Assembly (NCBI GenBank): GCA_002269645.1
Contig: NIVC01001390.1
Location: 186,001 to 250,000, forward strand
Source: Macrostomum lignano
Lineage: Eukaryota
Length of the DNA: 64,000 nucleotides
Direction of reading: 5' to 3'
The notes beneath the pieces were generated by a model that worked only from the letters and a program-made list of their open reading frames with translations, had not been told where the DNA came from and made no database searches. Of the stretch, positions 1 through 64,000 are shown piece by piece. The translations under genes and the position numbers were made by a program. The number at the start of each line of letters is the position of its first letter. Within the stretch, counting starts at the first letter, position 1.

Positions 1-1334
1 TTTAAAGGACTCGTTTGTACACTAGAAATTTCCAGTATTGTAACTTTCTAAATCCCTGCATATTTAATGATAGAATTAGTTTTAAGTAATTAATTTACAA
101 GATAGAAACCAAATCTCACGCTTTACATAAAGCGTGCAGCCTGCCATTTATCTTCAATGTCTATTTTAAAAGTAGTTATATTTTGTACTTATTTTATTTC
201 GTGAATTATTTTTATTTGTATTTTATTTTTATTTTATATCTTACTGTATGTATTTATATAATTTTGCATAATTGTTTTATAATGTAGTTTGTTTTACTGC
301 CCAATAATTAACTAAACTCGGCGCGCTGAGTTAGCACTCGACTAATAATTCAAATGTTGAGTTCGGCCTATTTATTTTATTACACGTATACAGTTTGAAA
401 TATCGTGAAAATAGTTATTTCTTAAAACAAATTAAATTGTGTCAATTTGTTAAAGCAATAAACTAGTTCAGTAAAAATTAAATATGTCGTAGACTTCGTA
501 TAAAGCTCTTTGTATCGAGATCGTATGATGACATAACTCGCAAGATCATGCGATAGGCAGTTCTGCTTTATTAAAATTTCTTTTTTTTGAGACATCAGTC
601 GGTCTGGAGTGCGCAAGGGAGACACACCCTCGCCACTATTCTTGTTTGTCCTAGTGCTAATTTTATGGGTCAAGGACTAGCTACCTAATGTAGCTGGACG
701 CGCGTAGTAGAGCTCAAAGATCCTGTAATTTTTTAGAGACCAATTTGCCGGAAAAAATTACACGTACACTGCAAAGATCAATAATATTGTCTAGGTCTAG
801 CTTTTAAATAATAGGTTTTTAAGGATTAGGTCAAAAACAATATAAGAAATTATATTGGTAAACATTCAATTATTTAAACAGGTCTAGAAATTAATGCTAC
901 TAAAACATGCGTTGAAACATACGGAACTACATATGTATATATGCTGTATGTATACCTTCAATTATGGCTTTTAGATATGCAACAGCTGTATGCAACGTTT
1001 ATTACAAATGTGCTTCATTAAAAAAGAACACAACATGCAAAAGGCACGAGCACCCTCGTGAATAATCCTACATGTAGTAGTAGAGTTTTAGTAACAAGTA
1101 ACAGGTTATTGTGAGGACAGCCCGGAAGCCGCAACAACTTTGAGAGTATATCCCCTGACCGACTTTGGAACTCAATTTTTTAGGGTTTTTTGCTCTGGAA
1201 TACTCAGCTGCATCATGTATGGTGGTTCTTATCGAGAGTCCAGCATGATTTTGTTCTCGAACCCGGTTTTTTCAAGATTTAGAGCGCGCTTGTCGCTGCA
1301 TGGCCCGGACAGTACCCACCATGCCTACACCGTC

Positions 1335-1335
1335 C

Positions 1336-1385
<50 letters not shown>

Positions 1386-1389
1386 TTCT
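1335..1389. repeat. (CT)n microsatellite
   Basis: Direct reading. Confidence 0.95.
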
Positions 1390-2601
1390 AGCTTTACGCT
1401 TGTCGTGTTCACTCATTTATTTATTCAATACCGAACTTATTTACCGGTATGATTTATTAATTCATAATTCATGATTTATTAGTTCATCTATATCATTCGA
1501 TCCGGCCTATCATTTTTATCATTCAAATTAAGGAGTAAATTCCTGACAGCTTCCCTGGGGAAGCTGTGGAAGGCTGTGAGTACATTTCATTATCAGAGAG
1601 ATCAGAGCAGACGAGAAGCTATCGCAACAGCTGGATACAGCTGGGAAACCAGAGTTCACATATGCTACTCTTGGTATAGTCTTGAAAGAGCTCGGTCTGA
1701 TGATACTATTTAGAGGGCCAGTTTAAAAAAGTGAATTGCAGTTCTCAAATTGAATTGCAGTAAGGTGCATGGGCCGTTAGTGTCGTACCATTGTCGTCAA
1801 ACAGTCACACTACATATTTTCAGAATATTCATCACCTTACATTGCACAGCTCGGTGCTCAAACTTTGTTGCAGTTTTTGTGCGGAGGCTGAACCAAACAA
1901 TTCATTTTGCTTCATCTAAATAGGCGAACTTCTTATGGTGATGCGTGCTGTCGCTGCATCCCAAACTTCATCCAATCTCTGCCTCTTCCAATAAGCCTGT
2001 CTTGATTTGTGCGATGTGGAGCTGAGAAGTTTTTTTATTTTCACGATTTCAACGCGAGGGATAACAGAGACAGACACGATATATAGGGAAGGCGATAGTG
2101 AAATTTGGATGGCGGGGGGGTATACAATAAATAAAAAGTACATGTATAAAGTGAACACGTACAATTCCGGTATAAGATACAATTGACTTGACTCTTGACT
2201 CAATTACTCTTGACTCTATAGACTGACACGTCGACCCATCTTGTCCTGTACAATATCAAAGGCCCTGTACAATATTAGAAAGGCCATAAACATAAACTTC
2301 GAGCATCTGAGTCCTAGACATCTATAGCATGGGTCGTCACATACGGCCGCGAAGCCTCTCTATCCGGCCTTCGGGTCCTTTCAAACTTCGCAGATCCGAC
2401 CCGCTCAAAGTTTGTGTCTCTTCTCAGCTCTCTTCCTCTCCTCTCCCCTTCTCCTTTCTCCCATTCTTCCTTCTTCTCTCTTCTCTTCTCTGTCCGCAAT
2501 TTTCATTCTGCTCCACCACACGAAAGCATAACTTGACTTCATTCTGGGTAACTAAGGTACGTTTAAATACATTCCGTCATTCGCAGCTATCAGCTTTCTC
2601 A

Positions 2602-5229
2602 CTATTTGCAGATACTTCCCGCCATGCGCAATAGCACGCGCCCGTGTAACTCAGCGTTGGCGCCAGAAGCAACGACGCAGCCGGATCCGCTGCAGAAGGA
2701 ACCGCCGCCACCTCCGCTACCACTGGCACCTGAACTAGCACCGCCTCCACTGTAGCCGCCTCCGCCGCCACTGGCCCCCATCCGGGGCTCATCGCAACAG
2801 CCTCCGCCAGCGCCGCCTCCGCCGAAGCCGCCATCGCCAGTTGGGCATGAGCCGCTACGAGCACCACCCAGCCACCCTCCTGTAAGACTAATGCCGCCTT
2901 TGCCGGACTCTGCATAGGTGCAAGCGACGGCCGAGCTGCTCCAGCCGGCACCAGGACCGCTGCAGGAGCAGTCAAGAAAATTCATCGGACGATTGTCCGG
3001 CGTTGAACCGGCCTGCCCTGAAGCTCCTCCGCTGCCGCTGTACATATTTCCAATTGGACCAGCGCTAGTGGCGGTTGTATTTGAAGTGCCGTCAATGCCT
3101 GGAAAATACCAGCCCCATATTTAATTGCTTCGTACATGTAAATGCTCGAGTCTGTAACATGTACAGTAAAAATCTTGAATTGTGGCACAGATACAGACCC
3201 CTTCCGCAATGTGACGTCGGCCGTCTATCGATGTCTATGACAAATATGTTTAGCATTACATCGTCGAAAAATAACTCTCTCCCTTCTCGACCTGCTCCCT
3301 TCCTGAACTCTCCCTTCCCGACCCTCTCCCTACCTGACCGTCTCCCTTCCCGATCCTCTCCCTTCCTGACCCTCCTATCCCTTCCTGACCCTCTATACCT
3401 TTCTGACCCTCTACCCCTTCCTGACTCTCTGCCTTCCTAACCCTCTGCCTTCCTGACCCTCTGCCTTCCTGACTCTCGATCCCTTCCTGACCCTCTATCC
3501 CTTCCTGACCCTCTATCCTTTCCTGACCCTCTATCCCTTCCTGACCCTCTATCCATTCCTGACCCTCTATCCCTTCCTGACTCTCTGCCTTCCTAACCCT
3601 CTGCCTTCCTGAGCCTCTATCCCTTCCTGACCCTCTATCCCTTCCTGACCCTCTATCTCTTCCTGACCCTCTATCCCTTCCTGACCCTCTGCCTTCCTGA
3701 CCCTATAATGTGCGACTAATGCCGCCATTACATCGTCGAAAAATGACGTTATACATCGGCTGAACGTCGGTCTAATGTAAAAGTACATATTTGTCATAGA
3801 TTTCGGGAACGTTACCCTACGTCGCATTGCTCTACGGGCACTTCTCGTAGCCGTTAAACTTATAGTTTCCACACTAACCACTGAAGTGAACGGAACCGCC
3901 GCCACCGCCTCCGGCAGCGATCAGCAGTAGAGCCGCGCCACTGGAGCCGAGGGTGTAGGCAAAGCTGCCACCGCCGCCTCCAGCGCCGTAGGTGCAGCTG
4001 GTATTGCCTCCAGCCTGACCAACAACAATATTAAGTCGGGTCCCGGCAACCAGATAAAAGTTTCCAAACGCGGAGGCACCTTTTCCGCCTTTCATCGTAG
4101 TGCTCAGTCTAACCGGTACTCTTCCACCAGCGGCTCCGAATGCTTCAATACGATAGCAACCGGAAACGTTGATGATGCTGTTTTGAATAATTCCGTTTCG
4201 ACCAATGCCGCTAGCTGAAATATGCAGGTATATGTATTTAATCACCGTTAAGCTAAGCATGACGATACGTAAAATTACTTTCATGGAATGCTTCGATGCT
4301 GAAATCAAGGACTACTTGGAAACGTTTCTTGGAAAATGTTAGAAAGCAGGTTTTTCCGAAAAATTGAGTACTTTGCAGTGACTACTCTATAACTACGGCC
4401 GGGAAACTACAAAATTTGGAGGCCGATCTATTATTAAATTAGTCCTCAAAAAGCATTACTTCGATAGGTTTTTACCACAGACGCAAACGCACTGACTACA
4501 AGGGAGAATTTTTTTCGAAAAAACCAGCCTCTTAAAACTTTCCAAGAAACCAGGTTTCCTGTCCTTCTACTTGAGTAGTCCTTGGCTGAATTTTGAATTC
4601 GTAAGCAATAAAGCAAGTTTAGATGCTCATACTCTTTATCTTGACGTTATCACCCGGTCAAGTCATACAGTTTATAGGGTCTTAGGACCCTTATACATGT
4701 ATAGTGCCTTGATTTTAATACACGTTGATTACTTGTACTTTGCAAACGACTTACGAGTAAACAAGCGGTCTTGAAAGATCATTCTCGTCTTCAGCTGTCG
4801 CTCAAAATCATCCGATTTCCACACACGAACTGCAAAGTTGCCGGGCGAGCCGAGCTGTCTTGTCACGTGACTGCCGTTCGGTCCAGGCTGACCTGATGAC
4901 TCATCATTGATCAAGACCAGCTGGCAGACGTGACTGGTGTCATTCACGACTGCCACAACGCACAGTCGTTGCTCGCACCAAGACAGACATTCAGCGTCGG
5001 AGCGAAAGTTGTCGGACTCGTTGAATACGCTGCTGCTCACCGAGTCGTCAATGACGATCGATCGACTGGGTACAAGCTCGAACTCGCGGCCATCCGTAGC
5101 TGAAATCAAATTGGAGAAGAAAATTGCGCTAAAAAGATGAAAAAATCTATGAAAAAGCACAGCTACATAAGTATAATTCTCACCCATGATGCGAGCAACT
5201 AGTAGACCCACTAGCAGATAGATGGACAT
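2602..5229 (-). CDS. Secreted PAN/apple + ALK-like glycine-rich domain protein, paralog 1 (407 aa)
   Basis: Exons 5229-5184, 5099-4755, 4214-3879, 3098-2602. All introns are GT-AG phase 1 and the joined frame is open to TAG. Signal peptide MSIYLLVGLLVARIMA; PAN-type Cys motif ECLSWCEQRLCVVAVVNDTSHVCQL; ALK-GRD-like motifs CYRIEAFGAAGG, LNIVVGQ, GGGGGSF, LIAAGGGG, GAGW, GGFGGGG, GGGYSGG, HGRVLL. Confidence 0.85.
3198..3838. mobile_element. MITE-like element containing a 17-18-bp pyrimidine-rich minisatellite (intron 3 of paralog 1)
   Basis: Perfect 16-bp inverted pair 3234-49 / 3785-3800 and an outer imperfect pair GCAATGTGACGT / ACGTCGCATTGC. Internal CTTCCTGACCCTCTATCC array ~3275-3715, bracketed by a 19-bp direct repeat (3254-72, 3726-44). 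Confidence 0.5.
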
Positions 5230-6019
5230 TTGCAATTTCAGCTACGAGGTACGTCGAAGATATCGGTGTTAACTGAAGACTGGCCGTGAAAGGAGGGACT
5301 TAATTCTTGGTGGTTGCTTAAAATGGCTGCTGTTTATAAAGACATGGGCTGTTCGAGCAGCTACTTTTTAAATGACCTGCCAGTTACTAGAGTAGATGAT
5401 TGTTAAACTTAAAGAGCCTATATCTTAATTGCACGCGAGTTGTTTTAGAAGTGCACTTTGACTTTTACAAACGTCAGTTCTTGAAAACTGTCAATAAGTT
5501 CCTGAAGCTGTCTCGACAATGGCAAACACCTTAAACTACTGATGGATGCCCTCAAGTATAGCTTGCAGTGAAAAAACATTTACCAATAGTACAACTAAAA
5601 ATTGTCATCGTCTTCAGCAGCGTATTGCAAGTATAAAGCTCTGAATTTACGAGCTATATTAGATTCGTGTAAAATACGTTTGAGTTAAGTCGAGTCGAGT
5701 CGAGTCAAGTCGCTACTTTGGAGTGAAATCATTTGTGAGGCAACACCTCCACTCGCTGTATATAAAATAGTTGCCCGAGCGAATGTAAACACGAACGAAC
5801 AATATGTACTGTACTAGCTAGACATGATGTTGTTAGGTCGCCTACTCACTCGACAAGCCACCTAACCATCGAGGAGCGTACACAATGAAAATTATTAAGT
5901 GAAAGCTCGTTAATTGATAGGATGCTAAACAGTCCTTATACATGTATTGATCTAAACTGTTTTTAGAACGGTCGTCTTCTAAAATTTGAAGAGATGTTTC
6001 GGTAAATTCTCAGGTCAAA

Positions 6020-8069
6020 TCAACCACAAGTATCTCCTAATCGCGTCAGCAGCACTCGCCCGTGCAACTCCGTGTTGCTGCCAGCGACCATCACACAGTT
6101 GGTGCCGGAGCTGCTGCAGTAGGAGCCGCCACCGCCGCCGCCGATATTAGACTTCGAGCCAGCACCGCTGCCGCCTCCGCCGCCTCCGGCTCCGATGTGC
6201 TTCAACACGCAGGAGCCTCTACCGGCGCCGCTGCCGCCAAACCCGCCGTTTCCAGCGATGTTAGCGTAGCCGATAAGATCGCGCTCGCCTCCGAGCCAGC
6301 CACCTGAGATGCTCAGACCGCCGCCGCCGGGGTGATTGTAGCCGCACTTGGGAGCCGGGCCGCTCCACCCGGCTCCGGGACCGCGGCAGGAGACTGTCAA
6401 GTTTACAGAATACTGGGTGCCAAACGCACCTGCCGAGCCGTTTGTGCCGCCGGTACCGGCGTATACGTCAGCAGAATTGGAAGCAGATGTTCCACTGATG
6501 TCGTCATTGCCGTCGGCGCCTGCAAGTTACGAGCGTATTAATGCGATTGATTCAATTGATGTTTATATTATAGCGCAGCGAGTAAGTTTTAGTTTCTAAT
6601 TGGATCTGAGTCATAAAAATTTACAGAAAGAACGATTTTTATGCTATTTAGGTTTTGGCACCAATTCAAACGCTAGTTTTGTCATTTTTATCTAGAGAGT
6701 CATCCCGCTAATTAGTAAATAAATTAATACTCTTAATTAATCAGCAATTTGATTGCGTGAAGAAACGAATCAGCTACTTTGTTATGCTTTGCTTAAAGAT
6801 TTTAAGTCAAAGGTCAGCAAACTCCGGCCCTCAAAGCCTCCTTATTCGGCCCTCGGGTCCTTTGAAGTTTCACCATAGCATCCGTCCCGCTTTAAATTTT
6901 TCTTTTCTCAGCTCTCTTCTCTAATCTCCTCTCCACTTCTTTCCTCTTCTCCCCTCTTTCCTCTCCTATTTCATCCCTCATCCCCTCCTGCATTCTCTTT
7001 TTTTCTTTCCCTTATCTATCTCTCCTTTCTTCTATCTTCTATATGGCCCTTGAGATAAAAATGTTTGGGCCGACCCCAGCTTTATTTTAATTTGAACGAT
7101 GTTCCACGACTGCACCCAACTACTGTGTACCCCAGAAAACGGGTGTAGTTCGCCAGTTAGACAACAAAATAGAAGGCGATCAAAATCAGAAAAAATACAT
7201 TGTTGATCAGTTCGTACCAGATAAATAGCCTGACATGGCCCCGCCTCCTCCGGCCACTATAAGCGCATTGGAGCTGTTTTCAATGTACACGAAGCTTCCA
7301 CCGCCGCCTCCGGCGCCCAATGCGCAGGTGACATTTTCACCAGCCTGACCGACCACGATTTTCAGCTTGGTGCCAGCGGTAAGACGAAATTTTCCAGCTG
7401 CGTAAGCTCCTCTGCCGGGTCGAACTCCAGCATTAATAACGATAGTACTGCCGCCTGCTGCTCCGTAGGCCTGGATGCGGTAGCAGCTGGTAGAGTTCAC
7501 GGTGAACCTTTGGATGATTCCAATTCGACTGATACTTGTGTCTGCAGGTTACCGGAAGTTGATTCATTTTATTGTTATTGTTATTGTTTTGAGATACTCT
7601 TACTTCTGAAAATCAAATTAGCCAGTCGAGATTTTGGCTTTAACTGCGCCTGAAAATCATCAGCTTTCCACAGACGAACTGCAAAGTTGCCGGGCGAGCC
7701 GAGCTGTCTTGTCACGTGACTGCCGTTCGGTCCAGGCTGACCTGATGACTCATCATTGATCAAGACCAGCTGGCAGACGTGACTGGTGTCATTCACGACT
7801 GCCACAACGCACAGTCGTTGCTCGCACCACGACAGACACTCAGCGTCGGAGCGAAAGTTGTCGGACTCGTTGAATACGCTGCTGCTCACCGAGTCGTCAA
7901 TGACGATCGATCGACTGGGCACAAGCTCAAACTCGCGGCCATCCGTAGCTGAAATCAAATTTAAAAAAATCGCGATAAAATTCAATAAACAGAGGAGAAA
8001 ACGTTTTTAAAATTGCCAAATTCACCAATGATGCGAGCAAGCAGTAGGAAAACAAGATAGAAAAAACAT
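6020..8069 (-). CDS. Secreted PAN + ALK-like glycine-rich domain protein, paralog 2 (~403 aa; exon 1 carries a 1-nt frameshift, possible pseudogene)
   Basis: Exons 8069-8026, 7948-7604, 7541-7218, 6519-6020, GT-AG. Exons 2-4 join in frame with the same motifs as paralog 1. Exon 1 is 44 nt (phase 2) because of a T6 run after the ATG; a T5 run would give phase 1. Confidence 0.75.
6808..7079. mobile_element. hAT/Charlie-like MITE (degraded second copy at ~2328-2480)
   Basis: Ends CAAAGGTCAGCAAACTCCGGCCC ... GTTTGGGCCGACCCCAG resemble CAGGGGTCGGCAAAC-type TIRs. The internal sequence is shared with 2328-2480; no TSD seen. Confidence 0.5.
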
Positions 8070-8388
8070 TGGTCCTTCAGCTCATGCTTGACATTCAGAC
8101 AGTTGTTGGCTTCGGGTGAGAGTAGTTTTTTGAAAGCATCTGCCAGTTACGAGCGCGTACAAGTTTAGGTAAATTTAAAGTGTCATTATCCTAACATATT
8201 AAAGCATTTTATTTCATCATTCACTAACGCTTGAACAAGTGCAGTAGCTTCTTTAAAAGTGAGAAAATTTTTTGACAACTGACAGAATGTTCTCGACAGC
8301 AACTTCTTTGTCACGGAATGATAAACACTTCAACTGAAAATGATATCTAAAGTAGCAATCGATTTGAAGTTTTGCACGTCCTTCTTCT

Positions 8389-8569
8389 GGCTTACAGTGG
8401 GTACTTTCTCCGCGACTCTGTGGAGTGGGTCGGCTGTCGGTCTCGTTCCTGACACATCACATCATGCCTGACGTGCATGACGGCTTACAGTGGGTACTTT
8501 CTCCGCGACTCTGTGGAGTGGGTCGGCTGTCGGTCTCGTTCCTGACACATCACATCATGCCTGACGTGC
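8389..8569. repeat. Tandem duplication of 88 bp with a 5-bp spacer
   Basis: 8389-8476 is repeated at 8482-8569, separated by ATGAC. Confidence 0.9.
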
Positions 8570-8677
8570 CGTGCCAGCCAGTGTCAATTGACAAACAAGA
8601 TAAATAATCGACGACTTTTCACGAAACTTTTACACCAAGTCTAGTAATGCGGAATTGCTGACCCACGGCAGCCTAAT

Positions 8678-8921
8678 GTTGTAGCCTAGTGCGTTGGACT
8701 CACGACTGAAAGGTCAGGGTTCGATTCTCGACCCACTCGGAACAATCTGTGTCCTTGAGCAAGACACTTAACTCTGCATTGCCTCAGTTCGCCCTGCAGC
8801 TGTAAAATGGGTGCCAGCATTAGCAGGCCTTGGGCTGAACAGCCGTACTCAGCCTTCGAATCAGATGCGCCGCGCAAATGAGCTGTCGGTTGTACATAAT
8901 TCCTAACAGGGCAGGTATAAT
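8678..8921 (+). mobile_element. tRNA-derived SINE family A with CORE-like central domain
   Basis: tRNA-like head (B box GGTTCGATTCT) followed by CTGTGTCCTTGAGCAAGACACTTAAC...GCCTCAGTT...CTGTAAAATGGG, closely resembling the CORE (MIR) domain; related copies at 57321 and 36265. Confidence 0.75.
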
Positions 8922-10591
8922 TTAAAAGAATTTACAATCCCCAAATCCTGAACTTTCGAATTTTGACATTTGAAAACGAGGGAACTTGCGACGACGGCGG
9001 TGGTGGCAACTGGAGCCGTTAAACTTTGTCCTGGAGTTTAGCAAGGTACAACTAAACCCGGACATTTTGGGCTCTAAGCCTGCTGGCTTCTGAAAATTCG
9101 AGATTCCGCCGAAATGGTTCGACAGGCTCAGCGCCGTGTGGTTATGTACTGTGCTGACTATTGTGTAGGCCTCATAGGCCTGCCTGCACACAACCTGTGC
9201 ACACTGAGCAGCCTATCACTGCTATGTATTTAACTGCAGTGCCGAAGCATGTAAGGCTGATTTTCTATCGAATACATTGATCGATGTCGATCGATCTCTT
9301 TTTCTCACAGCTTCCCACTTGATTACCGGCAAAGGTCCGGCCTTCAGACACTCCTGCTTTGCATATCCCTCCAGATGTGATTTTATCGATGTAGAAGTTA
9401 TTGCTACAGTTTCCAAATTGCCGATGAGTTCCAGATGCACGCTGAGCACGTCTCTCCCAAGCAGAGCCTAACTCCTATTGCTCTTAAAAACTTCAAAGTC
9501 GATTCACCTGTACGAGTAGGTGCCATCGGTCTCTACGCTCACCTTGGCTCATTGGTATGAGCAGAAAGCAGACACTGAAAGACACAGCTGAGCTCACAAA
9601 TTTGTTCCGCTCGTCTTAAAAATAACCTCCAGAAATTCTCCTCTGGCAGGAAAAAAAGACGAGCGGCTTCGGACAGATGAGTGTATTTAGTGTTTATCAA
9701 TTAGCAGAAATTGAGAACTGTTTTGAGTTTTCTGAGTGCAAGTAGGTCAGTAGCAGTGAAAGATTCCAATAATCAGTTAAATAACAGTTCAATTCAGGAA
9801 GGGAAGATCTAGCTTCTGGGTATGAAAACAGAGGTGCTATGGTTAAAAAAAACTAATTTTGACCTTGGTAAATAATCGCCTAGGTTAAAAGTCATGAACT
9901 TTAAAGTTCACATACACTACTAGTGATAAGAAGCTAGTGAGTAGTAAGATTTAAATATACTTAACTCTGAAGTCCTACACAACTTAAAATGTCTTTATTG
10001 CCAATAGCGTAGTGCATTTAGCGTTATTCTCGAGTTAACAATTTTGTGATTTCACGTATTAAAAATTGAAGAAGTGATGCATCGAATTCATTTAATAAAA
10101 AATATATAACTAGCATTGATTACATTTTTATACAGTGAACTTATCAAATTAGACTATATTGATGGTAACTAATCATCTTCTTTTTACACTCTACTGCACA
10201 TTTTCACGCTCGATTTTGATAAAGTTCCCAGTTCTAAAAAACTTTTGAAAATTCAATTCAGACTATTTAGCTGGAGACAGCGTGCTTGCGGAAAATCAAT
10301 AGAAAGCCAGAACTCTTTCAATTCAAACGCGGCTTTTGTCTATGGCAAATATTTCCAGGCTTTTTTCAGAAGACAAGCGTTAAGTTTAAAGCTTCACGGA
10401 ACTACCAGACTTAGTTCACAAGACTAAGCCGTTATGGTCTACTAATCGCAATTTACAGCCTCCCTAGCCCTAAGCTATTTTCCCAAACGACACCAATCAA
10501 GGTTCACAAGATTAAGCAGTATTACACAGTGACCATCCAAGTCAAAATCCGAATGACCAAGGCCCCACTTAACAATCGGTTTGCAGTGGCT

Positions 10592-12103
10592 TCAGATGCC
10601 CGCGTTGCAAGCGGCTGAGGCCGACTCAAGCAGAACGGACACGAAGCCCTGGTCGCCGGTCCAGGTGCCGCCGAACACGCAGCCGCCCCTGCAGAAGGAG
10701 CCGCCGCCACCGCCGATGTGGCCGTAGCCCAGTCCGGCTCCTCCACCGCTGAAGCCGCCGCCAGCTCCAGGGGTGCCTCTTACTGCGCTGGTCCTGCTGC
10801 CGCCTCCGCCGCCTCCGCCGAAGCCTCCGTCGCAGACGCTGCCGTCTCCCGCGCTGCCGCCGACCCAGCCGTCGGCCAGACTGCCGCCTCTCTCTCCGTC
10901 CGAGGAGCTCCGTCTGGGGCTGACGGCCCTGCCGAGCCAGCCGGCGCCGCAGCCGCCGTGGTTGCTTTCGCTTGGGGTGTCAGCGGGATTGTTGGAGCCC
11001 GGCTGACCGTTAGTTCCACCGAAGCCTAAGTTGGCGCTGTTGCTTCCCAGGCTGTCCGAACCGTTTATCCCAGTTTCCCCTGGTTTTCCTACAGTGAAAT
11101 AAAAGAATAAAGCAAACTGCTTATGCAAGTGGCTTCTTGAATCTTATAATTAACCATTTTAGCAACTGCAGCCACTGAGCTCACCATTTTTACCGTTGGA
11201 AGCTCCGCCGCCTCCGCTGGCAGCCAGCAGCAGCAGCTGGTCGCCCGTCTGGTACACGAAGCTGCCGCCGCCTCCGCCGCCTCCTTCGAACTCCAAAGAG
11301 GTCGAGCCGCCCATCTGGCCCACAACGATGCTCAGCTGGGTGCCGGCTGTCAGGTTGACTCTGGCGCTCACCTGGGCTCCCTGGCCTCCGGCTTTGTTCG
11401 TCAGTAAGTTTCCGCCACCTCTGGCGCCGGCAGCTTTGATCAGGTAGCAGCCGGTCGTGTTGATGAAGACGCTTTGGATTGAGCCGTTTCTACCTGTGCT
11501 GCTGTCTGCAATGGAACAGCGTCAGCGAGTTACAAAGCTGGAGTGAGTGCAATTTCGGTCTCTGCCGAAATCATGGTAGCCACCCACAACTAAGACTAGG
11601 CATTGATGACTCACTCCGAAGCTGCACTGCAGGCGAAGGCCAGTCGCTGTCCTCCGCCTTCCACACCTTTGCACCGACCTGAGATCCGATGACTTGCTGC
11701 ACCTGATCTGCTGAGATTGACAGCTTGGCGGTTGTTATGGTGACCATCTCGCACGTGGCATTGCTCTCCACCGAGACGGCAGCGCTGCAGCTCAGCCTGT
11801 GGCACTTTGCTAGACAGTCGATTACATCAGTGGCCTTGGTTGTTGTCGTGACGTTGTTGTAGGCGTTGAGAGCGACTTCCAGCATCTGAAGCTGCTGCTC
11901 TGAGCACACAGAATAGGTCCGCGAACTGGTGCCTTGTACTCGCAGCACGAGAGAGCAGCAAACTGTGTTGGGGCAGTGCGCAGTCCGTAATAAATACTCG
12001 TAGCATCCATTGAATAACTGTTAGCAAAGGTTTTCAATTGTCAAAGTGGCAGTCACTTACCGAACAGGGTAACTAATTGTAAAGTCAAAACTTTATCAGT
12101 CAT
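10592..12103 (-). CDS. Secreted PAN + ALK-like glycine-rich domain protein, paralog 3 (402 aa, most divergent)
   Basis: Exons 12103-12061, 11962-11615, 11505-11185, 11088-10592, all phase-1 GT-AG. Signal MTDKVLTLQLVTLFVCCSLVLRVQG; PAN motif DCLAKCHRLSCSAAVSVESNATCEM; GRD motifs GCYLIKAAGARGG, LSIVVGQMGG, GAGW, GGFGGGG, GGGFSGG. Confidence 0.8.
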
Positions 12104-12751
12104 GCTTGCGGTTGATTGGTTGATTGTCAGTCTTTGCGCTTCTTTGCGATGCTTATTTGAACTCTTTTTCGACTATTGAAATTCCCAATAAATTTCTCTT
12201 ATATCAGCAGTGAATATTCGTGCAGGCGGGAAGCAGAGTGCGTTTTCTGCTACTTGTTTCTGGGAGCTGCGGCTGACAAGACGCTTGCTGGAGACTAAAT
12301 CAAGATTTGAAAGAAATTCTAAGCAGAGGCGGGTTCGCAGCCAATCCCAGAAACGAGCTTTCACCATGGCTCAGGAGCTTTATTTATCTATGATTCTTGA
12401 GCACTGCTCTGCAGCAGTTTTAGGTTACTACAGGTTTAAAAAATGTTTCACGCTCTAGATTGGCTCGCTGCAAATCTGCAAAGTTTTTGAACCGATAGTA
12501 ACTCGTTTAAATCCATCAATTAGCCGACAGTAATTTCGGAGAGCACAGTAATATCCTTCCTTGCTCACTTCTGTTTTTCCAATATTTCTTACGCTTAGCT
12601 TGTGAGGTCAATATTAAACTCGCTAATTTGACTAAATTGGATTGGACGTTACAACATACGTACATGTAACAATCAATATCTGTTATAACTCTTTTGCTTC
12701 CTTTGCAACGTCTTTAAGGCTAACATAAGGCCAGGCTAGAAGCCGCAGTGC

Positions 12752-12890
12752 ATGGTCTCAATACTCAAACCAGGGAAGGGAGGCTATCACTCTTCTAAAG
12801 CTTACCGCCACATCAGTCTGACGTCTTTCTTCCTCAAGCTGATGGAACGGCTGGTGCACTGGCGTCTCCTCCTCGTACACGCCTTTCGAC
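12752..12890 (+). mobile_element. LINE reverse-transcriptase fragment
   Basis: ILKPGKGGYHSSKAYRHISLTSFFLKLMERLV matches the N-terminal RT motif (IPK.GK...YRPISL.S...K..ER) of non-LTR elements; the frame decays afterwards. Confidence 0.75.
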
Positions 12891-12952
12891 CTGACGTTCA
12901 TGCACGTTTTACGAGCGTATGCAGTAATCAGCTCCCAAAAGATAGATAAGCA

Positions 12953-13837
12953 GGGTCTATGAAATTTGCTTGTGAGAAGTTTGCTTGCCGAAGTCTGCTT
13001 GCTGAACTTTTCTTGCGGAATTTTGCCTGCCGAAGTTTGCTAGCCGAGCTTTGCTTGCCGAACTTTGCTTGCCGAATTTTGCTTGCAGGAAATTTGCTTG
13101 CTGCACATAAGCTTGCCGAAGTTTGCTTGCAGGAACTTTGCTTGCCGAGATTTGCCAGCCACAGTTTTCTTGCGGAACCTTAAAGAACCTATTATTGAGC
13201 TCTTGTATTTTTAATTTTTGTTTTCTAAGATTCGTGGAAGTCGCCCATAGTGTTATGATTTTGTATGAGGATATGGCGGATTTGAAAAGCCCTAATGCAG
13301 AACATCGTAAGATAAGATCGTTCTTAGCTCCCATCTCCGTAGTGTAAAAGTTCCGACGTACGATCGAACTTACGCTACGACAGCTTTATATTGCGACCCC
13401 TAAATTCTTAGAATGAAACTCTATAAGCCTAGTTTGAAAGCTCAGTGTCAAGTCAGTTTACGTCGACGCTGATAAGAATCCACTAGCAAAGAATCTGTAG
13501 TAAGTAATAATTGACGGACCAACTTCACAAGCAATCAAAACAAGCAAGCAGACAAGAAAATATTCTAATTCGGCAAGTTAAAACTTGCAATTGTGATTGC
13601 GAATTTCTAGGAAGCAGGCATCAAATTTCCGCAAGCAAAGATCCTGCAAGCAAACTTCGGCAAGCAGAATTCCTGCAAGCAAATTTCCTGCAAGCAAACT
13701 TCGGCAAGCAAAGTTCGGCAAGCAAAATTCGGCAAGCAAAGTTCGGCAAGCAAAGTTCGGCTAGCAAAATTCCGCAAGCAAAGCTCGGCAAGCAAAGTTC
13801 GGCAAGCAAACTTCCCGCAAGCAAACGTCGTACTCCC
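12953..13837. mobile_element. Non-autonomous foldback-type DNA transposon (MULE- or Merlin-like), 885 bp
   Basis: Starts GGG and ends CCC; exact 8-bp TSD GATAAGCA at 12945-52 and 13838-45. The ~230-bp arms are oppositely oriented arrays of a ~14-15-bp unit (GAACTTTGCTTGCC / GGCAAGCAAAGTTC). Confidence 0.8.
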
Positions 13838-15615
13838 GATAAGCATGCAGGATGCCATCGTTTTGGCAGTAATTTCCGGAATTAGCCTCAGCTTTACAGA
13901 CTAAAAGTGCACGCAAGAGAGGTTCCGACTTGAAAGATGCATTTAGCATTCTACGAAGTAGAAGAGTTAACATCTTCCAATACTGGATTGCTCACACATC
14001 GTTACGACAGCAGCTGAACAAAAAAACTAACAACTTTGCGTAGGCATGCGGTAAACATCGTTGGTTGTGTGAGTTGCCATGCTTTAGTGAGCTGCTGCCA
14101 ATAATGAGTGGGAAATTGATGCAGCTGCAGTCAAGAAGAGTACCAAAGCAGCAGAGCGAACGAACAATCGCAGTCTCAAGCGGCTCTACCAGTAGATTAT
14201 TGTGGGTACTGCTGCTCAGAAAAGGGTGCAATTATTGGTGGAAAAAATTCGCACGGGGCCTGAGACCCAGCCATGTCACACCACTACCAACTCCTGAACA
14301 GTCTAACAGTCTAACTTCTGGGGAGCTTAACAAGCTGGTTCGAAAGGACACACCGGTTTTAAAGGTAACGAGCTCTCTGACTCCCTCGCTCCCTCCTAGA
14401 CGGGTAGCTCTAGCTCGCTTCTAGGAGGGAGGGAGATCCTTACAAAGGAGATCCTTAGAAGAAATTACATTGGATGAATCGGACGAGGAATGTAGAAATC
14501 ACGACTGATGACGACAATGAATGTGATGTTAGCAAACATGGTAAGCTCTTTAGTTGCTGCACTAAATATGCCACTCGTTACCATTACGTTGGGCTTTTTG
14601 CGAATGGCAAATTTAATTTTATTTGCAGAGCACTGATTCCTTTCTTTGGTTACGAAATTTGTATCATTGCATGACGCGAAATTGCAGTTTCAAGCCTCCA
14701 ACAGCTTGTGACCTAGCGATACTCACGCATTGCACGCACAACACATTTCCCTAGCAATTTGAGCACTTTCTCCAGCACTGTTTTTTCTTCAACAGCCGTG
14801 ACCCGCAAGTTTTAAGGTATATTTGTACTCGTAAAGCTTCCGATAATTGATTTTTATCATAAACAACATTTTAATTAATGAAATCGATATACTACCTTAG
14901 TGTGTCTAAAAAGTTCATGGTAACCCCGAATATCTCTGCATCTGATCAATCGATTTTTTTTAAATTGCACACGCGTGAGCCAATATGTAATGAATTTAAT
15001 GCTAAAGTTTCAGCCTAATTGGGTTGACAGAACAAAAGCAATCGATTATTTACTGATGCAGAGATATGTGCCGTCTGCACCGCCTGCTGTGGAGAACCCA
15101 GAACCACCCCTGCCAGCTCTGCCGAACGCGGAGGATGATGGCCAGGAGGAGGACCTCCAACCGCATGATGTGCTGCCTCCACCGCCTGTTGCGCCGCCTG
15201 CACGTCGGCGGAACTTAACGAACAAACAAAGGAAGAGGGCACAGACGGAACCAGCGAGTTTGGCGCTAGCAGCAAAGCGACGGAGGGAAGACTTGAGGGA
15301 CTGAACGCGACTGAAAAGCCCCAAAAATACCCTATTTTTTATTTTGAACTTTATGTTTTATTCATATTTTATGTTTTAGCTTCACGAAACATACATGCAT
15401 TGCGCCCCCAAAAACTTAAGTTTGCGCTCCATAAAACAGATTGGTCACTGTTTTATTATATTCTATTTCAATGTTTTACATTACATTCCGCCAAGAGAAG
15501 GGGTCCAGACCAGTATAATCTAAGCCTTTTGGCTTAGGTAGGCTTTATTTTCCTGTTTTTTTCTCTCTCTTTCCTCTTTAAAGAAATCTAGGAACTGGTC
15601 TGAGCGCTGGTTACC

Positions 15616-16077
15616 GGCAAAGACCCAGATGTTGCTGGCAAAGACCCAGATGTTGCTGGCAAAAACCCAGATGTTGCTGACAAAGACCCAGATGTTGCTG
15701 GCAAAGACCCAGATGTTGCTGACAAAGACCCAGATGTTGCTGGCAAAGACCCAGATGTTGCTGGCAAAGACCCAGATGTTGCTGGCAAAAACCCAGATGT
15801 TGCTGGCAAAGACCCAGATGTTGCTGGCAAAGACCCAGATGTTGCTGGCAAAGACCCAGATGTTGCTGGCAAAGACCCAGATGTTGCTGGCAAAGACCCA
15901 GATGTTGCTGGCAAAGACCCAGATGTTGCTGGCAAAGACCCAGATGTTGCTGGCAAAGACCCAGATGTTGCTGGCAAAGACCCAGATGTTGCTGGCAAAG
16001 ACCCAGATGTTGCTGGCAAAGACCCAGATGTTGCTGGCAAAGACCCAGATGTTGCTGGCAAAGACCCAGATGTTGCC
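15616..16077. repeat. 21-bp minisatellite, ~22 copies
   Basis: Unit GGCAAAGACCCAGATGTTGCT. Confidence 0.95.
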
Positions 16078-16229
16078 TTTCATACATTTGCAGCGCTCTT
16101 GCACGTCATGACAGACGATTATATTCAGAATTGTGATACATAGAGAATTATGGATGGTCGCCTGTACTTTTAAGATGCACATTTGCGCTAATAATTAATC
16201 GCATGACCAGGACTCACCTAGGCACTTGA

Positions 16230-16474
16230 GCGTACAGGGTCGAATCAGTTGGATAGTAGAATTGAGAGTCCAGTGGACTCTACACATGCTGTACGCTGCA
16301 CGACTATCCAACTGGTTCGACCCTGTACGCGTAGGATCAATTCGAATATCCAACTGGTTCGACCCTGTACGCCTAGGATTAATTCGACTATCCACTATCC
16401 AACTGGTTCGACCCTGTACGCCTAGGATTAATTCGACTATCCACTATCCAACTGGTTCGACCCTGTACGCCTAG
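16230..16474. repeat. 28-bp motif present once inverted and four times direct
   Basis: 16230-57 is the reverse complement (1 mismatch) of ACTATCCAACTGGTTCGACCCTGTACGC at 16303-30, which recurs three more times downstream. Confidence 0.85.
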
Positions 16475-16503
16475 CTACGAGTATACGCTGACTCTAAGCT
16501 GCT

Positions 16504-16685
16504 AGTTACAAAATTGGAGTGAGTGCAATTTCTGTCTGGGCCAAAGTCGTGGTAACCACCCACGACTACGACTCGAATCGATGCGTTGGGGCAGTGCGCG
16601 TTCAATAAAATACTCCGTAGCATACATTGAATGACCATGAGCAAGGATTTTCAAGTCAAAGTGGCAGTCACTTACCGAGCAGGGA
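16504..16685 (-). pseudogene. Remnant of a fifth PAN-GRD paralog (paralog-3-like) lacking the PAN exon
   Basis: 16504-16582 aligns by eye with 11522-11608 (intron 2). 16583-16685 aligns with 11966-12069 (intron 1, GTAAGT donor and end of exon 1). The intervening ~358 nt, including all of exon 2, are absent. Confidence 0.7.
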
Positions 16686-17410
16686 AAGGGGGGGGGGACG
16701 CCAAGCCTGTTGGAAAGAGAGGGGGCAGCCTGCCGGGAAGGGGGGGCGCCAAGCCTGCTGGAAAGGGGGGCGCCAAGCCTACTGGAAAGAGAGGGGGCGC
16801 CAAGCCTACTGGAAAGGGGGGCGCCAAGGCCTACTGGAAAGAGAGGGGGGCGCCAAGCCTACTGGAAATGGGGGCGCCAAGGCCTACTGGAAAGGGGGGC
16901 ACCAAGGCCTACTGGAAAGAGAGGGGGGCGCCAAGCCTACTGGAAATGGGGGCGCCAAGGCCTACTGGAAAGGGGGGCGCCAAGCCTGCTGGGAAGGGGG
17001 GCAACAAGCCTACTGGAAAGAGAGGGGGCGCCAAGCCTGCTGGGAAGGGGGGCGCCAAGCCTACTGGAAAGAGAGGGGGCGCCAAGCCTGCTGGAAAGGG
17101 GGGCGCCAAGCCTGCTGGGAAGGGGGGCGCCAAGCCTACTGGAAAGAGAGGGGGGCACCAAGCCTGCTGGAAAGGGGGGCGCCAAGGCCTACTGGAAAGA
17201 GAGGGGGCGCCAAGCCTGCTGGGAAGGGGGGCGCCAAGCCTACTGGAAAGAGAGGGGGGCGCCAAGCCTGCTGGGAAGGGGGGCGCCAAGGCCTACTGGA
17301 AAGAGAGGGGGCACCAAGCCTGCTGGAAAGGGGGGCGCCAAGCCTACTGGAAAGAGAGGGGGCGCCAAGCCTGCTGGAAAGGGGGGCGCCAAGGCCTACT
17401 GGAAAGAGAG
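16686..17410. repeat. G-rich 24-28-bp minisatellite
   Basis: Units GGAAA(GAGA)GGGGGCGCCAAG(G)CCT(A/G)CT. Confidence 0.95.
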
Positions 17411-18255
17411 GGGGCGTCAAGCCTGCTGGAAAGAGCCGCAGTCTCCGGAGCAGTGCTGTGGAACAGGCTCGGAAAATCCAATTGTCCAAGATAGAGCTTC
17501 ACCGCTCAGTTTGGCAGGTGCCGGAATTCGTTACCCCGTATTCAGAGAAAATCTACCGAATAACCTACTTGCGCAACTCTTCACTGCAGCTGTCCCATCC
17601 AATGCGGCTGTGTGGACGAGCTTCAACAAGGACTTTTTCGATCTGTGCGCCTACTATGGCGGCACTCCCACTGTCGATGGCGACCCGATCAACATCACCT
17701 GCGTGCAGGCGGTCGCTGGCAGGTACTTCGTCATCTACAAGAACGTCTCTGGACTCTCGGATACATCGTTTCACCTGTGCGAGATCGACATTCTAGCTGG
17801 TGAGTTCCAAGATAACTGACGAGTTCAGCGAGTCTAATTGGAATCTCCTATCGATAAAATAACACAAGTCAGCGCTACCCGACGCACCCAAACACACAGC
17901 GCGAACATCACAGAGCGCACTTTTGCCTGTTCGAGAAGCCACGGAATTCAATGCCACCGATTTTCTTTCAGTCGTGCCCAAAGGCGCCCACGTCGCTTTC
18001 CGCATGCAGGAGATGCAGCCCAGCTTCGTTTCACCACTGGCCACTCGACCGTACAGCTCTGCTGTGATGGCCTGGATCGATAAGTGCGGTCAGCAGTGCC
18101 GCGACAACTCGCTGTGTCGTTACTTTCTGTTCTCTACTAAAAGCGGCAACTGCTCGATGTTCCAGTACTTCAGCTTCCCACGCGACTTCATCGGAATTTG
18201 GAGCGGAGAGGAAAACGCCTTCCTTCTGGTTTGTATTTTCGATCTGAGAGTGTGA
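17410..18255 (+). CDS. F-type lectin (FTP/discoidin)-like + PAN domain protein, 5' end missing or obscured
   Basis: Exon ending 17799 (G|GTGAGT) encodes LCAYYGG..NITC..AGRYFVIY..FHLCEIDI, like an FTP C-terminal half. Exon 17939-18255 joins in phase 1 and encodes PAN-like CGQQCRDNSLCRYFLFSTKSGNCSMF. Upstream the frame runs into a G-rich minisatellite with no recognisable start or signal peptide. Confidence 0.55.
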
Positions 18256-19324
18256 GAAGAAGACTTTGTTCTGAGAAATACAGTAGATAATTTTGGTAAC
18301 TGGTTATATTCGTTCTAAATTTAAACAAAAAAATTAGCATTCATCGAAAAGACAACTTTTTTCTTTTTTAAACTTCTTACAGCTTTAACAAGACTTTTTG
18401 CCTCGCCAATTTTAATTTTTTAGGTTTCATTAAAAACCACTCTGTCCAATTTTTTTCTGGTTTAATCTGGATTTCCAGCTGCAGTCCTGTTTCTGCAGTA
18501 CGTGAAATTCACAATTCATAATGTACATACATGTAGCAAAGTGTCTACCGGATATTTATTGAAAATTTTTAAACAGTGTCTGGCTTGACTTACTCTTGTG
18601 CCTGTTTTATGTTTAATCAAGTGCCCTTATGTTACATTGATGATATTCGGAGTCGGTATATTACGGACATGTACTCAATAATACCAAATGTTTTAATGGT
18701 TTTATGCTGTTGTGTCAGTATCTACTTAACATTCTTTCGGCCTGCTTGTTCGCTGTTGGTACTGTATAATGAAATATTACTACTTCTAAAACCTGCGCGA
18801 CAGCTTGAGTTCCTGTAGATCGTTTAGTTAGTTGTGAAAGTCTCTGCAGATTAATTATTGGTATATAATTCTTCTACTTAACTCTTATATATCTGCACGT
18901 ACTGGATGGTCTTTTAAACAGATTAAATATTTCACTATTTTGTTTTAATTAATATTCAAGTTTCTACGACTGTAAAAACGTTTTGAATTTCTCTCTCCAA
19001 GCTGTTATCTGGTTTGTCGCTGTTGCTCTTGGCTCCGTGCTGGCTCTAATTTACCAATAGCTAAATATATATATTGAATATGGTGCGCAGTTTTTCGACA
19101 GTACTTTCGACAGCTCCCAGTAATTCAACCGAGTTCACTACCACTTAATATCATAGAAAGGAACTATTGAGTTCTTTTATGTTTTACATGACGCTTCCTG
19201 GCTGAGGAAGTTGATGTTGCACTATCTTGCTTGGGGGTGGGGGTGCTTTCTAATAGGGGGATGCTTGCTATCGAGGGATGCTAGTAGCTATCTGGGGTTG
19301 CTTGCTATTTATGAGGATTGCTTT

Positions 19325-20050
19325 CTCGGGGGAAATTGCTGAGATGTCAAGGCTAACGAGGGAATTGCTGAAATGTAAAGACTTGGAGTGGAATTGCTGA
19401 GATGTAAAGTCTTGGGGGAATTGCTGAGATGTAAAGACTTGGAGTGGAATTGCTGAGATGTAAAGTCTTGGGGGGAATTGCTGAGATGTAAAATCTTGGG
19501 GGGAATTGCTGAGATGTAAAGTCTTGGGGGGGATTGCTGAGATGTAAAATCTTGGGGGGAATTGCTGAGATGTAAAGTCTTGGGGGAATTGATGAGATGT
19601 AAAATCTTGGGGGGAATTGCTGAGATGTAAAGACTTGGAGTGGAATTGCTGAAGTGTAAAGACTTGGAGTGGAATTGCTGAGATGTAAAGTCTTGGGGGA
19701 ATTGCTGAGATGTAAAGACTTGGAGTGGAATTGCTGAGATGTAAAGTCTTGGGGGGAATTGCTGAGATGTAAAATCTTGGGGGGAATTGCTGAGATGTAA
19801 AGTCTTGGGGGGGATTGCTGAGATGTAAAATCTTGGGGGGAATTGCTGAGATGTAAAGTCTTGGGGGAATTGATGAGATGTAAAATCTTGGGGGGAATTG
19901 CTGAGATGTAAAGACTTGGAGTGGAATTGCTGAAGTGTAAAGACTTGGAGTGGAATTGCTGAGATGTAAAGTCTTGGGGGGGGAATTACTGAGATGTAAA
20001 GTCTTGGGGGGAATTGCTGAGATTTCAAGGCTTAGGGGGGAATTGCTAAG
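19325..20050. repeat. 27-29-bp minisatellite
   Basis: Unit (G5-7 or GGAGTGG)AATTGCTGAGATGTAAAGTCTT. Confidence 0.95.
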
Positions 20051-20419
20051 ATATACAATGTAAAGGCTGAGGTTAGAAGCTACATGCAGTTCATTTAAAA
20101 ATTTTATATTATCACATCTTTTGTTATTGCTTCCCAACGGGGGGCGTATAGACGTACATGTAGATTGCTATAGTCTTTTGCTAAACTTAAAATTCATAAT
20201 CAGTTACCAATACCAATCGACAGTGTTTTCTGGAAAATATAACAAAAATAACTGCAATTCACAGAGAAAAAGCAATTAGCTAAAAAATGCATTCAATTTT
20301 GACTGATTGAACACGCGATGAGTGGATAATGTAGTCTATTGTTGCTGTCAATCGATTTAGAACCGAGAAATTTGCTTTTCCAATTAGCAAAAATGGTGAG
20401 TCGAAGTGCGTCAATTAGG

Positions 20420-20607
20420 CCAAGGAGTTCTATAATTAGCAACCTGGAAACGATTTTTTTTCAGTTTTACCTCATGAGGCCAGACTAGCATAGACAGAGT
20501 CAGACAGAGCCATGGACATTCAGTGCTGGCTCCTTATCTTAACAATTTGCGTGGCCTCATGAGGTAAACTCGTTTCCACTCCAGATTGCAATTGTAGAAC
20601 TCCTTGG
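20420..20607. mobile_element. Palindromic MITE-like element
   Basis: Terminal CCAAGGAGTTCT / AGAACTCCTTGG and inner TTACCTCATGAGGCCA (20467-82) / TGGCCTCATGAGGTAA (20552-67); ~60-bp imperfect arms; TSD not clear. Confidence 0.6.
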
Positions 20608-20915
20608 GTAACAATATACAATTGTTTCAGATGTGACGTGAATGCGACGAACCATAAAATGTGGCGATGCTAAATTTTTCCTTTTCTTTGGAAAGCAAGC
20701 TCGAGACCAAGTTTTATTTCAGAATTCTCAAATTGCATACGCCTTAACTACTAACCAGCTACTATGAGCGTATTACTATTGGTACAAAAGATACATCTTT
20801 ACACTATCGATTGCTTAGTTGTGATTGTAGTATGTCGATCCTACATTTAGCCGCACTGGCTTAAATAGGCAACAGGTCTTTATTAAAGGCAAAACTGCAT
20901 TTCCAAATTTCCAAA

Positions 20916-21165
20916 TCTGTCCCTATCTGCCTATCTGTCCCTATCTGCCTATCTGTCCCTATCTGCCTATCTGTCCCTATCTGCCTATCTGTCCCTATCT
21001 GCCTATCGATCTGTCCCTATCTGCCTATCTGTCCCTATCTGCCTATCTGTCCCTATCTGCCTATCTGTCCCTATCTGCCTATCTGTCCCTATCTATCCAT
21101 ATCTATCCCTATCTATCTATCCCTATCTATCTATCCCTATCTATCCCTATCTATCCCCTTTCTGT
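20916..21165. repeat. 18-bp repeat grading into (CTAT)n
   Basis: TCTGTCCCTATCTGCCTA tandem copies. Confidence 0.9.
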
Positions 21166-24100
21166 CTATCAGGAGAGCAGGATTGCTCGGCATGCATGAA
21201 TGCATCATAACATATTCACAGCAGCAGTGGGAACAAGGAACCAATAAAAACTTACGTATAGTGAGATTTTTAGTTTGCAATGCTCATGTAAAACGAAGCA
21301 ACGGAACAAAATATAGTTTTAGCAATTATCGCGCTACCGTGCTAATGCGCAAAAAAATCAATTAGAGCAGAAAGCAGTAGTCGCTTTTAGACAGAAGCTT
21401 ATAATGTTAGGCAGAAGCTAACCCTGTTAGACAGGAGCTATTCCTGTTAGACAGGAGCTAAATCTTGACTGCAAAAAATACGAACTACACCTGATTTATC
21501 AAACTGCCTCATGCAAATACGTACATCGGCAAAAATTTTGTCATCTCCAGCTGGCTCATAAATGCAACAGAAACAAATCGCATCACTTGTATATGTCAGT
21601 AGATCAATTATGACGTACACCGTAATCCTATGTCAACTATAACAGCCAGTCTCTAGCCATGAGCCAGACTCTACCGACGAAGACAAAGTGCTCTCGAGAA
21701 GCTTAATTCTTCTGTTCGGAAACACTCGGCTGGATTGCTCTAAGTTCGAAGTAAAGTGCACCGTGTACATTATTATAAGTTTCTGCTAGTAACTGCGTGA
21801 TTCTGCAATAACATGCACTTAAATGCATTATATTCTTTATAAAATACTTGTTACCGCACAGAGACTTTTCATACTGTTGATTCTGATTCCAGCCATTTTG
21901 CGAAGTATAACTTAGCTTCATGTATCTTCGTTAAGGATGATTCACGGCGCGCAATTTTGTGTTATAACAAATTTAAAAAATAAAGTTTAATAAAACATTG
22001 TTTTCTAGCAAAAAAGTTAGGTTTTTGTAGCAGAGTGTGTTTTAGCATTTCTGTATCAGACTTATTTTAGTATAAACAGAGTGTCATTAAATCTGTTTTT
22101 TCAAAAAAGTTACTCGTCAATTATTTTACCGTCCGTTTTCTTTAAGCATCTTTAGTTGACTGTTACGTGTTTGGGCTAGACCACGACCAGGCGCTAAGTA
22201 CTTATTACGGTTTACTCTTAATTTTAAAATATAAACATTCATAAAAATAAAATAAACATTTTGAATCATAATACAATCCTTATATACTTAGTCATACTGA
22301 GATGTATAAATGTGTACAAGTTTTTAGCTTTTTTGCCTTTTTATAGTTGTACTTGTAGTTGAAAGAATTGTAACAGTGCAAAAATCTGCGCAAATAAACC
22401 TTTTAAACTTGCGCAAGTGTGCAACAAATGCATGCACAACACAAGTATATATGTTTTATGCGCACTGAATGTGTCTAGGACTCTGTAGGCCTATAAAAGT
22501 TCTATCTTGGGCACTACCCACTAAGGGCAGCCCCGGGTTAGTATGCATCAGCATAGTGATTATGTTATGTACCAAGTGCACTAAGAACCCTTTGTATATG
22601 CCATAGTCCAGAAGGTGGCCTTTATGCCAGAAAATTCTTGCATATTTCTGCTCTTCACTGAGAATATTTGTGTACATATGTCAAATTTTAGGTCTAATAT
22701 TGGCATACCAATAAATAGCCAAGCCAAGTTTTGATTGGGAATATATTATAAGGGGGACTAGTATAGGCCTAGCCAAATTTTTATCATTAAATAATAACAA
22801 AGAATAATAAAAAAAATTTTAAGGTATGTTTTATAGTTACAGTTTAGGAGAACTCTTGTTTTTTTAAAGAATATATTGCAAAAAGTTATTAATAGGGCCA
22901 GCAATCTCCTAGTTTACTGTGTTAAATTATTTTGGGTAGAAAATGAAAATTTATATATTTCAACAGTTGACAATAGTTAGAGGGCAGTCCAAAGTGTCAA
23001 TAACAATGCATAACCCAATATAGGAAGTTTCCAAACTCTTTCTTTGAGAAGAGGCGGCGCCATAGGTACTCATTGAGATGGATCTCAAATAGGGTATCGC
23101 TAGCGCCATGCATTGCCCTGAATTTGGCCTTGACATATGCCTATTACCCCTCAATAGTAACCACTTTCTGTGTCCTATAGGTAGGACATGCATGACTAGG
23201 CATAGCCATTGATAAACTGGAGTCTTTCTCACCACTGTAGTTGCATGGCCAGAGCATCTGGGCATTGTTCACAAGCCCAGGAGTTAAGGCAGGAGTTAAA
23301 GCAACACTAGCTCATGCAATATTAAATCAATGTCCCAAAGCTTGGCTGTAGGCCTCAAATTGGCCTCAGGTACAATTGTAGATGGTGCTTTAGGCCTTCC
23401 AGCTATATGGGCAGTTAGCAGGTAGGCTGAAAAGTTTTGAAAGTGGGCAAATAATTTAATGCAATAAACTAGGAGATTGCCATAGAGCCTATTATATAAA
23501 AAACTTAAGTCTAGTATTTAAAGGCAAGAATTTAATTGAAAAAATTAAAAACAATTTAAACATTTTCTGTGGTAGAGTTGCTTGCTTAATTGATAGCAAA
23601 TTAATAAAGCTTAAAATCTTTAAAGTCATGGAATGGTTATGGCAATAAAGAAATATTCATATGAGCATTTTATAGCTTAAGAAAGCTTCAAAAAGAGCTT
23701 TGTAGCCTATGACAAAGACTTAGATAGGTCCTATAACTAAGCACAAAGTTGCAAGTGCTTTTAAATGTAGAAGTAAAGCAAATAATTGCAAATATATACT
23801 GCTGAAATATTTGTGTATCCTGGATAATTGTTGTCTGAAAATTTATTCCTATTGAATGTTTCTATATAGTACTAAAAAGTTCTTTAGGAATATTTTAGAG
23901 TTCCATTGTTGTAGCTATCTTGCTATTTTTTGCATCAGAAAAAACAAGTTTCTTTAAGTATATCCTTAAGCTTTGCTAATAGAAAAAAAGCAGGGAACTA
24001 GGTTAGTCAAACTGTTTCAATTATTAATAATAATATATAGTGCTCAAAGACATATACAATAAATTTATGTTTCTATTAGGCAATATCTTGTATATAATAA

Positions 24101-24268
24101 TAAACTAATATTAACAGAATTGAAACAGATGCTATAGTAGCAAAAGCACCTGAGGTGGCACTGCAAGGCTGTCTTCCACATAGAAATCTGCAGTTACCAT
24201 GTAAAGCTTCATCACTGTCATTCTAAAGTATTTATATTTTTTAAATTAATTTTTACTCCAGAGCACAC

Positions 24269-27200
24269 ATGCCTCTGAAACTTGACATCAAGCGAAAGCT
24301 GTCTGCCCGATCAGACAGGGTCAAATGCGTTGATCTGCATCCCAGTGAGCCTTGGATGCTGGCCAGTATGTACAATGGCAATGTGCACGTGTGGAACTTT
24401 GAATTGCAGCAGCTAATTAAATCTTTTGAAGTTTGCGAGTTGCCTGTGAGTTTGCTGTCAATTTTTCTGGGGCGATTTTTAAAGAGGAGTAGGGGCAGTT
24501 CTTATAAAGGATTTCGGGCGATTCTTATTGAGGATTAAGGGGCGATTCTTATTGAGTATTTGGGGCAGTTCTTAGAAAGGATTTCGGGCGATTCTTTTTG
24601 AGGATTAGGGGCGATTCTTAACAAGTATTAGAGGCGATTGTTAAGGATAGGGGCGATTCTTAGAGAGGATTAGGGGCGATTGTTTAGGAGCATTAGGGGC
24701 GATTGTTAAGGGGGATTTGAGGGCGATTGTTAAAGGAGGATTAGGGGCGATTTTTAGAGAGGATTAGGGGCGATTGTTTAGGAGGATTAGGGGCGATTGT
24801 TAAGGATGATTAGGGGTGATTCTGAAGGAGGATTAGGGCGCAATTGTTTAGGAGGATTAGGGGTGATTCTAAAGGAGGATTAGTGGTGATTTTTAAAGAG
24901 GATTAGGGGTGATTCTTAAGGAAAATTAGGGGTGATTCTTAAGTAGGATTAGGGGTGATTATTTAGGAGGATTAGGGGCATTTGTTTTAGAGGATTAGGG
25001 GTGATTCTTAAGGAGGATTAGGGGTGATTCTTAAGGAGGATTAGGGGTGATTCTTAAGGAGGATTAGGGGTGATTCTTAAAGAGGATTAGGGGCGATTCT
25101 TAAGGAGGATTAGGGGTGATTCTTAAGGAGGATTAGGGGTGATTCTTAAGGAGGATTAGGGGTGATTCTTAAGTAGGATTAGGAGTGATTATTTAGGAGG
25201 ATTAGGGGCATTTGTTTTGGAGGATTAGGGGCATTTGTTTTGGAGGATTAGGGGTGATTCTTAAGGAGGATTAGGGGTGATTCTTAAGGAGGATCAGGGG
25301 TGATTCTTAAGGAAAATTAGGGGTGATTCTTAAGTAGGATTAGGGGTGATTATTTAGGAGGATTAGGGGCATTTGTTTTGGAGGATTAGGGGTGATTCTT
25401 AAGGAGGATTAGGGGTGATTCTTAAGGAGGATTAGGAGTGATTCTTAAGGAGGATTATGGGTGATTATTTAGGAGGATTAGGGGCATTTGTTTTGGAGGA
25501 TTAGGGGCGATTCTTAAGGAGGATTAGGGGTGATTCTTAAGGAGGATTAGGGGTGATTCTTAAGGAGGATTAGGGGTGATTCTTAAGGAGGATTAGGGGT
25601 GATTCTTAAGGAGGATTAGGGGCATTTGTTTTGGAGGATTAGGGGTGATTCTTAAGGAGGATTAGGGGTGATTCTTAAGGAGGATTAGGGGTGATTCTTA
25701 AGGAGGATTAGGGGTGATTATTTAGGAGGATTAGGGGCATTTGTTTTGGAGGATTAGGGGTGATTCTTAAGGAGGATTAGGGGTGATTCTTAAGGAAAAT
25801 TAGGGGTGATTCTTAAGTAGGATTAGGGGTGATTATTTAGGAGGATTAGGGGCATTTGTTTTGGAGGATTAGGGGTGATTCTTAAGGAGGATTAGGGGTG
25901 ATTCTTAAGGAGGATTAGGGGTGATTCTTTAGGAGGATTAGGGGCATTTGTTTTGGAGGATTAGGGGTGATTCTTAAGGAGGATTAGGGGTGATTCTTAA
26001 GGAAAATTAGGGGTGATTCTTAAGTAGGATTAGGGGTGATTCTTAAGGAAAATTAGGGGTGATTCTTAAGGAGGATTAGGGGTGATTATTTAGGAGGATT
26101 AGGGGCATTTGTTTTAGAGGATTAGGGGTGATTCTTAAGGAGGATTAGGGGTGATTCTTAAGGAAAATTAGGGGTGATTCTTAAGTAGGATTAGGGGTGA
26201 TTATTTAGGAGGATTAGGGGCATTTGTTTTGGAGGATTAGAGACGATTGTTTAGGAGGATTAGGGGTGATTCTTAAGGAGGATTAGGGGTGATTCTTAAG
26301 GAAAATTAGGGGTGATTCTTAAGTAGGATTAGGGGTGATTATTTAGGAGGATTAGGGGCATTTGTTTTGGAGGATTAGGGGTGATTCTTAAGGAGGATTA
26401 GGGGTGATTCTTAAGGAAAATTAGGGGTGATTCTTAAGTAGGATTAGGGGTGATTATTTAGGAGGATTAGGGGCATTTGTTTTGGAGGATTAGAGACGAT
26501 TGTTTAGGAGGATTAGAGACGATTGTTTAGGAGGATTAGGGGCGATTGTTTAGGAGGATTAGGGACGGTTGTTTAGGAGGATTAGGGGCGATTGTTTAGT
26601 AGGATTAGAGACGATTGTTTAGGAGGATTAGAGACGATTGTTTAGGAGGATTAGGGGCGATTGTTTAGGAGGATTAGGGGCGATTGTTTAGGAGGATTAG
26701 GGACGGTTGTTTAGGAGGATTAGGGGCGATTGTTTAGGAGGATTAGAGACGATTGTTTAGGAGGATTAGGGGCGATTGTTTAGGAGGATTAGGGGCGATT
26801 GTTTAGGAGGATTAGGGACGGTTGTTTAGGAGGATTAGGGGCGATTGTTTAGTAGGATTAGGGACGATTGTTTAGGAGGATTAGGGGCGATTGTTTAGTA
26901 GGATTAGAGACGATTGTTTAGGAGGATTAGGGGCGATTGTTTAGGAGGATTAGGGACGGTTGTTTAGGAGGATTAGGGTTGATTGTTTAGGAGGATTAGG
27001 GGCGATTGTTTAGTAGGATTAGGGACGATTGTTTAGGAGGATTAGGGGCGATTGTTTAGTAGGATTAGAGACGATTGTTTAGGAGGATTAGGGACGATTG
27101 TTTAGGAGGATTAGAGGCGATTCTTAGAGAGGATTAGGGGCGATTGGTTAGGAGGATTAGGAGCGATTCTTCAGGAGGATTAGGGGCGATTCTTAGAGAG

Positions 27201-30200
27201 GATTAGGGGCGATTCTTAAGGTGGATTAGGGGCGATTATTTCGCAAGTTTTAGGAGGAGTTTTAAGTGAATAACTCTTAAGTTGGCTACAGTGAATTTTA
27301 TCCAATTTATTATTTAGATTCACCAGTTATTAATTGACACTCCATCCTCCTACTAACAGTAGCTTTCAAGAGTATCAAAATGATTTATAAATTTCTAGGT
27401 CCGCTCTGCCAAGTTTGTATCCCGCAAGAACTGGGTCATCACAGGCAGCGATGATATGCAGTTACGCGTGTTTAACTACAACACATTGGAGCGGTTGCAC
27501 AACTGGGAAGCCCACTCAGACTACATCCGGTCTATCGCTGTACATCCTACTCAACCGTTTGTGCTTAGCAGTTCGGACGATATGCTCATCAAACTGTGGG
27601 ACTGGGACAAACGCTGGGCCTGTGCTCAAACGTTTGAAGGTCACACTCACTACGTGATGCAGATAGTCATTAATCCCAAGGACAATAATCAGTTTGCCAG
27701 CGCTTCCCTGGATAAAACTGTCAAAGTTTGGCAGCTTGGCTCGCAGGCGCCCAACTTCACTTTGGAGGGTCACGAGAAGGGCGTCAACTGTGTGGATTAT
27801 TACGCTGGAGGTGACAAGCCCTACCTCATCTCTGGCGCTGACGACCGGCTGGTGAAAGTGTGGGATCAGCAGAACAAAACCTGCGTGCAAACTCTGGAGG
27901 GTCACGCTCAGAATGTGTCAGCTGTGGCCTTTCATCCCGATCTGCCCATTGTGCTGACTGGATCCGAGGATGGCACCGTGCGAGTGTGGCATTCCAGCAC
28001 CTACAGGCTGGAGTCCACGCTGAACTATGGGCTGGAGAGAGTCTGGGCCATTGCCTGTCTGCGGGGCAGCAACAATGTCGCTCTGGGTTATGATGAGGGT
28101 AGCATTCTGGTGAGATAATGGCATATTTATATGTAGCTTTTGTTTTACTCATTCCTCAGTTGCTGGGCCAGCCTCCCAGATCCTCAGTTGCTGGGCCACC
28201 AGTCTCCCAGATCCTCAGTTGCTGGGCCACCAGCCTCCCAGAGCTCCAGTTGCTGAGTCACCAGCCTCCCAGATCTCCAGTTGCTGGGCCACCAGCCTCC
28301 CAGATCCTCAGTTGCTGGGCCAGCCTCCAAGATCCTCAGTTGCTGGGCCAGCCTCCCAGATCCTCAGTTGCTGGGCCACCAGCCTCCCAGAGCTCCAGTT
28401 GCTGAGTCACCAGCCTCCCAGATCTCCATTTGCTGCCACCAGCCTCTCAGATCCTCAGTTACTGGGCCACCAGCCTCCCAGATCCTCAGTTGCTGGGCCA
28501 GCCTCCAAGATCCTCAGTTGCTGGGCCAGCCTCCCAGATCCTCAGTTGCTGGGCCACCAGTCTCCCAGATCCTCAGTTGCTGGGCCACCAGCCTCCCAGA
28601 GCTCCAGTTGCTGAGTCACCAGCCTCCCAGATCTCCATTTGCTGCCACCAGCCTCTCAGATCCTCAGTTGCTGGGCCACCAGCCTCCCAGATCCTCAGTT
28701 GCTGGGCCACCAGCCTCCCAGATCCTCAGTTGCTGGGCCACCAGCCTCCCAGATCCTCAGTTGCTGGGCCACCAGCCTCCCAGATCCTCAGTTGCTGGGC
28801 CACCAGCCTCCCAGATCCTCAATTGCTGGGCCAGTCTCTCAGATCCTCAGTTGCTGGGCCACCAGCCTCCCAGATCCTCAGTTGCTGGGCCACCAGCCTC
28901 CCAGATCCTCAGTTGCTGGGCCAGCCTCCCAGATCCTCAGTTGCTGGGCCAGTATCCCAGATCCTCAGTTGCTGGGCCAGCCTCCCAGATCCTCAGTTGC
29001 TGGGCCAGTATCCCAGATCCTCAGTTGCTGGGCCAGCCTCCCAGATCCTCAGTTGCTGGGCCAATAGCCTCCCAGATCTCCAGTTGCTGGGCCACCAGCC
29101 TCCCAGATCTCCAGTTGCTGGGCCACCAGCCTCCCAGATCTCCAGTTGCTGGGCCACCAGCCTCCCAGATCGTCATTTGCTGGGCCGCTGACCTTTTCCA
29201 TGTCGCAGCTCTATAATACGCCCTCCCTCCCCCAACAATGCCCCCCTAATCGACGTTTAGGTGAAGCTGGGTCGCGAAGAGCCCGCCATCTCCATGGACG
29301 CCTCGGGCAAAATCCTGTGGGCTCGTCACGCCGAAGTCCAGCAGGCCAATTTGCGCACCTTGTCTGCTGACGAAGAATTTCAAGACGGCGACCGACTGCC
29401 GCTGACCATCAAGGACATGGGCTCGTGTGAGATCTACCCGCAGACCATCGCCCACAGCCCCAACGGTCGCTTTGTAGCCGTCAGTGGAGACGGCGAGTTC
29501 ATCATCTACACGGCCATGGCTCTGCGAAACAAAGCCTTTGGTCAGGCACAGGAGTTTGTCTGGTGCACCACCGATGCGTCAACCTATGCTATTCGAGAGG
29601 GCACCACCACGGTGAAAGTGTTCAAGAATTTTAAAGAGGTTCGCGCCTTCAAACCGGAGTTCGGATGCGAGGTGAGCTTGAAAATTTTGTTTTGGTTTGT
29701 AAAAATCTTGTAAATAATTGAAACTAGAGGGAATTACTAGTCTAGCCAATCATATTTAGAATAGAGTAGATTGCTAATCTAGCCAATCATATTTAGAATA
29801 AAGTGGATTGCTAATCTAGTCAATCATCTTCAGAATAGAGTGGATTGCTAATCTAGCCAATCATATTGAGAATAGAGTGGATTGCTAATCTAGCCAAGCA
29901 TATTAAGAATAGAGTGGATTGCTAATCTAGCCAATTATATTGAGAATAGAGTGGATTGCTAATCTAGCCAAGCATATTAAGAATAGAGTGGATTGCTAAT
30001 CTAGCCAATCATATTCAGAATAGAGTGGATTGCTAATCTAGCCAATCATATTTAGAATAGAGTGGATTGCTAATCTAGCCAAGCATATTGAGAATAGAGT
30101 GGATTGCTAATCTAGCCAAGCATATTGAGAATAGAGTGGATTGCTAATCTAGCCAATCATATTGAGAATAGAGTGGATTGCTATTCTAGCCAAGCATATT

Positions 30201-33200
30201 AAGAATAGAGTGGATTGCTAATCTAGCCAATCATATTCAGAATAGAGTGGATTGCTAATCTAGCCAATCATATTTAGAATAGAGTGGATTGCTAATCTAG
30301 TCAATCATCTTCAGAATAGAGTGGATTGCTAATCTAGCCAATCATATTTAGAATAGAGTGGATTGCTAATCTAGCCAATCATATTTAGAATAAAGTGGAT
30401 TGCTAATCTAGTCAATCATCTTCAGAATAGAGTGGATTGCTAATCTAGCCAATCATATTTAGAATAGAGTGGATTGCTAATCTAGTCAATCATCTTCAGA
30501 ATAGAGTGGATTGCTAATCTAGCCAATCATATTTAGAATAGAGTGGATTGCTAATCTAGTCAATCATCTTCAGAATAGAGTGGATTGCTAATCTAGCCAA
30601 TCATATTGAGAATAGAGTGGATTGCTAATCTAGCCAAGCATATTAAGAATAGAGTGGATTGCTAATCTAGCCAATTATATTGAGAATAGAGTGGATTGCT
30701 AATCTAGCCAATCATATTTAGAATAGAGTGGATTGCTAATCTAGTCAATCATCTTCAGAATAGAGTGGATTGCTAATCTAGCCAATCATATTTAGAATAA
30801 AGTGGATTGCTAATCTAGTCAATCATCTTCAGAATAGAGTGGATTGCTAATCTAGCCAATCATATTTAGAATAGAGTGGATTGCTAATCTAGTCAATCAT
30901 CTTCAGAATAGAGTGGATTGCTAATCTAGCCAATCATATTTAGAATAGAGTAGATTTCTAATCTAGCCAATCATATTTAGAATAGAGTAGATTGCTAATC
31001 TAGCCAATCATATTTAAAATAGAGTGGATTGCTAATCTAGCCAATCATATTGAGAATAGAGTGGATTGCTAATCTAGCCAATCATATTGAGAATAGAGTG
31101 GATTGCTAATCTAGCCAAACACTCAATCAACTCTTGCAGGGCATCTACGGTGGCGCCATGCTTGGCGTTCGGTCCGTCAGCGGCCTCGCCTTCTACGACT
31201 GGGAGAGCGGCGACATGGTCCGCCGTATCGAGATAACGCCAAAGCTAGTTTTCTGGAATGAATCCTCGGAATTAGTTGCCATAGCAACAGAGGAGAGCTA
31301 TTTTGTACTGCGCTACAAACCCGAAGCCGTGGCCACCGCCAAGCAGACCAAAGTTGGCCTGACCGAGGACGGCGTAGAAGACGCTTTCGACGTCCTTGGC
31401 GAGACAGAGGAATCCGTTCGAACTGGCTTGTGGGTTGGCGACTGCTTCATCTATACTAATGCCGTTAATCGGTTGAACTATTATGTCGGTGGCGAGTTGT
31501 GTACTGTTGCTCATCTAGATCGGGTCATGTACGTTCTGGGCTACATACCCAAGGAGAACCGGTTGTATCTGGGCGACAAGGAGCTGAATATTGTCAGCTA
31601 CAGTTTGCTTGTGTCTGTGCTGGAGTACCAGACTGCCGTTATGCGGAAAGATTTTGACACAGCCGATCAGGTTAGTTAATTGTGGCAATATTTTTATACT
31701 TACTAGTACTGGGTGTGTTGGCTGATTTCTGAGTAGGTTTTGGTGACACCTGAGTATGTTTGGGTGACTCCTGAGTATGTTTGGGTGACTCCTGAGTATG
31801 TTTTGGTGACTCCTGAGTATGATTGGGTGACTCCTGAGTATGATTGGGTGACATCTGAGTATGTGTTGGGTGACACCTGAGTATGTTTGTGTGACTCCTG
31901 AGTAGGTTGAATGACTTCTGAGTAGGTTGAGTGACAACCTAAGTAGGTTGGTCGATTCCTGAGTAGGTTGGAGTGACTCGTGAGTAGATTTGGTGACTCG
32001 TGAGTAGATTTGGTGACTCGTGAGTAGGTTTGGTGACTCGTGAGTAGGTTTGGTGACTCGTGAGTAGATTTGGTGACTCGTGAGTAGATTTGGTGACTCG
32101 TGAGTAGGTTTGGTGACTCGTGAGTAGGTTTGGTGACTCGTGAGTAGATTTGGTGACTCGTGAGTAGGTTTGGTGACTCGTGAGTAGGTTTGGTGACTCG
32201 TGAGTAGGTTTGGTGACTCGTGAGTAGGTTTGGTGACTCGTGAGTAGGTTTGGTGACTCGTGAGTAGGTTTGGTGACTCGTGAGTAGGTTTGGTGACTCG
32301 TGAGTAGGTTTGGTGACTCGTGAGTAGGTTTGGTGACTCGTGAGTAGGTTTGGTGACTCGTGAGTAGGTTAAGTTTGGTGACTCGTGAGTAGGTTTTTCG
32401 TGTCTCCTAAGTAGGTTGGGTGACTCCTGAGTAGGTTGGGTGACTCCTGAGTAGGTTGGGTGACTCCTGAGTAGGTTGGGGGATTCCTGAGTAGGTTGGG
32501 TGACTCCTGAGTAGGTTGGGGGATTCCTGAGTAGGTTGGGTGACTCCTGAGTAGGTTGGGTGACTCCTGAGTAGGTTGGGTGATTCCTGAGTAGGTTGGG
32601 GGATTCCTGAGTAGGTTGGGTGACTCCTGAGTAGGTTGGGGGATTCCTGAGTAGGTTGGGTGACTCCTGAGTAGGTTGGGTGACTCCTGAGTAGGTTGGG
32701 TGACTCCTGAGTAGGTTGGGTGACTCCTGAGTAGGTTGGGTGATTCCTGAGTAGGTTGGGGGATTCCTGAGTAGGTTGGGTGACTCCTGAGTAGGTTGGG
32801 GGATTCCTGAGTAGGTTGGGTGACTCCTGAGTAGGTTGGGTGACTCCTGAGTAGGTTGGGTGACTCCTGAGTAGGTTGGGTGACTCCTGAGTAGGTTGGG
32901 TGACTCCTGAGTAGGTTGGGTGACTCCTGAGTAGGTTGGGTGACTCCTGAGTTGGTTGGGTGACTCCTGAGTTGGTTGGAGTGACTCGTGAGTAGGTCGA
33001 GTGATTTTTGAGTAGGTTTGGGTATAACTGAAGTATGTATGCGAACCTTGAAAGCTTTTTTAGAAAAAAACAAATTATTGTTTTTTATTTTGCCTTCTAA
33101 CTACGCTACTAAGTAGTACGGCAAGGTTTTTAATCTCTTCTATATTCTTATTCTTCTATACTATACTTTATACTTTCAGGTGTTGCCCACAATTCCACGA

Positions 33201-35482
33201 TCGCAACGGTCTCGCGTGGCCCACTTTCTGGAGAAGCAGGGCTTCAAAGCCCAGGCCTTGGCTGTGACCACAGATCCCGAGCACAAGTTCGAGCTGGCTC
33301 TGCAGCTCGGCGATTTGTCTACGGCGAAACAGATCTGCTGCGAGGCCGAGTCGGAGCAAAAATGGAAACTGCTGGCTGACGCTGCCACCAGGTTTGTGCT
33401 GAGTTATTTCTGCTTTGGGGCTCGTGTTCCCAATCTAAGGGTGAGATTCTGGGACGTCTCCAATCTCAGGGTGAGATTCTGGGATGTCTCCAATCTCAGG
33501 GTGAGATTCTGGGGTGTTTTCATTCTCTAAGGGTGGAAAGTTTCTAATCTAAGGTTGAGATTCTGAGATGTCTCCAATCTCAGGGTGAGATTCTGGGATG
33601 TCTCCAATCTCAGGGTGAGATTCTGGGGTGTTTTCATTCTCTAAGGGTGGAAAGTTTCTAATCTAAGGTTGAGATTCTGAGATGTCTCCAATCTTAGGGT
33701 GAGATTCTGGGATGTCTTTGATCTCAAGATGAGATTTTAGGATGTCTCCAACCTCAGGTTGAGATTCTAGGAAGTTTCAGCATCTAAGGGTGAGATTTTG
33801 GAATGTTTGGACCAATATCTAAGGGTGAGATTTTGGAATGGGTGGACCAATATCTAAGGGTGAGTGAGATTCAGGGATTTTCAGAATCTATCTACGAGTA
33901 TAAGGGTGAGATTCTGGGATGTTTCCAATCTCTGAGGGTGAGATTTTGGAATGTTTCCAATCTCTTAGGGATCAGATTCTGGGATGTTTCCAATCTGAGG
34001 ATGAGATTCTAGGTTTATTTAATCTCAAGGTGAGATTCTGAGATGTCTTTAATCACAAGATGAGATTTTGAGATGTCTCCAATCTCAGGGTGAGATTCTG
34101 GGATGTTTCCAATCTCTGAGGGTGAGATTTTGGAATGTTTCCAATCTCTTAAGGATCAGAATTCTGGGATGTTTCCAATCTGAGGATGAGATTCTGGGGT
34201 GTATTTAATCTCAAGGTGAGATTCTGAGATGTCTTTAATCACAAGATGAGATATTGAGATGTCTCCAATCTCAGGGTGAGATTCTGGGATGTTTCCAATC
34301 TCTGAGGGTGAAATTTTGGAATGTTTCCAATCTCTTAGGGATTCGATTCTGGGATGTTTCCAATCTGAGGATGAGATTCTGGGGTGTATTTAATCTCAAG
34401 GTAAGGTTCTGAGATGTCTTTAATCACAAGATGAGATATTGAGATGTCTCCAATCTCAGGGTGAGATTCTGGGATGTTTCTAAATCTAAGGGTGAGATTT
34501 TGGAATGTTTCCAATCTCTTAAGGATCAGAATTCTGGGATGTTTCCAATCTGAGGGTGAGATTCTGTGGTAGCTGAAAATCTCAGGGTGAGATTATTTGG
34601 GTAGTGGCAAAGCTGGGACTTGAAGCGGCAATGAATTTATGGGATTAATCGATTTGTGCACAATCCTGTGCTGATAGATAATCCTGTGCGCGCTGTATCA
34701 ACCACTCCAACTGCAGGCACAATGACCTCCAGCTAGCCCAGGAGTGCCTGGCCCAAGCCAAGGACTTCGGCTCCCTGCTGCTCCTGGCAACCAGCACTGG
34801 CAATGCCGGCATGGTCGACCGTCTGGCCAGAGAGTCTTCAACCGGCGGCCAGAGCAACGTCGCTTTCTTGGCCCAGTTTCTTCTAGGCGACCTGGAGGCC
34901 TGTTTAGAAGTTCTGATCGCCGCCAACCGGCTGCCTGAGGCCGCCCTGTTCGCCCGCACCTACCTGCCGTCCCAGGTGTCCCGAGCTGTGCAGCTGTGGA
35001 AGGCCAACCTGGCCAAGGCTAACGAGAAAGCCGCACAGGCTCTGGCCGATCCTGCCGACTATCCCAACCTGTTCCCCGAGCTGGAGGACTCCGTCAAAGC
35101 CGAGGCCTACATGCGCCAGGAGAGGCGGCAGCTCCGCGGTCGCCCGGCAACCGACCAGGCCGGCCTGACGCCTAACTGGGAGCGCCGGCCGATCGAGGAG
35201 GCTCTGGCGGCCATCGCCAGCGGTCAGTTTGTCTTCGACGGGGGTGCCGATCGGGAGGAGTCATCGTCTAGCGGTGCTGAGGCCTTCGCAGACGCTGTTG
35301 ACGATGGTGTCAAAAGCTCCGCAGCGGTGCCGGCCTCCGCCGCTGCCGCTGCAGCCACCGCGGCCGCCGTTGATGACGACGATCTGGAACAGGAGCTGGA
35401 GCAGGATTTGAAAAACTTGAACATGGACCAAGTTGACCCGTCCGATGTCAATCTAGACGAGGATCTGAACTTTGACGATTGA
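24269..35482 (+). CDS. COPB2: Coatomer subunit beta' (beta-prime COP), 935 aa
   Basis: Exons 24269-24445, 27399-28109, 29261-29671, 31140-31670, 33180-33391, 34717-35482, all GT-AG and in frame. Diagnostic sequences [27 protein letters not shown]40 repeats, [22 protein letters not shown], and an acidic C-terminal tail. Confidence 0.97.
24465..27240. repeat. 23-bp minisatellite filling COPB2 intron 1
   Basis: AGGAGGATTAGGGGTGATTCTTA and the variant ...GGGGCGATTGTTT, in subarrays. Confidence 0.95.
28150..29175. repeat. 28/31-bp minisatellite in COPB2 intron 2
   Basis: CAGCCTCCCAGATCCTCAGTTGCTGGGC(CAC). Confidence 0.95.
29735..31118. repeat. 37-bp minisatellite in COPB2 intron 3
   Basis: GAATAGAGTGGATTGCTAATCTAGCCAATCATATTTA. 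Confidence 0.95.
31730..33010. repeat. 20-bp minisatellite in COPB2 intron 4
   Basis: TGACTCGTGAGTAGGTTTGG block followed by a TGACTCCTGAGTAGGTTGGG block. Confidence 0.95.
33425..34590. repeat. ~30-bp minisatellite with higher-order variants in COPB2 intron 5
   Basis: CCAATCTCAGGGTGAGATTCTGGGATGTCT. Confidence 0.9.
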
Positions 35483-36264
35483 TGTCTTAGAAGCAGCAGA
35501 TTTTGTTGTTGTTGGCTAAACTTAACAGAACTTGACGAATATATAATAATTATTAAATTTGTTGTTTTTTTCCGGGAGATTTCTGCTGAGTCTGAGTAGT
35601 GAATGTGTTTTAGTTAAGCTATTAACTAATATTAATAATAATAATAAAATTCTTGCATCTCTGCTCTTGCGTTCATTCTTTTGAATTTTGTGGTTTCCAT
35701 GAAAGACATTTTAAGGAAATCAATTTTCTTGTGTCATTATTTATCTGTCAATTTGTTGCGGGACAGTTAAGAAAAATAACAGGAAAAAGAACTTTAATAG
35801 AAACTAATAATTCCTCATTATATCTACTCAGATAACAATTGATGCCTGTTTGCTTCTGTGCTTTTGCTATTCTATTTGTTTTAACTACGAGCAAACAAAA
35901 ATATGATTTTTCGCTGTTTCCGTAATTACTTACTCGGTGGTTGATTATTTACTATCTGGTGTTTGCCACTTTACCATTGGAGCCCTAGGAAAATAATTAG
36001 CTGTTTAAATTCACTAAATTTGCGTTTTTATTTTGTTGTTAGACTGAAAATTTATTATAGTCTATGGTAAAAATGCCTAAATATTGTTACTCTATTTCTC
36101 GACTATAATTTGATGTTCTGAGCAATATAGTACAACTTCTGTCTAAGTAAACTATTAACTTGAGCACAAACTCACACAAGTTGTCATCCAAGTTTGAATG
36201 GGAAATTCAATGAAAATTACTTTAATTTTTATTTTTGTCTACTTTTTTGGGCGTGACTTACCAT

Positions 36265-36340
36265 GTTCTTAATTGGGTCGAGAATCGAACCCGCGACCTT
36301 TCAGTCGTGAGTCTAAAGTTGTGTAACCACTAGACTACTA
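36265..36340 (-). mobile_element. SINE family A head only (tRNA-Val-like)
   Basis: Reverse complement reads GTAGTCTAGTGGTTACACAACTTTAGACTCACGACTGAAAGGTCGCGGGTTCGATTCTCGACCCA, with A and B boxes; same head as 8678. Confidence 0.6.
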
Positions 36341-36521
36341 CGAGTATATTAGAAAGTCAACAGGCATTGACAATTGGTTCGCTCCAGCAAGTGATGAAGG
36401 GGTTCAGCTTCTCCGCAGCCAATCAGCGAGGACTTTGGGATGCGCAGCGAAGCGAGGCTCTGACTGCCTTTTCAAATAGAATATTTGGGGGGGGGGTGGC
36501 AGCGTCAGCCTCTCCAATTCC

Positions 36522-39500
36522 ATGCTTTGGTCAGCAGCGGCTATGCATCTCAGTCGGTTTGCAGCACTGATTCTGCCTGCGCTGTGCCTGACTCGCTCAG
36601 CGGCACTCGGCTCAGAGTCCGACTGCTACTCACCGACATCCGCTGCTACACGCTACGATAGCAAAGCTGTCTTTGGTAACCATGGCGACCAGGAACAACG
36701 CGAAGCCAAATATTGCGAGCCGCCATTCGAAAATCTGGCTGTCAATCGCCAGGTAGTTGCCAGCAGCACCTGTGGCAGCCCCCCAATTCGAGTCTGCAGT
36801 CGTAGAGGTTTCTGCGACCTGTGCGACTCTGAGCAGCGGAAGTTGAGCTATTCAGCCAGTCACCTGACCGACTATCACGTGCACAGCACCTGTTGGATTT
36901 CCGGTCGAGTTTCCCCTGACGATTCAGGTGTGAATCTGACGCTCAGCTTGGGCAAGAAGCACACGGTTTATTACGTGAGTCTGACAGACTGCGGATTGGG
37001 GCTGCCCGACGCTATTGAGGCCTACAAGTCAGCGGACTTCGGTGCCACCTGGCAGCTGTGGCACCTGTTCTCCAACAACTGCAGTGCCGACTATCCAGGG
37101 CACAGGGCCGGCTATTCGTACGACTTTGGAGTTTATATTAGTAAGGGGATAATGCTAGTTTCTTCTGCAGTACGTGTATTGTATGTGTTGAATTTTTGTA
37201 AGTTGCCTGTACTTAATTACATCCGTAATGTAGGTGTAAGTTGCCTGTACTTAATTACATCCGTAATGTAGGTGTAAGTTGCCTGTACTTAATTACATCC
37301 GTAATGTAGGTGTAAGTTGCCTGTACTTAATGACATACGTAATTTTAGACACCTGTACTTAATTTAATTGCATCCGTAACGTTAAATAACTGTACTTAAT
37401 TACATCCGTTGTGTAAGCTACCTGTGCTTAATGTCATATCATCCGTAATGTAAGCTACCTGTACTTTGAGATATCCCTGACGAATTCTGGGTTGCATATT
37501 GAAGTTACCTTTTTCAAGGTACATCACGCACTCTCTCTCTCTGGACCCTTCACTCTCGCCGTTCCTCAAAGATCCTCGCGAAGTGGTCTGCAGCGACACC
37601 AGCCAGGTGGATCCTGCCGTCCCCGGATCGGCCAACTCCGACACCGACAAGTTCGACTCTTCGCCACACTCCGACGAAAATCGAAGAAGCAACTCGATGG
37701 ATCGAATCGTCCTGAGCTTCAGCACGAACTTCAAGCGCTATCGGCCGCAGGAAGATCGCGATCGCGACCCAATCATCGCCGACTGGATGCTGGCGACCGA
37801 CATCCGGCTGCTGCTCCGACGCAAGCAGCGCCGACAGCAGTCGCCACTCTCGGATTGGAGAAGCCGTCGTCGAGATTTTCCAGCTGTTGCCGTTGGCGAC
37901 GCTTTCGCCCTTTCGAATATCGACGTTGGCGGCCGGTGCTTCTGCAACGGGCACGCGGCCCGGTGCCTGCCGAACTCGAAGGCGGGCGGGCCGGGAGCCA
38001 GCGTCTGCGACTGCCAGCACGGCACCGAGGGCGAGGACTGCGAGCGGTGCAAGCCGTTCTGGGTCGACCTGCCGTGGAGGCGCGGCACGCAGGAGCAGCC
38101 GACGCAGTGTCGACGTGAGTGGCCTGACTTGGCCTTTAGCTCGGGGTGTTTATCAGTTTAGCTAGCTATGGGGTGTTTATCAGTTTAGCTAGCTGTGTGG
38201 TGTTTATCAGTTTAGCTAGCTATGTGGTGTTTATCAGTTTAGCTAGCTATGGGGTGTTTATCACTTTAGCTAGCTATGGGTGTTTATCAGTTTAGCTAGC
38301 TATGGGGTGTTTATCAGTTTAGCTAGCTGTGTGGTGTTTATCAGTTTAGCTAGCTATGGGGTGTTTATCAGTTTAGCTAGCTATGGGGTGTTTATCAGTT
38401 TAGCTAGCTCTAGGGCGGGAGCCGTAGCCCAGTGGCCCAGCCCGGCGCTCTGATGTGCCAGCGGCCCAGGCTCGATTCCAAGTGCAGTCGCATTAATTTG
38501 GGGCTAAATTGGAATCTCGGCTTGGCTCTGCTCGTGCAATTAACAACAAAGCCCTTGAGAGCCAGCTTCCAAGGCACAGTGAAGTGTACACTCCTGTGCG
38601 ATGTGTGCCTGTGGGTATGACGTATCCGCGAGCTTGTGTGCCTGCTCAGGGAAGTCGGCGTAATGGGCAGCAATGCCTCTCGCCGGTTGTGTGACAATGT
38701 CGCTTAAAGTGCGCCAGGGTGCACACAACCCTTTGCTTCTAGTAAAACAAAGATCTAGGGTGTTTATCAGCGTGTAGGAACAAAAGGCAAGACTGAGATT
38801 CACTGGGTCTGAGTATCCATTAAGTATCTCTCTGAAAGGAAACTAACCCAAGAGACAGCTGGGAATTCAAAAATAAAAAACATATTTAAACATGTTCGTG
38901 ACCAGTTAATGAGTGGTCATTGCGTGATAAGTCTGTGATTGCTCAATTTCTAGGGCAGTTCATTAGCAAAAAATTTTTCTGGTGCTGTGGAAGTGGGCAC
39001 CAGTAATTACCAATAAGTTGCCAAGGACCACTTAAGGACTACTGAAGTGACTTCAGTGGTCCTTGTAGGTTGCCAGATTGAAACGGAATTTCGATTAAAA
39101 ATTCACTTTTTTTCCAAGCTGATGTGCGAAATAAATTTAATTTAGGTCTAATTTTTATTACCCATTTTATGATCTTTTTTATACCCTGACACGCAAGCCA
39201 AACTTCTGGCTTCCGATGTAGCTTTGTTGGAATAGAGTTGTATTGAGAGTGATAGAGGAGCGAGGCTGGGAGAGTGACGGGAGTGAGGCTGAGAGAGTGA
39301 CAGTGTGAGGCTGAGAGAGTGACAGGGGAGTGAGGCTGAGAGAGTGACCGTGTGAGGCTGAAAGAGTGACAGTGTGAGGCTGAAAGAGTGACAGTGTGAG
39401 GCTGAAAGAGTGACAGTGTGAGGCTGAAAGAGTGACTGTGTGAGGCTGAAAGAGTGACAGTGTGAGGCTGAAAGAGTGACAGTGTGAGGCTGAAAGAGTG

Positions 39501-42500
39501 ACAGTGTGAGGCTGAAAGAGTGACAGTGTTAGGCTGAAAGAGTGACAGTGTGAGGCTGAAAGAGTGACAGTGTGAGGCTGAAAGAGTGACAGTGTGACGC
39601 TGAAGGATTGACAAGGGAGCGAGGCTGAAAGAGTGACAGTGTGAGGCTGAAAGAGTGACAGTGTGAGGCTGAGAGAGTGACAGTGTGAGGCTGAGAGAGT
39701 GACAGGGAAGTGAGGCTGAGAGAGTGACCGTGTGAGGCTGAAAGAGTGACAGTGTGAGGCTGAAAGAGTGACAGTGTGAGGCTGAAAGAGTGACAGTGTG
39801 AGGCTGAAAGAGTGACAGTGTGAGGCTGAAAGAGTGACTGTGTGAGGCTGAAAGAGTGACAGTGTGAGGCTGAAAGAGTGACAGTGTGAGACTGAAAGAG
39901 TGACAGTGTGAGGCTGAAAGAGTGACAGTGTGAGGCTGAAAGAGTGTCAGTGTGAGGCTGAAAGAGTGACAGTGTGAGGCTGAAAGAGTGACAGTGTGAG
40001 GCTGAAAGAGTGACAGTGTGAGGCTGAAAGAGTGACAGTGTGAGGCTGAAAGAGTGACAGTGTGAGGCTGAAAGAGTGTCAGTGTGAGGCTGAAAGAGTG
40101 ACAGTGTGAGGCTGAAAGAGTGACAGTGTGAGGCTGAAAGAGTGACAGTGTGAGGCTGAAAGAGTGACAGTGTGAGGCTGAAAGAGTGACAGTGTGAGGC
40201 TGAAAGAGTGACAGTGTGAGGCTGAAAGAGTGACAGTGTGAGGCTGTGAGAGTGACCGTGTGAGGCTTAGAGAGTGACATAGGAGTGAGGCTGAGAGAGT
40301 GACAGGGGAGTGAGGCTGAGAGAGTGACAGGGGAGTGAGGCTGAGAGAGTGACAGGGAGTGAGGCTGAGAGAGTGACAGTGTGAGGCTGAGAGAGTGACA
40401 GAGTGAGGCTGAGAGAGTGACAGAGCGAGGCTGAGAGAGTGACAGAGGAGTGAGGCTGAGAGAGTGACAGTGTGGTGCTGAGAGGGACGATATGAGGCTA
40501 AAAGAGTGACAGCTAGGAGTGCGGCTCTGAGACCCTGCAAGGACCACAAGCCGCAATAATTGTCTGACAGTGGTGACTCATGTCGCACTCATGTCAAGCA
40601 GGTAAGAAGTTACCTACCTTCGAGCAGGACTGCCCACTTAACTTTTCATTACTCTCAAGGCAATAACGCTGATCTTTATTGTTTCGCTGGGATAATGTTC
40701 TCTAGAAATATAATAGGCTATGTATTTTATTCTTTAGAAGCAACAACAATAGCCTAAACCTACACAGATAGAATACGCTCAGTTGAGAGAAAGAGAACTG
40801 AGAGAAAGAAATGCCAATGCATCAGAGAGAATCAAGAGGAATTGCGCAGCAAAGGCACAAAATTATGATAAAAAGTTCGTATTTTATCATCTGTGTGCCA
40901 TTTTTTACTTTTTTTAATTATCTAATATTCGCCGTTTAGAACACTGACCCCTACTGGGCTGGCACGACTAAACGGCGCGTGGTTAAATCTTGAATTTATA
41001 GCCCGAAAAATGTGACTTATGCAAAATCCTTTGAGTTATTTAGCGTAGATTGCTAGATGGTTATTGGACTGGTAATTAAAGATAAGGATAGAGGCTTGGC
41101 ATGAGAGAAGGCGGGATTAATTAGTGAGACAGAGAGTGAGAAGAGATAAGACAGAGTGAGATAAGATAAGAGAGACTGAGAAGAGATAAGAGAGAGCGAG
41201 AAGAGATAAGAGAGGCTGAGAAGAGATAAGAGAGGCTGAGAAGAGATTAGAGAGGCTGAGAAGAGATTAGAGAGGCTGAGAAGAGATTAGAGAGGCTGAG
41301 AAGAGATTAGAGAGGCTGAGAAGAGATTAGAGAGGCTGAGAAGAGATAAGAGAGAGCGAGAAGAGATAAGACAGAGCGAGAAGAGATAAGAGAGGCTGAG
41401 AAGAGATAAGAGAGAGCGAGAAGAGATAAGACAGAGCGAGAAGAGATAAGAGAGGCTGAGAAGAGATAAGAGAGGCTGAGAAGAGATAAGAGAGGCTGAG
41501 AAGAGATAAGAGAGGCTGAGAAGAAATAAGAGAGGCTGAGAAGAGATAAGAGAGGCTGAGAAGAGATAAGAGAGGCTGAGAAGAGATAAGAGAGGCTGAG
41601 AAGAGATAAGAGAGGCTGAGAAGAGATAAGAGAGGCTGAGAAGAGATAAGAGAAGCTGAGAAGAGATAAGAGAGGCTGAGAAGAGATAAGAGAGGCTGAG
41701 AAGAGATTAGAGAGGCTGAGAAGAGATAAGAGAGAGCGAGAAGAGATAAGAAAAGCTGAGAAGAGATAAGAGAAGCTGAGAAGAGATAAGAGAGGCTGAG
41801 AAGAGATAAGAGAGGCTGAGAAGAGATAAGAGAGGCTGAGAAGAGATAAGAGAAGCTGAGAAGAGATAAGAGAGGCTGAGAAGAGATAAGAGAGGCTGAG
41901 AAGAGATAAGAGAGGCTGAGAAGAGATTAGAGAGGCTGAGAAGAGATAAGAGAGAGCGAGAAGAGATAAGAAAAGCTGAGAAGAGATAAGAGAAGCTGAG
42001 AAGAGATAAGAGAGGCTGAGAAGAGATAAGAGAGGCTGAGAAGAGATAAGAGAGGCTGAGAAGAGATAAGAGAGGCTGAGAAGAGATAAGAGAAGCTGAG
42101 AAGAGATAAGAGAGGCTGAGAAGAGATAAGAGAGGCTGAGAAGAGATTAGAGAGGCTGAGAAGAGATAAGAGAGAGCGAGAAGAGATAAGAAAAGCTGAG
42201 AAGAGATAAGAGAAGCTGAGAAGAGATAAGAGAGGCTGAGAAGAGATTAGAGAGGCTGAGAAGAGATTAGAGAGGCTGAGAAGAGATAAGACAGAGCGAG
42301 AAGAGATAAGAGAAGCTGAGAAGAGATAAGAGAGGCTGAGAAGAGATTAGAGAGGCTGGGAAGAGATAAGACAGAGCGAGAAGAGATAAGAGAGGCTGAG
42401 AAGAGATAAGAGAGGCTGAGAAGAACCGGAACTAAGATCGAGTCAAAAACTCGATGCATGAGAGAGGACAGACGGAGCGGTCAACAGAAATGTTATTACT

Positions 42501-45500
42501 GCGTGATCCAGCCAGACTGAGCCAAGAAGGCCCTCCCGGGCCAGGCAAGCAGGGCACCCGGGCCCAGCAAATATCGCCTTCAGGCTGCGCTGAACAAGCC
42601 GAGACAGACAGGGAAGTGAAGAGAAAGTTCCTTAAGGCGCAATCCACTCCGCGGAGTTCCTGGAGTCACGGCGACGATGTCAAGGATAGAGAGAGAGAGA
42701 GGGGGGATGCGTGTGACCGTCGAGTTCGCCCAGCAACCCCTCGGCGTGATTAATTGGCTCGGGGCCGCTTGGAGACCGCGTGTGGCATCTGATCCACTTC
42801 TGCTCCTCGAAGCAATCTGATCCTCTGTAAGCAACTTTGTGCTGCAGAGTCAAACCAACTATACTATTGCCTCTATCTGTCTTCTGACGTCTTGCTTTCA
42901 CACTCTGACTCTCTCTCTCTCTCAGCCTCACTTTCCTGCCAGATATCTTATCCGCGACTTATCGAGTTAACGCCTGCTGTTCCACTTTGTCAGCAGGGCA
43001 TCGATTCGGGCCGCTTTATACTAGTCATATTTTATAGCTGCACCGTTTGTATCGCAGCTTCAGCTAACGGCTGCTGGGACAGGGCTTCGTGGATTAGGTT
43101 CGGATAGACAGAAGTAAAAAATCAGAACTTAATTCAGCGCAGAGTTTTGGATGCTGGATTCTGGCGTTTCCCATTGACAGGGTGCTTGATTTAGTATCAA
43201 TAAGTTTGGTGAATATCAATATCGAACAGGTGCTTAATGACAGGGGCGCCAACCAAAGAGTCAGGGGCGTCAACCAAAGAGACAGGGGCGTCCAACAAGA
43301 GACAGGGGCGTCCAACAAGAGACAGGGGCGCCCACCAAGAGACAGGGGCGCCCAACAAGAGACAGGGGCGCCCAACAAGAGACAGGGGCGCCCAACAAGA
43401 GACAGGGGCGTCCAACAAGAGACAGGGGCGCCCACCAAGAGACAGGGGCGCCCAACAAGAGACAGGGGCGTCCAACAAGAGACAGGGGCGCCCAACAAGA
43501 GACAGGGGCGTCCAACAAGAGACAGGGGCGTCCAACAAGAGACAGGGGCGCCCAACAAGAGACAGGGGCGCCCAACAAGAGACAGGGGCGCCCTCCAAGA
43601 GACAGGGGTGTCCAACAAGAGACAGGGGCGCCCAACAAGAGACAGGGGCGCCCAACAAGAGACAGGGGCGCCCTCCAAGAGACACGGGTGTCCAACAAGA
43701 GACAGGGGCCCCTCCAATTTAAATATTTTATTAAGCAGGTGCCTTTTGATCGGCAGCAGTTTGTGGACCCATCAGACTTGACAATGCTATCTGCCCATTT
43801 GACATTCTACGACTATCCAACCTTACCCAACCAAAGGTTGCCAGTGCAACGGTCACACCGACCGCTGTCACTTCGATGCCAGCACCTACCAGTTCTCAGC
43901 CCAGCCTAAAAGTGCGGGCGTCTGTCTGGGTTGTCGGCACAACACGGCTGGAAGGAACTGCCAGTACTGCCGGCCTGGGTATCACAGGAACTGGCTGGCT
44001 GCGGTGGACAGCGTGAGGGTCTGCACCCGTGAGTCCGGCTATCTACCAGTCTATCTACCTGTCTATCTACCTGTCTATCTACCTGTCTATCTACCTGTCT
44101 ATCTACCTGTCCATCTACCTGTCTATCTACCTGTCTATCTACCCGTCTATCTATCTATCTACCTGTCTATCTACCTGTCTATCTACCCGTCTATCTACCT
44201 GTCCATCTACCTGTCTATCTTCCTGTCCATCTACCTGTCTATCTACCTGTCTATCTACCTGTCCATCTACCTGTCTATCTACCTGTCTATCTATTTGCAG
44301 TGTGCAACTGCCATCCACTGGGATCCACTAGCGGTATCTGCGACCGGGACACGGGCCGATGCGTCTGCAAGTCAGGTGTTGGCGGCGAGAAGTGCGACCG
44401 CTGCTTAGCTGGTTTTGAGCAGACAAGCGACCCGGCTGCTCCGTGCAGGCGACCGCAGGACAAAGTAAAAGGTACCGAGCTTGAATTGGGTGGTGCGATT
44501 TAATTTTTTTTAAATTTTTGATATTCATAGAAAAAAACCACAATGTTCTTGGTAAGGTACCAACTGTTTTCTAGCAAAAGTATCGACGAACTGTTTTCTT
44601 AGAAACGTGTCAATTTTTTTAGAAACGTGCCAAATGTTTTCTTTGAAACGTGCCAAATGTTTTCTTAGAAACGTGCCAAGTTTTTCTTAGAAACGTGCCA
44701 AATTTTTCTTAGAAACGTGCCAAATTTTTCTTAGAAACGTGCCAAATGTTTTCTTAAAAACGTGCCAAATGTTTACAAAGAAACGTGCCAAATGTTTTCT
44801 TAGAAACGTGCCAAATGTTTTCTTAGAAACGTGCCAAATGTTTACAAAGAAACGTGCCAAATGTTTTCTTAGAAACGTGCCAAATGTTTACTTAGAAACG
44901 TGCCAAATGTTTACTTAGAAACGTGCTAAATGTTTTCTTAGAAACGTGCCAAATGTTTTCTTAGAAACTGCCAAATGTTTTCTTAGAAACGTGCCAAATG
45001 TTTACAAAGAAACGTGCCAAATGTTTTCTTAGAAACTTGCCAAATGTTTACAAAGAAACGTGCTAAATGTTTTCTTAGAAACTTGCCAAATGTTTTCTTA
45101 GAAACGTGCCAAATGTTTTCTTAGAAACGTGCCAAATTTTTTCTTAGAAAGGTATTGACGGTTTTCTTAGAAAAATCCGCAAAATCTCTTCTTAGAAAGT
45201 TATCAACTGTTTTCCGAAGAAGGTTGACGAACTCTTTTCTTAGAAAGATACCTAAATGTTTTCTCAGAAATGTGTTCATTGTTTTCTTGAAAAGCTATCA
45301 GCTTTTTTTCTTAGAAAGAGTACCAAAAACCGTTTACTTGAATTTGTATCAAATTTTTAATGCGAAAAGCAACTTTATTTTTTTCTTTAAAAGTTTTCAA
45401 TTCTGTTTGGGAAAAAAATGATAGCCACCTTTTTCATGGGGAGATGCGCTCAATTTCTAGACAAATGACCTACCAGTTTCTTAGAAAGGTCTCAATGTGT

Positions 45501-48154
45501 CTAATGCTTCTAAGTCATTAGCATATTTGTATGGCAGAAAACATTACACTCTATACCTGACATTAGTCATATACAAGTGGTGGAAAGCCATCCACTCGAT
45601 CCCCGATTTTTTCATCTCAGCCTGGCTTTCATCCTGTAACTGAAGTTGTCAGCTCTTCACCACTTGATCACGGTTCTTCGACTGATTGAAGATCGGAAAA
45701 GCTAAAATCTGTTCCAAAAAACGATCGCTTTAAAAGCATCAGACGCCCTTTAAAAATTCTGGCTGGCTAATTGCCACATCGTGTTTCTTCCTCTCCCCGA
45801 CAGATTGCCGGCCAAAAAAATTGAAAGCTGAAAAAACATCAGATAGAAGCAGATGCGGCGGGAAAGATTGCATGCATTCTTGGAAATGAAGTATCCTCAG
45901 TCAATTACGCCTCTATTTGAAGCAGTCAGGATCGGATGAAATCGTGACGTAGAGGATGGACCGTCAATAAGATTAAGAATCCTGCAAGGATTCATTGAGG
46001 ATTTCAAACTACAAAACTGACCACGTGACGCACAGTTGGGCTGGCTGATGAGGGATTGCGAAGAGCGGAGGGCGAAGACTGGATGCATTGAAGCTTCCGC
46101 CCGGTTTTCATTGTTTTTTTCAAGCATGTTTTAATATCAAAATGGTTAGCCAGGTGATAAACGCTGGTCGAAAGACACTCTGCTCACTGGGGCAAAGGGT
46201 GGCGGCATTTTAATGTTGCTGAGTATGGCCCATACCTCTGAGGGGCCGTAGCTTAGTGGTCAAGTGCGGCGCTCTGGTGTGCCAGCGGCTCAGGCTCGAT
46301 TCCCAGTGCATTAATTTGTGGCTAAATTGGAATCTCGGCTTGGCTCTGCTCGGCCAATGCCCAAAGCACAGTGAAGTGTACATATCTGTGTGAGTGTGTG
46401 CCTGTGTGTGTGACTGCGTACGTATTCACGCGCTTGTGTGCCTGTTCAGGGGAGTCGGCGAAATGGGCAGTAATGCCTCTCGCCGGTTGTGTGACAATGT
46501 CGCTTTAAAGTGCGCCAGGGTGCACACAGGCCAACAAACTAACTCTAGGTAGACTATCTACCTCTGTAAGCTTTTACCTTTCAGGGCTCATTCACACTGC
46601 TGTAAATTAGCCATCAAATCACTCGACCGATGTACAAAGTTTTTGTCACACTACTTTGGTCTTATCTTAGTGGTGGTGAACGAGCCTTCAGCTTTGTGCG
46701 TCACTCAAAAATTTCAATCTACCCGCAGATGTCGATCGGTCAGCGTCGCCAAAAACAGAGACTGACTCAGCAGAATCGGCCTCGGCGACCGAGAGAACAA
46801 AGACGTCAGATGGTGAAGGTGAATGTCTTAGGTTACATTTTTTGACAGAAATTCCGGTCATCAAATATGGTTTGAAAGAAGACCAGAAGGGTGTTGCGAA
46901 ATGTGTCAGCTATTTGAAAAATCCATCAGAGAAGAAGGTAACCAAGTGCTATTCCAGCTGACTAAGACGTGTTGAAGCTCTTGAATAGAAGAATCTTGTA
47001 TTACGTAACTCCACTTGTGACTCTGTAACTTCGTCCAAGTTTTTTAAAGAGAGCGAACAACCAACAGGCAGGGGAGACACTGCAGACTTACTAATTTCCT
47101 TTGAATGACCAAATTTAGAACAGTTGGGATTTGAATTTAAATAGTATAGCTGAAACTCGTATGCATCCAAGTTGTGGAATTCCGCTGAAAACACCTTTAC
47201 CAAATAGATGGACGCAAATGAATATTTCAGGGTTCAAAACGTTTTGTTGAAGCCAATTAGCGCGGGTAAAAAAATGATCTGTTTACCAAGGGGGGGGTAC
47301 AGGATGCTAGTGTGAAAAGGTGCTAATCTATTTAGCAGACTAGTCTGGCTCGTGTGCAATTCATGGAATTCCTTTGTGTTCCGTGTATATCGTGGCGTCG
47401 GGTGACACCCATATATGGGACGAGCTACCAAAGCACGGATATCAGCTTTAACACCAGGAAGTTGTACGATTTTCATCCGACATCCTAAGTCACAATTCAG
47501 GATGCAAGCTAGCGTCAGTGAAAGGTTCAAAATCAAATGAATAACCAACATTCTCCCCCTATACCCTTTACACTTGTGAGCCGTACATTCTGATGTACGA
47601 AATCACGGGACCCAACTCACAGACTCAAAGAAACTAACTCCTCACTTGTTACAGATGTCGACGAGAAGTCTGCAGTCCGCAGCTCAAAGCAAAAAAAGTG
47701 TCCAACAAAATGCGCGTCGAATAGCAGACGTTTAAGCAGGGCCAACTACAGAAATGTTGACTGGGGTAAGCAGAGCTTTATCCAATCCGAAATTGCCGTT
47801 TTGAACTGGAAATCTGGGCGGTCTTCAGTCCCAGTGTGAAATCCGCAATCCAGAAACTGAAAATACGGCAGCTTCTCTTGGGAATTTTTATTCAACTCGT
47901 TAAAACCATTCGGGCATTGAAATTGAAATTTTTCCTGTGTATTTCTCGACGCATGGATTACTAAGAGTTTCTGGCAGCAGTTTTGGACGTTTAGGACCGT
48001 AGGCTTTTATGGTTTAGAAAAATACATTAGAAGGAAAGAACCTGCTTGAAATTTTTTCCTTGCCATTTTTTGCATCGATAGAGTGAGACAGACATGAGAG
48101 AGAGTGAGACAGACATGAGAGAGGGTGAGACGGACAGAAGAGAAAGTGAGAGAG

Positions 48155-48199
<45 letters not shown>

Positions 48200-48201
48200 A
48201 A

Positions 48202-48275
<74 letters not shown>

Positions 48276-49178
48276 GCTCTGGCGCCCCTGGTGCTGGCGC
48301 CCCTGGTGCTGGCGCCCCTGGTGCTGGCGCCCCTGGTGCTGGCGCCCCTGGTGCTGGCGCCCCTGGTGCTGGCGCCCCTGGTGCTGGCGCCCCTGGTGCT
48401 GGCGCCCCTGGTGCTGGCGCCCCTGGTGCTGGCGCCCCTGGTGCTGGCGCCCCTGGTGCTGGCGCCCCTGGTGCTGGCGCCCCTGGTGCTGGCGCCCCTG
48501 GTGCTGGCGCCCCTGGTGCTGGCGCCCCTGCCCCTGGTGCTAAAGCCCGTTAAATAGTTCCTTCACTAGTTAATAAATAGGATATTCTCAACGACGTCAC
48601 TTCAACTTGCATTGGTGACATACAGGAATCTACGAGCTACAATTGGCCCAACACTTCATGCGTTTACTCAGAGCTGCAGTCACGAATTTTTCCAAGAAAA
48701 AAAAATTTCCTTGACTTCCTTAATTGCAGCCGTGGCCTTCTTAGTTCAACGCGTCGTTTTTGAACGCCGCTGGGTGAGAGTGGTTGGCACCGTTCAGCTC
48801 ACCATTCGCTGCTCAATGCCGACCGATCCGTCGGATCGAAACCTCATCGGCTCCTGCGACAGCCCGGCCGGATCCACCACAACTGAGTTGTACATCCGTC
48901 GACGCCACTGGGACTGCAGCTGTCCGCCGCAGTTGCAGCCCGGCTTGCCCTATCTGGTCCTGCGTCGCCTACCGAAACGAGAGCGTCGACAGCGTTTGGC
49001 GCGTAGGCGTCGTCGACGGCGAAGACGACAGTCGATGCTGCTGCGACGTGACATTGTCTGGCCGTGGACTGTCCAACTGCAGGAGCGTCTGCAGCGGCTG
49101 GAAGCTACGGGGGGACGAGGTCGGAGAAGACAGCGACGGCGGCAGAAGAGGCGAGACAACCGCAGTGGCAGGGACTGA
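36522..49178 (+). CDS. Netrin family protein (signal peptide, laminin N-terminal, 3 laminin-EGF, NTR/C345C), ~690 aa
   Basis: Exons 36522 (or ATG 36543)-37140, 37572-38114, 43837-44028, 44301-44471, 47655-47765, 48730-49178, all phase-1 GT-AG, frame open. Motifs SSTCG, LTLSLGKK..YVSL, KSADFGATW, DWMLATDI, GGRCFCNGH, three LE repeats, and WDCSCP in the NTR module. Confidence 0.9.
37197..37343. repeat. 38-bp tandem repeat (~4 copies), netrin intron 1
   Basis: GTAAGTTGCCTGTACTTAATTACATCCGTAATGTAGGT. Confidence 0.9.
38143..38410. repeat. 27-bp minisatellite, netrin intron 2
   Basis: GTGTTTATCAGTTTAGCTAGCTATGGG. Confidence 0.95.
38417..38727 (+). mobile_element. tRNA-derived SINE family B, copy 1
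   Basis: A-box-like TAGCCCAGTGG, B-box-like GGCTCGATTCC; ~310-bp body shared with 46242-46528 and 50932-51268. Confidence 0.75.
39255..40510. repeat. 20-bp minisatellite, netrin intron 2
   Basis: GTGAGGCTGAAAGAGTGACA. Confidence 0.95.
41125..42425. repeat. 20-bp purine-rich minisatellite, netrin intron 2
   Basis: AGAAGAGATAAGAGAGGCTG. Confidence 0.95.
43240..43712. repeat. 20-bp minisatellite, netrin intron 2
   Basis: CAAGAGACAGGGGCGCCCAA. Confidence 0.95.
44038..44295. repeat. 12-bp repeat filling netrin intron 3
   Basis: TCTATCTACCTG. Confidence 0.95.
44595..45150. repeat. 23-bp minisatellite, netrin intron 4
   Basis: TAGAAACGTGCCAAATGTTTTCT. Confidence 0.95.
46242..46528 (+). mobile_element. 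SINE family B, copy 2
   Basis: Collinear with copy 1; head GGGGCCGTAGCTTAGTGG. Confidence 0.75.
48095..48545. repeat. (GA)n microsatellite followed by a 15-bp minisatellite, last netrin intron
   Basis: (GA)n to ~48272, then GGCGCCCCTGGTGCT for about 17 copies. Confidence 0.95.
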
Positions 49179-49984
49179 TGCGCTTGTACCGACTGTGAAT
49201 ACTCAACCAGACAGTTTAAAATGTATCATTGTGTGTGGCGTCACATTTCATTATTAATCAATTTGCACGCTTTCCAATGCAGCTCGAAGTGAACTTCAAT
49301 CAATAAATGTTCGGCAAGTTACGTCCGTCATGTGCCGTCGGTCTGCATAGCCTGTACCGTCACTTCGGGCTCTTCACCTCACGCGTAATACAAATCAGTT
49401 TTCACCAAAGTAATTTGTTATTTTGTTTAACTATTTGTTGTCCTAATTTTTGTATGCACTACTCGATACTTACAGTAGTAAACTCTGACAAAGTTTTAAC
49501 AGCAAATTTCGCAACATCAATTCATCCCCTCTATCAAATAAAATTTATCACACTAACCATTGTTGTGTTCTGAGGAATTTTATCCCTATTCATGTACATT
49601 GTAAATAGCTAGGTTAATAGTTTACCATTGCAGCCTGTACTCTTCTGTCGTGTTTTTATTTAGATTATTAAGCAAACCTTAGTAAGCTTGTAACTGTTTC
49701 ATTGACGCGATCTTGTGCTGATTATTTAGAGTTTAAGTCTGCATTGTTTGGTATAATTAAACCTAACAGAAATAAACAAAAATATGCAAGGTCAAAAAGG
49801 TTTGATTGCTTCCCTGCCATCAGACGGAAAAATAAAGTGCTTAAATTTTTGCATTTAAATATTCAAGTCAGTAGGATTCAAGGTGAACTCAGGTCTATGA
49901 GCACTTATGGTATATGAGCACTTGCGGCTGCTGGCTCTTGAGCAGATTTACTTTTCACTCTCTTCGTCTCCCTCACCCGTCTCT

Positions 49985-50585
49985 CCCACTCTCCCTCTCA
50001 CTCACTCTCTCCACTCCCTCCCTCCCTCCACTCTCTGCCTCTCGCACCCTCTCCTCTCCTTCCCCCACACCCTCCCTCTCACTCAGTCTCTCTCTTTCCC
50101 CACACCCTCCCTCTCACTCAGTCTCTCCCTTTCCTCCCACACCCTCCCTCTCACTCAGTCTCTCCCTTTCCTCCCACACCCTCCCTCTCACTCAGTCTCT
50201 CCCTTTCCCCACACCCTCCCTCTCACTCAGTCTCTCTCTTTCCCCACACCCTCCCTCTCACTCAGTCTCTCCCTTTCCTCCCACACCCTCCCTCTCACTC
50301 AGTCTCTCCCTTTCCTCCCACACCCTCCCTCTCACTCAGTCTCTCCCTTTCCCCACACCCTCCCTCTCACTCAGTCTCTCCCTTTCCTCCCACACCCTCC
50401 CTCTCACTCAGTCTCTCCCTTTCCTCCCACACCCTCCCTCTCACTCAGTCTCTCCCTTTCCTCCCACACCCTCCCTCTCACTCAGTCTCTCCCTTTCCTC
50501 CCACACCCTCCCTCTCACTCAGTCTCTCCCTTTCCTCCCACACCCTCCCTCTCACTCAGTCTCTCCCTTTCCTCCCACACCCATT
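49985..50585. repeat. 35-37-bp pyrimidine-rich minisatellite
   Basis: CACACCCTCCCTCTCACTCAGTCTCTCCCTTTCCTCC. Confidence 0.95.
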
Positions 50586-50931
50586 CCTTAGTACACAAGT
50601 AGTCTCGTAAACTATTAGAATCAGAAACTCATTTGATTATTTTCAAGTCTGAAGAGGGTAAAAAGAGAGAAGGGATAATGAATAGGAAGAAAAAACTGTC
50701 ATTTGAGAAGGATTTTCGGAGATGACGGCGGCTTTCTGATGCATCACGGTTATCATTTTCTTGAATTTAGCTGGCGAACAAAAACAGATCAGCCATTTTA
50801 CGAGTGCTATTCGCATATTTCTACTATGCAGATATCTGATAAGTAGTGTAAAAAGGGCATGAAAATGAAACGCATTTCTACTTGGGATGATAGAAAATCA
50901 ATTTTGATAATTAAACTGAAGCCATCAACAA

Positions 50932-51268
50932 GTGGCTGTAGCCTATAGTGGCCCAGCCCGGCGCTCTGATGTGCCAGCGGCCCAGGCTCGATTCCAAATG
51001 CAGTCACATTAATTTGGGGCTAAATATTGGAATCTTGGCTTGGCTCTGCTCGTGCAATTAACGGCCTTGAGGGCCAACCCCCAAGGCACAGTGAAGTGTA
51101 CATGCCTATCGAAAAATAAAGTTAGGGCCGCTGTACACTCCTGTGTGAGTGTGTGCCTGCGCGTATGACTGCGTACGTATCCGTGCGCCTGCTCAGGGGA
51201 GTCGGCGGAATGGGCAGTAGTGCCTCTCGCCGGTTGCGTGACAATGTCATTTAAAGTGTGACAGGTGC
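50932..51268 (+). mobile_element. SINE family B, copy 3 (with ~30-bp insertion)
   Basis: Collinear with copies 1-2; extra sequence between duplicated TGTACA motifs near 51098-51137. Confidence 0.75.
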
Positions 51269-52758
51269 TAGCTCACAGCCCACCTGCCTTTAATAAAAAA
51301 CAGCAGAGCTTACAGCAACTTAGCTTACGCTACATCACATTGTAGGTCGAAAAGACCTCCCTCCCTCTGCGATGCCGCTTGATCTCAGGACTCTGGGAGA
51401 CGGCCATAAAACAGCAATTATGATAATTAAATTCCTGCCATCAGCATCCCTATACTTGTTGGGGGGGGGGGTAGAAAAGCAATTATGAAATATGCCTCTA
51501 ATGCTCCTATCTACATATTCTTCCCTGTTGCTTTTATGTGGGCCCGATTAATCATCGGCATTGCAGTTTTTCCGTCATCTCATTAAATATGCAGTTTGAA
51601 TAACTAACTAACAACTGCAATGAGTTGATACCTACCTGCCGACAGACCATTTTTAGTATATACGGATTTGATGATGGCCTCTAAAGTTAGTGAACCCAAA
51701 CACGGGGCGTCGCCACCGGGGGGACAGTGGGACATGCCCCCCCCCAGTAAAATCTGAGGGGACATGCCAATGCTTGTCCCCCACCCAACCGTGTGACTCC
51801 CCGGGCTGCCAAATAACGTTGCTCCAACAAAAGATTTTTATACTAGAGGTAAAGTACAAAATAGCCGTTGTAAAAACGTTAAAAAACGTTGGTCCACAAT
51901 GAAATGTATTATACTCTAAAAGTTCCAACTCTCCCACTAACAGTACCAGCTAAAAAACATGTGCAGCAAACCTATAAAAAGTTGCGAATACGATACAAAT
52001 TTAACACGAAGCTACTATACTACATTCAAGTGTCCGTCCATTTGACGGCTGTATCTCAGTAGCCTGATCGAGACATGCTAATTTTCAACATTTTTAGATT
52101 GGTCTAGTCGGTGTCTAGAGCAGAAAGAATCATGTCTCTATCTCAATCAGCATTCGAGATATCCAAAGGCGGCGATTCCGCTAATTCTAATGCATTCTAA
52201 ATGGAAAAATCATTGAAAATCAATCAGGACGACTTGCCAAGCTCTATAAGTAGTCAATCAAAGACCTGAGTAGTAATCAGAGACCTGATTTGCAGCAGTA
52301 GATGTTTAGATTGGTCTTTTGGGCCGTAAAATTATATTCTTAAAAATGAATAACATGGAATTTTCTGGAAAACTGTTTTCGCAATTGTGAAAAATATACA
52401 TGTACCAGCTACTACAATTTTTCATGAGGAAATATTCGAGGAGATACCGAAAAAATAAGATGTCAAAACGACCCACATTGTTGTGATTTATTTTATTGCT
52501 GAATTCAATGCGCTGATGCAGTAACGAGTACCTTTATAAAATTTCGCACTCCCCGCCATGGCTAATGATCGAGCTTGATGCAGGGATGATCGCTCTTTCT
52601 CCAGGGGCGTAAGGGGGGAGAAGGGGTGGAATTTTTTATTGCCTTTGTATTTGGCCGGCCTTTATTGAACTTTATTGTAACCACAAGGACAACGTACCCT
52701 TCGGTGATCCCCATTAGTGACCTGCATCGGAACCGTGGTGACCCAATTCATGGTGGTA

Positions 52759-52980
52759 GGGTCTGTATAAAAGCTGGACACATTGGACACCCCTTATTTT
52801 AACAAAAGTCGAAACTTGTTGATGCTAATAATTCAAATATTGCCATAAGCGTATGCAAAATTGTAATAATAAAAAATATTTACACGTTTTTATAAAAACA
52901 AAGTATATTAACTAATGTTAAAATAAGGGGTGTCCAATGTGTCCAGTGTCTAATACGTGTCCGGCTTTTATTCATACCCC
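52759..52980. mobile_element. MITE with 9-bp TSD (Mutator-like), 222 bp
   Basis: TSD ATGGTGGTA at 52750-58 and 52981-89 (10 bp if the adjacent C is counted). GGG...CCC ends; perfect 31-bp inverted repeat 52774-52804 / 52916-52946. Confidence 0.8.
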
Positions 52981-54019
52981 ATGGTGGTACTACGTACTAC
53001 TTGAAGTTAGGCGGTCAAACAAAAGATATTCTTAACTGGTAGATATAGAAACAGTAGCGCATTATATACATACTCAGCAAGAGTCAAAAGTGCCACCCCC
53101 CGCGCATATATCGTGCGTGTTAAAAATTCAACCTCCGAGTTAACGTAACTCCAACCGTGAACTGCACAATTATTTCATTATTGCTCTTCTAAGATTTTTT
53201 AAGCAAACACGAGGGCGAAAAATGTCGACTTGCGTGAAGGGTGGCACTAGCTGTTATTATAACTGTTTTGAACAATACATAAGGAGATGAACGAACTTGT
53301 GAAAACATAGTCGAAAAATAATGTAATAATTTGTCAGAAAGCTTTTGAAATGAAAAATTATAATGTGTAATTTGTAATGTGTAATGTGTAAAACTATTAA
53401 ATTAGGTAAATTTAGAAAATACGAATAAATTCAAATATCTTTAATGAATAGTTTTTTCATAATTGAAATCTGTAAAACAGATGAATTAGCTACTAAAAAG
53501 CTAAAAAAATCATTTTCAGCATTGGTACGAGTATAGTACATCTATTAAAACCTAAATTCAAAAGCGAATAAGCACAAAACTTTATTAAAAAAAGTTTTGT
53601 TCTTATTATCAGTGCATTACGAATTTTCACAAACTTAAAAATATCAAAATATGTGTAGATATTTAACAAAAACGTTTTTCTCTACTCGATCCATATGATG
53701 TTACCTTGAAACAAAAAATTTGTAACGCATCACAGAGCGTGCGTTTTTTTATCAGAAACTGGACTTCAAAAAAAACAGCTATTTCCGAGGCAAACTGTCC
53801 CTAATCATCCCAATAAAACTAAAAGAACACTCTTATGGTACTTGGGTATCATCAGGCCAAGGTGGAGGCAAGCAGGGCCCATTCTGCTGAACCTTGAGCA
53901 CGCACACGGATGCCTATGCAGGCTAAATAGAAAGAATCGCACGAAAGCCTCAAGACTAATTTTTGACGAACGAGTTACAAACGAATGTGGCCGAAATCGA
54001 TCGCGGGTAATTTGCCCTC

Positions 54020-54320
54020 TGATGCTGGCGCCCCTAGTGCTGGCAACCCTGGTGCTGGCGCCCCTTGGTGCTGGCGCCCCTTGGTGCTGGCGCCCCTTGG
54101 TGCTGGCGCCCCTTGGTGCTGGCGCCCCTTGGTGCTGGCGCCCCTTGGTGCTGGCGCCCCTTGGTGCTGGCGCCCCTTGGTGCTGGCGCCCCTTGGTGCT
54201 GGCGCCCCTTGGTGCTGGCGCTCCTTGGTGCTGGCGCCCCTTGGTGCTGGCGCCCCTTGGTGCTAAAGCCCCTTGGTGCTAAAGCCCCTTGGTGCTAAAG
54301 CCCCTTGGTGCTAAAGCCCC
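54020..54320. repeat. 16-bp minisatellite
   Basis: GGCGCCCCTTGGTGCT, ending in AAAGCCCCTTGGTGCT variants. Confidence 0.95.
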
Positions 54321-54484
54321 CGGTTCTGGAGTCCTCCGATGGCGCCTACGAGACAGCGCCGTTATTAATGGCTCCAAAATGGCACCCGAATAAAAATTCT
54401 GCCTAGGCCCAAGGTACATGTATTTTGGAGAGAGGTTAAGCGTTAGCGAACTCGGTCCCAGCTAGGCCAAACTGGTGTACTAGT

Positions 54485-56722
54485 TCAAGCGCACGTGTCT
54501 CCCAGCCGTCTCAGCAGCACTCGACCGTGCCACTCAGCGTTAGCGCCGGCGACCATCACGCAGCCGCCGCCGCCACTGCTGCAATAGGAGCCTCCGCCGC
54601 CGCCGCCGCTATTAGACTTTGAGCCAGCGCCGCCACCGCTGTAGCCGCCACCGCCGCCTCCGGCGCCAAATTTGTTCGACGAGGCACAGCCGCCGCCGGC
54701 GCCTCCGCCGCCAAATCCGCCGTTGCCAGCGACGTTGGTGCAACTGATGGCGTTGCGTAAACCGCCGAGCCAGCCACCGGAACGGCTCAGACCGCCGCCT
54801 CCAGGTTGGTTGTAACCGCACTTGTTGGCCGCGCCGTTCCAACCGGCTCCGGGACCGCCGCAGGAGACAGTCATGTTTGTCACGAATTGACTGCCGAACG
54901 AACCTGCAGCGCCGTTGGTGCCGCCGGCGCCGGAGTACGTGTCGGCAGAGTTATAGGCGGATGTTCCGCTGGTGGCATTGTTGCCATCCATGCCTGGTAT
55001 ATTTCGTTTAATGAATGGTTTTAAAGATCAATAACGGTTAAATAGGGCTTTGACTAAACTCGGTCTAGAGGCATCAATCTAAAACTTTGCTTGATCGAGT
55101 TACGAGCGTAGATCTGTCCCTAGTAACATTTTTTAAAATTAGTCGAAGTCGCAACGGTTGCCATGCTAAAGTTTGGAATAAAAATGGACAATATACCTGG
55201 CCTTCCAAAGTTACGACTGATGTCTAGAAAGTTCTGATACATTTAATCGGAGAGCAAAAACGTAACAATGTTCAATTGGTGTACATTGTGTACACTTAGA
55301 CTCTTAGGAATAAAAGTGTCAGAACTTTCCGAACACCTCTCGAACAAAAACTGAAACTTCCTAATACTGGTTGCTGAATTTTGCGACTGTGGCGACCTTT
55401 TAAATTTCCTGATCGATGCTCTGTGTAATAAAATTTTTACCTGGGGTAAAGCCCGACATTGCGCCGCCGCCTCCGGCAACCAGGATCGGATATGTGTCGC
55501 CTTCGATGTACACGAAGCTTCCACCGCCTCCTCCGGCGCCAACTGGGAAGGAGACGACGTTCTCACCAGCTTGACCGACCACGATTTTCAGCACAGCGCC
55601 GGCTGTTAGGTTATAGTTCACGGCGGCGTAAGCTCCATAGCCGGGCCGAACTCCCGCGTTAACAACGGTCGTGCTGCCGCCAGCTGCTCCGTAGGCCTGG
55701 ATGCGGTAGCAGCCGGTACTATTGATCGTGTAGTTTTGAACGAGTCCCGACCGGCCAGTACTTGAATCTGCAACCAGGTTAGGATGCAAAATATTAGTAC
55801 ATTTTAGAGTACTTCATGCTACTTCAAGACTAGAGAGTTTTCAGTCCAAAGTTGTTACCCGGGTACACAAACAAGGTAACAGCGGCAGCGGCGAGAAGGC
55901 AAGATGTCTTGCTCATTCCACTGACTACTAGAAGTTACCGTTGAATCATCTCAAATGCGACTGAAGTAATCTATATATTGAGTTGATTTTGATTGATTTT
56001 GAGTGTTCCGTCCTTCTACTTTTTTAGTCCTTGAATCAGATATGGAAAATTGTTTTAAGGCCCGAACTCCGGACGTTGGTGCACAGCGGTCACAGGCATG
56101 CATACGCTCTGTGCATTGTGAGTCAGCTCTTCAAGGTCGTGAATCGCAAAAAAATGCTCAGCAAAATTTTCACGCTCCAGCGGGCCCAAATAAATGTGCG
56201 ACTTACTTTTGAAAACGACATCACTAATTGGAGCCTTCGATTTGAGCTGCGCCTCAAAGTCTTCCGCTTTCCACACGCGCACCGCGAGATCGTTGGGCGA
56301 GCCGAGCTGCCTGGTCACGTGACTGCCGTTGGGACCCGGCTGGCCCGTCGACTCATCGTTGATAACGGCCATCTGGCAGACTTTGCTAGTGTCGTTCACG
56401 ACGACGGCAACGCAGAGTTTCAAGTTGCACCAAGACAGACATTCGACATCGGATCGAAAGAAGCTGGTCTCATTCAACAGGTTGCTGCTTACCGAGTCGT
56501 CAATCACGATAGACCGGCTGTTCAAGAGTTCAAACTCGCGACCGTTCGTCACTGAGCGAAAATCGTTGGGTAAAACCATATCGATGTGTAATAAAGAAAA
56601 TGAAATGGCACTGATTCAAAGAGGCAATGAAAATATTCAGGCTAAACCCTTTCATGTACATGTAAATGTAAGTAACACTCACCTGTCGCAAGAAGCAGAA
56701 TGGCAATCAATTGGTAATGCAT
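54485..56722 (-). CDS. Secreted PAN + ALK-like glycine-rich domain protein, paralog 4 (406 aa)
   Basis: Exons 56722-56683, 56551-56207, 55767-55441, 54993-54485, all phase-1 GT-AG, open to TGA. Signal MHYQLIAILLLATVTNG; same PAN and GRD motifs; the PAN exon is 345 nt as in paralogs 1 and 2. Confidence 0.85.
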
Positions 56723-57320
56723 AATCAGTAGTTAAAATGGCTTCTGAGTTTGAGCGCACTGACAGGGTAGAAGTGGGCTGCAATGCTCAAATAAATTGGG
56801 GAGCAGTTTTATGCAGGCATAGTCTCAACGTTTTGCCGATAGGAAAGCTTTTGGAGACGTCCTATTGGCTGTTGGGAAGAAATAGAAAAAAACTTTAACA
56901 ATGCATCGCTACATTTGAAAGCCTTTGAAAAGCATAATTTAGACGTAACACGTAATACTCAACTCTTCATAACGGCCCGCTAAATAATTACTCAAGGTTT
57001 CTCTAAATGTACTCACAAACATTGAAAATTGATCAAAGGCACCCCTGACTCGTCGGATGAAGTCTCCGATCCGGGCAGCTTATCCGTACATGAAGAAATG
57101 GCCAATGGGCAGAATTTCTTCAACGCATCGTACCTGGAGAAAATGGTCTGCAAGTGCCAGATTTGGAATTCATGGCAACATCTGGATTGCATCCGGACAT
57201 GGTGGCACCAGCTTAACCTGACAAAAATATCTATTGGTTTATTGCACCTATTTTTAGCTGATGAGTTGATGAACAAACTGTTTCTAATCTTTCACTAAAC
57301 TACTTTGAACGTTAGTTTTT

Positions 57321-57600
57321 GGCAGACAAAGCAAAGAGTAAAAAGTACTTTTGTGGTTAACTTCATTAGCTGAACAACAGAGCGTTGGACTCACGACTGG
57401 TAGGTCGGGGGTTCGATTCTGGACTCACTCGGAACAATTTATGTCCTTGAGCAAGACACTAAAGGGGTACCAGCAATAGCTGGGGCAAGTGAGAGTGGGT
57501 GTGGCGACCCCCTAGTCGTACGCAGCCTTCAGATGCGCCGCGCAATAGCCGCGGTTGAGCTGTCGGTTGCACATCTGCCCATTAGGGCAGGTGTAATAAA
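57321..57600 (+). mobile_element. SINE family A copy with internal deletion
   Basis: Shares the head, TGTCCTTGAGCAAGACACT and the 3' tail (CAGATGCGCCGCGCAA...GAGCTGTCGGTTG...GGGCAGGT) with 8678-8921. Confidence 0.7.
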
Positions 57601-57807
57601 AAATATATAGCTTTCAATATATATGTTAAACTGTTAAGCAAAAAAGTTTTAAGAGTTTATTAGCTTGTTGACAATTAGGCTACTGCCAAAAATAATCACA
57701 TTTTATAGTGACTTTAAGAAGCGCAAATATGACAAAGCATTTAAAAGTGTAAAAGGCTTAACCAAATAAAAACGGTGTCTCTATAGTTAAATCTGCGATG
57801 TTTTTCT

Positions 57808-59370
57808 TTATGAGGCTCGAGCTTCAGTGACACTCCCAACTGCATTCCCGGCACGTCCACTCTTTGAAATGCACCAAGCCAGAGTATCGAACAGCAGCTC
57901 AAGCAGTTCGCACAAAGTCAGCAGTGACATGCCCAGGTAAATTCCCATAATGCCTCCGAGATCCGCTACAAAGTTCACCACGCCGTACTCCCTTGAGAAC
58001 ACCACTTTATTGCAGAGTGCGGCATTTGGCTTAAAAGCACATTCTCTCGAATATATGAGGCGACGCTCGATGCGTTTCCTGTCATGAGAAAGTCTAACGC
58101 AGGTACACTGAGGTTACGGGTCTTGGCTTGAGCCCAGGCCTTCCTCACCGAGCTGTTGATGAAGTTGGCAAGCGAGCTTTTGGTCGGCCACGTGGCGCTG
58201 GAGATGCTCACCTTGTAGTGCAGGCTGGTGCAAGGGCGCTGCAGATGGCAGATTTTTTTCGATATTTGCTGTCTTATCAATAAAAGCGTCAAACTGTTTC
58301 GCGACTGATTTTGACAAGCTAGGCTCGCCGGTCAAGTTGAAAGCATGGTTCTTCCCTCTCAAAGGCCACGGTAGAGGGCCGATCCCTCCGGACATGTTGA
58401 ACAGTTCTTGAAGGGCTTGGTTATACAATGTGAAGTAGCAGTAGGAATAGCTGTAGGTGTGATTGTACGGGCTTTCATCGTACGGATTCACAAACTGCAC
58501 AACGGATTTGTCACTGCGACACGAGAACTGGTCAGATTGGTACTCCTGCTGCAGCATCTCGATATTGACCGTGTGGTGCTTGTCCGGACCCAGGACGAAC
58601 GAGCTCACGAACTCGGACTGGTATTCGCCTGGCGGCGCGAGGAGCACTCGAATTCCGGGCTTCTGTCTGGCTCGAAGCTGTCGCGCAGCAGAAGAGACCA
58701 TTCCCAGACCGAGAGCAGACTGTAGTTTGAGTACACCATGCGCTCGATCGGCTCGCCCTTGGATTCGATCTCCGATGCGTTCGAGTCGTGAAGAAGCGTT
58801 GCAGTGACGCCGGCCCAGGAGCCCGACTTCAGCACAGCGCTCTGCAAGTCTTTTTCCAACGTCCATTTGGAGCATCGAAGGTAGACTGGATGGTAGAAGC
58901 TGATTGGGCTTTTTGGAATGTAAAGAGGAGTTCCCATGTTCGAGCGAAACACTAAACCACTTGCAATAACTGTTTGCTCTTCCCTGTGGGCCAGCGCGTC
59001 GACCATAAGCGAGTACGGAAGAGAGTGCAGATTTTCGAATTTTCTTTGTTGTATTACTCATCAGAGAGTTGATGGCTTGCGCCATTTCCTTGTCTACATT
59101 CACTGCGTAGCTGGCTGACACGGGACTTTCATGGCAGGCGTAAATATCCGGAAACTGGAACTTGACGGAGTTCGCTTCAATCGAGCTGGTTTGCGGATTG
59201 TCGATGAGTTTCTCAGTGAATCGAGCCAAGCAGTTCAAAAACAAGGCAAACATAAACAAGAACAATGCTAACCACGTGAGCCTGACGAATCGCGGTTTCT
59301 CGCTACTGACCGTTCTCGGCAGTCCGTGAGCACTGCTGGACTCCAGAGCTGAAAGCAACAGTTGCTTCAT
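57808..59370 (-). pseudogene. Intronless DEG/ENaC (amiloride-sensitive sodium channel family) gene with four frameshifts, ~520 codons
   Basis: SSAHG pre-TM1 motif, TM1 WLALFLFMFALFL, FPDIYAC, GIRVLL, PC..LHY, and DLGGIMGIYLGMSLLTLCELLEL (TM2 with GxS filter). The coding signal switches frame at ~59040, ~58665, ~58255 and ~58035. Confidence 0.85.
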
Positions 59371-60024
59371 GCTGCGAAGCTGATTTCTCTTCTAGGGGAA
59401 ATCCATCTAGCTCTACAGCTTTTCAAGCTATACTTTTATGCTCGTAGCCATCTGTCTGAAGGCCGATTGCGAACATTTATAGCTCATGCAACCCATCTAA
59501 TCTCTTAATTGACTGCTCACTAGCAAAGGCTTGTGTCAATTCGGCCTAGCTAACTTCCGTTGTCTGTCTTGCAGCTTAGTGAGCTACATCAACTGACAGT
59601 TACAGACTCAGCAACATGGAAAACTGAGCACCCAAAATCGCTGATCAAATTTAGTACGTATCTGCAGATTTCCAGTGCAATTAGCACAATTCAAACCACA
59701 CCACGGGCCCAATGGGGCTTTCTAGACAGCTATCACAATGAAACACTGTTTTGCAAGCGTATTTATCTGGAAAAATCACAATCAGACTTGAGTTCGTTGC
59801 TCTGCCCGTCTCTCTAGACTTTGTTTAGATTAGTATCCAGTTTGCACGGCGCACAACATCGAACAAAATTTTTTTGCACCAAAAGTTTTTTCAGCAAGAT
59901 GGTGACGTTAAAAGTCTTGATTTGAATTGCGTCACTCTGAAAATCTGAAAAATTACTAAATGAATTTTGGTATTCAATTTTCAATGTAGCCTTGTGTAGT
60001 GGGTCACAATAAAAAATTCAGTAC

Positions 60025-60640
60025 AAATATGGGGAATTCGGTACAGTATGGGAATTCGGTACAATATGGGGAATTCGGTACAATATGGGAAATTCGGTAC
60101 AATACGGGGAATTCGGTACAATATGGAGAATTCGGTACAATATGGAGAATTCGGTACAATATGGAGAATTCGGTACAATATGGAGAATTCGGTACAATAT
60201 GGAGAATTCGGTACAATATGGAGAACTCGGTACAATATGGAGAATTCGGTACAATATGGAGAATTCGTTACAATATGGGAAATGCTGTACAATAATGGGG
60301 AATTCGGTACAATATGGGGAATTTGGTACAATATGGGGAATTTGGTACAATATGGGAAATTCGGTACAATATGGGGAATTCGGTACAATATGGGGAATTC
60401 GGTACAATATGGAGAATTCGGTACAATATGGAGAATTCGGTACAATATGGAGAATTCGGTACAATATGGAGAATTCGGTACAATATGGAGAATTCGGTAC
60501 AATATGGAGAATTCGTTACAATATGGGAAATGCTGTACAATAATGGGGAATTCGGTACAATATGGGGAATTTGGTACAATATGGGGAATTTGGTACAATA
60601 TGGGAAATTCTGTACAATAATCGGGAATTTGGTACAATAC
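60025..60640. repeat. 19-bp minisatellite
   Basis: AATTCGGTACAATATGGAG. Confidence 0.95.
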
Positions 60641-61154
60641 TAGAAATCAGCGGTTGAGCCAACGAATAATGGAATATTTTTAATAAACTGCATGTATGTG
60701 GTTCGACCTATCAGCCTTGACAGCAATCCCCCCCTGAAAACATGAAATCTTAGCAATTACCCCCGAGCCTTGACATCTCAGAAATTTCCCAAGAAATCTT
60801 TTTATGTTCAACATTTTTTTAATTTTTAATTTCAATTTTTTAAATAACGCTTCTTAGTTCTTTTAGGTTTTACGTAACGCTTCATATATTTTTACGTGAC
60901 GCAATTCTTTTGTGTTTTACATGACGCTTTTGCTCAAATCAATCGCATATCCATATACACAAAAAAAACTATTTTTAGTACATAGGATTAATAATTAGAA
61001 TACATCAGCCTCAGTACGAGAGCATTGTAATTTCTCGAACTCGTGTCGAATTATTGTTGAAAATACAGGAGCGTGCTATACAACATATCTTTCCTCACAA
61101 CATCATAGTGGTCCAGTTTCATTAAATTCTGGCTTTTAACACACCCACTATTCT

Positions 61155-61367
61155 GCATGCAATGGCGGGTACAGCACGCCTGTGTAGCATGAGACAGATT
61201 AGGCCTACGGGCTAAGGTCTGCGATCCTACACACCTGCACCCCCTCTATTCTGGTGCAGGAATGGCAGGAGAACTCTCTCCAAGCTGACTCGCAAGCCGA
61301 CCCAGGGGTTCACGCCCCGCATGTGTTCAAGGCAGCTCTAGGGCTGCTGGACTGACTGGGCTCCGGC
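61155..61367 (+). ncRNA. Candidate HDV/CPEB3-like self-cleaving ribozyme at the LINE 5' end
   Basis: Hand-traced nested double pseudoknot: P1 GCATGC 61155-60 / GCATGT 61319-24 (G1.U wobble); P2 CCCAG 61301-05 / CTGGG 61356-60; P3 GGG/CCC around L3 TTCACGC; J1/4 GT; P4 GGCAGC/GCTGCT; J4/2 CTGA. Confidence 0.6.
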
Positions 61368-64000
61368 GGCGGCAACCCATCCGTGGCCTTTTGGCCAAGT
61401 TGGGTACGGGCTCCGCCCGGAAGTGCACCTGTGCGTATCAGGTACCTCTGGCCACGGCTCTGAGGAAAAGGTACCACCCTCTGACCTTAACAGGGTATGC
61501 GGCCAGTCCGCAGGCTCCGGAGGCAGTACATCCTCCTGCTTCCCTCAAGGGCCCAGTGTAGTACCGTGCTGTTGGTCCTTTGGTTCGGCCTCTGGTTTTT
61601 CCAAGCCGGGCTCTTAGCCGGGGAGTTTCTCGGTTGCTAGCGGTCGGGCCGGTACGGGCTTAAGCCACCCCCCGGTCGCTACCTCTTGGCCTGGTTGCTG
61701 GGTTTGGGGTTACGGCCCAGCGGCTTCTCACCTTTAGTCCCCACTCGCCTTTTAGTGACTCATGGAGTATTCATTTACCTCCGACACGTCCGAGGCTGCT
61801 GGAGCACCAACCGAGGTTGGCACCGCGGCCCAGCCGGACATTCGCAACACCGGAACCCCCGGTGCCTCTCAATCTGCCGCTGCCGCCGCTCAGTATAATA
61901 CCGGAGTGGCTGGACAAGACAGCGGACCTCAGATTTCTTCAAAAAGAAGACCCGTTGCATTGCTCGCTACAAAGCCTTTCTCCAGCGCAAAGCGGAGGAA
62001 CGGAGGAATGCGAAAGCCGCCCCTCCGGCCACCTCTGAGGAGGGTGCCGGTAACTCTGCGAACCCCGCGGAGCCGACATCCGACAAGGGGGTGGACCCCG
62101 CGCGCCGGTCTGATGCGTCAGGTGCCGCTGAAGCTCCTGGTGCGGCTGGCCCCTCCCGTGACCGGACCTCTGCCCGTGTGGAAGCTCCCACGGCCGTGGA
62201 GGGATCCAAAGCGGGGGGCGCTGGCCAAACCACAAAGCCGAAGCGAACCTACGCGGCTATGGCCAAAAGGCAGCCGGCCCTGGTTATCCAAGGCCAGGAG
62301 ACGCCTCTTACGGCCGAACAGCTTGACCTTATCTGGCGCAGGTTTGACTCCCACCTGGTCAAGATGGCCTTGAACAGCACTACTATTCGAGTCCAAAAGA
62401 CGAAAGTCGAGGACCAAGCCCTCTATATCCAGCCCGCCGACAGCCAGTCAGGACAGCAGCTCCTCGAGCTGCTGAAAACCTTCGACTGGGGTACGGAGCT
62501 GGAGAACCTGTTCATCTACAGGGAGGACGAGCGACCCCGGACACACCGGCACCGTGCCTGGATCCCGGCTCGCAGCTGCATTACCAAGGCAGACGAGCTG
62601 CGTCACCTGCTAGTGGCTTCCAACCCGGAGCTACCGGCCAACGGTGTCGTAGTTCACGAGACCATCTCCAAGCCAGGCGGAGACGGTTTCACGGCTATTC
62701 TTGGACTGTCGGACAGCTGGATGCTCCGCTACCCGGACATGTCCATCATCTCTGTCGGGCTGTTGCAGATTCAGCTCTTTAGCTTTGAGTCTGACGCCAC
62801 CCGCCCACCGCCCCCGGAGAAGCGTAAGCGGGCAGTCGGGGGCTCTGCCGGGTGGAAACGCCCAGGAAAAGAAGCTCCCGGTCGTCACGACCCCTCCGAG
62901 GACGTGGACCCTGTCAGAGGGAAAGCCGCGAAAGCTGCAGCAACAAGGCGGACGTGGAAAGGGCCGGAAACCCGCCCGAAACACTATCCGCTCTGGTCTG
63001 ACTCAGCGCGCGAAGCAGCTGCTGGACACCGCCAAGGCCCCCAACCGCAGCCACCCCCAGCCCAGTGTCACCACTGCGGCCCCCCCGGAAAACCGGGCCG
63101 AGAGCGAGAATGCCGCCCAGGTAGCGACCTCGCCCTCGACCATGGAATCCATCCGGGAGGAGCCCATGGAGCTGGAGCCTGGAGCTATCGGCGAGGCAGA
63201 AGAGGCAGCTCTCCTGCACAACTCGCCTTGAGCCGGCAGGAAGCTGCGCGGACCACTCGTGGAATTCCCGGAGTGGACATCCTGCAGCTTAACCTGCACC
63301 ACAGCATCGCGGCCTCGACCAACCTGATGCGGGTGGCAAACTTTGCGAAACCGGGCATCATCCTGCTCCAGGAGCCCTGGACAAAGAAAGGTAAGATTCC
63401 GAATATTCCTGCTGGTTTTGACTGTTTTCAAGACCCCCAAAACCCCAGAGCAGCCATTTTCGTTTCTACCCACCTCAGAGCTTGGCACAGACCGGACCTC
63501 TCTGACAGAGACCTCTGTGTCATTCAGTCCAACGACATTATCACCAACCGCACGGTCATCATCGCCTCGATCTATATCCCTGGCGATGGCCCCGTGGTTC
63601 CACCCAACCTCACCTCCCTCGTGGACTACTGCTCTAACCGTAGGTTCGAGCTGCTGGTGGCGGGCGACATCAACGCTCACCACACCCACTGGGGCAGTAA
63701 TACTTCCAATGGCAGAGGCGAGGAACTCCTTGCTTACATCTGCACCACCAACACTGAGTTTTGCAACATTGGAGGAACCCCCACCTTTGACAACGGGCGA
63801 TGGACGGAGGCCCTCGACGTTACCCTCGTCTCCCATGGCTTGGCTCCTTTAGTCAAAGACTGGGAGGTGTGGGATGAAGAGGAGTCTCTGTCTGACCATC
63901 GCTTTGTTCGTTTTCGTTTGCAATCCTCTTGCCCCAAGCCTCACATTCTGTGGAAAAGGAACGTCCGGAACACTGATTGGACGGCTTTCACGGAAACCCT
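61155..64000 (+). mobile_element. Non-LTR retrotransposon (LINE), LOA/R1 group; 5' portion, runs off the window
   Basis: GC-rich leader from ~61155. ORF1 with TYAAMAK and RAWIP...LLVASNPEL (DUF4780-like, from recall). AP endonuclease from ~63270: ILQLNLHHS, LLQEPW, AGDINAHH..WGS..NGRG, SDHRFVRF. Confidence 0.92.

Follow-up and report, generated by a model that had tools for sequence, protein, structure and literature searches.

A Macrostomum lignano gene cluster for apparently secreted proteins combining a PAN-like module with an ALK/LTK-type glycine-rich domain

Gene cluster and gene models

The window analysed, a 64-kb stretch of Macrostomum lignano DNA, contains four genes on the minus strand (G1-G4) that encode a PAN/apple-like module followed by a glycine-rich domain (GRD). 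G1-G3 lie in tandem at 2.6-12.1 kb and G4 lies at 54.5-56.7 kb. The interval 2602-56722 delimited in the first-pass annotation is exact, 2602 marking the G1 stop codon and 56722 the G4 ATG. Each predicted model has four exons and GT-AG introns, with phase 1 at all junctions, and a predicted product of about 400 aa (G1, 407 aa; G3, 402 aa; G4, 406 aa). Exon-level HMMs run against all six frames of the window recovered exactly four copies per coding exon and no fifth copy of any.

In G1, exon 1 (5184..5229, minus strand, as are all features below) carries the ATG and the leader MSIYLLVGLLVARIM, ends in phase 1 and is followed by the donor GTGAGA. Exon 2 (4755..5099, 345 nt) encodes the PAN/apple-like module with its 4-Cys core and has phase 1 at both ends. 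The first half of the GRD, the TNF-like part with the motifs YRIEAFGAAGG and GGGGGSF, is encoded by exon 3 (3879..4214, 336 nt), and the second half, with poly-Gly motifs and the C-terminus ...HGRVLLRMAGSICK, by exon 4 (2602..3098, 497 nt including the stop TAG at 2602-2604). G3 consists of exon 1 (12061..12103, 43 nt; MTDKVLTLQLVTLF plus G, donor GTAAGT), exon 2 (11615..11962, 348 nt; end of the leader and a divergent PAN/apple-like module), exon 3 (11185..11505, 321 nt; first half of the GRD) and exon 4 (10592..11088, 497 nt including the stop TGA; second half of the GRD). The donor of G3 exon 3 was picked by collinearity with the paralog P0004; an alternative phase-1 donor would place the exon end at 11194. 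G4 consists of exon 1 (56683..56722, 40 nt; MHYQLIAILLLAT plus G, donor GTGAGT), exon 2 (56207..56551, 345 nt; PAN/apple-like module, with AF2 and Foldseek support), exon 3 (55441..55767, 327 nt; first half of the GRD) and exon 4 (54485..54993, 509 nt including the stop TGA at 54485-54487; second half of the GRD, C-terminus ...HGRVLLRRLGDTCA).

G2 as assembled is not intact. Its exon 1 (8026..8069, 44 nt) has an ATG followed by a run of six T and is out of frame with exons 2-4, giving a CDS of 1213 nt (remainder 1 on division by three); a run of five T would bring MFFYLVFLLLARII into frame. Exon 2 (7604..7948, 345 nt) encodes the PAN/apple-like module, and exons 3 (7218..7541, 324 nt) and 4 (6020..6519, 500 nt including the stop TGA) the two halves of the GRD, with the YSG of the near-invariant GGGGGYSGGG motif missing from exon 4. 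G2 may be a pseudogene. The only remnant in the window is a non-coding relic of a G3-like gene (16501..16687, about 190 bp, identity 83-84%), in which the exon-1 donor and intron 1 are fused directly to a piece of intron 2; exon 2 is deleted, and exons 3 and 4 do not follow. The four-exon, all-phase-1 structure earlier ascribed to four genes and a remnant holds for the four genes, with G2 frameshifted as assembled, but not for the remnant, which has no exons.

Properties of the predicted proteins

Each of the four proteins begins with a hydrophobic N-terminal leader, a putative signal peptide, and contains 6-9 NxS/T sequons; the Cys count is 12 in both G2 and G4. No credible TM segment or hydrophobic C-terminal tail was seen in the four. 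Neither an EGF nor a TM nor a kinase exon is present with G1-G4, and tblastn with a human ALK kinase domain query detected no kinase exon in the 64-kb window, the best match having E=0.09 and lying on the other strand. An in-frame stop stands just after the last GRD strand, at a homologous position, in all four genes, in the M. lignano paralogs P0004, P0005 and P0009 and in coral PAN+GRD proteins. The predicted order of leader, PAN module and complete GRD with no receptor part was borne out by the four gene models, which end at in-frame stops, and the products are apparently stand-alone, secreted PAN + GRD proteins.

Of the comparisons named in the first-pass annotation, Pfam was weak, with no PAN call in the four proteins and a GRD call only in G2, at a score below the gathering threshold, while Foldseek matched the ALK/LTK GRD from a model of a paralog. 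The basis for assigning PAN and GRD is thus the evidence from profiles and structures.

Exon 2 of all four genes encodes a 4-Cys PAN-like module with the conserved core C-x3-C-x4-C-x11-C. For the AF2 model of G4 exon 2 (pLDDT 77), the top Foldseek matches were all PAN/apple folds (HGF N-domain, plasminogen, MIC4, SML-2 and FXI), with probability up to 1.0 and E=7.5e-3. The predicted alpha/beta fold, the 4-Cys core and the N-terminal position in a secreted protein are shared with known PAN/apple modules (the N-domains of HGF and plasminogen, the apple domains of factor XI/prekallikrein, and the apicomplexan lectins MIC4 and SML-2). The window modules differ in having only 4 Cys where true apple domains have 6, in a similarity to known PAN too low for the Pfam PAN HMMs, and in a conserved VWK..D motif that follows the module in the flatworm proteins. 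The G3 module is divergent, with 21-25% aa identity to those of G1, G2 and G4.

A complete GRD is encoded by exons 3 and 4 in each gene. The family profile matches ALK (E=2.5e-18), LTK (3e-15) and SCD-2 (2e-11), and phmmer of G4 against LTK chain 7nx0 gave E=1.1e-5 with the whole domain covered. The structure was modelled on P0004, which is a close paralog or an allele of G3 in M. lignano, and not on a window protein; in this AF2 model (pLDDT 73) the Gly-rich half is of moderate confidence. In a Foldseek search of the P0004 model against the PDB, all 21 matches at E<=1e-3, which were also the top 21, were ALK/LTK GRD structures (E=1e-9 to 4e-6, target-normalised TM-scores 0.36-0.58, RMSD 6-9 A); the best fold matches besides these were to the cyanophage Pam3 fibre (probability 0.6-0.75). 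Judged from profile and predicted fold, the proposed homology of the GRD to that of ALK/LTK is real. The ALK/LTK GRD (TG/GRD; PF12810 ALK_LTK_GRD; 7LRZ, 7LS0, 7MZW, 7NX0-7NX4, 7LIR) has the same fold and motif set as the window GRDs: poly-Gly stretches are interleaved with its TNF-like beta-sandwich, the window family matches the domain over its full length, and the C-terminal strand motif HG.V.I/L is common to both. Identity in structural alignments is about 18-24%. The EGF-like module, TM helix and kinase of ALK/LTK and the MAM, LDLa and heparin-binding parts of ALK are all absent from the window proteins, whereas the PAN module in front of the GRD is absent from ALK/LTK. The ALK GRD has fourteen PPII helices (PMC12227593).

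Classification and relatives

A GRD profile search returned 7,747 protein clusters at E<=1e-3, including Monosiga, Nematostella, corals and T9SS proteins of Flavobacteriia; thousands of non-kinase GRD-only and multi-GRD proteins exist, in bacteria, a choanoflagellate and cnidarians. The window GRDs scored 40-96 bits against non-kinase GRDs (cnidarians, choanoflagellate and bacteria) and no more than 13 bits against human ALK, the ALK sequence being rebuilt from a printed alignment and the comparison set containing no flatworm ALK. By these scores G1-G4 are placed in the large branch of non-kinase GRD proteins (PF12810), together with surface proteins of bacteria, multi-GRD proteins of a choanoflagellate and cnidarian proteins of the GRD, EGF+GRD and PAN+GRD types; ALK/LTK have a divergent GRD joined to a kinase. 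G1-G4 thus belong to a very large, catalogued but unstudied family, which means that they are not truncated receptors and that their architecture is not new. The idea that the architecture might be novel was not upheld, since PF00024+PF12810 proteins of 399-456 aa are already annotated in Acropora, Porites, Stylophora and Pocillopora (RefSeq/UniProt). A literature search found no paper describing stand-alone PAN + GRD proteins, and annotation terms for the family are absent from the searched parts of the supplements of three M. lignano papers.

About 20 further family entries exist in M. lignano, mostly truncated and automatically named 'receptor protein-tyrosine kinase'. No kinase occurs in the M. 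lignano family members inspected, despite this name or that of 'protein kinase domain-containing', and one 'kinase'-named entry scanned with Pfam was a chimeric model.

The coral proteins (Acropora palmata LOC141860800, Porites harrisoni ABFA07_017308, Stylophora pistillata AWC38_SpisGene21703, and Pocillopora meandrina) are all uncharacterised and predicted. They have the size of the window proteins, the same order of leader, PAN, GRD and stop, and phase-1 introns at the domain boundaries as in G1-G4; coral P0077 and G4 align collinearly with 34% identity over the stretch that starts at the last Cys pair of the PAN module and runs to the C-terminus. They differ in having the GRD in a single exon, which in G1-G4 is split by an extra phase-1 intron, and in long insertions (e.g. 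'SVEVKGGQSTxKTAAxLGxSVEDNAG') and, in some cases, a further small module or EGF domains. The coral and flatworm PAN modules have no detectable similarity in profile-profile comparison, so the common architecture may reflect either shared ancestry or independent shuffling.

Non-kinase GRDs of the 'glycine-rich protein' type (PF12810) from bacteria and protists (T9SS proteins of Flavobacteriia, pilin-like+GRD proteins, FN3+GRD of Bacillus cereus and MONBRDRAFT_33536 of Monosiga brevicollis) have 35-45% identity to the window GRDs over the TNF-like half. All of these proteins carry export or surface signals, namely T9SS sorting domains, a type IV pilin-like N-terminus or signal peptides; unlike the window proteins they have other partner domains, often 2-8 GRDs per protein, and no PAN in front.

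Interpretation

The best explanation, with a probability of about 0.55, is that the locus is a lineage-specific M. lignano cluster of the non-kinase GRD branch, encoding secreted PAN+GRD binding proteins of about 400 aa and not a kinase-less ALK. The cluster would comprise the tandem genes G1-G3, the dispersed copy G4 and the decayed relic. Its products would be Cys-rich, with many N-glycosylation sequons and an N-terminal PAN/apple module followed by a GRD built of a TNF-like beta-sandwich and a polyglycine-II helix lattice. By analogy with related modules, the role of the G1-G4 proteins is most likely secreted binding or recognition. In extracellular binding proteins such as the phage S16 gp38 adhesin and the snow-flea antifreeze proteins, lattices of Gly-rich PPII helices provide a scaffold that is rigid and flat (PMC12227593). 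The gp38 tail-fibre adhesin and the antifreeze proteins are an analogy to the window GRD only, no match to either being found here at sequence or fold level.

It is doubtful that G1-G4 are instead structural and not recognition proteins, supplying bulk material to a secretion (mucus, rhabdites, adhesive, eggshell or stylet matrix), with the Gly-rich fold as a rigid block and the PAN module cross-linking the matrix. The window proteins are about 20% glycine, apparently secreted, multi-copy and tandemly expanded, and EGF modules, typically found in matrix proteins, accompany the GRD in several annotated relatives. The glycine, however, sits in conserved motifs of a folded domain and not in low-complexity repeats (26 invariant columns across the 67 sequences of the GRD family alignment; dN/dS below 1). 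Cnidarian relatives are named 'loricrin-like' or 'glycine-rich cell wall structural protein', but these names are automatic and composition-driven, and the searched annotation terms are absent from the searched parts of the M. lignano adhesive-footprint proteomics supplements.

It is improbable that the cluster encodes soluble proteins that act on the ligand of an ALK-type flatworm receptor as decoys, carriers or co-receptors. The GRD fold is the ligand-binding module of ALK/LTK, and the C-terminal strand ...EWHGRVLLRRLG resembles ...ENHGEVEIRRHG of LTK. The suggestion of a ligand decoy or carrier implies close kinship to the receptor GRD, and such kinship was not found: a decoy origin is unlikely because the window GRDs score far higher against non-kinase GRDs than against human ALK. 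The low structural-alignment identity to ALK/LTK and the lack of a kinase in the M. lignano members inspected also argue against it. Many fast-diverging paralogs are not expected of a dedicated decoy, and the ALKAL/Augmentor ligands are known as vertebrate proteins.

The exon-1 frameshift and motif loss of G2, the relic at 16.5 kb, and the absence of a canonical AATAAA/ATTAAA within about 490 nt of any of the four stop codons would fit a largely non-functional cluster of decaying duplicates in a highly duplicated genome. This too has little probability, given the complete ORFs and intact splice sites of G1, G3 and G4 and the retention of family-invariant Gly, Cys and aromatic positions. Pairwise exon comparisons show purifying selection on the window genes, with dN/dS at 0.15-0.57 in all exon pairs; this also holds for the informative pairs, whose dS is not saturated.

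That the gene models are incomplete and cover just the 5' PAN+GRD exons of longer genes, with EGF/TM/kinase exons downstream or outside the window, is very improbable: only 2.6 kb of the window lies downstream of G1 and public M. lignano models of the family are unreliable, being truncated or chimeric, but the homologous stop recurs across the four genes, the paralogs and the corals, the gene directly downstream of G2 and of G3 is in each case complete, with an ATG and leader of its own, the 64 kb contain no kinase-like exon, and the region 3' of G4 is AT-rich, repeat-rich and without long ORFs.

If the products are secreted binding proteins, cleavage of the signal peptide would release them outside the cell, where the PAN module would dock to carbohydrate or protein and the rigid GRD would offer the second recognition surface of a two-module binding protein. 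Such a protein could serve as a lectin-like factor for recognition or agglutination, or as a binding component in the secretions of epidermis or glands. The family would diversify through tandem duplication and exon-level gene conversion, with decay of single copies. As judged from nucleotide comparison, gene conversion between G1 and G2 is shown at exon 2, where DNA identity is 95.5% and dS is 0.23, the dS of exons 3 and 4 being about 1.4.

Gene structure and layout

Four minus-strand genes (G1 to G4) of the window encode a leader, a PAN/apple-like module and a glycine-rich domain of the ALK/LTK type (GRD, Pfam PF12810), followed by a stop codon. In a tblastn search of candidate exons against the window, three coding blocks recur four times in the same order, always on the minus strand: at 2.6-5.1 kb (G1), 6.0-7.9 kb (G2), 10.6-11.8 kb (G3) and 54.5-56.5 kb (G4). 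G1, G2 and G3 form a head-to-tail tandem, and G4 lies 42 kb off, past unrelated genes. All models consist of four exons separated by GT-AG introns, each of phase 1, as determined from the DNA at every boundary. The exons are located at 5184-5229, 4755-5099, 3879-4214 and 2602-3098 in G1 (407 aa); at 8026-8069, 7604-7948, 7218-7541 and 6020-6519 in G2, which is frameshifted as assembled; at 12061-12103, 11615-11962, 11185-11505 and 10592-11088 in G3 (402 aa); and at 56683-56722, 56207-56551, 55441-55767 and 54485-54993 in G4 (406 aa). The outer limits of the family in the first-pass annotation are exact, 2602 being the stop codon of G1 and 56722 the ATG of G4. Exon 1 of G3, absent from that annotation, was located via the conserved donor TTCG|GTAAGT, which is also kept in a relic at 16.5 kb. 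Exon 3 of G3 has two candidate phase-1 donors, with the exon ending at 11185 or 11194; 11185 was preferred because it is collinear with the M. lignano paralog P0004. The translated first three exons of one of the window genes match the UniProt entry A0A1I8GEQ5_9PLAT at 100%.

Glycine-rich domain

The GRD is encoded by exons 3 and 4. When the full proteins were searched with hmmscan, PF12810 matched G2 (21.4 bits, E=2.8e-4) below the gathering score of 24.5 bits, and G1, G3 and G4 gave no match at E<=0.1. The near-silence of Pfam is probably due to the compositional bias correction, and profile and structure evidence was therefore used instead. The Pfam model, which had been suggested as a check, thus gives a sub-threshold match in G2 alone among the four full proteins. 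Homology is shown by phmmer and profile searches. The database protein P0001, identical to G4 residues 1-240, has a precomputed PF12810 match, and paralogs and chimeric models exceed the gathering score. A phmmer search of G4 against PDB sequences returned LTK (7nx0, E=1.1e-5, G4 residues 126-402), and a profile combining G4 with 66 relatives matched ALK (2.5e-18), LTK (3e-15) and C. elegans SCD-2 (2.3e-11). The 67-sequence alignment, which includes G4, has 26 invariant columns and about 70 with >=90% conservation. The conserved set comprises Y.I.A.GA.GG, GGGGGSFVY, AAGGGGG, GAGW, GGFGGGGG, GGGGGYSGGG and GGGGGS(Y/F)C, and is kept by G1, G3 and G4.

The expected structural match to the ALK GRD was found on a proxy for G3 rather than on a window protein, namely P0004 (419 aa, M. 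lignano, closely similar to G3). Its AF2 model has a pLDDT of 73 overall and of 88-95 in the TNF-like half, and all 21 Foldseek matches in PDB at E<=1e-3 are ALK/LTK GRD entries (E=1.2e-9 to 4.4e-6).

PAN/apple-like module

Exon 2 encodes a four-cysteine module, C-x3-C-x4-C-x11-C, which is conserved in all copies and paralogs. The string ECLSWC-x4-C-x11-C is kept in G1-G4 and the paralogs, and C46 and C58 are near-invariant or invariant. No Pfam PAN-family match was obtained by hmmscan with the full G1-G4 proteins at E<=0.1, and a profile of the PAN exon alone recovers M. lignano proteins only. Another M. lignano family member, P0135, reaches Pfam PAN with 23.5 bits (gathering score 21.4), and the paralogs P0004 and P0009 are named 'Apple domain-containing protein' in UniProt. 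An AF2 model of G4 exon 2 alone (pLDDT 77) gave as its top 25 Foldseek matches the HGF NK1/N-domain and plasminogen, then the MIC4 apple domain, Wsc1, SML-2, FXI and leech antiplatelet protein, with a probability of up to 1.0 but an E-value of only 7.5e-3 and TM-scores of 0.46-0.55. The earlier assignment to PAN thus holds for the cysteine core and the modelled fold of G4 exon 2, but not at the level of Pfam matches in G1-G4.

Leader and predicted secretion

Each product starts with Met, followed by a hydrophobic stretch of 10-20 residues (KD-11 maximum 2.5-2.8) and then by small residues. The proteins contain 6-9 NxS/T sequons each, and G2 and G4 have 12 Cys. Kyte-Doolittle analysis in 19-residue windows revealed no credible transmembrane (TM) segment past the leader and no hydrophobic C-terminus in G1-G4; the best windows past the leader score 1.06-1.72 and fall within the polar PAN core strand. 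Secretion is predicted from the leader, the sequons, the many Cys and the lack of a TM segment or hydrophobic tail. The proteins accordingly look exported and soluble, and made of two extracellular-type modules.

Proposed function

PAN/apple modules are carbohydrate- or protein-binding units, as in HGF-heparin, FXI and the apicomplexan lectins, and the GRD is a ligand-binding platform wherever its function is known. The non-kinase GRD relatives inspected sit on bacterial surface or secreted proteins. Glycine-rich PPII lattices serve as rigid binding scaffolds of phage adhesins (PMC12227593). On the grounds of the PAN precedent, the GRD ligand platform and the PPII scaffolds, it is proposed that G1-G4 would act as secreted two-module binding or recognition proteins, which could be lectin-like, agglutinating or the binding component of a secretion. 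A probability of about 0.55 is assigned to this reading as a whole, anatomy and binding role together; the anatomy of the proteins is near certain, and the function is put forward tentatively. The main rival, a purely structural role in a secretion, is considered rather unlikely.

A wider and doubtful extension of the binding or recognition reading is that PAN-GRD proteins form an ancient secreted recognition family common to cnidarians and bilaterians, which keeps as a free-standing module what was later fused to a kinase in ALK/LTK, and whose PGII/TNF-like surface would bind a so far unrecognized class of extracellular ligand, such as a microbial or glycan surface or an endogenous cue. If so, these small soluble proteins could reveal what the GRD fold originally bound. 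M. lignano is genetically tractable, with protocols for RNAi, transgenesis and in situ hybridization, so that the expanded set of PAN+GRD proteins of about 400 aa makes the function of a free-standing GRD testable.

Relation to ALK

Against non-kinase GRDs of cnidarians, a choanoflagellate and several bacteria, the GRDs of G1, G3 and G4 reach best single-domain phmmer scores of 40-96 bits; against the human ALK GRD, the only ALK compared, whose sequence was rebuilt from a printed alignment, they reach at most 13 bits. On these scores G1-G4 are placed in the non-receptor part of the GRD family, and nothing in them suggests an origin by truncation of a receptor. The first-pass annotation had offered soluble decoys or carriers of a receptor ligand as one explanation, drawing on the ligand-binding role of the module in ALK/LTK; the higher scores to non-kinase GRDs than to human ALK argue against this idea, which is now regarded as improbable.

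Gene integrity and selection

Exon-level HMMs, run against all six frames of the window, put the copy number of every coding exon at exactly four, and neither these HMMs nor tblastn at E<=10 detected a fifth coding copy or a coding remnant in the window. The family had been counted as four genes plus a remnant; four four-exon copies are present, but G2 is frameshifted as assembled and the remnant is not a gene copy. Exon 1 of G2 is 44 nt long, which gives a CDS of 1213 nt (mod 3 = 1), and no in-frame ATG occurs upstream of it. A T6 run right behind the ATG (8061-8069 region) throws exon 1 out of frame, and a T5 run would restore MFFYLVFLLLARII in frame. The break is either a very recent frameshift, making G2 a young pseudogene, or a homopolymer error of the assembly. 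G2 also lacks the YSG of GGGGGYSGGG, positions that are invariant or >=90% conserved in 67 relatives, and carries GGSGAGRG where GGGGAGGG stands in the conserved motif set. The relic, a 190 bp minus-orientation match at 16501-16687 (blastn), has no coding exon left. What remains is the exon-1 donor of a G3-like gene with its intron 1 (83% identity), fused directly to a piece of intron 2 (84%), with exon 2 cleanly deleted. Minisatellites border it on both sides (16301-16474 and 16693-17433). Growth of the family by tandem duplication, and loss of copies, can be read directly from these arrangements.

Nei-Gojobori dN/dS ranges from 0.15 to 0.57 over every exon pair. This includes the unsaturated pairs, G2-G4 (exon 3, dS 0.61, ratio 0.38; exon 4, dS 0.75, ratio 0.26) and G1-G2 exon 2 (dS 0.23, dN/dS 0.37), and indicates purifying selection on the coding exons. 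Set beside the broken frame of G2, these ratios make it improbable that the four copies are simply dead genes. A 334 bp tract of G1 and G2 (4801-5134 vs 7650-7980), comprising exon 2 (PAN) and 35 bp of intron 1, is 95.5% identical, whereas the two genes are about 65-70% identical elsewhere, with a dS of about 1.4 in exons 3 and 4; exon-level gene conversion is indicated by this difference.

Absence of a receptor part

The stop codon lies 6-12 residues past the final GRD strand (HGRV/QGFV) in each protein, the strand reading EWHGRVLLRRLG in G4 vs ENHGEVEIRRHG in LTK. The same end point is found in the paralogs P0004, P0005 and P0009 and in coral relatives. No EGF Pfam match was obtained by hmmscan in the G1-G4 proteins, and no EGF-like module follows the GRD. 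Directly downstream of both G2 and G3 stands the next gene with its own ATG and leader, and the AT-rich and repeat-rich region downstream of G4 has no long ORFs. By tblastn with the ALK kinase domain, no kinase-like exon was found in the entire 64 kb, and none downstream of any of the genes. The best match (53654-53818, plus strand, opposite to the genes, E=0.089) was dismissed as AT-rich with stop codons in all frames. The proteins thus end, as first described, without EGF, TM or kinase parts, and a mis-modelled receptor is highly improbable.

Wider family and public records

About 20 further M. lignano UniProt entries of the family were recovered by the searches (P0002-P0006, P0009, P0010, P0013, P0110, P0121-P0128, P0135). 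Most of these models are truncated, running into intron 3 or beginning at an internal Met; P0001, for example, consists of exons 1-3 of G4 continuing into intron 3. Many of the M. lignano entries have been named automatically 'receptor protein-tyrosine kinase' or 'Protein kinase domain-containing'. No kinase was seen in the M. lignano family sequences inspected, and none in a Pfam scan of P0135. The latter ('receptor protein-tyrosine kinase', 2348 aa) was considered as an M. lignano ALK and rejected as a chimeric model of PAN-GRD genes and IFT140. The spliced models of G1-G4 correct four of these public M. lignano models, which are truncated or chimeric and in many cases carry a receptor-kinase name with no kinase.

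Among 1.84 billion representative proteins, a GRD profile recovered 7,747 clusters (E<=1e-3, counted at 50% identity) and 3,034 clusters (E<=1e-10). Many of the recovered proteins are giant and carry 2-8 GRDs each. GRDs linked to a kinase make up only a small minority of the family; the examples inspected come from bacteria, a choanoflagellate, cnidarians and a flatworm, and are secreted or located at the surface. Relatives include Monosiga brevicollis MONBRDRAFT_33536, a Nematostella 'loricrin' (EGF+GRD), a Pocillopora 'Apple domain-containing protein', jellyfish proteins, a T9SS 'glycine-rich protein' of Flavobacteriia (3,708 aa), bacterial proteins with a pilin-like N-terminus and a GRD, and a Bacillus cereus FN3+GRD protein. 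Automatic names of the cnidarian relatives include 'loricrin', 'PE-PGRS' and 'glycine-rich cell wall structural protein'.

Proteins of 399-456 aa with PF00024+PF12810 are already annotated in Acropora palmata, Porites harrisoni, Stylophora pistillata and Pocillopora meandrina, and PAN+EGF+GRD variants are also present among the annotated relatives. The Acropora protein P0077 is collinear with G4 over the stretch that begins at the last Cys pair of PAN and runs to the C-terminus (34% identity). In coral gene structures, taken from Porites and Pocillopora loci, the PAN+GRD gene of Porites harrisoni (locus L004, 2001-5385) has three exons and two phase-1 introns, and its entire GRD is held by a single exon. 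Three exons and an undivided GRD are likewise seen in P0009, a divergent M. lignano paralog (locus L002, 8001-9917, NIVC01002498.1), and the GRD-splitting intron of G1-G4 is therefore clade-specific. No likeness between the flatworm PAN exons and coral PAN+GRD proteins was detectable by profile-profile comparison (hhalign). For the whole architecture shared by flatworm and coral, common ancestry and independent exon shuffling stand equally.

No publication describing non-receptor GRD proteins, PAN+GRD ones included, was found in the literature on PF12810, on Macrostomum apple or glycine-rich proteins, or on polyglycine II and ALK. The papers found discuss the glycine-rich region in connection with ALK and LTK, almost only as their ligand-binding module, and the sole mention found of PF12810 outside ALK concerns three Drechmeria coniospora proteins of unknown function. 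Searches of the M. lignano seminal-fluid, adhesion-proteomics and neoblast/germline supplements found no PF12810, 'glycine rich protein' or PAN annotations, and in two of them no ALK/LTK names. For the architecture, initially thought a possible novelty, no descriptive paper was thus found, but it is already annotated in corals. G1-G4 are rated as lineage-specific, better-modelled members of a known, uncharacterised kind; public databases already contain the domain family, the architecture in corals and the genes of M. lignano.

Other features of the window

Between G3 and G4 lie a COPB2 (coatomer beta') homologue at 27456-35482 (+), with WD40, COPA/B beta-propeller and TPR matches, and a netrin- or laminin-like gene with Laminin_N and laminin-EGF domains at 36522-38161 (+). 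A gene of the amiloride-sensitive sodium channel (ASC) family is located beyond G4 at 58114-59370 (-). A Pfam PAN_1 match of 23.5 bits, above the gathering score, falls in a plus-strand ORF at 17923-18252. Upstream of it, an ORF that runs to 17816 has a Cys-containing domain without a Pfam match at its end, and ahead of that ORF lies a 24/51-nt repeat array which is open in several frames. The region 16693-18255 (+) may hold a further gene for a secreted PAN protein, with no relation to the GRD family.

The minisatellite load of the window is very high, with about 30 arrays of 12-50 nt units in up to 120 copies (e.g. 24469-27237, 28153-29186, 29725-31118, 31717-33023, 39262-40512 and 41137-42424). 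Several lie within the COPB2 and laminin-N gene regions, in intron 3 of G1 (3296-3704) and just downstream of G4 (54023-54312), and many can be read through in several frames, giving long spurious ORFs. A perfect 93-bp tandem duplication (1.9 copies, 100% identity) separates G2 from G3 in part, at 8389-8569 of their spacer. A segment of about 130 bp in intron 3 of G2 (6834-6962) is 76% identical to 2352-2471, just past the stop codon of G1, and probably represents either a dispersed repeat or a vestige of the unit that was duplicated.

What the first reader, a model, noticed from the sequence alone, without database searches (positions are those of the whole stretch)
61155..61367. HDV/CPEB3-like self-cleaving ribozyme with a 140-nt structured insert at the 5' end of a LOA-type LINE
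Seen in sequence: every element of the HDV fold occurs in the right order. P1 is GCATGC (61155-60) with GCATGT (61319-24), including the G1.U wobble. P2 is CCCAG/CTGGG, extended by GCCG 61296-99 / CGGC 61364-67. P3 is GGG/CCC closing L3 TTCACGC (as I recall, human CPEB3 L3 is TTCACGT). J1/4 is GT, giving a single-pair P1.1 as in CPEB3. P4 is GGCAGC/GCTGCT. J4/2 is CTGA, fitting C-N-R-A with the catalytic C at 61352. G1 coincides with the AT-rich to GC-rich boundary where the element appears to start. J1/2 (61161-61300) is a string of hairpins (61181-61233 with a cUACGg tetraloop, 61234-61260, 61268-61281). Known: HDV-like ribozymes process the 5' ends of R2, RTE, L1Tc and Baggins-type retrotransposons and can support translation. 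Inference: this element self-cleaves between T61154 and G61155. Caveat: P1 is 6 bp rather than the canonical 7.
Basis: partly seen in the sequence, partly recalled or inferred. Interest (0 to 1): 0.85.

Follow-up and report, generated by a model that had tools for sequence, protein, structure and literature searches.

The report
HDV-like ribozyme heading a flatworm LINE
The first ~213 bases of a flatworm (Macrostomum-type) LINE retrotransposon fold like a hepatitis-delta-virus-type self-cutting RNA, and related copies keep that fold through compensating mutations, so it is very probably a new example of a known trick that retrotransposons use to trim their own RNA to its exact start.

Summary
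My HDV-style descriptor hits the 64-kb window once on both strands, at 61155-61360.

The motif alone is not significant: shuffled windows give 0.35 hits each. Three other results make the case:
- G61155 is the first base of the LINE. A related Logan contig, L001 (ORF1 about 51% identical), starts at exactly the homologous G.
- Across the window, L001 and a second relative, L064, 96% of pair cells form standard pairs. Four pairs change on both sides and stay paired (P1, P2 twice, and the P1.1 pseudoknot). Controls with partners slid by 1-3 columns give 34-44% pairing and no such changes.
- An unrelated LINE without RNase H (L002) has a textbook HDV-like core with a 127-nt J1/2 insert upstream of its ORF.

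The 140-nt J1/2 insert is a conserved multi-hairpin domain closed by a P1.2-type helix. A 6-bp P1 and J1/2 inserts of hundreds of bases are already documented for R2 ribozymes.

Weak points: no Rfam hit, only three or four sequences, the J4/2 "CNRA" rule is not kept within the family (only the C is invariant), "LOA-type" is unproven, and catalysis is untested.

Verdict: a new member of a known kind.

The parts
61155..61160 (+). P1 5' strand GCATGC. The predicted cleavage site is between T61154 and G61155, and G61155 is the first base of the LINE.
   Evidence: Pairs with 61319-24. L001 starts at the homologous G. The third pair is A-U here and C-G in L001.
61165..61293 (+). J1/2 peripheral domain: a multi-hairpin insert closed by a P1.2-type helix, GCGGGT 61165-70 with ACTCGC 61288-93.
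   Evidence: MFE fold. RNAalifold with L001 shows two compensatory and two one-sided changes in the closing helix and conserved inner hairpins.
61296..61305 (+). P2 extension 5' strand GCCG (61296-99), bulged A61300, and P2 5' strand CCCAG (61301-05).
   Evidence: P2 has two compensatory pairs across the window, L001 and L064; the extension is invariant.
61306..61318 (+). P3 GGG/CCC closing L3 TTCACGC (61309-15). C61311 pairs with G61325 to form P1.1.
   Evidence: The L3 pattern U..xCGx is kept in all four sequences. P1.1 is C-G in the window and U-A in L001.
61319..61326 (+). P1 3' strand GCATGT (61319-24) and J1/4 GT (61325-26).
61331..61348 (+). P4 hairpin, GGCAGC/GCTGCT with loop TCTAGG.
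   Evidence: P4 is 10 bp in L001, 8 bp in L064 and 9 bp in L002 (by eye). Its length varies, as is usual for P4.
61352..61367 (+). J4/2 CTGA with the candidate catalytic C61352, P2 3' strand CTGGG (61356-60), and P2 extension 3' strand CGGC (61364-67).
   Evidence: The C is invariant in four sequences; the three bases after it vary.
61368..61761 (+). The rest of the 5' UTR: a row of hairpins conserved in L001 and L064.
   Evidence: Alignment and RNAalifold: 89 predicted pairs, 21 with a compensatory change.
61762..63231 (+). ORF1, starting at ATG 61762 (MEYSFTSD...). In this copy two frameshifts interrupt it, near 61941-47 and 62914-21.
   Evidence: tblastn of the intact L001 ORF1 (P0004) and of P0009 onto the window, protein alignment, and the ORF list.
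63282..64000 (+). Start of ORF2 (APE-type endonuclease domain), which runs off the window end.
   Evidence: Pfam Exo_endo_phos_2 at 1.8e-18. 71% identical to L001 ORF2, which also has RT and RNase H domains.

Best explanation
Window 61155-61367 is an HDV-like (nested double-pseudoknot) self-cleaving ribozyme that forms the first ~213 nt of a non-LTR retrotransposon. The element encodes an APE endonuclease, and its close relative L001 also encodes RT and RNase H. Its nearest protein matches are from Macrostomum lignano.

Inferred mechanism. When the element is transcribed as part of a longer RNA starting upstream, the ribozyme folds. P1 stacks on P1.1 and P4, and P2 stacks on P3. C61352 in J4/2 then catalyses scission of the bond between U61154 and G61155. 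This releases a LINE RNA whose first base is G1 with a 5'-OH. Full-length reverse transcripts therefore carry the whole ribozyme into each new copy.

The 140-nt J1/2 insert is a folded peripheral domain. Its closing helix (P1.2) holds the outer ends of P1 and P2 together, an arrangement shown experimentally to speed up large HDV-like ribozymes.

Shown here: the fold elements, their conservation and covariation, and the coincidence of G1 with the element's 5' end. Inferred: catalysis, its co-transcriptional role, and any role in translation.
For: 1. All helices and junctions are at the stated positions.
2. It is the only descriptor hit in the window on both strands.
3. Logan contig L001 is a full-length relative; its ORF1 is about 51% identical (tblastn onto the window; 52%). 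Its first base is the G homologous to G61155.
4. On the alignment of the window, L001 and L064, 96.4% of cells form standard pairs. Four pairs change on both sides: P1 A-U to C-G, P2 C-G to U-A, P2 G-C to A-U, and P1.1 C-G to U-A. Slid controls give 34-44% pairing and no double changes (table).
5. The J1/2 domain keeps its closing helix and inner hairpins through compensatory changes.
6. L3 keeps U..xCGx and the J4/2 C is invariant in four sequences.
7. L002, a LINE without RNase H whose ORF2 is 28% identical, has a canonical core upstream of its ORF: 7-bp P1, L3 UUCUCGU, J1/4 GU, J4/2 CGAA, and a 127-nt J1/2.
8. In the literature, a 6-7 bp P1 and J1/2 loops of hundreds of nt are normal in R2 ribozymes, and cleavage at the element's 5' end is known for R4, Dong, Baggins and L1Tc (PMC3774820). 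A J1/2 helix activates large HDV-like ribozymes (PMC4908430).
Against: - No Rfam family matches at the gathering threshold or at E<=10, even when only the core is searched. The canonical L002 is also missed, so this test has little power here.
- The motif alone occurs 0.35 times per shuffled window.
- Only two or three sequences inform each pair, and 11 of 500 shuffles reach the observed values.
- The J4/2 'C-N-R-A' rule holds in the window (CUGA) and L002 (CGAA) but not in L001 (CUGC) or L064 (CGUG).
- Four extra bases (UCAA) lie between P1.1 and P4.
- The MFE z-score is weak, at -1.6.
- This copy has two ORF1 frameshifts, so it may be dead.
- No same-strand gene was seen immediately upstream to supply a read-through transcript.
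- More distant relatives L003-L005, L061 and L063 show no such core.
Confidence: 0.78

Rival explanations
1. This is a relic ribozyme. The fold descends from an active HDV-like ribozyme, but this copy, or the whole present-day family, no longer cleaves. The structure would be kept for another reason or simply has not yet decayed.
For: The J4/2 bases after the C vary (CUGA, CUGC, CGUG), departing from the C-N-R-A rule as I recall it for HDV-like ribozymes. P1 is only 6 bp and P1.1 is a single pair in the window. The window copy has two ORF1 frameshifts.
Against: Compensatory changes in P1 and P1.1 are hard to explain unless the catalytic fold is under selection, because those two helices matter mainly for cleavage. 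R2 ribozymes are reported to have little primary-sequence conservation beyond the catalytic C and four other positions, and a 6-bp P1 is common (PMC3774820). L001 begins at G1.
Confidence: 0.12
2. This is a structured 5' UTR with a different job, such as an internal promoter, an IRES-like element or a binding platform for the element's proteins. Its resemblance to the HDV fold would be incidental.
For: The whole ~600-nt 5' UTR is a chain of conserved hairpins with covariation, not only the first 213 nt. Rfam models give no HDV-type hit. A loose descriptor finds 0.35 hits per shuffled window.
Against: A generic structured UTR does not predict covariation in the two pseudoknot helices (P1 across 160 nt, and P1.1), the invariant C in J4/2, or the HDV-type L3. 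Nor does it predict that P1 begins on the first base of the element, or that an unrelated LINE carries a canonical HDV core in the same place. The two functions are not exclusive.
Confidence: 0.07
3. This is a chance match of a permissive motif in GC-rich sequence.
For: 0.35 descriptor hits are expected per shuffled window, and the MFE z-score is only -1.6.
Against: The expected hit density is about 3e-6 to 7e-6 per position (derived), yet the hit starts on the exact first base of the element. Homologues at about 65-73% nucleotide identity keep every helix.
Confidence: 0.03

Closest known systems
HDV-like ribozymes at the 5' ends of non-LTR retrotransposons (Drosophila R2; R4, Dong, Baggins1, L1Tc; RTE from my own knowledge of Ruminski et al. 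2011, which is not held in the library)
   Same: A nested double pseudoknot at the start of the element, with the predicted cut at the element's first base. P1 is 6-7 bp, P4 is variable, and J1/2 is long (216-498 nt in silkmoth R2). There is little primary-sequence conservation beyond the catalytic C and a few positions (PMC3774820).
   Different: The host is a free-living flatworm. The element is a two-ORF, RNase-H-bearing LINE that is not rDNA-specific. [quoted passage not shown] No cleavage assay exists.
Large HDV-like ribozymes with a P1.2 peripheral helix in J1/2 (Anopheles drz-Agam-2 type)
   Same: A helix in J1/2 brings the outer ends of P1 and P2 together. [quoted passage not shown] Here the closing helix GCGGGU/ACUCGC covaries with L001.
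   Different: Here the domain is a 129-nt multi-branch structure, not a simple helix. Its effect on rate is untested.
Mammalian CPEB3 ribozyme
   Same: A single-pair P1.1 with J1/4 GU and an L3 of the UUCACGN type.
   Different: CPEB3 is intronic, compact (about 68 nt), has no J1/2 insert, and is not part of a mobile element. The Rfam CPEB3 model does not match the window.
Twister-variant ribozymes of Schistosoma mansoni non-LTR retrotransposons
   Same: A flatworm LINE uses a self-cleaving RNA for its retrotransposition cycle (PMC8501958 abstract).
   Different: It is a different ribozyme class (twister versus HDV-like) in a different flatworm lineage.

Membership tests
HDV-like self-cleaving ribozymes | Nested double pseudoknot: strands in the order P1-(J1/2)-P2-P3-L3-P3'-P1'-J1/4(P1.1)-P4-J4/2-P2'. 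| tested here: met
   All strands are present in order at 61155-61367. The topology is as described in PMC4908430.
HDV-like self-cleaving ribozymes | The helices are supported by covariation in relatives. | tested here: met
   96.4% of cells are paired. Four pairs have changes on both sides (P1, P2 twice, P1.1), against none in six slid controls. The caveat is that only three sequences were available.
HDV-like self-cleaving ribozymes | Catalytic cytosine in J4/2, usually in the context C-N-R-A (recalled from the literature). | tested here: inconclusive
   The C is present and invariant in four sequences. The window (CUGA) and L002 (CGAA) fit C-N-R-A; L001 (CUGC) and L064 (CGUG) do not.
HDV-like self-cleaving ribozymes | L3 and P1.1 active-site signature: a 7-nt L3 with conserved U...CG, and a C pairing with the first bases of J1/4. 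| tested here: met
   L3 is UUCACGC, UCUCCGU, UUCUCGU and UUCUCGU in the four sequences. P1.1 is C-G, or U-A plus C-G in L001.
HDV-like self-cleaving ribozymes | Match to a curated covariance model (Rfam HDV, CPEB3 or drz families). | tested here: not met
   No hit at the gathering threshold or at E<=10. The canonical L002 also gives no hit, so the test is insensitive to cores split by J1/2 inserts of 127-163 nt.
HDV-like self-cleaving ribozymes | Mg2+-dependent site-specific self-scission 5' of G1, abolished by mutating the catalytic C. | not testable with these tools
   This needs an in vitro transcription and cleavage assay.
Retrotransposon 5'-end processing ribozymes (R2, Baggins or L1Tc type) | The cleavage site coincides with the first nucleotide of the element. 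| tested here: met
   The composition boundary lies at about 61155. L001 begins at the homologous G. The element is a LINE by its ORF1 and its EN, RT and RNase H domains.
   APE + RT + RNase H is present in the full-length relative L001. Several clades (I, LOA, Tad1, Ingi and others) share that architecture. No reference LOA sequences were available and no tree was made.

The most novel reading that the evidence does not exclude
The conserved 130-160-nt J1/2 domain may be more than a passive 'pinch'. It could gate cleavage or choose its site. The 3' strand of its closing helix resembles the P1 5' strand. In relative L064 that strand (GCUCGC) is perfectly complementary to P1' (GCGAGC), which would give an insert-less HDV fold that cuts about 140-160 nt inside the element. 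The family would then carry a conformational switch between a distal and a proximal cleavage site, or between cleaving and non-cleaving states. Such a switch might respond to binding by the element's own proteins. Together with the structured downstream UTR, it could couple 5' processing to cap-independent translation.
Probability: 0.1. Interest if true: 0.65.

Novelty: new member of a known kind. Interest (0 to 1): 0.42.

Why it matters
HDV-like ribozymes are known to define the 5' ends of several LINE lineages. In the held literature, the flatworm examples are a predicted R2 ribozyme in a planarian and twister variants in Schistosoma. Two searches of that literature found nothing on ribozymes in Macrostomum LINEs.

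This case adds a non-R2, RNase-H-bearing LINE from a laboratory-tractable flatworm. It also supplies a J1/2 peripheral domain that is conserved in sequence and structure, so the domain is open to comparative and mutational study. The practical value is for annotating element boundaries in flatworm genomes and as a natural test case for how peripheral domains tune HDV-like catalysis. It does not change the general picture.

Tried and rejected
- Rfam scans of the whole window (gathering), of 61050-61500 and 61290-61375 (E<=10), and of L002 200-460 gave only chance-level hits (mir-4435, Acido-1, IS1222_FSE, TCV_Pr) and no HDV-type family.
- blastn of 61001-64000 against the window found no second copy of the element.
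- A metagenome scan with ORF1 peptide patterns matched 113 stretches, none a relative.
- A metagenome scan with the conserved 17-mer GGGCTAAGGTCTSCGAT gave 55 loci, all chance matches with no extended similarity.
- Look-ups of the M. lignano UniRef-only proteins P0001 and P0002 found them not on record. The P0008 contig had no DNA available.
- The more distant ORF2 relatives L003, L004, L005, L061, L062 and L063 show no convincing HDV-like core under strict, relaxed or core-only descriptors. L062 lacks its 5' UTR, and L065 is too short.
- A relaxed descriptor (free J4/2, 1-nt gaps) proved too permissive to be useful.
- MAFFT could not align L002 with the family or keep P4 in register for L001. 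The pair table was therefore built from explicit coordinates, and P4 was left out of the formal count.
- An alternative P1 5' strand, GCGTGC at 61071, can pair with P1' using two G.U pairs. I rejected it as the main site because L001 homology and P1 covariation point to 61155.
- I tried to tell whether L001 comes from RNA or DNA by looking at its 3' flank. This was uninformative.

Full report
**What is there**

Window 61155-64000 is the 5' part of a LINE.
- Frame analysis shows a long open frame to the window end. Pfam finds an APE-type endonuclease domain (Exo_endo_phos_2, 1.8e-18).
- The best protein matches are Macrostomum lignano gene models at up to 89% identity, so the window is very probably from that flatworm or a close relative.
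- A full-length relative, Logan contig L001 (6492 bp), has a 5' UTR of about 600 nt, a 525-aa ORF1, and a 1232-aa ORF2 with endonuclease, RT and RNase H domains.
- In the window, ORF1 starts at ATG 61762 and ends at 63231. Two frameshifts interrupt it, near 61941-47 and 62914-21. ORF2 starts around 63282.

**Check of the observation**

| Element | 5' strand | 3' strand or note |
|---|---|---|
| P1 | GCATGC 61155-60 | GCATGT 61319-24 |
| P2 extension | GCCG 61296-99 | CGGC 61364-67 |
| P2 | CCCAG 61301-05 | CTGGG 61356-60 |
| P3 | GGG 61306-08 | CCC 61316-18 |
| L3 | TTCACGC 61309-15 | loop closed by P3 |
| J1/4 | GT 61325-26 | G61325 pairs with C61311 (P1.1) |
| P4 | GGCAGC 61331-36 | GCTGCT 61343-48 |
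| J4/2 | CTGA 61352-55 | C61352 is the candidate catalytic base |

- The AT-rich to GC-rich transition lies at the element's start.
- A pseudoknot-free MFE fold of 61155-61372 recovers the J1/2 hairpins, the P2 extension, P2, P3 and P4. It leaves both P1 strands unpaired, as expected for a pseudoknot. The energy z-score is only -1.6.

**Is it more than chance?**

My HDV-style descriptor hits the real window once on both strands, at this site. Block-wise dinucleotide shuffles give 0.35 hits per window and 0.02 per 2.8 kb of the GC-rich part. The motif alone is therefore weak evidence. The expected density is a few per million positions, so a hit whose G1 is the very first base of the element is not expected by chance.

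**Related sequences**

*L001.* Its ORF1 is about 51% identical (tblastn onto the window; 52%), and its 5' UTR alignment with the window has a mean column identity of 73%. The contig begins with GCCTGCAATGGCAGGG, which puts its first base exactly at the G homologous to G61155. Whether that contig end reflects a repeat boundary or an RNA end, it says the element starts at G1.

*L064.* This JGI metagenome contig has an ORF1 42% identical. It is truncated inside the J1/2 domain but carries the whole core.

*Pair table from explicit coordinates:*

| Helix | Window | L001 | L064 |
|---|---|---|---|
| P1 | GU CG AU UA GC CG | GC CG CG UA GC CG | not in contig |
| P1.1 | CG | UA + CG | CG |
| P2 | -, GC, AU, CG, CG, CG | AU, GC, AU, CG, UA, CG | AU, AU, AU, CG, CG, CG |
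| P2 extension | invariant | invariant | invariant |
| P3 | invariant | invariant | invariant |

No helix pair is broken. The only unpaired cells are the second P1.1 position, which is U/U in the window and L064.

*Formal count.* On a MAFFT alignment, 96.4% of 56 cells are paired and four pairs change on both sides. Six slid controls give 34-44% pairing and no double changes. 11 of 500 shuffles reach the observed values. With three sequences this is modest statistically. However, the covarying pairs include both pseudoknot helices (P1 and P1.1), which are specific to the HDV fold.

*L002.* This Logan contig carries a LINE whose ORF2 is 28% identical and lacks RNase H. Upstream of its ORF2, at 227-432, it has a textbook HDV-like core:
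- 7-bp P1 GGTGGAG/CTCCACC, and P2 GGTTG/CAATC.
- P3 GCC/GGC, and L3 TTCTCGT.
- J1/4 GT, a 9-bp P4, and J4/2 CGAA.
- J1/2 of 127 nt.

Cores split by a long folded J1/2 therefore recur in at least two LINE lineages in these data.

**The J1/2 insert**

- In the window (140 nt) and L001 (163 nt) it folds into a multi-branch domain. The closing helix is GCGGGU/ACUCGC in the window and GCAGGGCGC/GCGCUCUGC in L001.
- That helix shows two compensatory and two one-sided changes. An inner hairpin (AGGCC-NNNG-GGCUAAGGUCU) is nearly invariant.

**Comparison with what is known**

- For R2 ribozymes the literature says P1 is 'typically 6 or 7 bp'. J1/2 loops run from 216 to 498 nt in silkmoths, and P1 and P1' can be over 700 nt apart.
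- The same source says P4 and J1/4 are variable, and that little is conserved beyond the catalytic C and four positions. It lists R4, Dong, Baggins and L1Tc as cleaving at the element's 5' end (PMC3774820).
- A planarian R2 ribozyme was predicted in that paper. S. mansoni LINEs use twister variants (PMC8501958).
- Two literature searches found nothing on ribozymes in Macrostomum LINEs.

**Weak points**

- No Rfam covariance model matches. The same is true for the canonical L002, so the test has little power.
- The J4/2 bases after the C vary within the family: CUGA, CUGC, CGUG.
- Four bases separate P1.1 from P4.
- The window copy has a broken ORF1.
- More distant relatives L003-L005, L061 and L063 show no such core.
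- 'LOA-type' remains a guess. Several clades share the domain architecture, and no tree was made.
- Catalysis is untested.

**Verdict**

This is a new member of the known class of HDV-like ribozymes that process the 5' ends of non-LTR retrotransposons. It sits in a flatworm LINE and has a conserved, structured J1/2 peripheral domain. Confidence in the HDV-like fold under selection is about 0.8. Confidence that this particular copy cleaves efficiently is lower.

Noticed in passing
L064:76-114: In relative L064, the homologue of the P1.2 3' strand (GCTCGC, 76-81) is perfectly complementary to P1' (GCGAGC, 109-114). That pairing would form an insert-less minimal HDV-like fold cutting at G76. The same strand is 5/6 complementary to P1' in L001 and 4/6 in the window. 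It could be an alternative P1, a switch, or a trace of a shifted cleavage site.
   Followed up: partly
L002:227-432: There is a canonical HDV-like ribozyme motif (7-bp P1, L3 TTCTCGT, J4/2 CGAA, 127-nt J1/2 made of two hairpin domains) upstream of the ORF2 of an unrelated LINE that lacks RNase H. It comes from another sequencing run (ERR13948519). Rfam does not detect it.
   Followed up: partly
window 61368-61761: The rest of the LINE 5' UTR is a chain of hairpins conserved in L001 and L064, with 21 of 89 predicted pairs showing compensatory changes. Examples are the blocks GGGTACGGG..CCCGG, CAGGTACC and GGCCACGGC. It may be an IRES-like element or a protein-binding platform.
   Followed up: partly
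window 61941-61947 and 62914-62921: ORF1 of this LINE copy switches frame twice, out of and back into the frame of its start and stop. This means either two indel mutations in a dead copy or homopolymer indel errors in the assembly.
   Followed up: partly
window 60015-60639: A minisatellite lies about 500 bp upstream of the LINE: a 19-bp unit, AATTCGGTACAATATGGGG, repeated 32.7 times at 91% match. A shorter 22-bp repeat with 3.1 copies lies at 60858-60929.
   Followed up: no
window 58114-59370 (- strand): An open frame on the minus strand has an amiloride-sensitive sodium channel (ASC/DEG-ENaC) N-terminal domain (Pfam 3.8e-16). It points away from the LINE, so the nearest gene found is divergent. 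No same-strand upstream gene was seen that could supply read-through transcription.
   Followed up: partly
window 61071-61076: GCGTGC, 84 nt upstream of G61155 in the flank, could also pair with P1' using two G.U pairs. This is a weaker alternative P1 that would place a cut in the flanking DNA.
   Followed up: no
L003:174 / L004:1: Logan contig L004 begins at position 174 of the NCBI contig L003, which encodes the same 1284-aa LINE protein. This hints at that family's 5' end. No HDV-like core was found there.
   Followed up: no
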